Assembly (NCBI GenBank): GCA_051294375.1
Contig: CM119267.1
Location: forward strand, 7,420,683 to 7,484,682
From: Paraspadella gotoi
Lineage: Eukaryota > Animalia > Chaetognatha
Direction of reading: 5' to 3'
DNA: 64,000 nt
This document shows, piece after piece, positions 1 to 64,000 of the stretch. A program made the position numbers and the translations under genes. Position 1 is the first letter of the stretch; the number at the start of each line of letters is the position of its first letter. The notes beneath the pieces are model-generated. The model made no database searches and was not told the DNA's origin. It saw only the letters and a program-made list of their open reading frames with translations.

Positions 1-1265
1 AAGCTAGCATTTTGTACCGAGCACCGTGCCGCAAACTTGAGTCCCTCTGGTATTGTGTGGAAGTGATGGTGGTTCAAGAAATAATTTTTATAGATGGCGA
101 GAAAGTACAAAGGTCTTGAACAAACGAAAAGATCGCTTATAGTGTATGGAATTTCTGCTATGAAATTTGACAGGAAAACCGGATGGAGAATGTGAAGTCA
201 AACAAGATGCGCAAGAAATTGCGAAATTATCATCTTTCTGATAGTGAAGATAATAGCGAAGAAACAGAAAGAAAAAGAGAGAAAAGACAAAAGTCAAAGT
301 ATAAAAGAATGTTTTGTAAGGTTAAAAAAATTGGACTAATACTATTATGTTTGTGTCTTTGGTTGTTTTATCTTATTAAAAAACTAAATATTAAGGTAAA
401 TCAATCTATATTTTTTTACTTTTTAAACTTTGATAATAAAGGGAAAATGTATGTAGTTTTAGTGGGTATTGTTTTTGTATTGTAAACCATAATAAGTTTT
501 TTTAAAAAATAAATTTCTCTCTTTTTAGAAAACGATTTTATGGATGGATGAAGATTGGAAAGTATTATTTGAGATGGATATTTAAAGTTAACATCGAGGT
601 GAGTGAATTTTAATATATTAAAAATGAAAAGATTCTTTAAGTAATATCGATACTCTTAATTTTTTTTTGCTCATAATGTATTTGTTTTTTCAATTTGAAA
701 TATTATATAAGTTAGCAAAAACCGTTATTAATACGTTGTCTTTTTTTTGTTCGCAGGATTGATTTGTGGACCTTGCGACTATATCGAATGAGAAAATTGG
801 TGGTACTTCACTTTCTTATTTATGTTGACATTTAAAAAAGACTTAAAATGACTATTTTTTTGTTTTTTCATAAAACCCTTGCTTTTAGTTTATTCGTGTG
901 TGTTTCAACTAATTATTAGATAGTTTTGTCATTTTGTTTAGTTGCATCGAGATATGGTATTTTACTATTTGATTAAATGATACTGTCATTCGTGATTACT
1001 TTGGTCTATTTGTTTACTTTATTGCGTGTGTGTCATTGAACGGAACTAATAAATGTCACGTTACCTAAGTTGAAAGTGGTTGTTATAGAAAAGTTGTTGA
1101 ATAAAAACAAATATTTCTTTCATTCCTTTTTGCTTTCACAAACGCTTCTATTCATAATAGATAAGCTGTCAGATCTATTTAGTATAGAATAAAACAGAAT
1201 AAATAATCAAATTGTTTATTCTATTTTAGGCAAGTTTGCGCAAGTTTTTAAAAAAAACCGACTGA

Positions 1266-1560
1266 GAAAGTGACCTAAATTGAAAGTGACCCGAACCAAA
1301 GTGACCCGGACCGAAAGTGACCCAGACCGGAAATGACCGGAACCGGAAGTGACCAGAACCGGAAGTGACCGGAACCGGAAGTGGCCGGAACCGGAAGTGA
1401 CCGGAACCGGAAGTGGCCGGAACCGGAAGTGACCAATCTATAGATTGATGACGTCATCGGATTGGAATGTTGATGACGTCATCATATTATCTATAAATAG
1501 ATTGATGACGTCATCAGATTGGAATGTTGATGACGTCATCACTCTGAACCGGAAGTTGGC
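1266..1560. repeat. Tandem array of ETS-like (CCGGAAGTG) and CRE-like (GATGACGTCATC) motifs; possible transposon or viral subterminal region, or a regulatory array
   Basis: A ~16-bp unit CCGGAAGTG(A/G)CCGGAA repeats over ~1340-1435 and degrades leftward to GAAAGTGACC. A 44-bp direct repeat (1441-1484 and 1498-1541) carries two GATGACGTCATC palindromes per copy. Confidence 0.8.
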
Positions 1561-2976
1561 CTCCCAAAGTTACCTTATTCTATCTCTAAAGTCGATATAT
1601 CTAAGGTAGTTGTTATACGGAAAAAAAACCATCAAACCTCAAAGCGGTTCGAGTCGACTACCATTCTAAAGAGAAAAAGCAGTAAATGTAAACTGGTATA
1701 GCATGTAAATGTAGATCAAGCAAAGATAGAGAAAAGAGAAATATGTGAAGGCAAAGCGTGAATATTGCGTTAATACTAGTAGTATCCATTTAGCAAAGAT
1801 GAAAATGCCAAATAATAAAATTTGAGCTAGTACATAACCGAAGTCAAACCGTTGAGCACCGTCTCTTTCAGTTTATTGAAAAAATTTAAAAATGGCGTAT
1901 TTCATCAAATGAAATGTAATTTCGACCAAGCGTTTGGGAGCCCATGCAAGACTCAAATCAACAATAAAACTTATTTCAGTTAATTTACCTGACGGCGTTT
2001 ATAATAAAATTAATAATTGTAGAGGGAAACTATCCAAAAAAGAAATACTATTGGTAGACGAGCTAAACTGGGAAAGATTAAATGAAAAAACCGAAATTTA
2101 GACAATCATAAAAAATATTGTAATATCTAAGTAAAACAATATTTTATTGCTTATAAAAGGTTGAAAGGTCACAAAATTTTTTTCACGACCAATAAAAACA
2201 CGTAGAAGAGAACGAAGAAAATTAACTAGTATTTAAAATTCTCCCTGTTAAAATTTTAAACGTAGAATTAATGAGCAATACACTTAGCACGACAGTTCAA
2301 GAGAAGAAGACTAGTGAACAAGAATCTTTAATAAATTTGAGCAATTGTATTGGTTGCCTGAAAAATTAATTGCTGCGATGGAAAGGTAAAACTGACACAA
2401 AAAATATAAACGTTGCTATAAAAACAGGAAATTAATAAACATTTTTCCGCTAATGCGCATGTATTATTGTAACAATATTTAAATAAAAATTCAAATATAT
2501 TTCAAATGTTTTCCTTAAAAAATTATTTCTGTGTACAAGAGCATGTTACGACATAATTATTAATAATTATTCACTTTAAACATGTAAGTAAAATGTTTTT
2601 AATTTTTAAATCCGAAATATTCCTTTGCATCTTGTAGAAAGAAGAGAAAGGATCAAAAAAAAGGGAAAAAAATTGATTCAATTCGAAAGATGTTACACTT
2701 TGTACGCTACGTGTTTATTTGCGAAAAATCGTAAAAAGAAATATAGAATCTAAATCTAAAAGACCGACGGATTGAAAAAGTTACAATTTAATAATGATTA
2801 AAAATGTTGAAATGCTATACTTGGCAGAATCCGTAGCTAAACTGTAAACTTCGTCTACGCTGTTAATTAGTAGATACAATATTTCAGCTTCTTATTTTGC
2901 ACCACGATTTTGCGGGATTAAAAAAAGCGTGATATGATGACTGTGGAGCCTCCGAACCCGAACGACCATCGATTAT

Positions 2977-5900
2977 TCACCCATGGTTCGTGCAGTTGAA
3001 TTGATGCTGCGGCGTCTGCTGCACTCCTTCAGCCGCCTGATATCCCGGTGGGAGGAGAGTGTGCCGAGCGGCCGGCAACTGAGTCCCGATGGGCGGGGCG
3101 GCGCCGTCGACGTCCACGCGAATGAGGAGAGCGTCGTTGGCGACGAACTCGACGTCGGGCTCCGGGTTGCGCAACTCGTCGAGGGAGATGAAGTCCTTGA
3201 AGCCGAAACCGCGAAGGCCGCGGAGATGAGTGGGACGTTGATAAGCTGAAACGTTAGGGAGGAGGACATACGTAAATATTAAAAAGCCACCAACCCAAGT
3301 CAAAGTTTAGTTAAAGCAATTCTCACCAGCGACGGTCGGCGTCGGGATCAGGAGTTGCGTAAAATCTCGAGATATTGGAGGTTTTTGGTGGCTGGGAGTG
3401 GAGGCGGCCGAAGAGGTCAACGACGACGTCCGTGGCCGCTGATCAAGGATGGTGATCATGACGTGGCCTTGGAAAGGCCAAGGAAGAAAGTCGTCGTATT
3501 CTCCCGGCATCATGTGGACGAAGATAGAGACGCACTTTCCGACGTACCCTTCGACGCCGTGAGGGTTGATCCTAGATCATGGAATCATTGCATTTTCTCA
3601 GCCTATCTGTGATTTTAACCAAGATGATCAAATATCCCCAGAACTCACCGCAAGCAAAGCTTATACCCCTGTGGAGAAGAATAAAAGGGCGGGCTGTATC
3701 TGGCGGGCACACCGCCCTTGGCCGCATCGTCCACCAGCTGCCAGAATGACTCGATCTTCCACAACAGTACGCCGTTGCAAAATCGCGCCTCCATATCGTC
3801 CAGGCGAGTCTGAGACGTTTGAAAAAAAAAATTTTGAAAATCGAAAAAAAAAAAAATTTCTCTGTCAAGACTTCTGACCGACCTTCAGTCTGCTGTTCTC
3901 GAGCCGCAGAGACTGCAGTTCGGTGATCTGCTGCTCCTTCTCCCGCAACTTGACCTCGGCGTCGCGCAGTCGACGCTCCGCGGCGGCGCCTCGTTGTTCT
4001 TGCGTCGCCAAGCGGTCGCCCAAACTCGAAACGTCGTCGCGGAACTTGTCCAACCGCGCCCGGTGGTAGTTGTCTACGAAATACGCGACAAAAACAAAGT
4101 TAAAGTCGTCTTAGTTTTCCAAATTGAATCAAACCTCATTTTGGTTTTACCATTGATTAGTCCGTTGAAGGTGTTGTTGGAGGAATGCAGAAGTTCGGGA
4201 TTTGAGGATGACGTTGATAGGATCTGACTGTCGTTTAGAGTCGGGTCTGGAAGACCGTTGGGGCGAGACCGTGGCAAAGTGGAGCCTGTGACTTTTCCGG
4301 GGATTACACCACCGTTGGTGAAATCCTTCAACTGATGCCCGAGAGGGTCGACCTCAGTCGCTTCTCCGCCGCAGGTAACGTCACTGAACAACGCTGCGGC
4401 GCCGTGGGGCTCGCGGGACTGGAGCTGAGAAGTTAAGGAACTGCTCAAAAACCATTTTTCTCACCCCAATGGTCTGACTTTCTTTTAAGCTTACCTGAAG
4501 CGAGAGCTGCAGGCGGGCGACCTCTTCTATGAGGTGTTGGACTTCGGCGAGAGACTCGGGCCTCGCCGATGATGCCACTCCCTGCATCTCTTCCTTCAGC
4601 CGCGCCACCCCTCGGCACAGCAGCAGCATGTGATCGACAACGTTTTCCTTGGCGTGGGAAGCCATGTCTCGACGCGCGGCGACCGCGGGACAACCGACGG
4701 CGGAAAAATCGCAGCGAATCTCTTCGGAGGCGCACGATCCCGTCGCGTGGGTGGAAGAGGTCATCTCGTCGTGAGAACCAGCTTGCCTGAAGAGGTCGAA
4801 AATGGTAAGTCGAAACTTAAATCGAGAGGAGAATTAATGCGTTCCTCCCATTTCACCTGCAGTGACGACAATTCGTGAGTCTTTTCGGGCAATGGCTAAG
4901 AAGATGATCCGTCAACTGCGGCAACGAAATAAGTTTCCCACAAAAGTTGGGACAAGGCTCCGGAGTGTACGTGCACTCTAACTTGTGTTCCTCGACCGAA
5001 CGGATCGTCAACTCCAGCCGACACCCGTACACGTGATTAGGGCATTTAACCTGCAGTAGACATTTTAACTGGCAGCTTGACAGAATTTATCCAATTACCC
5101 AACAATACTGTTACAAGCCAACCTTCAGTCCCAAAATTTCCCTTTTAGCAAAGGTATCCGGATATATATGAGACTGTTGGATCTTAACGTTGTCCATCGG
5201 GCAAGTTGGTTGACCTAAAAATAAAATTTCACAATATCTAATCATACAAGTACGTATATTGTATCAATTAAGCAATAAGCATTTATTGGAATTTAAAGAA
5301 TTTATACCTCTACTGATCCAATTTTGAATGCAGGAACGACAGAATCGATGGCCACACTCTGTCTGACACGGTTCCTTTAAACACAAATGACAGATGGGGC
5401 ATTCGAATCGACTCTCCAGCGGATCCAAGAAGTCGTAGTCGTATCCTTCGTCAAATTTGACCGCTGAAGGAGATAAAATATTTTCAAAAATTATTTTGCT
5501 GACTAATATTATTAGTAATAATGATCTCTCGAATCGTTTATTTTTTTTTTAGCTTTATTTTCTCTTCTTATCAATTTAAAGAAAGGAAATAAAAACCAAT
5601 ATTACTATTGCAATATGCAAATGAGGTTTGATGACAGAGATTAAGTTCGTATGTCTAATATTGTCTATCGTCTACTGGGAATTAATGGAAGTTAAGCGAA
5701 AAAGGTTTATACCCGACGAAGACGAAGAGGGACTGCCGAGCATTCCGTTGGCGAGATTCGATGACGTGACGTTTCCGGGGACAATGGCGGGTGTGCTACC
5801 AGAAGTGGAGATCAATGATTGAGCCAGATAAACGGGTGATGGTCCTAATAGAAAGAAACAAATGTAATTAACAATATAATAATCAGAATTAGCAAAAACG

Positions 5901-6306
5901 CAAATATTACTGACCGGTAGAGGCGGCATCGAAATTGATAATGGCATTGGTTGGAGGAAAAGGAAGCGACGTGGTGGAACATAGGGTGTTGTTGTTGATA
6001 AACTGATGTTCTTGATTGGCCGGAATCATGGTTGGAAAGTTGCTGTTTGCATAGGCATTCATAGAATTACAATATTTCCCCTGGTCTAATTATTAAGTAT
6101 TTTCTGAACATCCACGCAAGCCAAACCAACCTGTTCATCGCCGAGTGCAGCGCCGGGGACGCTGGCAGGGAGGAGCCGTTGGGCCCGAGGGAGGAGAGGC
6201 TGGCACCAGAGGAGGGGTGACGAAGTCGCGTCCCAGCGTCCAAGGTGCCAGGAGAAACGCTCCCTTGGTAAGACTCCGGTACAAACATCGCCGATCTTCC
6301 TTCCAT
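2977..6306 (-). CDS. TRAF6: TNF receptor-associated factor 6-like (RING, TRAF zinc fingers, coiled coil, MATH); ~12 exons; 5' exon boundary approximate
   Basis: The exon at ~5309-5464 encodes [41 protein letters not shown] (TRAF6-type RING). It continues PTCPMDN...[19 protein letters not shown]. The MATH domain reads CNGVLLWKI...[16 protein letters not shown]...[21 protein letters not shown]...GFGFKDFI. Introns are GT-AG. Confidence 0.9.
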
Positions 6307-6674
6307 CCGGGAACGTGGGAGGAGAGGGTGGGACGTGAACGGCCCACGAGACTCGGAATTCAATATATGACGAAATACGAAAATCAAAGGGAATATTCGT
6401 TACTTTTTTTTACAAACTTAGCGGCTTTTTAAGGCATCGTTATTTTCTTCTAATTCCTTCGCAACTTTTGATATAGGGACGATTATATCGAATTCATATC
6501 GATAACTTTCCATTTAAATTCAGATTTAAATGTTTTTTTTTTTAAAAATCGTTGATAACGCAGTTTTTTTTCCGCTGTCATCAATCAAGGCAGGAAGCTA
6601 TGGTCATAGATTTAATTTTATATCATCAACAAATCTATAAAAAAATAGGTATGTGATAAAATAAAACAAAAACG

Positions 6675-8627
6675 TTAAGCAGCGTGAAATTTTTCAACGT
6701 CTCTCCGCATTACTTTCCTCCCACAGGAAAAACACTCAACGCCGACTTTGAAGTTGGCATTATCGAGACACGAACGACACATTAGGTGTCGGCACGAAAG
6801 TCTGTACGCGGAACCGAAAAGGACACCGTCGCACGCGACGCAGACAACCGACGGTGATCCCTGTCCTGTGCCCGTTCGTCGCTTGGCAGAGGCCAGAATT
6901 TTGGCTAAGGCTTCGTCTAAACTATCTTTGACTCGATCCTCGTGCCCAAGTTTTTCCGCAGATTTCTTCCTTTTTCTTTCCGTAGAACTCCTTTTCGGCA
7001 CCGACGATCCTTTCATCAGAAGTTGGTCCTCGTCGAGAGAGGGCGCTTTTGAGCCGCGTCGGTCGGCCGGAAGGGAGTGGGAAAGCGGCGCCGAAAGAGA
7101 GCGATCGCTGTTTCTTCTGCCCAAAGTTCGAGGGAGAGAGTGATCATTCGAACGAAGAACAAGGAAAGAATCGATCCGAGATTTTAAACCTAGAATAAAT
7201 CACATGTACTCGTTGTACCAACTTCATATTTACAAATTAATTGTGATGAACGAATTAAAAACTGACTGGCATTAGGTAGGGGTTTTGACAGGGCCGAATA
7301 GGCCAAGTTGGTGAATGGATCGCTGGGTGGACGGCCCCACTTGGCCTCTTCCTCGTTATATTTTTCCAAGGTTGAGAGATCGATGTTATGACCTGAGAAA
7401 GATTCAACCGAAAAGATTCCGCACGGATTTTACTAGTACAACAAGCATCTCATAGTTTTTAACTTATCTGTAAAGTATTACACTACGTAAATTAACCATA
7501 TTTAATTATTTAATATTTATGCACAACAAGCACCTTTCTGCTAATTATAAACTAAATTTAAAGTACTCAGTGCTACTTAAATTATTTAATAATACTAAAA
7601 TAATGCAGAGTGAGTGACGACTGATAGACCAAAGGAAAGTACTCGAGGCGCAACTCAAAACTCACCGGACGGTAGCAGCATGGGAATGGTCATAACTTGA
7701 TAAGTTAACGAGTCGAGAAATTCTGGTTCAGGCTCGAAACCTTCGGCAACATTCATATCGCTTTGACGATCGTCCTTAACGGCTTCCTCGATGTCTTCAG
7801 TACCATTTTCCAGTCCCGCTTCGTCGTCCGCCGACAAACGTTGCGAAGCTTCATTGATTGCAGATCTATTTCGAGGTTAATGATGAATAAAAGTTTAACC
7901 TCCGACCCTTGCATAGCACTGAGCCTCTCCTCACTCAAAAAGGACTTACCTCGCGCATTCGTCAATCAAATTCCAATCAGGTACGCCGAAGACTCTTAAT
8001 CCCCGCAACCCAGGCACTGAAGACCCCTTCGTCCTGAAGATCCTTATCCTCAAGCAATCTACACTCTCGGTGGCTCTCGTGCAACCATGTCGCAGTTCGC
8101 GAACGTCAGCCGTCCAAAGACGGCGCGAGACCCGCTTCCCGTTGGCGAAGCGAAGTATGGGGGGTGCGGCGTCGGCGTCGGCGGCCGTTGTTCGAGCGAG
8201 CCGACGAAAAGTTAAAGTCTTTAGAGATTCAATCGTCGAGGGTCGTCGAAGTCGAGAAGACGAGTGCTGAGCGCGCCCGTCCACGCATTTGAGTTCGTCG
8301 TCGTCGTGGAAGGTTGCGGTAAAAACCTCAAAGCCGACGGAGACTTGAGAGCCCACGGAGGTGAAAAACTCAAGACGATGGAGGGAGAAAGGGAATCCAA
8401 AGTCTACGAAGACGTCTACGGGAGGCTGAGAAAAAAAATGTTTATAGACATTCGGATTAGTGTAATAACAATTTTTTTAATGAGCAACCGCAACAAACCT
8501 TGACAAAACGCTCAGCGAGAAAGCCCCGCGCATCAAAGACGCGTTCCACCTCTTGTCCGTCAAAGGAGACGGCGCTGCTGAAGACTCGTTTCATTTTTGT
8601 AGCATCAGAAAGTCTGTTGAGATCCAT
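6675..8627 (-). CDS. UBOX5: U-box and RING domain E3 ligase (RNF37/UBOX5); 5 exons
   Basis: N-terminus SFDGQEVE...GFLAERFVK|PPV. U-box PEFLDSLTYQVMTIPMLLPSG|HNIDLSTLEKYNEEEAKWGRPPSDPFT. C-terminal RING CVAC...CRHLMCRSC...CFSC. Confidence 0.88.
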
Positions 8628-8990
8628 GATCACTCCCCAGTCTTCACTCCTCTCTCTCAGAAACGCGCAAAAAGGTGTCCCCGTCGGAATCTGTCCAATG
8701 AGCGGGGAAAGAGAAGAGTGACCTCCATCCAAATTTTTTAACTTATCGCTGGGAGAGAAAAAAGTTTGTTTTTTTTAAATCTAAAATTTATAACGAACAA
8801 TGACTAGCCAAGATCTTAACCTTTCTTCGAAAACGGTTAGTGGAAATCGGAGATCAACGTGAATTGAAGCCAAAAAGCAGCAAACTGGTAGCGGAATCAA
8901 CAATAAATACAGGATTGTACAATCTATAGAATAAAGTTCTTCGATTTTGTAATATAAAACCATTCATTCAAAATGGTGAACAGCATAAGT

Positions 8991-10839
8991 CTACCCCTGA
9001 AGGGCCTCTTTGGCTTCCACAGTCTCTTTGACGTCCGGAACTTTCTGCCGGCCGACGTCGTATTGAGCGTTGATGCTGCGCCCGATGACGAGGCGCCGGA
9101 TCTCGCTTGTCCCGGCACCGATTTCGTAGAGCTTGGCGTCGCGAAGGATTCGGCCGGTCGGGTAGTCGTTAATATATCCGTTCCCGCCCAAACACTGGAT
9201 GGCGTCGAGAGCGACTTGGGTCGCATTCTCGGCGCAGTAGAGGATGACGCCGGCGCAATCCTTGGCGTTCGCGTGTCCGCGATCGCAGGCGCGAGCGACG
9301 CTGAGAGAAAGGGCACAGAGAGATTAAAGAAGTTCCCAAATCATAGGCAGACGATTTAAACATACACCTTCATACTTGTAAAGGTAAGAACGACAGGCGT
9401 TAAGTCGTGTGTACATGTCAGCCATTTTGGCTTGCATCAATTGAAACTCGCCGATCTTTTGGCCGAAGGCCGTCCGTACGTGGACGTATTCGAATACGAC
9501 GTCGCAAGCCGCCTGCATCAACCCGACAGGACCTGAAAAAGGCAAAAATTAACGATTCGGGGGATTTTCGTCGATACGCAATACACATGAAACCTCAAAT
9601 CCACCTACCGGCCGCGAGGACGAGCCGTTCGACGTCCAAACCGGTCATGAGGATGTAGACGCCCTTCCCCTCGGCGCCCATGAGGTGAGAAGCCGGAACT
9701 TTGCAGTCATCAAAAACGAGTTCGCAAGTATTGGATCCTCGCATCCCCAGTTTGTCGAGTTTTTGAGCCGTGGAGAATCCTTCCATTCCTGCTTCGATAT
9801 TTTCGCTGATTAGAAAACATTTTTCTGTTATCTATTCCACTCGATCCTTGAACCCGATCTTGTAAACTATTAATCAACGAACCCTTCTCGATGAGAAAGG
9901 TAGAGATGCCGTGTTGGGGCTTAGGGTTATGCGGATCCGTTTTGGCGTAAACGACGAGGACGTCGGCGTCGGGTCCGTTGGTGATCCAAAATTTGCTCCC
10001 GTTGAGAACGTAGTAGTCGCCTGACAAAAACGTTAGGCAAATCATTGCACCCAAAGTTAGACCAAATGCTAAACACGGAGATTTCCTCACCCTTTTTCTC
10101 CGCCCTCGTCTTCATAGAAACGACGTCGCTGCCCGAATTGGATTCGGACATCGCGAGCGCGCCGACGTATTCTCCGGAGCAGAGTTTATGAAGGTACTTG
10201 GCCTTTTGTTCCGAGTTACCATGACGACTAATCTGATTAACGCACAAGTTAGAATGAGCGCCGTAGGAAAGGGCGATGGCGCCACTGGCCCGGGAGAGTT
10301 CTTCGATGGCGATGCAGTGCATGAGATAGGTGCTCTCGGAACCGCCGTATTCGCCGGGGGCCGTGATGCCCAAGAGGCCCAAATCGCCCAACTTTTTCCA
10401 AAATTCTCGAAAATTGGGCATTACGTTATTTTGGTCAATCGCGTGAACGATCTGCGAAAAATAAGCATGAATATAACCAATTTAAGGCTTATGTTTCATT
10501 AGGAGGTAACACGAACCCTTCTTCCCTTAAAAATACCTCCGAGGAGAGCTCCTTCTGCGCCAAATCGAAGACCATCTGACGAAAGTGTCGCTCTTCGTCG
10601 TTGAGGTCAAAGATTTCATCGTCGACTTCGTAGGTGGACCCCGAGCGACGAGGGGAGAGGGTGGAGGAAGGAGAGAGAAAAGCCGGAAAATGGCGGGGAG
10701 GTGAAAGAGAGGAAGAGTGATGGAGGCTACATTGTGGGCGGGAAGACGGGCTTGATGACCGGGTTTCGAAAAGTCGGGAAATGAGGGGACACTGAAAATT
10801 TCGCGTCGTCGAAAGACGAGTCACTGCCGAGCGAAGCAT
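8991..10839 (-). CDS. IVD: Isovaleryl-CoA dehydrogenase, mitochondrial; 6 exons
   Basis: Motifs [69 protein letters not shown] and [32 protein letters not shown]. Ser/Arg-rich presequence. Confidence 0.97.
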
Positions 10840-11016
10840 CTTCGACGATTTTTATATTTTCTATAAAAAAATTAAATAACAAGTAAAAGATAAAAGTGTT
10901 CTTTCCACTAACAAAAAAAAGCGCAACATCGGTGACGAGACACTCCTCATACATACATCATACAAGTATCGAACCCGTTTTAACTTCGAGACCAAACCGA
11001 AAATAAATATTCTCAT

Positions 11017-11679
11017 TCATTGTTCTAGTCTTAGATCCGTTTCGTCCGAATCGCTGATTAGTTCTTCGCTCCTTATGGATGGCGATGGAATGAATCCACA
11101 ATTCCTAATTGGCCAAAACTTTAGAAAGACTTTGCCCAAAACAAGACCCAAAGGAATCGGTCCGTGATCACGGGAATCCAAAGACTTTTCTTTGTTGTCT
11201 CCTTCGATCCAAATGTGACCTCTGTAAAACCGAAAAAAAAAAACAAACCAAAAACAACAAAAACATTGAAAACAGAACTCCGATGTTGCCAATATATTTT
11301 ACCTGGGCACCCACGGCTTCATATCTTTCATGTTGGCAATATTTTCTCCTTCCAGTTTCATCACTCGTTTAACTAAAAATTCTCTTGGTTCTTGCGGATC
11401 TCGCAAAAGGACAACATCGTTTTTCTTCACATCGTTCACGAACCTTTGAGTTAAAAAAAATTCAGTAGTTTAAAATATGAAAATTAAATAACACGATTAA
11501 AAATAAGAAGATGTGAAGAACATGTACAACCTGTGAACTAACACCCAATCTCCATCGTTGATAGATGGAAGCATAGATTCTCCGTCACAGGCGGCTACGG
11601 TGACCACGTGATTCATGAAACAACTTCCGCCAAAATATAAGCAAGCTCCCCATGCACAAAATGGACGCAACTTATTCAT
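11017..11679 (-). CDS. IMMP1L: Mitochondrial inner membrane protease subunit (IMP1-like, peptidase S26); 3 exons
   Basis: CDGESMLPSI (catalytic Ser), FLVKRV (catalytic Lys), and VPRGHIWIEGDNKEKSLDSRDHGPIPLGLVLGKVFLKFWP. Confidence 0.85.
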
Positions 11680-11933
11680 GATCTAAGGTCTAAGATCTAA
11701 GGTCTCATGACAAACATTGAACTACAAATTTTTAATAAAATATACGTATATAACCGTGTGTATGTATAAATTAGTACAGACAAAGTAAAGAATGAAATAT
11801 TAAAAAATTGCGAAAAATATTAAAAATTTTAATAAAAAATTAAAAAAAGCGTTTCGCAAAAATACACGCTAATAAAATAAGGTAATTTGAATTACGCAAT
11901 TCTAATATTTGCGTAAGTTGTCCGTCAATCCGT

Positions 11934-12825
11934 CTACAACCCCAGTTTTTTATTTCTTAGCATCTGAACCTTCGCCTTCTTCCCGATCGATTCACTCGGT
12001 CTCTGTCTCTCCATCGGCCTTTTTTCGCTCTTCTCCCTATTTTCCGATTTTGGCGAATCGTTGCTGCTCTCGGCAGAACTCCCGTCGCCGGAAATCGGGG
12101 GGTCGGCCTTCGCGTCGTTCGATGTCGAGTCCCGCTTCTCTTTTTTTCTTAAGGCGCCGACTCGACAGAACGCTGAGTCAATCTCGGATTCGTTCTCCAA
12201 ATCGTCGTCGGGTTTAAAGAGACGCGTCGCAAGGATCTTCCTCGACACCTTCGCCCCCGAGAGTCGATAATCCTCGATCTCGGCGTCCTTGGCGGCGACG
12301 ACGCTCAAGAGCAGGCTCTTCTGCGCTTGCAACGCCGCACAGGTTCTTAAGAGAGGATCGACGAGCAAGTCGAGAAAGGAGTCGTCGCTCTGCCTCGCCG
12401 CCTCGAATTCCCACACAAAATTGATTCGGCCGCCAACCTTGACACGAGTCTTGCACTGTCGTCGATAAACAAAATTATAAATGAAATACATAAAGACCTA
12501 CTGAAAATCCACACCTCACTTTATAAATAGCTTCATCATCGTCGAAGAATTCCTCGATCTTCGCCAGCGGAGATCCGTCTCGAAAAGCGCAAACGCATTT
12601 TTCAATGTTGTCCAAAAGATGTCGATCCGACTCGACATCCAAATGTTCGTTCAAGTCAGCGTTGGCGTCTTTCATGGAAGCAACGCTCGTCCTTCCGACG
12701 AAAACTCCTTTTAAGTCGCTGAAACAGACGACGTAGCCGTGATCAGGGTCGGAGGCGAATTTAACCAAGGTCATTTTCCTGTCCGCTGATACATTTTGCC
12801 AATGTACACGCCGCAGCTTTTCCAT
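11934..12825 (-). CDS. NHEJ1: XLF/Cernunnos non-homologous end-joining factor; 2 exons
   Basis: Head domain GYVVCFSDLKGV...LNEHL. Stalk LVDPLL...KDAEIEDYRLSGAKVSRKILATRLF matches the XLF KDLEIQDY..SGA signature. Basic C-terminal Ku-binding-like tail RNKKLGL. Confidence 0.88.
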
Positions 12826-12894
12826 TTCCCTTCCTGCGGAAAGAAAGGGCGTGAAAAAGGCGAGAAAGAAGCAAAAATAAACATTTATTCAACA

Positions 12895-13662
12895 TTAACA
12901 CTTGATCTTCATCAGGACGAGGCGAATGTCCGGACTTCTAAATGTCTCGTCCATTTGATCAAAAGGCACAAAACGAACGTCGAAAGACTCGGCGACGAGA
13001 GAAAAAAATCGCTTCTGCAGTTCCACCTTTTCCCGCGAGTTTCTCTCTTCAAAGCTGCAGAGGATCGTAGTTCGCGGAGAGGAGAGGGAGACGAGGGTGT
13101 CGACGAGGGGTTTCACCGCCGGCTCGTAGTAGACGCAATCGGAAAGAAAGACGAAATCCGGACTCGAACGGTCGGGGATCTCCTTCGCCGAGCTCCACTC
13201 TTCCAACAGGCTCGTCAATTCTTTTGGAACGGGATTTTCCCATGAGAGGGCGGCGACTTTTAGCCTGCCGCCGTTAGCGTCGATGACGCCACGATTTTCT
13301 TCGCAATTTTTGGACATAAGATCGAGGAGAGCGGAGAGGTCCGTGGCGATGACGGAGGCGCCGAGGGACGCCGCCGCGATGGCCACGAGCCCAGTTCCGG
13401 CTCCGAGTTCAATGGCCGTTTTTTCTCGTAAAAAATTACCCTAATCCGTTACGGATAAATAAACGGCCGAACTTACTTTCTCCTAGAAAAACTCTCCCCA
13501 TTGTCAAATTACCTTTTGCCTCTCATTCTCTATATCCAGATAATGAGTGAGCACGAGAGCAGCGTCCCAAACAACGACGCCGACGTCGCCGTTTTCGATT
13601 TGGTGAATTTGGAGGGAGGTCTCGTCTCTTAATTCGACTTCGCGAATGAAGTACGTTGACAT
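12895..13662 (-). CDS. VCPKMT: METTL21-family protein-lysine methyltransferase (METTL21D/VCPKMT-like); 2 exons
   Basis: MSTYFIREVELRD...GDVGVVVWDAALVL, motif I IELGAGTG, VIATDL, LSDCVYY and CSFEER. Confidence 0.85.
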
Positions 13663-13774
13663 TTTTTTTTTTGAAAGAACTGAAAGCCTTAGCTAACAAA
13701 AGGTTCATAACAATCCAACGGCGCGAGACCAGAAACAAAACGTCCGAAACAAAACAAATCACTTTCGCGTTTTG

Positions 13775-16080
13775 TCACATTTTTTCCAATGGAGTCAGCC
13801 CCAGCAATTCCATTCCTTGAGCTAGTACGTGTTTGGCGCATCGGAAGAGAACGAGTCTCGATGTTCCAAGATCCGTGTTGACAAATGCTTTGACGGGCAT
13901 TGTTCTCCAGGCTTTGTTGCTGAGGTGCATAATTTCGTAAAGATAATGGACCAGAACCGCGGGTTCGTGCTCGTCTCGAGATTGCTTCAAAATATCGTCG
14001 AACGCCGCCAATCCCTGAAGTCAGTTTTAATTTTCTTTGTATGACGAAACAAAATTCATAAATGAATAAATCAGAAATATTGACGAGCCACCGCGCGTAA
14101 GCTTCTGCCTCTGACCTGAGCCAATCTGACAGCCTCGTCATTAGCGACGAGGTTATGGGCCGCATCCCGCCCGTCCATAGCTGGCGAACCAAAATTTCTT
14201 TGCAGCGAGCAGAGGCGCGCGTGGGCGTACTGCAACGTGACGCCGCTATGGGTCTTAAAGTTCAACGCCGCCTTCCAGTCAAACTTGTAATTAGCGGTCC
14301 TGCGTTTCTCCAAATCTTGTACGATGATAGCCCCAACGGCTAATCGTTCTGACACCTAACGGCAAAGTTGAAAGTCGAAAAATGAAATGATTTTGTTGAC
14401 TAAATATAAAAAAACCGTGAGAGAAAGTCCCGCACCTCATCGCGATTTTCGACCTTTGTGTTCGGAGACGAGTCAAGACTTTCCCGGACTCGTTTAAAAG
14501 CTTCTTCCAAAAGTTCATCCAGGGAAACTACGTTACCTTTCCTCGTACTCAATCCTGATCGGAGAAAGTAGAATCGCGTCATTTGCCTCCGACAACGACA
14601 ACAAAAATCAGGACTCGCCTATCACGTGACCAAAAGGTAAGTGTTGAATAATAGGAGAACCCTTCTCCTTCCACTCGGGATGCATCAATTTTAAAGTTTC
14701 GGTCAGGTTTTCGAAGTGAAACTTTTGCGCGTCGCCGACCAGATAGAACATTTTGTGGAACTGAAGAGAGGAGAGCCGTTCCTCCGCCGCCATCAAGTCG
14801 CGGGTCAAATAGAGGGACGACCCGTCGCTCTTAGCGATCGGCGCCGGCTGACGGCCCGAGGCGAATTCGACGATCAACGTTCCTGAGGACGAAAACTTAT
14901 CTCAACGAAAAAATAAATCAAAATACTGATGCGTCTGCGTCGACTAAACTTCTCCGCCCCACCAATCCATATCCGACCTTCCATTCCCTCCTTGTCGGAA
15001 ACTCGTACAAAGTTGTATTTTCGTTTCAACTCCCTCAAAAACTCTGAGCTTCTCCGTCCGTAATCGGACTCTCCGACGACGACGTCGAACTCGACGCCGA
15101 GTTTCTCGTAGACCCGCTTCAGTTCGGCGAGGGAAAGGCTTCGCAGGGCGGCCCAAAGTCTCAGCGCCTCCTCCTCCCCGTTCTCCATTCGAGAGAAAAA
15201 AGCGAGGGCGCGCCGCTTGACGTTTTCGTCGCGTTCCGCCTCGGCGTTGATGCGGACGTAAACGTCGAGAAGGTCGGCGAGCGGCCGGTCAGATGCCGCG
15301 ATCGCCGCCTCCACGTCGCCCAGAGGCTCGGCGCCGACGGCCAAGAGGCCGAACTGAGTTCCCCAATCCCCGAGATAATTGATCCTCGTCACTTCGTCAC
15401 CCAAAAATGAGTTGAGTTTCGAGAGGCAATTGCCTAAGATCGTTGACCGAAGGTGGCCGACGTGAAAGGGCTTGGCGATATTGGGAGAGCTGTACTCGAA
15501 AACGATTCGCTCAGGAATCGCGGGCTTAAAAACTTCATCGGCATATCGGCGGGCGTGGAGGGCACTGAAATGCCCGTATCGATTTTTGGGAGATAAAATG
15601 TCGTCGATGACGTTGGCCACGAGGAGATGCTTGTCGTATCGGAACAACAAAGACGAGTCCTCGTCGCCGAGCGGGTCGCCCGAGGCCAACTCGACTCCTT
15701 CGGAGACGAAAGCATCGAGATTTGCCGAGACGAGTCGCCGAAGTTCGACTCCCGGCGAAGACGACGAACCCTCCTCCTCCAGTAACACCTTCGTCTCGAG
15801 GAGACGATCGGCATCGATGGATAATTGCGCCAAGTTAGCCGGTTCATTGCGCTTCGCCTTTCTGGCAAGCAATATGAGTTCAAAATTGCATTGTAAACAA
15901 TATAGGTCAATGGTTAAAATGCTTTTAAGGGGCCCACCCTGCGGTGCCGAGGCGAACGATGCGAACCAGTGATGCAAGATTATCCTGGGAAAAGTTGGGA
16001 CCCGGACGCAGAGGGGAAGACGCTGAGTGGAAGGAATCGATAATGGCGCCAGCGACTTTTTGTCGCAACGAAGAAATCAT
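13775..16080 (-). CDS. RARS2: Mitochondrial arginyl-tRNA synthetase; 6 exons, one GC-AG intron (14555-14618)
   Basis: EYSSPNIAKPFHVGHLRSTILGN, RINYLGDWGTQFGLL, KSDGSSLYLTRDL, GLSTRKG, GVTLQYAHARLCSL and C-terminal GMELLGLTPLEKM. Confidence 0.95.
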
Positions 16081-16276
16081 CCCAGGAGAAGACGCTGGAA
16101 CCAAACTTAACTTTTAAAACACGTCTTTTTTATCTAGGACTCGGTTGCAGTTTAAAAAATTGAAGGGATTTCGACGAAAGAACATGGCATAACGGAAACG
16201 TTTATCGAAGTAGAAGGAACCGCTATAAAAATGGAAACAAAAAAAAGCTCGAACAAAATATTTAGTATTTTATATA

Positions 16277-19268
16277 TCACATCATGTCGAACAGATCATC
16301 ATCATCGTCATCTTTTTTCGTTTCCACGACCGTCTTTTGTTTTTCCTCTTCGAAAACGCTTCTCACTGATTCGGGATCGACGTCGGAATCCTCTGCTTCT
16401 CGACGCGAAATCAGATCTGAAACAAAAGATTTTTTTCAGATAATATTGCGTAAAAAAAAAAAGCGAATCACTAAGGACACACCGAGAGTTCCGTTCGCGG
16501 CCTCGACTTGCACCGCCCTCCAAAATTCAACGACTCCCTCTCCTCTTAATCGACTCTCCAACTTTCTCACGAAGTTGTTGTAGACGAGGCAGCGGCGTCG
16601 ACGCATTGCCTCGTGGCGCCCGCGGACAAGGCACTGGAGGGCGCGAGGAAAGAGGCTCGTACCGAGCGAGTCGATGGCCAATTGGAAGGAGACATTGAAA
16701 AGCTGAGAGAGATGAAAGTCGACGTCTTCGTCGGACGCAGCGCGGGAGATTAGATCTTCAAAATCGGCGACGGGATCGCGAGCGCCGATCGAGATCGCAA
16801 GAGGACGAGCGCCGGAACTCATTAAATCGGATACGCTGAATGCGGAGGCGAGGATGGAATAAAACCAGAGTGAAATTTAATTTAATTCGGCAATATTTCC
16901 CACCTTGTGATTCGATCGTCGAGCTTGGCTCTTTTAGCGCCGGGATCTCCGTCGCCTGCGACGTCAAAGACGTCGTCAGCTCGTCGCTTTTCCTTCTTCG
17001 ACGCCACTTTTTTGAGCGGAAACAAAGATTTGATCTTCGACAATACTTTCTTCGTTGAATCTGACGAAATCATCTCTGATCTAAAGGTAAAAGGAAATAC
17101 AGTGACTGATCCTCCTCGGCATCGGGCATTGAATAACAGATATACCGCGGATTCAAACTGAAGCCAGCTCTTTCGCCATCGTCATGGAAGGAAGGTAGAC
17201 CGGCGTCTGGATTTTGAACGCGGTGGCTAATGCACTGGTACATGCGTTGGAGGTAAGGGTTTAGCGTCAGTTCCGGTTGGAAATGATAAGTCCTTCCTTC
17301 ATCCTCATCGTCGGCGGCTAAGAAGAAATTGGAACGGAACGTTCCTCGTTTATGAGTTCCAACATTACGTAAAATAACTGTATTCCCGACTGACTCAAGT
17401 CGAAGGCATCCATGAGCCGACCGACGGCGTCCAACTGCTCTACGCTGGGCTCGAGTCGCTCCACCTCCAGTGATGGGAACTGGTAATCGCGAATGTCTTC
17501 GGAGAAGGGACAATTGACGAGGACGAGATGCTTAAAGTCGTCTCGGTCCACCGGGACGGCGAGAACCAAGCGGGGTTTGCTCCGAGCCTGATGGGAACCC
17601 AAAGAAGCTCAGTATCTATTTTTCTTCTCCATCTCGTAAACCTATTCCTCTTTCTTCTCGCATTAATTGCGTCACCTGATAAACGAAGCGCAAAATCATA
17701 GCGACGTTTTGCTCGAGCATGGATTCGACGAGGGCTCGGTAAGAGACGGCCGCCGTCTCGTCGTCTTTCCGGGGAAGGACGACTTTGACGCTGTCTCCGG
17801 TCCAAACAAAGGAAGGGACGTGGGTCGTCTCGTCCAACTTGGTGAATCCCAAGAGTCTGAGACATTTCTCCCCCGCTTTGAAGCGCATGGCGTCGAGCTC
17901 GTCGTCCGTGATGGGGACGAGACGTGAGCCGTACGACCACATCTTGACTCGGTCCTCCTTTGCCACTTCGTCGCGAGTCTCGTTGTTTAACACGTAGGAC
18001 GTCTCTTTCTGGTTTTAGTAGGAGCAGACGAAATTATAATCGATTGTATTCATTGGTAAAACTACGTTAAGTATCAATGAAAACCGACCTCGATAACTTG
18101 GTCAGGATCTCGAGCGTAAAAATCCTTCCAAGGTCTCCCGTCGTTGACTTTCGTTTTGGCAACGTTGGTAAACAAGGAGACCGAGATTTGAAAAGAAGAC
18201 CCCATTTCTGGTTAACGGAAAAAAATAGTGTCGCGGTTAAAAAATTAGAATAGGGACAATTTATATAGTTTTCCGTTTTACCCAAAACGTAATGCATCGG
18301 TCGCGGCTGCTTCATCCGCGACTGGAAATTAGATATCAAAGACGCGATGTCGTCGAAGTGCCACGTTCCACCCGAAACCCCTCTTTCCAACATTTCCTGG
18401 ATCATGCCCTCATTGGCCCTCTGGTCCTGAGTCTTGACCTTGCCCTTCCACGTTCTCGTGCCCTGACTATCGTCGGGCGAGTCGAACTGCGGTCCGATGA
18501 CCTTGAGATCGACGCGAAGCTTCTTGAGGCCAGGAATAACCCGATCCAGCTGGTCGTCGCCGAAGTGGGCCGTTAAATTGGAGAAAACGACCACGTCACA
18601 GGCGAATTGTTTTTTTGGGCCGGCCAATTCTTGCGCCTGATTTGTGAATAGGTCTTTTCGATAACTCAATCGCATTTAGATTACGTATAAAGTAGTGAGA
18701 AATAGGAATTCTGGCCACTCACTCGGTGCAATTGATCGACGGCCACGATGATGGCCTCGAGGAAATCTCCTTCACACTCCGACATGGGAAGGCCGTTAGT
18801 TACGTGATCCACTAACTCCCACGAGGCAGGCGCTAAACCTCGAGACACCTTTATGTGTCTTGAATTTTAAATGTAAATAATCCACAGTAACAATTATGTA
18901 ATGATTTAAAAACCCCTAAGACATAAGTACCGATAGGAATCCCCGCCCTGCTCCTCGGCCAAAGGATTGTCGGTATCATCTGTGCCGAAGAGGACGAGGC
19001 AGACTTCGCTTTTGGTGTTGACGCTTTTTCTTTCTTCCGAGAAAATCTTTCTTTGTGACGGAAAAGAGGAAAGAAAATGTTTTAAGTATTGGCTCTCATT
19101 TTGTTTTTTAGGAAAACTGTGCTGTCACCTTTGCAGCACCATGCCGAGATCACCCACGGTTTTCTGCAAGGGAGTGGGATCCCCCGGCTCGCCGCCGGGA
19201 TCCGCCTCTCGCATGCCGGGGCCGACGTCGACCACGAAGGCCGTCAGTCTTTTCGGACCCGACGCCAT
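16277..19268 (-). CDS. XRCC5: Ku80 (X-ray repair cross-complementing 5); ~11 exons
   Basis: vWA N-terminus AFVVDVGPGM, EVCLVLFGTDDTDNPL and GDFLEAIIVAVD. Core YGSRLVP, EKCLRLLGF, PFSEDIRDYQFPSL and NPYLQRMYQCISHR. C-terminal DDDDLFDMM* resembles the DNA-PKcs-binding motif. Confidence 0.93.
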
Positions 19269-19659
19269 TTTGTCTAAGCGATATTTGATGTTGCAACGAA
19301 AAGCCGTTTACATTTTCTAGTCAAATGTAATGCTTAATTAAAAATACGAGTACGAACATGGCTACTATGTTATTTCACAACTTAGAAAAAAATATGAATT
19401 GATCACTTGTGGCAACACACTACCGTAAATTATAAATAATATCTCGAAAAGGCGTCAATTTATTAAAGTCGCCAAGAAAAACCTAATTAAATTTAAAACA
19501 TATCACAGCTTGAACAATCAGATCAAAATCAAAAAAGTTATGGTCGACGACTAGAGTCCAGGAAAATATGACTACATAACCCTGCTATGTAACGACATAT
19601 ATAAAGATAACCAATTTTTAACAAAATATTGCCTTTCCTATGCCTCGCTAACAAAAAGA

Positions 19660-22600
19660 CTAGAATGAAAATTCGGCAACTTGTTTCGGAGAGCAAGTCT
19701 TCCCAAACCGCTCGACTCTTCCTTCCTTCATGACGAGCGTTTTATCAAAATCCCCGATGTCGTCCACTCTGTGCGAAATGCAGAGAAGCGTCCCTCCGCC
19801 GCGTTCTCGGCGAATCAACTTCTGCAGCAGCCTATCGGTGCCAAGGTCGACGCTGGCGGTGGCTTCGTCCACGCAGAGAATTTTCGGCTGACGACGAAGA
19901 GCGCGGGCGAGACCTAACAATTGCTTTTGTCCCGCGGAGAAGGAGGAAGGGCAGAGTGGAGCGTCGAGGCCACCCAACGAAGTCACCACGTCCCTCAATT
20001 GGCAGCGGGCAAGAATGTCCTGCAACGCTTCGTCGTCGTCGTCGTCATCTGTCGCCATTGTTTCCGGGATCAAGTTCTCTCGGATACTGCCAGTGAAAAG
20101 TAGCGGATCTTGTGGCACGACGGCAATACGTCGTCGAAGGACGTTAAGGGGAATGTCTCGCACGTCGACTCCGTCCACAAGAATTCGACCGCCGACCATC
20201 GGGTGCGTCCGCAACATCGCCGCCAACAAAGAACTCTTACCGCTGCCAGTACGTCCGCTGATGCCAACAGTCTCGCCAGCGAGGGCGGCGAAGGAGACAC
20301 GGTTCAATGCCAATCGATTTCCAGTGGGATAAGCTAGGGAGACATCCTCAAAAACGACCGTGCCACTCGTCGGCCACGAAGGATCAAAGGTGGAGCAGGT
20401 GATGGGCGAAGACGAACTTGTCGGGGAAATTTGTTCGGTCGGAATGTTCTCGACGTAGTCCACGACGCGTTCCACGCTGATCATCTCTTTTTCCGTTTCC
20501 GTGAAGGATGAGACGACACCAGAAAGTCGCTCCTGGACGGAAAGAACGTATGAAATAGCGAGCCCGATCACGGCTGGGGACGCCAACGACGTGGCGAAGT
20601 AGTGATGTTCCAAGATCGCAGCCAAAGAGGCGCCGAAAACGACGACGACGCCGATCGCCTGGAGGTTAAAGTTAAGCCACAGGGCCACAATCAGCTGAGA
20701 GTATTGCGCTTTTAGATTTTCTCGAACAAAGTCAAGGTTTTCTCCGACGAATCGGCTTCGCTCCCCCATGGCGCGGATGATCGCGGCACCTTCCAGCGAC
20801 GACGTGAAATGGGCGTAAATGGGCGAAAGGGTTACCGATGCCAGTCGCTTGACCTCTCGCGACGTGTGGCGGTAAAAGTTTTGAACGCGTAAGTAAACCG
20901 CGCCGATGGGGACTATAAGTGTCAGAAACAATGGAAGGCTGCAGCAGACGACGACGACGACGCCAGCCAAGCCGAACGCCTGTGCCAAGAAAATGTTTAG
21001 AATGAAAGGCAATGAAGCGTCGATCGAATAAAGGTCTGACGAGAACCGGTTCAGGACGCGCCCAGCCGGAGTCGACTCAAAGAAAGTCAAAGGCGCTGAA
21101 AACAAGCTCCGCGCCAGGCGATCGTGAAGAGTTCGAGCCGCGACCACACCGCCGTATGCGAAAAGGAAAGCGCGAACGAGAGTGACGATTAGATTGAAGG
21201 CGCCGATAATTCCGTAGACCATAAGAAGAAGGGAAACGCCATAACTCGGTGAATTTAAAGATAAAGTATCCAAGGAAGAGTGGGATATCCAACCCGAAGA
21301 ACCGAGCGTCAGGCTAGGAAACGAATCTTCGGTCCACCGCGTTGCGTTTCCACCAGAGTGCCCAGAGTCATTCGAATACCTTTCCGCCCAATAGGACAAC
21401 CACCAATCTGAGACATTTTTCGACGACTGCATCAAAAAGAGAGAGATTAAAATGGAGATCGAGATTGCTTGCCCAATAGCTAGCCAGTAAGATCTGTAAA
21501 CGCGTCCGCCCACCACGCCCGTCTCGCGTCTCTCGGCGGCTTCGACTTCCGTCGCCCAACCGGACACTTGAAGAGATTTCCCGGCGCAGTCCTCTTCAGC
21601 AGATTCGTCGGTCTTTCGTCGTTCTTTAATCACGAGGTCGAGAACTTCCGACGGCCGCCCTTGACGCTCTATTGCTCCGTCTTTGAGGACGACGACCCAA
21701 TCGGCGATGTCCCCCGATTCCCGCGTCGCAAACAACTCGGCGCCATAGTGTGAAGCTACAACCACAGTGGCCGCGTCTTTCAGCAGCTTCAAAAAGACGT
21801 TCTTCCAAATTTCTTCGCGAACCTTCCTGTCCAGAGCAGAGAAAGGACAGTCCAAAACGTAAAATGATTTTTTAGCGTAGATGGCGCGGGCCAGAGCGAG
21901 TCGTTGTTTTTGTCCGCCGCTCAAAGACATTCCTTTTTGTCCGACGTTAGTTTTGTCACGCTGGGGAAAGGAGGCCACGTCCTCGGTGAGGCAGCAGGCG
22001 TCGAGGACGATGCGATACCAGGTTCGATCCATCGGACGTCCAAACAGCACATTCTCCTCCACGGTGCCGCGCGGTATCCAAGCTTGCTGAGGGAGAAAAG
22101 CGATTCCATCGTCGGCGTTCCAATTTCGATGAATTTCGCCACCTTCTTGATTCATCTCGCCAATGAGTGCGTGGAGCAATGACGATTTGCCTGAACCCAC
22201 TCTGCCAACCACGCCGACCAAAGTCTTTGAAGATACTGTCAATGTCAAACCTCGGAGACGAAATCCGTTGTCATCCATGAGAGACCAGGAAAAGTCGGTA
22301 TCGGTCATAACTACAAGGGGCCCCGATTCATTAGTAGTCGTCATCATTGAGTCATCACTCCAATCTCGGCAAAACTGGAGATCCATGAGCCGCTGGACCC
22401 GCTTCAAGGAGACCCAGGCATCAACGAGGCCATTTATGACCCACGGCATCGCATTCAAAGGTCCGATCAGCATGTTGAAGAGAGCGAGAGAAGTGAAGAT
22501 CTTCGCGGCGGTCAACGTCGACGACGAGTAGATAAAGCAGTAGGTCAAAAACGACAGAAGCGTAATCATCACCGGCGTTGACGCCCAGAAAAACACGCAC

Positions 22601-24600
22601 GCCGCGTCCAAATACTTAATGCCCTTAAGGTTCCTCAACTCTGCCTCACGATGTCGTCGAATTCTGGCGTCGAAGGCAAATTCCAGTCCGGAAAACTTGA
22701 TGGCCCTGACTCCGTCGAGGATCTCCGACATCAGTTTTATCCTCTCGTCCTTACACGCCATCATGGCGGCGCTAAACGCAAGAATTTTGTCGCACAGCAC
22801 TTTGTTGACTGGGATGAGGAGAAGAGCGAATGCGAGACCGGCGAGAAATGCGAGATAGATTTGTTCGTAGAGAAGATAGAGGGCGATGCTGATCTGCAGC
22901 GGCATCGACCACGCCGCGTGGAACGAGTCGCAAAAGTTAACTATCCTGTCAACGTCCGTCGACATGGCGTTGACGATCTCGCCGGTGCTGAGACCCGACG
23001 TCACCAAGGACGCAGTTGACCACCCAAGTGCGCGGTCATACACAAGAGTCACCAACGCCGCGCGAATGCGAAGCCGAATCTTGCCGACGACCAGCTGGAA
23101 CTGGGCGCCGACGAGCGCACCTGTCGCCGTCGTCGTTAGAAAAGCCACGGCGTAACCGTAACCTCGTGACTCGGGCGCTGATTTATCCCCCATGAAGTCG
23201 ATGAGGGCATGGAGAAGAAGAGGTCCGGAGAAGGCAAGAAGGTCAACGAAGAGTTTCAAAAGACCGACTGAAAAGTACAGGGTTCCGAACTGGCGAACGA
23301 GGGCTCCGAAAAGAGAAATCCGGACGATGGGCTCCGGCGTGGCGTCGTCTTTGGCGCCGACGGAGCCGGGAGAGAGTCGCTCACGCAAATCCCGGGATAA
23401 TCGGGAAACCGAAATGCTAGTCGGGAGAGGGTAGAGGTCAGTGTTTTCGGAAATGTGTCCATTCGCGCCGTCTCGAAGGAGAGGGTAGACCCAACAAAAA
23501 AAGGTTCTAGAAAAGATGCCGGCGTCGTCTTCCGGTTGGACGCCAGACGCAGGACGACGATCAACGATGCTGATAGAGAGATCTTCGTTGATGAGGGGAT
23601 TCAAATCAGTCAAGTCGCTGGTGTGACGGAGCTGCAATAAAAGCGGAAGGATTGAGATTAAATATTTTTTTTAATTAATATAAAATAACGCAAAAGGACC
23701 AATCGATTAAAATTAATTAGAAAATATATCAACGGTTTGTTAAACAGGAAAAGCAATAATCACGACATTGTATGCGTAACGTCAACGTTATTTCACCTGC
23801 GCGATGCGTCGGGCAATGAAGGTGCCAATTAAGGAAGTCGCGTATACGAGATGAGTGACGCAGATGAAGACGTGAACGATGGATTCGGCGAGTTTGGGTC
23901 GCGAAGGGGGATCGTCGGATAAGGAGATCAAATACGCCACAGCCCGACGAGCTGAAATTGAGGTTTAAACGGTAAGATTAATCCATCCAAGGCCCAATTA
24001 ATTACAAACCGTTCCACTAAACGCTTAACTCAAATTAAATAATTTTCTCGAAAATTGCTCAAACAGTTCTCCATTCATTATTATCTAATTATCCTACACA
24101 TCCTACACATCTTTGGAACACTGACCTTGTAGCGCCTGAGGAAATAAGATGGTGAGATAGGCGACTCCCATAACGACATCGGCAGCGACTTTTATTCTGA
24201 CTACGTTGGCGCGATGTCGTCGGCGGAACAACGCCGCCCCGTGTATGAGCCAAGATGACGCCACGACGACGAGCACGGCGACGTCGACTGGCGCCGGAAA
24301 CGATGACGCCGACTCGGAATCGAAAAACGCCGGGAGGGAAAAGAGGAAGAGAGAGAAGAGAAAAAGAACGAGGCAGCAGAGAAGACGAACCAAGAGGCAT
24401 CTGGAAGGGTCTCTACGCGAAGAGTCCAGCGAAATCCCGGCCAGGGCGCCGACGAAGTAGGCGGAGACGCAGCCCAGCAAAACGTGGCAGGGAACGATGA
24501 AGGCGATCTTGGTAAAGCAAATCCCGAAGTCTGCGGCGCTCGAGTTCCAAACCGGGATCGGCGAGGCCTCGACGCACAGTGAAGGGAGAAAAGGAGACAT
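19660..24600 (-). CDS. ABCC10: ABC transporter C family member 10 (MRP7)-like; 3 exons, last exon ~4 kb
   Basis: TMD0-TMD1-NBD1-TMD2-NBD2 layout. GEIVNAMSTDVDRIVNFCDSFHAAWS and KYLDAACVFFWA are ABCC10-type. Walker A GRVGSGKS and GRTGSGKS, LSGGQ, and NRFSSDLYSIDASLPFILNI. Confidence 0.92.
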
Positions 24601-25351
24601 CGTAGGCAGAGCGCCGGCGAAAGATCAGTGCTGGACGCCCTAATCTGAAAACGAAGGGCAAGAAGAATCCCCATCATTGGAACTCCATAGAAAAAAGCAG
24701 CATTGTAACAAATAGAGGAACTACGTATAAAGTATGGCGGATGCGTTATTTCTGGCATCGAATGAGTATTGAAAAATGAAATAAGAAAAAAGCTGAGTAT
24801 CGAATTTTAAGCTCGGAATCGAATCATCAATCAAAATACTTAATTCTCTGTTCATTAAAATTGTTAAGAATTTCGATATTTTTTCTTACAGACATACGCA
24901 AAAGGCATTTCCAAAAAAAAAAAAAAATTCGTGAGTTATATAAGAAATAATCATTCAAGATGAATTCAAGAGTCAAACGCATCGGTGAGAGACCATCAAC
25001 GTATTGATTGACGCGAAAATTCAGTAAAAGATAAAAATTAAAAATATAAAGACTTCAGTCAAAAATGCCTCGAGAATAAATACTGAAAATGCCAACAAGT
25101 AGAAAAAAAAAAGTCATTCTTCGATGCGGCTTACTCTTTGAAGGACAAATAAATTCACGGTCCAATTTAGGTAAAAGTTTAAATAATAATTATTTACGGT
25201 TTATGTGGATTCAATGATAGACGCCCAGCGTTATCATATCGTCCTAAAGTCAATAAGCGTTAACGATTAACCAAAAAAAGTGCGTTGATCCCCGAACTAC
25301 AAAAACCGTTAGGATTTGAAGATGAGGAAAAAGTAGCTCGTGGGTCAAAAA

Positions 25352-28300
25352 CTAGTCCCAAGGCTGACTATAGAGGCAGTTGCGACAAACGGCCGTTTGC
25401 TCTGGCAGGTAGTCCCGACAAGGGCAGAGGCGTTGTTCTCCGCGGATGGGAGTGGCCGAGCAAGAAAAAAGCAGAGGATCTCGCTGAAGGACGCAGACGC
25501 CAACTGCGGCGTTGAAGGCGGGAAAATGAAGGCCGTCGTCGAGGCGCATCGTGGCACAGTGAAGGCCGGCGCCAACGAACGCCATCTGTTCATTTATGAG
25601 CGGCAGGTAAGAGGACTCACAGATCAAGCCGGCCGAGTGGCAATAATCTAAACAGAAGTAATGAAAATTATTTTAATTTAATATTAAGAACGATTGTAGC
25701 TAATTGGAATAAAAACCTTTGCAATTTTGTTGCTCTGCCGCAAAACCGATGGTCATGGAGGATTGTGGAGGCCACGGAAGGATCGTGGGCGCGTCGACGA
25801 CACTCGAATCGACGACGTCGCAAAAGTTTTGATTCTCGACGAGAAGCGCGATGCGTTGCAGCATTCCGAGAGCCGTGAATTCGAAGGGTAAATGGGGCGA
25901 CACCTGAGGGAATCAAATCTAATCAGATCTTTTTTCTTCGGCCTCCCCCGATGGTCGACACCCCAAATCTCACCGTGGAGCGTTTGACTTTTTCCAGGGC
26001 CGCCTTCAATGCCTTCTCGTCGTCCACGTCGACGGTCATGACTAGAGGCTCCTTGACGAACTGCTCCGCGTAAGGATGCTGCGACGTCAGGTGTCGATTC
26101 GTAGGTTTTCCTTTGAAGAATTCCGTGTTGCTTCGACCGTGAGGCGGCGAGAATTTTGGGTTGAGAAAGATGGCCCCGTTGGCGATGGCCTCCAGGGCCG
26201 CGGGGCCTGGAAGATCATGGATAACGGGACAATGTTGTTCAGATGGAAATATAATAAATACATATTTAGTAAGAAGTATTGTCTTATCTATTAACTTCAC
26301 AAACAAACTGGTTGGTTCCGGCCAAATTCAATGGAGGTTCTACGTACCTTCGTAAGGGAATCCGAGGCCCACAAAAAGTTTGCTTCTTCTTAAGAGTTTC
26401 TGAAACTTCTCAGCGGAAAGGAGACCGTGGTTGACGACGAATTCCGGAAGTGGAGGCGCCGTCGCGGTCCCTTCGTCGGCGAATACCGTGCCGTGGACTT
26501 CTAGACCGGTATCATGGATCAACTGCAACAAAAAAGGCTTCAGTTGAGATATTTTGAGAAGCTAAAGAAGCTGAAGATATTGGGAGCCAGATTGTTCCCA
26601 TATCGAACAATAGCTGGGAAGATGCGAAAAGAGCCGTTATTTTAATTAATGCCCTTGGCATATATGGTTGACCTATTGATTTTTTTAAAAAGATATATGT
26701 AGCATTCCCAAAGAAATTTCCTAATGCTGCATGACTTTATAAATAGGTCAATAGACGAGTGAACACAGAACACGCAATGTGATGGATGCAATTTATTGAC
26801 CCAAAGAAGAAAGACTTCTAAATTCTAATGAATGAACAAAGGTCGGCTGAATACCTGAGTCGGTTTGATGGAAGATTCGTACTAGATTTTTTACCTAGAC
26901 AAACAGACTAACTATAATAGTCAATCAGCAATTCAGAAATCACGAACGCACCTTTGTTAGGGGGCACCTTCACAACTTAAATATTGTAAGAGTCTTCATA
27001 CGCCTTACTAGTTGGTCATCCGTGCCTGTGTAAAAGCTGAGACCAGACCCGTTTCCCAATATATTTAATCAGGAAAGTAAATACAATACAACAATCTGTC
27101 CCTGCCTCTTACAACATCAACAGACCTTAAGCAGACTCTCCTTGCCGATCCACATGCGCGGATCCTTTCCGTAGACGAGAGAAATGTTCTGCCGCCGCTC
27201 GCTCTCGAGCTCTTCGTTGAAGGAAGAGTTGTTGGGCGACTCGGAGACGAACCCCAGGAACGTGTTATCGGGCGTGTGAGGAAACATGGTGTAGAACTGT
27301 TTGAGATCAAGGTCGTGCTTGCCCCAAACCGTGTCGTAGCGCTTGATGTGAGCGCGAGACTTGGCCACCCACGCGTGAGAGTTGAAGGGCGCCTCGGTCC
27401 CGAACGAGTCCAATACGCGCAACCGACAAGAATACCTGGTGAGAAATGGTTTCGATCGGGAGTTTAAGCTTACATAGTTACTAATAATATCTATTTAGAT
27501 TCTGGAATGTTGGGCAACAAAGGATGTCCTCGCTTTCAATAAGGATACCATCTTTTGTTATTTTCTATTTCACTATTTTCCGTCTGATGTCGGAAAGCGC
27601 CATAAAAAAATTTTAACAAAAGAACATTCTTCAAACAGAGTATATTTTAAACGTCTTGCTCTATCTCTATTGAAAATTTGTCGAAAAAAAAATCTCACTC
27701 ACAATAAAATTTATAAAGCTAACTTTTACTTTCGCCGACCGCGGTTTTGGCGGATTTTGAAAAACCACTTAAAAATACTTATTTTTAAAAAATAAATTAA
27801 AAAAAAAATTACCTAATAACCCTAAACCCTCTTAACCCAAACCACCCCTAACCCTACCCTAAACCACCCTTAACCCTAACCCCTCCCTAACCCCGGTTAG
27901 CAAAAGTAAAAGTAACCCATTTATAAGTTGTTTACCAAATTGCTAGTAACCTTTTCTGATAACTTTTAATACCAAATTATTTTATTACTTTAAAGTTGAA
28001 TCCGTTTCCTAATCCCCACACCTTTTGTGCGCTTCCTTCAAGTGTTGTTTCAATTGCCTCAGCCCCGTAATGTCCGTGAATATCAAATCGATGTTGGAGG
28101 GGAGTTTCGGTGGACATCCCTGCCGCTTGGAGTGAGGGTCCTTTCTGAGGATGGCGACAAGGGCGTCGACCTTGGCGGCGATGACCACCTTGTGCCCGAG
28201 GAGGTAAAGGGCGGCGATGACGTCGCTCCACTGCACCAGCTCCCCCAGCGGGCCTCCTCGAAAGGCCATCTCTCCGAAGCGCCAATCCCGCTGAGACAAG

Positions 28301-29575
28301 AGGCCCATGAAGATGACCACGTTCTTTCTGTGCCGACGAGAGAAATAAGAAGCGTTGGAGGCGAGGCGCTCTCCGGCGTTGACCCAGAGCGGCCAAGTGC
28401 GGCGGAGGCGGAGCTTGATCCAGTCGTAAGTCTGCCGACGCTTGTCCCGTTCCTTCAACGCCAGCAGGAGAGTCTCAAGGTCTGTATTCAGGCTGGCCGA
28501 CTTGGGCGGCCTGTGATTTATGGGCAGCGGGCCGACGAGTATGGGCCGTTTGTTGCCCGCCACAAGTTTCAAGGTCTTAGAAGGGCCCATCGGTGTATCA
28601 ACGGGGCTGACGACGAGGCCGGCCATGGGCGGGCAAAACCGCTCCACGTAGGCGAGGTAAAGACGGAAAGAGCATTCGGTACCGTCGACGCCGTACTCGA
28701 GGTAGCAGGAGTCCGAATTCCACATGTTTCGCATCCAAGCCATTTTGTTGGCGCAGTTGGGCCAACGCTTCCGGTCCATGTCGGTCAATTCGCAAGAGAC
28801 CTTTTCGCTGATGAGATCGATGAGCGTCTTCTTGGCCTCGGATTTGAGGTGGTCGTCCGCGGAGGAAGATCGATTCACCGCCGGATCGGGAGGCGTGGCG
28901 TTGTTGAAGACTAACAAATGAAAAAAATAGTTGAGAAGGCGGAAGGGTAAAATGAAAAACCCTCCCCAGTCTCATCCTCTTCAGAGTCCTACCGGTGTCG
29001 GGAAGAAACATGATATTTTCCTATTTTTGAACTTTTTGATTGATATACGATCCTTTACACGAGTCCTACCGGTCATTTGATTTTCCAGCTTCTGAACTCT
29101 GTGCAGGATGGACTCCAACAAAACGGCCATGGCTTTCTTCAGCTCGTAGCCCGTGTCGACCCCGACTCGAGGGCCGTCCACGACGTCGGCCTGTTCTCTC
29201 GCCAGCGCCGTTACGTAAGCCTCGCTCAGACTGGCAAAAGTTGGTCGAGGATTGAGACGGTTTATTGCTCGTGTAATTTGTCTGATTGATTATTTTGATT
29301 AATTGATTATTTAACGAATTGATCGTCCGATTTTTTTTTCTGTTTGTCTGATAGATTGATTGATTTGCTTGTTAGATTAATTTTTCGTATGATTGTATTA
29401 GTGATTGGTTGCTTTCTTTCCCTTTCTCTTACCCGATAATTTCCGCCCTAATAGTTTCCGAATCGGTTCGTTCCTCTTTGTTGAGGCTCAAGTTGAGGAG
29501 AGTGAGACCCCAGAAGAAGCCGACGAGGCAGAGGACGATGCCGATCCGCCGCGTCGACAACGCGACTCGACCCAT
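25352..29575 (-). CDS. MGAT5: Alpha-1,6-mannosylglycoprotein 6-beta-N-acetylglucosaminyltransferase (GnT-V, GT18); 8 exons
   Basis: Type II TM segment IGIVLCLVGFFWGLTLL, YVTALARE..VVDGP...YELKKAMAVLLESIL, GGPLGELVQWSD, RVLDSFGTE, QFYTMFPHTPDNTFLGF, GFPYEGPAALEAIANG and RLCPCRDY. Confidence 0.95.
27718..27918. mobile_element. MITE-like element with imperfect ~22-bp TIRs enclosing degenerate CCCTAA repeats (MGAT5 intron)
   Basis: Left end GCTAACTTTTACTTTCGCCGACC; reverse complement of right end GGTTACTTTTACTTTTGCTAACC. Internal (CCCTAA)-like array at ~27810-27893. TTATAA in both flanks. Confidence 0.65.
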
Positions 29576-30708
29576 GATGCCCAGATTATAATCTGCGCCT
29601 CATGCTGGCCAAACGGGGCGGAGAACGCGTTCACCAACTACTTCGTCGGATCGAGCGAGAGAGTTTTTTTTCTTCCTATATCATTCGTTCGGTGGCTTTG
29701 TACGCACATTCCGTCGCGAGGTAAAAAATCTATTCACGCGAAACATCGCTGAAAATGGAATGGTGACAGATTGGGAATCCCGAAATTAAGCATTTAAAAA
29801 AAAGTTCCGAGACTCTTTGTCGAGAATGCGTTTTTAAACGCACGGAAAATAAGGAATTTGGTGTCAATTGGTTTGAAATTTTACGACGGAAAAGGATTAG
29901 CAATAAGGAAAAAAATTACATAAAACTACAGAAAGTATTTATCTAGATTTTCGTAGTATCAAATGCAAATAATTTATGTCGGATTGATTTGCGGAAAAAA
30001 ATATTCTTGCAATTGAAATTTGAAATGTGGAAAATAGATTTTTGATTTTTTTAATTTTACCCACCAACAAGCAAAAACTGTAGAAAAAGACAAAAAACTA
30101 TAAACGTACGTATAAAAAAACATATAATATTAGTAAAATGGAACAGATCTCATTCTTTAGGGTTTAAAAGGCATCTTTGGCTTTTACATTATGGGCGCGA
30201 TTAAAATATCGCTTAATTTTAAAAGGAATAAAATACACAAATTTACACTTTGGAATGGAATCATTTAAATAAAGTCATATAAGATGTGTACTTAACTGTC
30301 ATAAAAGAAGATGTGCATTTAATGAGTATTATCACAATTAGATATCTTGGTAAAACTATCTTGAACAGAAAAAAGGCACTTTGCAAGACATTCTTCTGCT
30401 CAGTTAAACTTTTAAGACTTTAATACGCTTAAAACCGAAAACCAATTAAATTCCAATCAAACAAAAAGTATACTTCACAGAGAATACGTTCAATTAGCAC
30501 CAATAATTAATTTTAAACTAGATAGCAATATATACTTCGAACTAAAAAAGACTAATAAATAAATGCAAAAAAATATTTGGAAAACTTGTGAATTAACTAT
30601 TAAAGATTCTTGTAAAAAGCTAAATTAACAAACGAGCTCAGATGTTTAAAGCAAAAAAAGAAAAAGGAGGACTTGGTTTCAAAAACTGACTAGTAAAAAA
30701 GTCTCAGA

Positions 30709-33700
30709 TCACAAAGTTGTTGGAGCAGACGAAGAAGAAACGATTTCACTGTATTGAATTTCTTGTGGGTGCTTATAAGCGTCGATAATGTCTAGAATAG
30801 TTGTAAACGTTCCGAGAATAGTGACTAGTAGACCTAATAAACTAAGAATCAGGTGAAATGGAATCCGCCATTTGAGAATGCCATATTTTCCTTCTGGGAA
30901 GCTGTAAGAAAATAATTGTTTTTCTTTTTTTTTCGAAATAGTAAGTATCAATGTTTTAGTCAAAGATAAATCAACATTCCTTATTTCCGAATAATGTTTT
31001 AAAGTTAGTAGTCATTGTAATGTTTTCTATTCTTTTCGTTTGAGCTAGTAAACGAAGATGCAGTTTTTAATCGCCTGACAACAACGTTAAACAAACAAAT
31101 TTTGTCCGGATTAAAAATTTGTTCTTAAAAACTGACTAAAATTTAGTTTTTCATTCAATAACAAGTATATTTTTGACATACCTGACTAGTAACACTATTA
31201 TGTTAGGGACAGTGATGGAAATGGTTATCCCTAATAATGCGCCCACAAGTTGAATAAGCGACCCAAGCATCGGAATCGCAAGAGCGAAAACTATGCATAA
31301 TAACACGCAGAGAACACGAAAGAGAAGTTCCCAGAGAATTGAAGCGTCTTTCGTCCCGAGCCAATTTGTATACACAATTTCCACAATGACGAAAAACTGA
31401 GCCGCGAAACTACACATGATCACCATCGGAAAAATGATCTTAAGGGCGATGTAAAGAGGTTCATGTGGAAGATCCAAACTTATGGTGGCGTGTACCGATG
31501 TACCAAAACGTAAATAACCATAAAAACCTAAGGAGGAAAATTAGGTCATTAATTTTTGAAAAAAAAACAACAAAAAATTGGTGATACTATGTACCTAGAG
31601 CTTCATAAAGTATTAATATAAGGTACATCGACGTCATAAGTACACCATTGCACCCCATATATTCGTCCGGATGCCGCATCTTATTCCGAAGAGGAAGCAC
31701 AAGACATATGCCTAGGATTGATTACATATACATGTATACTTGTATATATCATAGGTACAACGGAATATTCATGAAATTTGAATTAACGACGTAACGGTAT
31801 TTATTATCAGTACACCTTCAAAAGCGAATACAGCTGAGGATATGCCCCGGGGCCAGTTCCAAGCGCTAACGATTTTCGGAAGTTCGTCAAGGGGGAGAAA
31901 ATTGTGGGCAACGTATTGCATGATAATGATAAATCCCACAACGAATACGACATTTCCAAAAGCTGCAAAGAGAGATATAATCTTGGATAACTTAACTTAA
32001 ACATGGCCTTTTCGCCGATAACAAATTTTCGTTTGAGCCAACCGGAAAACTTAGAGAGTAGATCGAGGTTTCTCACAAGACCAAGCAAAATAAAAACTGG
32101 CGACAGCATTAAAATATAAATCTGATTTGACCAGGATTTATTAAATTCTTCGTTGATGACTTCTTTGATGTTGTCGGCGATGAAGACGATGTAAACGCAA
32201 CAGCAACCGAATTGAAGACTAACGATAATACCGTTCATTACAGTTCTACCTCCTGAAGCAACAAAAAGTATGTTTTAATAGCTAATTTTTATGTTAGGAT
32301 GCTAGATTAGTACATTGTACAATGTAAATTTACTTTTAGCAAATCCTCGTAACCATAAGGGGCCCATCAGTAAAGCTTCTTCAAGGACTTCCCCATAGCC
32401 CAATTCTTTTTTCTTAGAATATTTCTCGGCGTCTGATGCAGCGAGAACCAAAATATATAAACTGTACGTCATTAAAATCCAAACTATCAAGGTCCCAGCT
32501 AATCCAAGATAGAGACCAAGGTTTTTGAAAGTATAAGGCATTGCCAGTATTCCGGTGCCGACGAAAGTCCTAGATAGAATACTATGAATTATACTTATTC
32601 AAATACTTATTCCACAAACTTTTAAGCTTTATTATTATTTTCAATATGAAAAGTGTATTTGGTCTTTTCCTTCCATAAGTATTTTTAAATGAATAAACCT
32701 ATTATTTTACTTTTATTTATAGCACTGTGGCGGTATATTCACACCGCCTTACGTCCACCATCCTTCAGCTCAGAGGGGGAACACACCATCCCAGACGTAG
32801 TGTTCCATCCACAGTCCTAACGACTTCCCTCTGCGTTGGCAAAGCGAGACCGTCCTCGGGTAACCGCGCCAGTGACTGGAGGCGTCACTGAGGGTCGGAA
32901 GCCCCCAAAGCCAACAGTGAGATGCCCCATCCCAATGGGCATCACAGGCAACCCGGCTGTTGCCATAGCACAATATTTCAAAGACGGTAGTTGGTCAGTA
33001 AGAAGGTCTATCTTATTTATAATTCTGGCACTATTTTGCTTTCGCCGACTGGATCAGAGCCTATAAAGGTGTAGTTAGGGTTAGGAGTGGTTAAAGTTAA
33101 GGGTGGGTACTGGGTAGGGTGAGGGGTTAGGGTAAGAGAGTCGGTTAGGGTTAAGGATGGTTAGAGTTAAGGATGGTTAGGGTTAAGGGTGGTAAGGGGT
33201 AGTTAGGGTTAAGGCTAGTTACTGGTAACGGTTAAGGGTGGCTGGGGTAAAAATCCAACAACCATTTTTCGCAGAAAATTTTTTTTTTACATTTGTGCTC
33301 AGAAACAGAAAATTACAAACTGGAATGATCCTAAACAGTGAATGCGTAATTTTCCCTTTATTTTAAATGAATAAGTAATGCAACATCCTTTAATTTCATA
33401 TTTAGTAGGAAGGTAAGGTACTATAAAACCCTTAATGTGCATACATATCATAATTGTGCAAGCACGTAATCATATATCATATCACTAAAAATTTAATATG
33501 GTGTGTCGGTATATTCACCTCCTGCTTCTTTCAGACAATCCCATTGGCTCAGAGGGGGAACGCACCATCCCAAGTGTTACATTTCTTCCAGTCTTAACGA
33601 ATTCCCTCTATGTTGGCAAAGCGAGACCGTTCTAGGGTAACCGTGCCAGTGACAGGAGGCGGTAGACCTTCAAGCCAACAGTGAGATGTCCCATCCCAAT

Positions 33701-34276
33701 GGGCATCACAGGCAACACGGCTGTTGCCATAATAGAATAATTAAAGAAATACTGAATAATTTTAGTTAGGAATTACTTGGAAGACTGGTAAAGAATCAAA
33801 TATTTTTCATAGCTATTTCATAATATAGTATAATCCCATAACCATAAAGAAGTGCGGTATATTTCATATGTTATTAAAGTTAAAAAGTAAGATACTTATT
33901 ATGTTTATTTTCTACTAATATAGTCACATAATAAAATCCACGAAAGTAAATGACAGCGGCGCAACACCTTAAACTTGACGGTTCATGTTTTATAAAGAGG
34001 AAATTTAAACTTGCCTAAGAATCACCATCATTATCGAAAAACTCGACGATTTTTCATCTTTGTTTGATTGATTTATTGATTTCGAATAGTCTTCTTCCGT
34101 CGCATTCTCATTTTCCTCATCGGATGAGCCTTAAGCGAAAAAATTTTCAAAATGGAATTCGCCCTCGACCAAAGCAACAAAATAGAAAGATAACCTGCAT
34201 TCGATAGCTGAGAGTAGTCACTAAGTTTCTGCGATTTTCTTTCGTTTAAGGGCACTATTTCAGGTATATTACTCAT
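30709..34276 (-). CDS. SLC36/PAT-family proton-coupled amino acid transporter; 8 exons, intron 2 (32570-34014) is GC-AG
   Basis: TFVGTGILAMPYTFKNLGL, QFGCCCVYIVFIADNIKEV, VRNLDLLSKFS, VFAFEGICLVLPLRNKM, GFYGYLRFG and IPMLGSLIQLVGA. Confidence 0.9.
32727..32967. repeat. Copy 1 of a GC-rich, hairpin-rich ~235-nt element in SLC36 intron 2 (structured ncRNA or SINE-like; strand unknown)
   Basis: Shares long blocks with 33503-33731: CGGTATATTCAC, GCTCAGAGGGGGAAC, GTTGGCAAAGCGAGACCGT, AAGCCAACAGTGAGATG and CCCATCCCAATGGGCATCACAGGCAAC. Several self-complementary stems. Confidence 0.75.
33028..33275. mobile_element. Second, inverted and degenerate copy of the TTAGGG-containing MITE-like element
   Basis: Begins ATTTTGCTTTCGCCGACTGG, matching the TIR of 27718-27918. 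It is followed by a GGTTAGGGTTAAGG array and AAAATCC...AACC, as on the opposite strand of the first copy. Confidence 0.55.
33503..33731. repeat. Copy 2 of the structured ~235-nt intronic element
   Basis: Diverged direct repeat of 32727-32967 with conserved stems and length-variable internal segments. Confidence 0.75.
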
Positions 34277-34501
34277 GTTAAGTCAGTTTTATTTACCCGC
34301 AGCAGATCGTAATCTTTTCTTGGTAGCATTAGTTATCCATCTAAACTACCTGAATTATAGGGGAGAAACTAATAATAATTAACAAAGGAAGGTCAAAAAG
34401 ATCCACATCCCGAAATCAGTCAAAAAAAGTACCTAAGCCGATTAATAAAAATGTTCAAAAGGTAACGAAAAAAAATGTAAGCGTAAATGTAAAAATGTAA
34501 T

Positions 34502-35205
34502 CTATTTGGTTCGTCTTAAAATCTCGAGATTTGCAACCCAATCTTTGACCGTCTCCGTCTTAAATTTTCCCCTGGTTGATGTAAAAAATTCGTCCAATCT
34601 TCCGGGACAGTTTTCTCTCTCTTCGTATTCGTGAGCCTGGAAAGGGTGGAAGGAGGAAAGGATTTTTTCGAACCGTTCATGATTCGCATCTCATCCTCGG
34701 CACTCGCTTGAAGAATCATGTCAAACTTGTCCAAATCTTTGACAAGGAGAGCTTCTGGAGTCTGGGCCGCCTCGTATTCCTCCCACAGAAGAACGATTTC
34801 CTGAGCGACGGACTCTTCCAAGGATTCCACCATCTCCCTCAGCGCCTTCGACTCTCGATCCCGTTTTTCTTCGCTCGTCACGGGATCGTCGGGCGTGAGA
34901 TCCCCGACGATAGATTCGGCGAGGTCGTGGACGAGCGCCATCCTGATGCATTTGTCCCGATCGACGCCGTCCACTTCGGTCAACATCATCGCCATCACTC
35001 CCATTCGATACATGTGTCCGGCGATGCTTTCCGGATTTTCTACGTTTTTTCGAACCCATCCTAAGAATGCGTCGAAAATTTTTACTTTTTTTAACTCGTA
35101 TTCATGAGGTTTAGGACTAAATTAGAAGTCACCTGTTCGCGGGATGTGTTTGAGATCACCCACAAGTTTAAAAAACTTTAACAACTCTTTTCCACGAAGC
35201 GACAT
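34502..35205 (-). CDS. HDDC2: HD domain-containing 5'-deoxynucleotidase; 3 exons, intron 2 (34637-34707) is GC-AG
   Basis: LKHIPRTGWVRKNVENPESIAGHMYRM, CIRMALVHDLAESIVGDLTP, VKDLDKFDMILQ|AHEYE and GRLDEFFTST.GKF. Confidence 0.95.
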
Positions 35206-35809
35206 GACTCAAAAAATTTTATTATTAAAGTCTTTCTCAAAAAATATTAAAATATAAAAGATGCATGTATATTGTATATTGTACAGCAGATTGAAAACAC
35301 TAGCTGATCGTAATATTTTTTATTAATTTTAATAGGAACGGAACAATCTGGATAAATCAATGCCTTTTGAAGCCGAAAATCACAAATGCCTGTGAATGAA
35401 AATAACCCAAATTTGTACTTCTTATTATATTGTGTTATGTAATAATCGGAAATAAGTGATGGAAAACAAAACTTTATATTGACGGTTAAGGAACCCATTT
35501 TTTCCAGTAGGGTTGGTAAAAAAAACAATGTCGCAGAATAAAAATAGAATAAAAACTATATTATATAATATTTCTTAGATTCACAAATAAATGTGAAAAC
35601 AAAAAAAATCTCATTACATTAATTTCCAAAACCATGGAAAAAAAAATCTTCAAAATTTTCGCTTTTTATTGTTAAATAATATTATCCCACTAAAACACTT
35701 TTAATGCGATAACGAATTAAAAACTGGACAAAACTAATGGTCTAAAATTAAATAAAAACTAAAACTATAAAGAATAAACAATGACTACATTGGATGCAGG
35801 AAAAAATCG

Positions 35810-36984
35810 TCAAGACTGAAATTGAACTTGAGAAATATCAGACTGAGCCGGATAAGCAGCAGTGTAAATCTGTGAAGTGATTTGCTGATGTTGCGGAACT
35901 AATTCTTGATGACCGGATGTAGGGCCTAAAAATACAAACGTCAGATTAAAAAAAATTTTTTAAATCAGGAATTGCTTGGGATTCGCTCAAAGCGCCTACC
36001 ACCTTGTATCTCACCAGGAATGATGCTGATGTTCGGTCCTCCTGTCGTCACGAAAGCTGCGACGGTTCCACCAACGTTTTCCGAATTTGTCGTTTCCAAG
36101 GAAACGAGCCTTTCTTCCTCGTCCTCGTACAATTCGCGACGTCTCAAGCCACTTTTTTCCCCTTCACAAGTGAAAATGTCGCCTTAGTACAATTCGTTGT
36201 AACAAGGTTTCTTTTCAACAATCAATGACCTTTAATTGACTCTCGGTATTTGGAGAGAAAGATCTTGAGCGGCTCCACATAAGAATCGAATCCCAAAGTG
36301 GACATCGCGACCAAAAGATCTTCTCCGTTAATCGTCTTTCTTTTTTCTTGTTGGCATCTGTCCGACGCCTCCGACGTAATGAAGGAAACGAATTCCGACA
36401 CACATTCCTAACGGACAGTTCCCGTTCGTCGGAGTATTGGGAATACAATTTTCCCCCAATAATACTTTTCATATGATTTATTTTATTTTATGCACAATAT
36501 CTCGGCTATATTAAATTCATGTCACTCAAATTTAGTTGAGATAAGTATTAAGCTTTAACTTTTACCTGCACACACTCTTTGGCGTCTTTGGCGATTTTCG
36601 CGTTCTCGGGAATACTGTTTTTCATAATCTTGGCCACGTTGGCGATTGGAAGAAACCTATATGTAATTATGTATATGGAATCGAGGGCTCGGTGAATCCA
36701 GGGCGTGTTTCACAGCGAGTGAGATGGAAAAAGAACCTGTCTTGGTCTCTAATTTGTTCGATACCCTCTTCCGATTCTCCGTCCCCGTCTTCGATCTGAC
36801 CGGAAACTGCGTCGGACTCCGTCACGAGGTATTGAGGATCTTGCATGTTTTCTGGAAGAATTTGATATTCTCCTGGAAAATGGTTACGCCAGTTAATCTC
36901 ATTGACAAATGTTAGGTACAGCGAAGATTTACATACGATAATTCTTTTTGTTTTGGTACCTTCATTGTTTGAAACAGTCGCCAT
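35810..36984 (-). CDS. NFYB: Nuclear transcription factor Y subunit beta; 6 exons
   Basis: [17 protein letters not shown]...[58 protein letters not shown]. Confidence 0.95.
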
Positions 36985-38176
36985 TGCTACAAGTAGAAGG
37001 ATTTTTCATCCATTTCTTAAGTTTTATTTGAGTACAGTATTACCTAAATTATAACATACAATATATTTTTATAAAAGGCGCAAAAATAAGAATAATAATT
37101 TTATTAAAGCTTAAAGAGAAACCATAAACTTCCGTTTGAAGCTTTTCATCATCAAAATCATAAAGCATTAGTTTTTCACAATGAAACAAAGTCGGCAAAA
37201 CTTTTATGAGATTGATCACAAGCATCTTTTACACTATGAAACGACAGTGGTTCTCTCAAAATAGGAAATATAGATAACATTACACTTAAAATTAAAGAAA
37301 TAAAAAAATTTACAGATAGCAAGCTCATTTTAATTTTAAATAAGAATTATATAATTAAGTATGTACATTCTATAATGTACCGTTAAAGCTCAATTTTATA
37401 ATACATTTTTTTAATTTCGACGGTGATGAAATGGCGGAAATGAACGGCAAGACTTGGAAACCAACACGAGGTTGCAAAATAATCATAATACCTTGTTAAC
37501 TGCTTTTTGCTTTTTTTAAAAATAATAAAAAATATTTTAACGCTTCCTTTTCAATGTTATTATTAGTTTTTATTAAATTTCATCATGGAAATCTTAACCA
37601 TAATATTTTCAAATTATTCAATTGATACTTATCACAATTATCATCGCGAGCAACCTTTTTATATTGACACCAGTAAAATCAGTGACCCCTAAATTTTTTC
37701 ACCAAAGATAATATATCCTTACTCCATTCGTTCTTATTATGAAAGTATTTTTCATTAAAAAGTACAAGCGTATTACTATTAGTATTAAAGTTTTTTACGA
37801 GTGAAAATTTTTAAGTTTTACCAGTTACTAATTTATACAATCTAAAAACATCCGGCATTACCAAAAGAAAATACATCGCGTTCAATACTTCTAATACTAG
37901 TATATTCTACCATAATCTTTTTAAAGCCCATAATACGTATTAGTATTACGTTGAATTTGTAACACATAACTAATCAAAAACTGGACTGCGCTTCCATTAA
38001 ATGTAGCGTAAACACTTAACACGGGTTCATGCTGCAAAGGAAGCTGGAGGTATTTTTCGTGCACGGAAATGGAACAAAGGAATAGAATAAGTACTAATTA
38101 ACGAATTTTTTGTTTTTTTGTTTAGAGAAAATGAGATCAATATTTATTGTAAGAAAAAAATTAGGAGAAAAAAAAA

Positions 38177-43095
<4,919 letters not shown>

Positions 43096-43397
43096 TATCC
43101 TTCACGTACCAGCGAAGGGAGACGTGGGGAATGTTTTTTAATTTAGTTTCTTAAAATCGACAAAAGATTCTTAACAGTTAAGAAACTGGCCGTCCCAAGT
43201 TTTTTCTTTGGTTAATGCTTCCAATCCACCTAATGCAGCCTTTAAAATGGAAAATAACAAAAATTTGGCACATTCATTATAATAAAAAAGCCAATAGTCA
43301 GTTAAACAATAGGCTTATTCTACAACCGCAACACTAAATAGAAATTGCGGAAACGATAATTTCAATCTTGCTTTCTTTGGCCATCGATTTTCAGGAT

Positions 43398-46300
43398 TTA
43401 CTCGCATTCATGGTTAATTCCCTTTTCGCTGTCATTTTCCCCCAGGCTGTTGTTCGCTCCATCTTCATCTTCATCCTCGATCCTTTCCATCGAAATCGGT
43501 GAGCCCAACGACGCGTCCCATCTGGGATCTTGTACCGACCCTTCGGAACTTGTCCATCCTGACCGCTCGTGAATCGGAGCTAAGCCGGCGGGGGTGCAGT
43601 CGTTAAGGCTCGGGCGACTGAGAGGGCGACCGGACGGACTTAGCGACCCTTTCGACTCGTTGCCCAAAGCCTCGGGCAATTCGAGCGAGGGAAAGGAAGG
43701 GAGAGAGCGAAGATCCTGGACGGCGGCACGGTCGAGGCCGTTCTTCTTCTTCTTTTGACGAGATGCCCATGGAGGGGTACGTGGACTCTCCAATTTCACG
43801 AATGCTTTTAGCTGAAGAATGGCTCCTTCCAGACTTTGGTTGACACGGAGCGAAGTCTGTCAAAATCGGGATCCGAAGAATAAGTGGGAGAGTGGAAGCT
43901 TAATTTTGTACAAAATGGAAAAACATATACATATATTTAGGATCTTTAGTTAAGGCCAGGGATCACTCAATCTAAAATTGTATATATTCTTAATTTACTG
44001 TATCTTAATCATTTTCTCATATTCTTGTAAGAGGTTTTCTATTGAAAATAATCGAAAACTTTTTAAAAATCTACATAAAATGTTCATAAAAATTTAAACC
44101 TTAATTTTTTCTTCGGTAAAACTAGATTTTCAAGAGAAAAATAATTTTTTATATGTAAGTAAAATTTCTACAAACTTTAAATTAACTTAAAACTGATTCT
44201 TTACAGTAAGCTCAATTTCTACTTCTTATATTTAATTCTTCCTTTGGTAAAAGTAAATACATGGAGTTGTATCACTAATAAGTCTAAAATAAACTACTAC
44301 ACATTTTTCAGACGGGTTTTATACTTTTATGAGTTTTATGAGTTGAAAAAACTTATCGAATTTATTTCAATTTGACTTTTTACTTTATGTAAATGTTTAA
44401 TGAGTTTAATGAGTACAGAATTTAACTTTCTTGACGAAGTGAAGTTAAAAACGAAGAGTTGCAGCTCAAACCGTTGGACTCTTCTTGAAGAAAAAAATAT
44501 CTTGGGCAAGAAAGGAAAGGTGGGGGAAATTCTATGAGCGCGTTTTTGAAAAAATGTTTTTTGTTTCAAATATATCAAGGAATTAATCCCAAACATTGAT
44601 TAAAATAATCAAATTTTATATGAAGGAAGGCAAATTTTGAAAGTATCTTTTCATAGAATTGGAGTTCGTGACTTAAAGGTATTTCATGCCAAATTTAATG
44701 AGAAACCGCCTTACCGTTTGGGCTTCTTCTTTTAGGTTTCTTTATTTTATATAGTACAAAAAAAATCGAAAAAAACGATGACGCCCTTTGAAAAAATAGT
44801 AAAGTGAATACATTTTCGGAATCGTCAGGAGCTCTCCTTTCGAAATCCGCAGCTCGGTTTTAGCCTCATTATAATTTTGAATTGAGTTGATCCGGGATCC
44901 TTGTACTTCTTCAGACAAAACCTGGTAACGTCTTTCCATGGCTTCCACAGCCTCGGCCCGGTAGGCCTTCTCCTGATCCAACTCAAACTTGAGGTCCTCG
45001 ATGGCGGCATCTCTGGTGACCAAGAGCTTTTCTAACTCTAAAAGGCGAGCACGCGTCGCTTCGTAGGTGACGGTCAATGAATCGAGAGACGATTTAAGAT
45101 TCGTGGCGTCGTAACGCATCGCTGCCAATTTGGCTAAATAAAAAACAGTTTCATCAAATATAAGTTATGTTCGAGTTAGACAAACTTTTAAAGGATTTGA
45201 AAATTTCAGATAATTTCTTACACTTATTCGACTTAGACTATCCGTATAACTATGGTTTAGTAACCCGCAGCAACACAGCTGTTGACAGAATATTTGAATT
45301 CTTAATCCGCATTTTTAAATTTAGGTTTTATAGCCTAGTAAATAATTCAACACAACTGAACCCTTACCTTCCATCTCAAAGCTCGGTTCGGCGAATCGCT
45401 CTTCAAGCAGATTTAACTTCTGCTGATATTTCATCTGCAGTTCGCCGTGAAGGATCAACTCGTCATTGGCTCGATTCAATTCCGCTTGTAAAACAGGCAC
45501 TTTTCCAGCCTCCGCTTCCAAACCTTTCGCGTTTTCATTCAATTCGAACTGAGTCTAAAAAAAAACAAGTAATACTGTATGAAATATGACCACCAACCAG
45601 TGAAGATTAATTTGTGTAAATGTTTTTAAAAAGATAAATTCTCCTCACTTGTTTCAATCTATCGCACTCTGCTCGCTTCTCTACGAGTTCAGCCTGGGCG
45701 GCGGCGAGAGCAGACTCGAGATCGACGCGAATCTTGGCAGACTTGGCTTCGTTCCTCATCCTCTGTTCGACGTCTCTCGAGAGTGATTGGAGCTGATCGG
45801 CTAGTTTAGAGCACTTGGCCGCGTGGTCGCTCTGTGTGGCGACCTGAGCGTCGATAGATGATCGGGAGAGTTTTTATTACATATTTAAACAAGTAATTGA
45901 GTAAAAACACAAAAATTAAAAACCAGAGACTCGCGAAGTTTGGACATCTCTGTTTCCTGTAGTTGCAACTGATCTTTCATGGCACTGTTCTTCTCCTCTA
46001 AGGCCATAGCTTTGACCACTCGCCCCAACAGATGTCGATTACGTTTGGCGTGGAGCTGGCGCTTTTGACGCTCGAACAACATCCTGTTCTCGGCAAGATT
46101 AAGACGCGTTTTAAGAATCTTAACTTCATCGGGAGGCGGATGTCCTAAATGAAGGTATGGGTTCCTCTTAAAGCTGCAATTCTATAAATTAACTTCAAAA
46201 CAAAAAGACACCAAATCACCTCCAAAATGAGTCCAATTTGTGTCAGCCTGAGCGACGAGCGGCATCCTTTTCCACAAGTCGCCCATGTGGACTTCCGCTC

Positions 46301-49035
46301 CGAGTTTCATGTGCTTCTTCAAAACTTCCTCTGCGTCGTCGGCGTCAGGATAGGCTGCGTCGTTCTTTTCTCCGGCGTCGTTGTCAGAGTCGCTAGGCAA
46401 TCGCAAATAAGGCCAAACGTGGTCTAACAAGTTAGAGGCCCTCAGGGGCGGCGTGGTCGGCCGAGCGTCCTCGTCGCCCTCTGAGTCTTTTTCGCGCCGG
46501 CCACACGTGGCACAGCGATCACGGCGCGGACCGGGGTCTTCGTCTACGACTCGCGAGACAACCCCGCCTCCGCTGCCGCCTCCACCGCTCTCCGATTCCA
46601 CTTCTTCTAGGAGCAGAGGGCACGAGCGAACGTATTTCAAGGGGCCGCCACTTAATGGCGAAGTGGACGAGCCTCTTAATTCTGCAGATAAGAATCGAAG
46701 GGTTTACGCTCAGCACAAAAAAGAAAATAAAAATTCTTAAGCAAATTGCCATTTTGCCCCTGATAAACTGACCCGAAGAAATGCTATTAAATCTGAGCCG
46801 ATTGATGTTCTTCATGAAATTGATGACGGATTCCGACTCGACGGAGGACCCCGCGGAATACTTGCAAGTTTCCGCGTCGGCTTCTGGCTCCAACGTCTTG
46901 TCGTTCTCTGGAAAAGGGTATGGGTCGAGTCCAACCTCGCCACCCGTCAAGTCATCCGTCGTTTTGTCAAAACCTTCACCCATTCGTTCAACGCCGACGA
47001 GCTCGGAGACTTCCTGAGGATATTTTTCATATTTATTATGTAAGTTAGTTTGTAAGTTCATTTCGTGATTAAACGTCAGCAACCTGATCCAAATCGTCGC
47101 CCTCTTCGCCGTCGCCATCCCCCATCTCTTTGACGATTATTTCTAAATCGGCCAAAGACGGTAACGCAGACATCTCTGGAGCGGACATGGAAGGGATTAT
47201 GCGGCGCGGAGGGCCCTCCACGAGACTTTTGGCCCTCTCCACGACGACGAAATTGGTCGCCTGGTCAGTTTTATCTGTGGACGCCTGCGACGGAAGCAAC
47301 GCATCTTTAACTGGTACCGGAATCGACTCAGTGGTCGTCAATGCCGGTGCTGTTTCCTGGTTCGCAAATGCAGGCGAGGCATCCGGCGGCGGAGGGGTAG
47401 CCAGACCGCAAACGATGGCGGGATTCCAATCCAAATCGGCGGCTATCGTCGATTCTTTGCGGACGCGAAAGTCCGCGATGGACGATTTCGCCCCGACGAC
47501 GGAATTGTCGGCACCGTGGTTCTTGCGCGGCGAAGTTGACGAGTCCGTCGAAGAAAAGCGTCGAGCGGAAACCGATGCGGATTCCGTCTTTGTGATCACA
47601 GTCTTCGACGATTTGACGATGGAAAAACGGAAGGACGATGAGCTGAGGTAAGTCTCGATGAATTCGGCGGCGAGACCTTGACTGGCGGCGTCAGTGGGGT
47701 CGAGAGTCACCTTTTCGAGGAAAGGAGAAATAAAAGGGAATCCATTATTTACAAATTTTGTTAGTTACATTTACATTACAAGGCAAATTTGTACTTTGGA
47801 GATGTCCATGAGGACGTCGTGAGCCTCTTTCTTCCTCCATCGACTGGGATTTATTTCAGTCTGCGACGAGGCAGTGATAAAGAGGTGATGGAGTCGAACG
47901 GAGGACAACATTGGAAGGATCACCATGTTGAAGACTCCCTACGGGGACGAGAAATAGTTGTTAACGAAATTTATGAGCGAGATGAAATGTGAAAGATTCT
48001 ATAATATATTGATATCGAAAAACGAATAGCTATATCAACCTCATTCTATTAAGTTCGAATGGCAACGGTTTTCCTGACCTGCGGATTGAAGACGTTGTTG
48101 GGATCAGTCGGCGACATAGAAGTCATAGCGACGGGGCCGAAGCGACGTCGGAGAAACTCGAGAAAGTTGCAGGGAAAAAGCGCGTAGAGGCGGTGAAAAA
48201 GCGCCGTTAGGGCTGCATACAGTTGCAGCGCTACTATCTCGGTGACGTGGGAAGGGCGCGATGCCAACCAACGTGCGACGCGAGCGAAGCAGGCAAACAA
48301 ATCCTTGTTTCAGGAAAGGGGGGGGAAGGGTTGCTCGATCTAACGAAAAAACGACTTAACGGACGCGAACCTTGACGCGAGTCGTAATCTCGAGCGGCGC
48401 CAACGGGACGAGAAGCGAGATGCAAAGAATGCCGCACATCAACGCCGCCGGATTCTCTTCCGTCATAGCGAGTTGGATCAGTTTGGTCATGATGGGGTGG
48501 CGCGGGATCCGGGCCACCCAAGGCGGGTTGTTGCAAACTATGTGACTGAGAAGGACGAGGTGGTCAACACGACTGTCCGCCAGGTTCGCCTCGTCGTCCT
48601 CATCTCCACTCTCCACCCGATTGTCGCCGATAGCGAGATCGCGGCATGAGACTCGTCCTAATCGCTCCGACAATCTGGAAAGGTACGTTTGGTAAGATTG
48701 ATTAATAAGAACGCACAAACCACAAACGCAACGCTCAATTTTTCTCGCCTGTGCAAAAGATGATCGGCATACAAGTCTCGAATCCCAGTAAGAATCAAAA
48801 GCGTTCGCTTTGATTTTGAAATGAGGTAATAGTCGAGCAAGGCGTTGAACAACCAAACCGCATCGGCCTCTCCGCTCCGACTCAGCCTTAACTAAAGAAT
48901 AAAATTGAAAGATTATTTTAGAAGGAAACGAAGAAAAAAAAACGAAAAACAAGGAACCTGTTCATCGATTAAAGATTTCACCTCCTCCACCACACCGGTC
49001 TCCGTTGATTCCAAAAGTTCAAACAGTTTATCCAT
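43398..49035 (-). CDS. TSC1: Hamartin (TSC1); ~12 exons
   Basis: WLFNALLDYY, ALFHRLYALFPCNFLEFLR, LPMLSSVRLH...RWRKKEAHDVLMDISKVTLDP, NWTHFGG, MLFERQKRQLHAKRNRHLLGR and a C-terminal coiled coil. Confidence 0.93.
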
Positions 49036-49255
49036 GATCGAAAAGTCACGGGGAAAACATTTAGAATAGATTCACAAGAAACGAAATGGACGAATCTCGC
49101 TGAAAAAAATTAAACGTGGAAGCTTTCACAAAACTTTTAACCCAAAAAAGCGGGAGAAAAATATTTTTAAAGAAGCGACACAAACGGATCGGATCGAGCA
49201 TGGAGATGAAAACCAAGAGCCATTATTTTTCTCAAAGATCGAAAAGCCATCGCGA

Positions 49256-50968
49256 TCATTTCTTCTTTAATCCGGCGCCGGCGTTAAACTTGAAGAAAAT
49301 GATGTCCCCGTCTTCGATGATGTACTCCTTGCCCTGTTGTCGATATTGGCCCGCCGCTCGAACGGCCGCTGATATAAAGATTAAAAAAAGATAATTAATA
49401 AAGTTATATTACCTCTTATCCAAAAGTTTCCACATATATTAGACGCACCTTCGGATCCGGCTTCTTTGTAGTCCGCGAATTTCATTACTTCCGCCATTAT
49501 GAATCCCTTCTCGAAGTCGGTATGAATTTTTCCGGCGCCTTGCGGCGCTTTGGTGTGTTTTTGAATCGTCCAGGCTTTGACCTCGTCGTGACCTTTGTTT
49601 TATAAAGTGAGAGAAACAAAGGACTTAGATTTAATTTTTCAGTTTCTCATAAAAACCACCCTCATTGATTCACCAGCGGTGAAAAAATACATGAGCCCGA
49701 GAGCTTTGTATCCGTTGACGATGATCTTGTCTAGAGTACTCTTAGCGCCGGGATTTGCTTCGGCGTATGACTTCCTTTCCTCTTCGGTCTTTTCGAACAG
49801 ATTGTTCTCGAGAATTCCTGAAAAGGGAATCGCCAACGCGCCGGGGTCGTTTTCCTGAAAAGTTAAAAATTAATAAAAACATTTTTGAAAAAGACTACTA
49901 CTATAATTTACAACAAATTCTTACTTGAATCCACGCGACAATCTTGGACAGCCACTTGTTCTTCTTTTTGATGTAATCTTTTTCGGAAAGATTAATCAAG
50001 TAAATAACAGGTTTGGCAGTGATAAAAAGATGAGGGTTGAGCGATTCCACCTCCTTCCCGTTCCACTCTCCGTATCTAATCCACTTGCCAGGCGTCGTTT
50101 CTGATCCTGATGCAGAATATTTTAGACACAAAATTACAAATAATTGCCATCCGACCTCCCCGGCTGCAAAATCTAACCTTTCAGGTGTTCCCCAACTTTC
50201 ACGAGAGTCTTGTACTCGAACTCCCGGGCTTTGTCGCCGCCTCGAACGACCGTCTTCTCCATCGTGGCCAATTGTTTGTCGACGTATTCGATGTCCTATC
50301 ATTGTCGGAAGCCCATCAGGAATAATTCGGACAATACTTTGCCTATAGATTACTAAGGCAATGTCTACCCATTTTGAACTGATACTTCGATCTCTTTCGG
50401 ACCCAACCTTTAACCGGAGTTCGTCGGCGATGATGCCGAGATCGCGCACGGGATCGACGGCGCCCTCAACGTGCGTGATATCTTCGTCTTCAAAGGCGCG
50501 GGTGACGTGAAAAATCGCGTCGCACGCGCGGATGTTGGACAAAAACGCGTTGCCGAGACCCTGTCCCTCGGAGGCGCCTTTGACAAGGCCCGCGATGTCG
50601 ACCACGTTCAAAAATGCGGGTACCTTGAGAGAAAAAAAAATACTTAAAAAGGGTCGTATAATCTGATTAGTTGAACGAAACGCTACAGCTTTTAAATGCG
50701 TTGAATAGAGGCTAACCTTGCTAGCGGGCTTCCAGTGTTCGCACAGCCAATCGTATCTTTCGTCGGGGACGGGGCATCGACTCTCGTTGGGCTCGATGGT
50801 GCAAAAGGGAAAGTTTTCCGCGGCGGCCATCGAAGTCTTAGTGAGGACGTTGAAAAAGGTCGACTTGCCAACGTTGGGCAGACCAACGATGCCCATCTTG
50901 AGGTTGGTGCCCACGCGGCCCATTATCGCCGGCTTCTCTTCCACCTCGCCCTTTTTTTTAGGGGGCAT
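49256..50968 (-). CDS. OLA1: Obg-like ATPase 1 (YchF); 7 exons
   Basis: [78 protein letters not shown] and [10 protein letters not shown]. Confidence 0.97.
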
Positions 50969-51292
50969 CTTAGTGGGTTTATTGGTTTTGGTCTTTTTAA
51001 ACGATCATCGATCAACTATATTTATATTTTTAGGAAAATCTTCATGGAAGATTTTCGCTGTGAATTCGAGAAGGGAAAAATGAGACAAGCGTGAGCGTCA
51101 ATGCAGAGTGGAAAGAGGGAAGGCGGGGCTTAAAAAGCTTAATTTATTATCACAATTGGACGAGAACGAACAAAACTGATTTCGAGATTCATGACTTAAG
51201 GCTTATTAATTATTAAGTAAAATTTAACCAGTCTTGGCCGGAGTATTTAATTTAATAACTAACAGTGATTAAAAATATATTTAAAAAAAAAA

Positions 51293-52989
<1,697 letters not shown>

Positions 52990-53440
52990 CTCTTTTAAAA
53001 GGAAATCAGTGAGCGAGCGGGGAGAAAAACAAAACCATTTCATCAATTCAAAAAAAACAAAAAAAAACAAGCCAATTAAAAATAATAACTACTCCGCAAT
53101 TCTTCCATACTTGTTAAGCCGGGCAATGAGGAGCTCTGTAATAAGAAATTCTTTTGTCATTTATCAAACTACTCGATGCTTCTAGATGCCACGAGATGCT
53201 ACTAGATGCTTCAACATAATTCATATTACAGAAATCCTAGTTCCCAACCTAATCCACCCTTATACATATAATTCTAGATTAAAGGAGAATAGATAGAAAT
53301 GTGCCTCTTCGTCTCTCTCAAATTCCGACGCGATGATATTAAGCGCGCAAAATAAAAGAACCGCATCGGAGGTAAGGACGTAGACTCACATTTTCCGTCT
53401 GGAAGTCAAGATTATTCTTTTCTGGGATAAATTGACTCGG

Positions 53441-55882
53441 CTAAAAAATGCTAGTTCCAAGCGGTTTTCTTCTTCGCGGTCTCTTCGTCTTGGACGATTC
53501 TCCATCGTCGTTCCCTTCATCGTCGTCGCCGACGACCTTCTTGGCGGCGTCGAGAGACCAGATGTGTTCCGGAGTTCCGATCGAAGCCGTCTTGTCCTTC
53601 CCCTTCCCATGGCGGCAGCTCTTCCAGATTTTGGCGTTGATCTCCTCGATGGCGTAGCCCAGGGGCACGAATATTCTCCCGCAGGGTTGGCACTCGACGC
53701 GCTTCAACTTCTCCCGCTCCTCCTTTTTGCGAATGGCGCCGCCGAGGATGGGAAAGAGCGGGTCCTTGATGTTCTTCTTTCTTTCCTCGTCCTTCTCCCG
53801 CTGGACCTGGGAAAAGGAGAGGAAGGCCGAGTCGTTGGCGCCGGGGTTGACGGCGCCGGACGCCATCTTTTGTTTCTTGTTTAGCTCCGAGTCCAGCTCG
53901 CGTTCCAAGTCGTCAAGATCGAGGTAGGGATCGGCGGCGCCGTTGGCGTCGGTCGATTCTTTGGCCGAAGCCGTCGTCGCTGTCTTTGACTGAAGTTTTT
54001 GATTAATTAGGGCTTTTTGTCTCTCGAAATCGCTTTTGCTTTTCGAAGGAGGAGCCGAGACTGGCCGCTCTGGAACTGGCCGTTCCCAGGCAGGCTTCTC
54101 GGGAGGCGGCTGTTCGGGCGTTCCCAAAAGCGAGGCGTCCGATTCGCCATCAGACTCGCCGAACATTTCGACAATGACCGGATGCTGAGCTTTTTTCCGC
54201 CGTTTTATGAGTGGAGCCGGACGATCAGGCGTCGAAAAGAGCTGCGACGGCGACGGGACGGAATTTAAGGCACTCGACGATTTAAGCGAGGGACTCTTCG
54301 ACGACGCCATTCCCAGTTGAGCTTTGGAAAACCTCGAAGAAGTAGACGAATCGGATGCAGCCGCGGATCCGTCGTTGAGAAGCTTGAGAGCTTGGGTCTC
54401 GCTGAGATCATAGACGAATTCGTCTTGCGGCTTCGTCCCTGGAGCGCCCCCACCACTGCTCCGTCTGGCGTCTTTTTCTTCCCGTGGCCTGACGCCCAGC
54501 TTCTCCTGCTGCGCAGATTTGATCGATTCCTCCAACGCTCGTCGGATCTGATCTTCCTCCTCTTCCTCAATCTTTTTCCAACGCTTGGCCTGCAGCGCCT
54601 GCGCTTTCTCCGCCGATGATTGGGTGAACATTTGGGTGACGGTCGCCTGACGAAGACCGGACTTGGGGTCCCAGGCGGAGAGACCGTTGGGCGACGAGGC
54701 CTTTCGCTTTTTCGATTCGCTCGTCGTAGATGACGACGAGGGCGAGGAGGTCTTCTTCCTTTCCAGCCAAGGCTCGTTGGAGGCAACGTCGGACTCTTCA
54801 GCTTCTCGCGCCGATCGTTTCTTCTTCTTCAGCTTTCTGCTGTCGCAGGAGGAGGGTCTTAATGGAGATTCGCCGATTTCCTCGTCGGATTCTTCGGTCG
54901 TCGCGGTTTTCGGAACGGACGCCGGCCTCTCGGGGACTTTGCTCACGACGGACGCCAGAGTTTTTCTTCCGTTTAATCCCCGATCTTCTTCTTTCGGTTC
55001 GTCTCCTTCGTCGTCACCGTCACCGTCGTCACAGTCGTTGTCACAGTCGTTGTCGCCGTCGCCGTCGCCCTCACCGCCGCCTTCCACACCGCCCCCGTCC
55101 CAAAGCGCGGTATCAGTTGGGTCCAAGATTCCCAGAGTCTCCGGGATCGTGATCTTTGGTCGTTTTAAAGGTGGTGGTAATTTTGGGCTGGAATCGACGA
55201 GAACGGCGGGATTTTTTTCAGGGTCACCTTTATCTCCAGGAATTGTGGCAACAGCGACTGCGGGAAGCGCTGGAAAGGCTTCCCCGAGAGCGCGGAACTT
55301 TTCCGGGTCGTCGCGAGACACCCACTCGGCGATTTCGCGTTTCTCCCTCTCGCTTTCCTTAAACTTACGATCGAGGTCGTCCTTTTCCCGCCTTAGCCTC
55401 TCCATCTCTTTCCCCTGATCAGAGTTTTTCTCGGTCAGGCGCGCCAAGACCTCATCCTTTTCCATGAGACGATTCTGAATGGCGTTGATCTCCTCGGACA
55501 TCTTTTCGTATTCCGCGAGGGACTCGTCGAGCACCCGGCGCTTTTTTTCTGAGGCGGCGAGGGCGGCGCGTTCATCCTCAAGCTCCTTCGACAAGTCAAC
55601 GATACGGTCTGAAAGTCGACGGGTCTCCGCCTCAAACTCGTCGCGCTGCGTCTGCGCCTCATCGCGCTCCGTTCGCATTTTATCGCGCTCCGTACGGGCA
55701 TCATCGCGCTCAGTTAGTGTCTTGGCCCAGCTTTCGAGAAGGCGGGGACCAAGGCCAAACACGCCGGCGACGAGGCCCAAGAGGGCGGGACTAGTCTTTT
55801 CAAATTCGTCGGCGATTCGCCTGAAGTCCTCAAAGTTTTCGGCCGCTTCCAGTCCGACTGACAGCTCCTGCAGGGCGGCCAT
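53441..55882 (-). CDS. RBBP8: CtIP/Sae2/Ctp1-like DNA end-resection factor (intronless; N-terminal coiled coil, C-terminal Sae2 domain)
   Basis: C-terminal IRKKEEREKLKRVECQPC...SCRHG...GTPEHIW parallels human VRKKEERRKLLGHTCKEC...CSRHR...NTPENFW. Long N-terminal heptad region and a disordered middle. The start codon is inferred. Confidence 0.72.
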   Translation of the reverse strand: MAALQELSVGLEAAENFEDFRRIADEFEKTSPALLGLVAGVFGLGPRLLESWAKTLTERDDARTERDKMRTERDEAQTQRDEFEAETRRLSDRIVDLSKELEDERAALAASEKKRRVLDESLAEYEKMSEEINAIQNRLMEKDEVLARLTEKNSDQGKEMERLRREKDDLDRKFKESEREKREIAEWVSRDDPEKFRALGEAFPALPAVAVATIPGDKGDPEKNPAVLVDSSPKLPPPLKRPKITIPETLGILDPTDTALWDGGGVEGGGEGDGDGDNDCDNDCDDGDGDDEGDEPKEEDRGLNGRKTLASVVSKVPERPASVPKTATTEESDEEIGESPLRPSSCDSRKLKKKKRSAREAEESDVASNEPWLERKKTSSPSSSSTTSESKKRKASSPNGLSAWDPKSGLRQATVTQMFTQSSAEKAQALQAKRWKKIEEEEEDQIRRALEESIKSAQQEKLGVRPREEKDARRSSGGGAPGTKPQDEFVYDLSETQALKLLNDGSAAASDSSTSSRFSKAQLGMASSKSPSLKSSSALNSVPSPSQLFSTPDRPAPLIKRRKKAQHPVIVEMFGESDGESDASLLGTPEQPPPEKPAWERPVPERPVSAPPSKSKSDFERQKALINQKLQSKTATTASAKESTDANGAADPYLDLDDLERELDSELNKKQKMASGAVNPGANDSAFLSFSQVQREKDEERKKNIKDPLFPILGGAIRKKEEREKLKRVECQPCGRIFVPLGYAIEEINAKIWKSCRHGKGKDKTASIGTPEHIWSLDAAKKVVGDDDEGNDDGESSKTKRPRRRKPLGTSIF

Positions 55883-56129
55883 CCTCGGTAGTGAGAGATG
55901 CTGATTCGGCGGAGATTCCGTCAAAATAAAAGACGGAGAACTAAGAATAATAAATAAAAAGCAGACTAATAAACAAGGCTAACTGCGATGTCACATACTA
56001 CGGTTAAAATAAAAAACAAAATAAAATGTTATCATAAAATGTTAAGTTAAAACAAGACTAGAAATGTACTAACATCAAGGAAAAAAAATATAAAAATGAC
56101 ATAAATTTGATAAGATTGACCATAAATCT

Positions 56130-58420
56130 TCATTCTGTCATTCGGGCGACTCGAGAGGATTTGATCGGAGCGGTGGAGTCTGTTGTCGTTAATGCCAATT
56201 TGACGCTTTTCCTGGAAAACGTCTTCAAAATTGGCGGAAGGGTTTTCGACTCGAAAGCCTCAACGGTCGACTCGGCCTTCGACGAAGCGTCGACTGTATA
56301 AATTTTTTCGGGTGACAAAGTTTGAGTAAAATTTGGGTCATCTTTAAAACGATTCAATGTAGACATTTCTTCAGATTCTTCAAGGATTTTCGCGCCGTTT
56401 GTCGAAAATGGTTCCGCTATTTGCGAGCTCGTTTGTGCCGTCACCTCCATTCCCGATGGATCGGACGCGGCCGGCTTAAAAACTGGGTCTCCACAACTTA
56501 TTTTACTCTTTTCCGCCGTAGCCGATGACGCCGCCGAGGTCGACGAGACCGCAGCAGCCGAAGATGCCGCCGTAGCCGACGACCCCTCCACAGCCGCTGA
56601 AACCGACGACGCCGCTTCCACGGCCGGCACAGGCGCCGCAGCCGACGCTGCATTACGAGACTTTGCCTGAACTATGTCTACAGACGACCATTCCGTGGAC
56701 GCCGACGAAGTTTCGACAGAAGGCGCCGCGATGACGCGGATTTGAGCGCTAATGACGGGAGGGAGCGGCGTAGCAACTATCGGGCGTTGCGCCGGAGCTA
56801 ATTCGGCGTTTCCCTCAGACGGTTCATCTTTGTCATTTTCCTGCGCCCGAATTTCTTCAGTCTTTTTCTTGAGCAGCTCCAGGAGTCGCTTCTGCTCATC
56901 GGAACCCGGAGCCAGAAATGAATAGGAAGTGGCGCCGGTGAGGTCGAACTGCGGGGGAGGGACGGATGAGGTAGTTTTTTGGCGGCGGTGGCGATCGTGG
57001 CGATCGTCACGATCTCGACGACGATGTTCGTCGCTTTTGTGACGCTTGTGGTCTTTACGTTTGTCGTTGATCTCGTTAATGTCGAGGGCTTTGATCGAAC
57101 CACTCCGGCTCTTATGGCTATGGTGGTGATGGTGGTCGTGACGATGATGATGACGACGTCGGCGTTCCTCCTTTTTTCTTTTCGCCCTCTCTTCCTCCGT
57201 CTCCCTTTTCTTCGCTTTGAGCTTCTCCTCGACCCGCTTCTTCACCTCCTCCTCCTTCCTCTTCTCCTCCGACTCTTTCTTCGACTCCATCTTTCCCTTG
57301 AGCTTTTCAAGGAGGATCCTCTTTTTCTCCTCGGCCCTTCGCTTCGACTCTTCCTCGTATCTCTTCCTCTTCTCCGCGTTTAGTTTCTTCTCTTCTTCAG
57401 AGATATTCTCCTCCCGCTTCTCCTTTCTCTCTTTCTTCTGCTCCTTCGCTTCGCTCTTCTTTCTCTCCGTCTCCTTTTTCTCAAAGACAGAGGCGCCGTA
57501 TTCCTTGAGTATTCGCTCCAGACCGGGATCGAGTTTGGACGGAGGTTTTTTCTCTCCCTCTTTTTTTTTCGATTTATCCTTGTTTCGTCCGGAATCATCT
57601 TCCGATTTTCTATTTGGCTCTTTTCTCGATTTATCCTTGTGGCGTTCGCTTCCGGAACAACTGTCAGATTTTCTCTCTCGCTCCCTTTTCGATTTATCCT
57701 TGCTTGGTTCGCGTCCGGAACAATCTTTAGAATGCCTCCGAGACTTTTCGAGTTTTTCTTTTTTTACTTTTTCTCTCTCCGACGATTGTTCTTTTGTGTC
57801 GGGCACGCTCAAGCGAGAACGGAGAGCATCCGCGCCTCTATCGGCGGCCGGCGAAAAACATTTTTTATCGTTTTGGTCCGAGCCATTAAAATTTGGTTCG
57901 CAGTCAAGATCAGGCTTTCCTGAGAGTCGAAGAGATTTGCTTTCCGGCTCGGGCAACGCGGGCGCGTCTGTGAAATTACAAAAGTGAGCAAAATTTAGAA
58001 AAACGCCTAAATTAAACCAATAAAACCTATACGAAAAAACGATTCACCTCGACGATAATTCCTGGCGTCATCGTCGGATCCGTGGCCATTTTTTAAACTC
58101 GTCTCCCCCGAAAGGGCAGAGTCTGAAGCAATTTCCGAAGCTTTTGTCGTTGACGTTGTCTCGACGCAAACGGTATTCGTCCCCTCAATCGGCGTAGAAC
58201 TTATTTTTTTGAGAACAGCGTCAAATCCTCGACGAAATTCCGTATCATTGGAGTGGAGAGTGAAGATCTGCACAAAGGTGTTATCGCATGATGAAGACAA
58301 CCGTCACCCTAACAATTTCTCTCCTCGCTTTACCCTGTGGAATTCTTGCGCCATCTGCTCCTGAAAAACGAGATCTTGGTCATCGTCTTTTTCCTCGCCT
58401 GGAGTCGAAGGTATTTCCAT
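56130..58420 (-). CDS. Uncharacterised Lys/Glu-rich, His-tract, low-complexity protein; 3 exons
   Basis: A 608-codon ORF joins in phase to exons ~58049-58267 and ~58334-58420 through GT-AG introns. Coding-like composition, no recognisable domain. Confidence 0.7.
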
Positions 58421-58874
58421 TTTTTTCCGTTGTGTTGCGTTCAGCTTTCCTTTATTTTTATATCGTCTAAATCATCTTTCATCTTAAAGACGTAACGAAT
58501 TTTAATTTAAAATCACGGAATATCACCTGCTAAGGATTACAAAATAAACAATAAACTTTCTAAAACTAGTATTGTATTATCATTATTATCACGATTCAAA
58601 AAGTGAGGTTAATATCGTTCAGTATAAAACGAAAACCATTTTCAAGAGCCGGGCCAGAATACGGTGTTGGGGGGGCAAACAAACCGTTACAATATATTGA
58701 ACCCAAACCTACAATATAGTGACCGACTACGTAGAAAAACCCGAAGCATCCGAGTAAACTCGAGCTCACTCCGTAATTATTCGTAGTGATTATCCGGACG
58801 ATTTCTTTGTACATAGCTCTGATCAAAGAATAGTATTTAGGGAAAAAAGCGAAACCAGGTTTAATTTCGTCGGC

Positions 58875-61608
58875 TCAATACTTGTTGATGCCAAAAAGTC
58901 GGACTCGGTGAAATTGTGGCAATTTTGGGAGTAACACCAAAAGAAGCGTCGACGTGTTGACGATGAAGTGGTTTAAGTCGTAATTTGAAAAGAAGCTAGG
59001 AAAAAAAAAGATAAAAAATTGTGAAATATTTCCCTAAGAACAAGCGAATAGCTGTATTGCCCCAAACATATCGTGATAATTTGTTAATCTGTGGGATGAT
59101 GTTTCTAATAGTATATAATATTTTATAGTCTTCACTGACAAAGTATTTCATTCTTTTTTGGCGCATAATTCACATATTTATCAACATTAAACGTTTCATC
59201 GCTCGTGAGATAATGTTGGTTGTTGTTTAGTTGAATATTATGAGTAGTTATAGTACACATTGTTCCAATTCATACATTTGGGTAGCAAAATTATGACTGC
59301 ATTAGCAGTTTCCCACCACATGCATCTTAATCCCAAGCAATTTTACTACTTTAGGCGGTTTTTCAAAAAATGGAAAAACCTGAGATCAGTTTAAAATTCT
59401 CAAAGAGCCTGTTGTTTCCTGAAGTAAAAATTAAGTATATATATTTTTTTTAAAGAAACTTTTGTCATCGGGGGTGACCTATATAAAAAGTAATAATCCT
59501 TTGTCTTTGGCCTCCACGTGAATAAAATTTTCGGTCAAAGCAGAGTTTAAGGTTTAAAATAATTATTTATGTTCTACCCCTATTGTTTTTAAACCTTCGT
59601 ACTTTTCCTGTCTTTCAGCCTATATATAAAGTTTTTTGTTACTATTATCATTAATCAACAGAAGAGTAAAATGTTCTTAATTTGTAAAATTTTAGTTTTT
59701 TAAGATCCATTTTTTTAAAATTTAACAAATACAATTTAACAAATACAAATACAATACAGCCGATGTACAACCGATCTCACCTCGCTAAGAAGAATAAAAC
59801 GATTGGAACGACTGTGAGAAATTTTTTAGTAGCGGTGAATTGCATTCCATGGTCCAATTGCTCCCACTGCGTGAGATACCTCGCTTTTCCTTCATCAAAA
59901 GGCATCCAAGGCGTACCTTGGCGGAGTGAAAAATTCATGAAATAATGTAAACCCAAACGGGAAGCAACATGTCCATTAGGGTGGAGTGATGAAAAGATTG
60001 AGACATGTTACAGTATTTATTGCTGCGTCTGTATATGAAACTGATAAAAGTTAAGCCCTTTATAAAATTTTTAAGCACAACAACAACAGAAATTGTGTTT
60101 TCTTTATAGTAATATCCTTAGCAAAAAAAAAAAGAATGTTAGTTTCAACAACGATTTGTTTATTTGTCAACGGACATGTTTCGACTTTGTTTTCAAGTCA
60201 TCAGCGTTTTTACAGTACAGTAATGTCCTTATAAATTCATAATTTTTTTTTTATTTTCAAGAACAGATTCAGATTCGACAGAAAAAAAGAAAAACAACGT
60301 TTGTAAAATGTTATATGATATTGTAATGTTAAAGCTTCGAAAAGGGAAAATATGTTTTAAAAAGTTGAAAATTTTAACCTTTTCTTCCAATTTTGACACT
60401 GAAAAAATTAAAATTTTCGTTAAGTCTCTCTGGGGCGTGGGTTCGAATCCTACCACTGCCACCACATTTAAGGAAAAACTCATGGATTTCTAGGGACGAA
60501 ATCAGGAAGACATTTTATTCTAAGAATAAAGGTGACGGTGAGACACGCGCAGGAGACATAATCAATGCTACTGAAACAAGAACAAACTAAATATTTATAT
60601 CTAGGGAAGAGGATCGGCGACGTGGGTAAAATTTACAGTTCCAATGATCCTGCAAGCTGATTGGTCGATTCCGGTTCCATGCTTGACCAATCAGGATTCG
60701 GCGATTCAATTTCCTGCGGAGATCGCCCGAGCCTCCGATCCGATTTGATTATGGTGGCTAGATACTCCTGCGATAACATATTTTTTATTTTTAGTTTAAT
60801 TTACACCTCTCCTAATTTTTACTGCAAATAGTCCAGGGGTGAATAACTCAAAGTTATCGTTATAATTAGCTAAGATTTCGTAAAAAGATGAAAGAAAATT
60901 TGCTCTATTGCTCAACTGAAGGAAAATAATCAATTCAAAAATTTTGCGCCGTCTCGATTTTTTTTAAATTTTGCTTCTAAAACTGCTATTTCTTTTTTAA
61001 TTTGTTTTATTTTTTGTCCATATAATCGACTAACATACCCCCACCTATTGATGTTATTTCAGGGAGGTATTTAAAAAACATAGGAGTTATCACATAAAAA
61101 TGTAAATACCAACGAAAGGAAAGGAAAATTAATACTTATATTTTTATGAGGAATCTGAATCATTAATAAAAATTAAAAAAAAAACATTTTAAAAATGTAT
61201 TATTTTATAAGGATATTACTACAAATGTATTTTAAGTTCTGTTTTGATCCCTTCAGAATTAATACAAAACATTTCTTGTACTTCATAATTATATCACGTA
61301 TAATTATCATTGTAACATATTTCAAATAAATTTTTTATTCTCGAGAGCTCCACTCTAATGTCCATCCTCTCTCCTACAAAAGGTGTGAGAACGTTTTTTT
61401 TACCTTTTGTCATGTGCAGAAGGAGAAAATTGCCTACATTGTGAATAGTATTGGTTAAAGTCCAGACCCAGGCGTAGCTGAGCCAAGGATTAACGAAAAA
61501 GAGTAGGTGTAAGATGCCGGTAATGAAAATATAAGTGGCCCACGTTCCTTTGGCGTTGAGCCAACAGTGATTTGGATTGGAACTACCAGTTCCTTCGCCT
61601 ACAATCAT
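58875..61608 (-). CDS. ORMDL: ORM1-like protein (regulator of serine palmitoyltransferase); 3 exons
   Basis: MIVG...NPNHCWLNAKGTW, AWVWTLTNTIHN, KGTPW...GKARYLTQWEQLDHGMQFTATKKFLTVVP and LPKLPQFHRVRLFGINKY*. Confidence 0.95.
60423..60464 (+). pseudogene. 3' half of a tRNA-Leu (variable arm, T arm, acceptor strand) ending in CCA; 5' half absent
   Basis: AGTCTCTCTGGGGCGTGGGTTCGAATCCTACCACTGCCA-CCA matches the 3' half of eukaryotic tRNA-Leu (…AGTCTCTTCGGAGGCGTGGGTTCGAATCCCACCGCTGCCA). The upstream sequence is AT-rich with no D or anticodon arm. Confidence 0.75.
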
Positions 61609-63904
61609 GTTTCTTAGTTATTTCAGTTTCCTTTAAAAATAGACGAATCTGCAGGCTGATTTGGGTGTAGGCAGACTAAGATGGACTGTCACTATAAAAG
61701 GCTCCTAACGAATGGTCCGTTTTTATTCATTCATTTTTTCATTACAATCTACACTCATTTTTCTTCAGATGCACAACAGAAATAAATACGGTCGTGGCAT
61801 AGAAGTTTGAAAAAGTTAAAAATTCTAGAGAAAAAGTATAAAAAATTGAAAGGATTGTGTTACAATTTAAGAATTGACCAAACGCTTATAAACTCAGCTT
61901 TTCATTATTATGTTATCAACTTATTCACGTGAGCTAGATGCGTAAGCTTTCATGAAAAACGTAACAGTTTTTGCGACACCCAAAAATTTTCTACACGACC
62001 CCATCCCTAATATAATTTTTAAGCTTCCAGTTCATAGATATAAAAATCTTTGGTGATAATTGTAATTTAATTTATTAGTAAATTATGAATCTTAACAATA
62101 AAAAAATGTTTTAAACCTATTTCCAGTTATTATTGTTATTACCATCCTGCTAATCAAGCGAATTTTTACAGTGACAATCCGACTTGAAGGCTCAGTTTCC
62201 CAAATTTTCTTTTTTTCTTCTCAGATGAATGAAAAATTAAAAAGTCAGCGAACAATCATCGTCTCTGTTCGTGGTTTTTTACCTGTGATAAAATTCACGG
62301 TATCAAAAAACGGAAAAAAAAGAAAATCGGCGTAGTTTTTTAATACTTGAAATTCAAAACTCAAAATTCGGGTTTGGAATGAAAATGACATTTGAAATCA
62401 ACGAGTTCCACTGGACAGAATTGTATAATGACAATTTTTTGTTTCACAAAAAAATTTAAAACTACTCTTTTTCGAGGGGAATTCGTCCAATACCAAAATA
62501 ACCAAAATATTAAGGTTTAAAATAAAACAAGGCAAATAATCGATTAAAAATAAAAAATTAAATTAATTTTTTGCGAAAAAACCTCTAAACAAGCTTTCGA
62601 ACATTCGACTAAGTATCACAGCGAAAAAAAAGTGATAACCGGTAAGTAATGAATGCATCAATTAAAAAAAACCGAACGCCTTTGTCTTATCCGAAAGAAT
62701 TTGTGCAATATACGTAGACAATTACGATGACTGGCGTGAAAATATCACCAATATTTTAAAGAGAAAAGGCATTCAAAACAAAAAGCAGATTGTAATAAAA
62801 AAAATAAATCAAGGTAGCAGCAACATTTTTTCTTGTTAGCGCCGGAAACTCGAGGCAAAATCACTGACTTAAAAATAAATGTCAACAAAATTCTCTTTAA
62901 TGCTGAAATTTTCAAAAAGCTAAACGTGAAACTCAAAGCATAAAAAAGCTCACTGGCGTGAACCCCGGTTTTCCCGGTATCCCCGTTTCGGGACAATTAA
63001 ATCTGGATTTTCCTTGGTGGGTCGAAAACTATTAGAGTAAAGCCTGAACTAAAGCGCAAAGAAGCACGATCGGCGAGTACAAGTATTTAAAAGTTTGGCA
63101 ACAAGATTATCAGAAAGCGAATTGTACCTAAGGCTAGGAAGCGTATTAGCCAACAAGCTTGCCCGCGATCATACTTCGTCGTACTTAGCAACTGGGGATG
63201 TTGAATTACATCATATTCATATGGCAAACAGCAAATGCTATAAAAATACTGCCACGAGAACAAAAGAAACATTCCTTTTACCCTAATAACTATCGGTAAA
63301 CTCAACCAATTATATTCCTATTCTACAATGCATTTTTGGCAAATGCGATCCGATAACCAGTAATTTAATCTGACTTAGTAAACCCAATGCATGTAAATTG
63401 TGTCCAATTTCTGGTGTCATCTAAAAAGTATAAAATTTATAAAAACGAATTGGTTTTTTTTTCTTTTGTGATGAGTTATGCATATTTATCCTTTGATGCT
63501 ACGAAAATGCGAAATACTGTGGTTTCTTTCTTTCGGTGTTTTTCCATTTTCGTTTTCTCTGTGGAAAAAAAAGAAAATATTTTTTTTAAGTGCTCAATGA
63601 ACCAAAATTTACCCTGATACTTTCCTTTACAGCGTCGACAAATTTTAAAAATGAATTTTAAACATTAAAAAAAAGCTTTTTACTTTACAGGTCTTTTATT
63701 CATGTATAATTGTATATTGTAAACAAGTTATAAATTCTAATTAACGAACACATATATACGACTCTTAATGATGTTCCTATGCGTATATTCGTATTATTTT
63801 CCTGATGAAGCTTAGAACGGTGGAGAACGGGGAAAAAAAGTACCTCAATGAAAAATTGAAGAATCGAAGCTGAATCGACAACGACAACTGTATAGTTAAC
63901 TTAC

Positions 63905-64000
63905 CTTCCAGAGAAGGCCGGCTGACGGAGCAGCGCCTTTGCAGAATACTTGATGTTGAGGAAAGTGCCGATTTCGTCGATGGCGGCGATGGCTTCCTCG
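63905..64000 (-). CDS. Partial coding exon of an upstream gene running off the window edge
   Basis: GC-rich open frame EEAIAAIDEIGTFLNIKYSAKALLRQPAFSGR ending at a strong AG|GTAAGT donor. Downstream exons not resolved. Confidence 0.55.

What the first reader, a model, noticed from the sequence alone, without database searches (positions are those of the whole stretch)
2977..64000. 22 consecutive genes on one strand over 61 kb: candidate giant operon or directional gene cluster in an animal
Seen: every gene I could trace is on the minus strand (chance about 2^-21 if orientations were independent). Approximate stop-to-start gaps are very short: METTL21D->XLF 70 nt, RARS2->METTL21D 110, IMMP1L->IVD 180, Ku80->RARS2 195, OLA1->TSC1 220, HDDC2->SLC36 225, unknown->CtIP 250, XLF->IMMP1L 255, TSC1->p38 300. 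The genes are functionally mixed housekeeping, mitochondrial and repair genes. Established: this content and spacing typify SL trans-spliced operons in nematodes, tunicates and flatworms, which usually hold only a few genes. Inference: one very long polycistronic unit, or several abutting ones with possible breaks at the ~1.1-1.2 kb gaps before MGAT5 and NF-YB, approaching kinetoplastid-style organisation.
Basis: partly seen in the sequence, partly recalled or inferred. Interest (0 to 1): 0.85.

Follow-up and report, generated by a model that had tools for sequence, protein, structure and literature searches.

The report
22-gene one-strand operon chain
Twenty-two unrelated genes (one only partly in view) lie on one strand over 61 kb of what is likely an arrow-worm genome, and spliced RNA assemblies run through the gaps of a nine-gene block, so the stretch is likely a chain of long operons cut into single messages by leader splicing, which would equal or exceed the longest operon published for arrow worms.

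Summary
There are 21 complete gene models and one partial gene, all on the minus strand. No plus-strand ORF reached a Pfam cut-off (0 of 149). HMGB is nested in a p38 intron, so it is not head-to-tail. Five of 20 gaps exceed 600 nt.

RNA was laid only on 2701-22600. Cis-spliced contigs of run X1 cross 7 of the 8 gaps of the ABCC10-to-TRAF6 block (4 shown, 3 inferred). At the eighth, the IMMP1L contig's aligned part ends at an AG and 26-27 letters stay unaligned, as a spliced leader would; those letters were not displayed.

The arrow-worm label comes from earlier scan notes, not my own test. Leader splicing and operons of up to nine genes are published for arrow worms. A published Spadella BAC table has 14 of 14 non-transposon genes on one strand.

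Best reading: a chain of leader-resolved operons (blocks of 9 and 7 genes), probably a genome-wide trait. A single 61-kb unit is untested. The scan already noted 9- and 14-gene clusters elsewhere in this genome.

The parts
63486..64000 (-). 3' end of an unidentified gene (exon to about 63905, inferred last exon from about 63558)
   Evidence: best of six frames by coding score, GTAAGT donor; no family hit; inferred
58875..61608 (-). ORMDL, 153 aa, 3 exons
   Evidence: PF04061; model
56130..58420 (-). lineage-restricted 714-aa protein, 3 exons
   Evidence: model; one relative P0191, E 8.9e-28
53441..55882 (-). CtIP/RBBP8-like, 813 aa, one coding exon
   Evidence: model; SAE2 lead only, no Pfam SAE2 hit
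51293..52989 (-). thiolase (ACAT1-like), 421 aa
   Evidence: PF00108, PF02803
49256..50968 (-). OLA1/YchF GTPase, 399 aa
   Evidence: PF01926, PF06071
43398..49035 (-). TSC1/hamartin, 1165 aa
   Evidence: PF04388
38177..43095 (-). p38-type MAP kinase, 351 aa; last intron 41784-38306 holds HMGB
   Evidence: PF00069; single copy of the last exon
38987..39931 (-). HMGB, 194 aa, nested on the same strand in the p38 intron
   Evidence: PF00505; relatives 69-86% identical
40100..40980 (-). GC/CpG-richer, CT-repeat stretch upstream of HMGB; likely internal promoter and 5' UTR
   Evidence: composition, repeats; function inferred
35810..36984 (-). NF-YB, 230 aa
   Evidence: PF00808
34502..35205 (-). 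HD-domain protein (HDDC2-like), 186 aa
   Evidence: PF13023
30709..34276 (-). amino-acid transporter (SLC36-like), 481 aa
   Evidence: PF01490
25352..29575 (-). MGAT5, 797 aa
   Evidence: PF15024, PF15027
19660..24600 (-). ABCC10, 1533 aa; first gene of the RNA-bridged nine-gene block
   Evidence: named ABCC10 hits; contig record 5
16277..19268 (-). Ku80, 745 aa
   Evidence: PF02735, PF08785; joints
13775..16080 (-). arginyl-tRNA synthetase (RARS2-like), 629 aa
   Evidence: PF00750, PF05746
12895..13662 (-). METTL21D, 231 aa
   Evidence: PF10294; named hits
11934..12825 (-). XLF, 275 aa; strong unpaired acceptor 8 nt before the ATG, AATAAA 5 nt after the METTL21D stop
   Evidence: PF09302
11721..11723 (-). 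candidate trans-splice acceptor of IMMP1L (AG at 11723-11722)
   Evidence: aligned end of record 2 inferred from bin depth; 26-27 letters unaligned
11017..11679 (-). IMMP1L-like signal peptidase, 164 aa
   Evidence: PF10502
8991..10839 (-). acyl-CoA dehydrogenase (IVD-like), 482 aa
   Evidence: PF02771, PF02770, PF00441; joints
6675..8627 (-). UBOX5/RNF37-like, 481 aa
   Evidence: PF19318, weak U-box and RING
   Evidence: RING, zf-TRAF, MATH

Best explanation
All 22 genes lie on the minus strand, and the stretch is likely a chain of a few long operons: RNA polymerase likely reads through several unrelated housekeeping genes at once, introns are cis-spliced, and each gene is likely released as its own message by 3' cleavage of the upstream gene and spliced-leader addition at an unpaired AG before the next. 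Shown: strand, gaps, cis-splicing, and RNA contigs crossing gaps in the nine-gene block ABCC10-Ku80-RARS2-METTL21D-XLF-IMMP1L-IVD-UBOX5-TRAF6. Inferred: the leader at IMMP1L, a second seven-gene block ORMDL to p38 (gaps 220-454 nt), restarts of transcription at some of the five long gaps and at HMGB, and the arrow-worm identity.
For: Gap spacing: 15 of 20 gaps are 460 nt or less; under that limit the chains are 1, 7, 1, 2, 1 and 9 genes. RNA (run X1, listed as a guess of RNA): it is spliced; 16 of the 16 joints I could read match modelled introns (26 more joints were not displayed). Single contig pieces cross 4 of 8 gaps outright (UBOX5-TRAF6, IVD-UBOX5, METTL21D-XLF, ABCC10-Ku80). Three more (IMMP1L-IVD, RARS2-METTL21D, Ku80-RARS2) follow from contig length and depth; a five-contig model fits 16 of 30 depth bins within 0.5 and no bin falls short of it by more than 0.1. 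At XLF-IMMP1L, the XLF contig runs 226 of 254 nt, to 14 nt past an AG. The IMMP1L contig's aligned part ends at that AG (expected depth 129.6-129.9, observed 130; 138.2 if wholly genomic), leaving 26-27 of its 3360 letters unaligned. The gap has 7 AGs in 254 nt, so about 5% by chance. Published chaetognath leaders are about 36 nt (PMC2481426). Acceptor-like sites are modestly enriched before start codons (p 0.10, 0.026, 0.011 for three window sizes). Context: in Paraspadella about half of genes are trans-spliced and 18% lie in operons (PMC12460157). In Spadella BAC 35A21, 14 of 14 non-transposon annotated rows with an orientation are on one strand.
Against: No leader letters were seen: none of the 16 loose ends displayed is leader-like, and 41 were hidden. 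The depth bins holding the XLF, UBOX5 and TRAF6 starts show no extra contig (residual 0.2 or less), so no leader-joined contig stands there. TRAF6 has no good acceptor within 150 nt of its start (score 1.2). Acceptor enrichment over the opposite strand was not significant (p 0.07-0.08). The bin next to IMMP1L's has a residual equal to 17.5 letters at that contig's depth; if those letters belong to it, only about 9 are unaligned. Record 4 is 20 letters shorter than the model. The tool warns that a contig across two genes shows no single transcript. All RNA evidence is from one run of one study, and 12 of 20 gaps had no RNA test. My own tree did not place the organism.
Confidence: 0.6

Rival explanations
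1. One promoter upstream of the window drives a single polycistron of 21 or more genes over at least 61 kb, and the long gaps are simply long 3' UTRs.
For: No strand switch in 61 kb. The p38-NF-YB and NF-YB-HDDC2 gaps are uniformly AT-rich (23-32% GC) with no CpG-rich patch. The Spadella BAC shows one-strand order over about 120 kb.
Against: HMGB has a promoter-like upstream stretch, and the region before MGAT5 is GC/CpG-richer. The ABCC10 contig ends about 15 letters past its acceptor by length (also expected of a leader, so weak). No RNA test upstream of 22600.
Confidence: 0.15
2. Each gene has its own promoter inside the upstream gene's 3' end. Abutting or overlapping UTRs and ordinary read-through let the assembler chain separate messages, and the shared strand comes from genome compaction or replication bias.
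For: Contigs cannot show single transcripts. No leader letters were seen. Acceptor enrichment is weak and absent at TRAF6. Contig depth differs about fourfold along the block (55-211), though contig depth cannot rank genes.
Against: Gaps of 69 and 112 nt must also hold a 3' UTR and a 5' UTR. The 69-nt gap is AATAAA, a pyrimidine tract and the strongest acceptor, with no donor. The IMMP1L contig ends at an AG with unaligned letters. Independent orientation gives 0.005 such runs per genome.
Confidence: 0.2
3. The mature messages stay polycistronic (cis-spliced but not cut apart), and downstream frames are translated by leaky scanning or re-initiation, as in some green algae.
For: Spliced contigs cross the XLF, UBOX5 and TRAF6 acceptors with no side contig.
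Against: The IMMP1L contig is not joined to the XLF contig. The 36 listed members of six clusters of unnamed METTL21D relatives lie, where a length is given, on contigs of at most 1121 nt, single-gene size. Polycistronic mature mRNA of this length is unknown to me in animals (recalled).
Confidence: 0.05

Closest known systems
Chaetognath SL-resolved operons: Paraspadella gotoi (PMC12460157; abstract, section 5, passages of sections 9-11 and 19, three PDF supplements searched; the operon table xlsx was not readable) and Spadella cephaloptera RPS14-PCNA and BAC 35A21 (PMC2481426; passages and supplementary file 2)
   Same: Co-oriented, functionally mixed housekeeping genes with very short gaps; almost no spacer between one gene's 3' end and the next acceptor (3 nt in Spadella; overlap of about 14 nt inferred here at XLF-IMMP1L); cis-introns present.
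   Different: The longest published operon has nine genes under a rule of less than 250 bp between gene models. Here the RNA-bridged block has nine genes and the one-strand run has 22. The run includes signalling genes (p38, TSC1, TRAF), a class reported as depleted in Paraspadella operons, and a same-strand nested gene.
Tunicate operons, Ciona and Oikopleura (PMC4122922, 7 passages; PMC7986045, 12 of 29 passages)
   Same: Leader-resolved polycistrons, often with no intercistronic DNA (Ciona median 1 bp).
   Different: Mostly two genes; up to 11 reported for tunicates, and up to seven predicted in Ciona. No tunicate protein is named among the 120 best ABCC10 hits.
Parasitic flatworm operons (PMC12582326, 12 of 34 passages) and C. 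elegans operons (up to 8 genes, recalled)
   Same: Same-strand clusters with gaps of 300 bp or less; polycistronic precursors cause fused gene models.
   Different: Mostly two genes; the maximum candidate is nine. No operon-specific leader is reported in chaetognaths.
Kinetoplastid directional gene clusters (recalled; abstracts in the listing)
   Same: Long runs of co-directional, unrelated genes.
   Different: Those hold tens to hundreds of nearly intron-free genes, all leader-spliced and without gene promoters. Here there are 96 cis-introns and likely internal promoters.

Membership tests
SL-resolved animal operon | adjacent co-oriented genes with short spacing | tested here: met
   22 of 22 on one strand; 15 of 20 gaps 460 nt or less, 7 of 20 250 nt or less stop-to-start
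SL-resolved animal operon | RNA continuous across the intergenic gaps | tested here: inconclusive
   contigs cross 4 of 8 tested gaps directly, 3 by bookkeeping, and the eighth up to the acceptor; contigs are not single molecules; 12 gaps untested
SL-resolved animal operon | non-genomic leader joined at an unpaired AG of downstream genes | tested here: inconclusive
   26-27 unaligned letters at the AG before IMMP1L inferred; letters not displayed; no side contig at the XLF, UBOX5 or TRAF6 starts
SL-resolved animal operon | one upstream promoter, no start sites in the gaps | not testable with these tools
   needs CAGE or raw reads; only contigs were offered
Chaetognath operon (Paraspadella rule) | organism is a chaetognath | tested here: inconclusive
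   long unplaced branch; no tunicate, nematode or flatworm named among 120 ABCC10 hits; closest relatives unnamed; label from earlier notes
Chaetognath operon (Paraspadella rule) | less than 250 bp between gene models and at least one gene with a leader | tested here: inconclusive
   UTR ends unknown; on the stricter stop-to-start measure the longest chain is 4 genes at 250 nt and 9 at 400 nt
Kinetoplastid-type directional gene cluster | nearly intron-free genes | tested here: not met
   96 cis-introns in 21 genes
Kinetoplastid-type directional gene cluster | tens of co-directional genes as the genome-wide rule | tested here: inconclusive
   22 here; no genome held; Spadella BAC 14 of 14
Kinetoplastid-type directional gene cluster | leader on every mRNA; initiation only at cluster starts | not testable with these tools
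   HMGB upstream stretch looks promoter-like

The most novel reading that the evidence does not exclude
Arrow worms arrange their housekeeping genes in kinetoplastid-like directional clusters of 15-25 or more intron-containing genes read from very few promoters. This window would then be a polycistron of at least 20 genes, about twice the largest animal operon I found in print (11 genes), and hidden so far because a 250-bp rule cuts such units at long UTRs.
Probability: 0.2. Interest if true: 0.85.

Novelty: new variant of a known kind. Interest (0 to 1): 0.5.

Why it matters
The mechanism is known; the scale may not be. Published animal operons top out at 9-11 genes in the papers I read. If arrow-worm housekeeping genes form one-strand runs of 20 or more genes read from few promoters, an animal with normal introns has moved toward trypanosome-style transcription, where gene output is set mainly after transcription. 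That can be tested now with existing chaetognath long-read, ATAC and annotation data by dropping the 250-bp rule. The same-strand HMGB gene inside a p38 intron is also a natural test of how an intron is spliced when a nested gene is cleaved within it.

Tried and rejected
No whole genome is held, so genome-wide run lengths could not be computed. No listed holder is on record as RNA; X1 is taken as RNA because it is spliced. X2 and X3 gave only repeat-sized matches. RNA was laid on 2701-22600 only; the gaps upstream of ABCC10 remain open. A scan of metagenome contigs with an alignment of the METTL21D relatives, meant to find leader-bearing transcripts or neighbours, returned 12 loci at 26-40% identity that I did not use. 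ABCC10 trees on 38 of the 120 hits: the IQ-TREE run did not finish; FastTree gave a long branch without reliable placement, whose smallest starred set was with vertebrates and one unnamed row. An HMGB search gave 10 relatives with no taxon name. An automatic exon predictor over-spliced and was dropped; the models were set by hand and checked for open frames. K-mer enrichment in short gaps gave nothing that would survive multiple testing (best p 1.4e-4). AATAAA or ATTAAA is absent from 8 of 20 gaps, so poly(A) sites could not be placed. The partial gene was first searched in a wrong frame (results void); the right frame also found nothing. Eight literature searches found no report of a 20-gene animal operon or of directional clusters in arrow worms. 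The library lacks most subscription papers, and the Paraspadella operon table (xlsx) could not be read and may list these genes. Tandem duplication was rejected as the cause of the shared strand, because the identified genes belong to different families.
Full report
Observation. I read the whole window and built spliced models for 21 complete genes, each a stop-free frame from ATG to stop, with 96 introns of median 80 nt. A 22nd gene is cut by the window's end and rests on coding score and splice sites only. All are on the minus strand. Nineteen carry a Pfam family (150 of 261 minus-strand ORFs scanned). Names beyond the Pfam family are recalled, except ABCC10 and METTL21D, which have named hits. 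The CtIP label is a lead. The 714-aa protein has one relative. All 149 plus-strand ORFs of 70 aa or more gave no hit at a curated cut-off, and no coding-like plus-strand exon hides in gaps or introns.

Spacing and chance. Stop-to-start gaps in order from the partial gene are 1877, 454, 247, 451, 324, 220, 302, 1192, 604, 225, 1133, 751, 391, 196, 112, 69, 254, 177, 363 and 368 nt. Two tight blocks stand out: ORMDL to p38 (7 genes) and ABCC10 to TRAF6 (9 genes). Independent orientation predicts 0.005 runs of 22 per 22,072 genes. The published Paraspadella operon fraction raises this only to 0.06; a same-strand neighbour probability near 0.65 is needed for one per genome.

RNA across the gaps. 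One run, X1, holds 0.76 of the sampled words of 8501-18400. Laid on 2701-22600, its contigs skip introns: 16 of 16 readable joints match the models; 26 joints were hidden. The same contigs keep the intergenic DNA. Single pieces cross UBOX5-TRAF6 (6131-7187), IVD-UBOX5 (8499-9300), METTL21D-XLF (12520-13439) and ABCC10-Ku80 (19129-22600). Length bookkeeping puts record 1's upstream end at 7666, where record 2 begins, and record 3's end at 14978, where record 4 begins. This implies that IMMP1L-IVD, RARS2-METTL21D and Ku80-RARS2 are crossed too (record 4 is 20 letters short of the model, unexplained). A model with only these five contigs fits 16 of 30 depth bins within 0.5; the other 14 bins have surplus depth and none falls short by more than 0.1. 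Most contig breaks fall at splice junctions rather than gaps. Contigs are not single molecules, so this shows RNA over the gaps, not a nine-gene transcript.

A leader-like end. At XLF-IMMP1L the two contigs do not join. The XLF-side contig runs to 11708, 14 nt past an AG at 11723-11722. The IMMP1L contig has 3360 letters. Were it all genomic it would end at 11748 and give bin depth 138.2; the observed 130 fits an aligned end at 11721-11722 (129.6-129.9). That leaves 26-27 letters unaligned, starting at one of 7 AGs in a 254-nt gap. This is what a trans-spliced leader would give; chaetognath leaders are about 36 nt (PMC2481426). The letters themselves were not displayed. A surplus in the neighbouring bin could cut the figure to about 9, though that intron has no alternative splice site at the needed offset. 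By length, the ABCC10 contig ends 15 letters past its best acceptor (outside the laid stretch).

Results against. None of the 16 loose ends shown is leader-like (41 hidden). The bins holding the XLF, UBOX5 and TRAF6 starts have no side contig; assemblers can drop such short branches (recalled), so this is weak. Acceptor-like sites before the 21 start codons are only modestly enriched: p 0.10, 0.026 and 0.011 against intron and gap interiors for 60, 100 and 150 nt; p 0.07-0.08 against the opposite strand; shuffle p 0.14, 0.035 and 0.008. TRAF6 has none. The 12 gaps upstream of ABCC10 had no RNA test.

Organism. ABCC10's 120 best hits are 41-47% identical across Metazoa, with no named tunicate, nematode or flatworm. 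The tree leaves the window on a long, unplaced branch. Closer relatives exist only unnamed. Three earlier scan notes call this genome an arrow worm on nuclear ATP6, protein matches and lamins; I did not verify these. The same notes report a nine-gene and a 14-gene one-strand cluster elsewhere in this genome.

Mechanism. Most likely (0.6), transcription starts at a few promoters and runs through several genes. Introns are cis-spliced; each upstream message is cleaved at or just beside the next gene's unpaired AG, and a leader caps the downstream message. The 69-nt METTL21D-XLF gap shows the anatomy: AATAAA, a pyrimidine tract, the strongest acceptor of all gaps, and no donor. Restarts are likely at HMGB and some long gaps, but long gaps may be long UTRs: TRAF6's is about 1.4 kb, and two long gaps are uniformly AT-rich. 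The rivals are one 61-kb unit (0.15), separate promoters with abutting UTRs (0.2) and unresolved polycistronic mRNA (0.05).

What is known. In Paraspadella gotoi about half of genes are trans-spliced and 18% lie in operons defined as less than 250 bp apart; the longest has nine genes (PMC12460157; the operon table was unreadable; PDF supplements searched). In Spadella, 3 nt separate the RPS14 poly(A) site from the PCNA acceptor, and the authors remark that other BAC genes share one orientation (PMC2481426). In their Table S5, 14 of 14 non-transposon annotated rows with an orientation are on one strand over about 120 kb. I left out ten rows: four minus-strand rows (three labelled transposon, one unlabelled duplicate of g31), five plus-strand transposon, recombinase or unlabelled rows, and one without orientation; the table lists only models with a SwissProt match. 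Tunicate operons reach 11 genes (PMC4122922), Ciona predictions seven (PMC7986045) and flatworm candidates nine (PMC12582326). Eight searches found no report of longer animal operons or of directional clusters in arrow worms.

Verdict. The feature is real and far beyond chance. It works most likely like a chaetognath leader-resolved operon; membership is probable but not proven, since leader and promoter tests are inconclusive or unavailable. What may be new is the scale, probably a lineage-wide tendency to long one-strand clusters. New variant of a known kind; interest 0.5.

Noticed in passing
window 41784-38306 (minus): HMGB is nested on the same strand in the 3.5-kb last intron of p38, and p38's conserved last exon exists only beyond it. 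Full-length p38 mRNA must therefore be spliced across HMGB's 3' end.
   Followed up: partly
window 33735-33485 and 32975-32715 (minus), SLC36 intron 2: Two related copies of about 250 nt (86-89% identical in the matched parts) that fold into hairpins, with box C/D-like words (recalled). No Rfam match up to E 5 and no compensatory pairs in two sequences. Possibly an undescribed intronic RNA or a small mobile element.
   Followed up: partly
window about 60770-60420, ORMDL intron 1: CCAAT- and TATA-like words followed by a tRNA B-box-like fragment (read by eye). It may belong to the tRNA-promoter solo LTR family noted in e1-10587908.
   Followed up: no
window 33066-33232 and a second tract in an MGAT5 intron: Degenerate TTAGGG-like tracts in introns.
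   Followed up: no
window 1284-1541: 16-nt and 25-nt tandem arrays just past the inferred TRAF6 3' UTR end; likely a repeat element.
   Followed up: no
window 1-480 (plus): Possible plus-strand exons (104-aa ORF 171-482 and AG/GT signals). They may mark the convergent end of the run; no Pfam hit at cut-off.
   Followed up: partly
TSC1 48748, HDDC2 34707, SLC36 34014, RARS2 14618: 4 of 96 modelled introns have GC donors; none was among the RNA joints displayed.
   Followed up: no
window 11717, 8728, 29603: Short upstream ORFs lie between a candidate acceptor and the main ATG of IMMP1L, UBOX5 and MGAT5.
   Followed up: no
window 55882-53441, 19268-16277, 12825-11934: Three double-strand-break repair genes (CtIP-like, Ku80, XLF) fall within the run; no test of whether this exceeds chance.
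   Followed up: no
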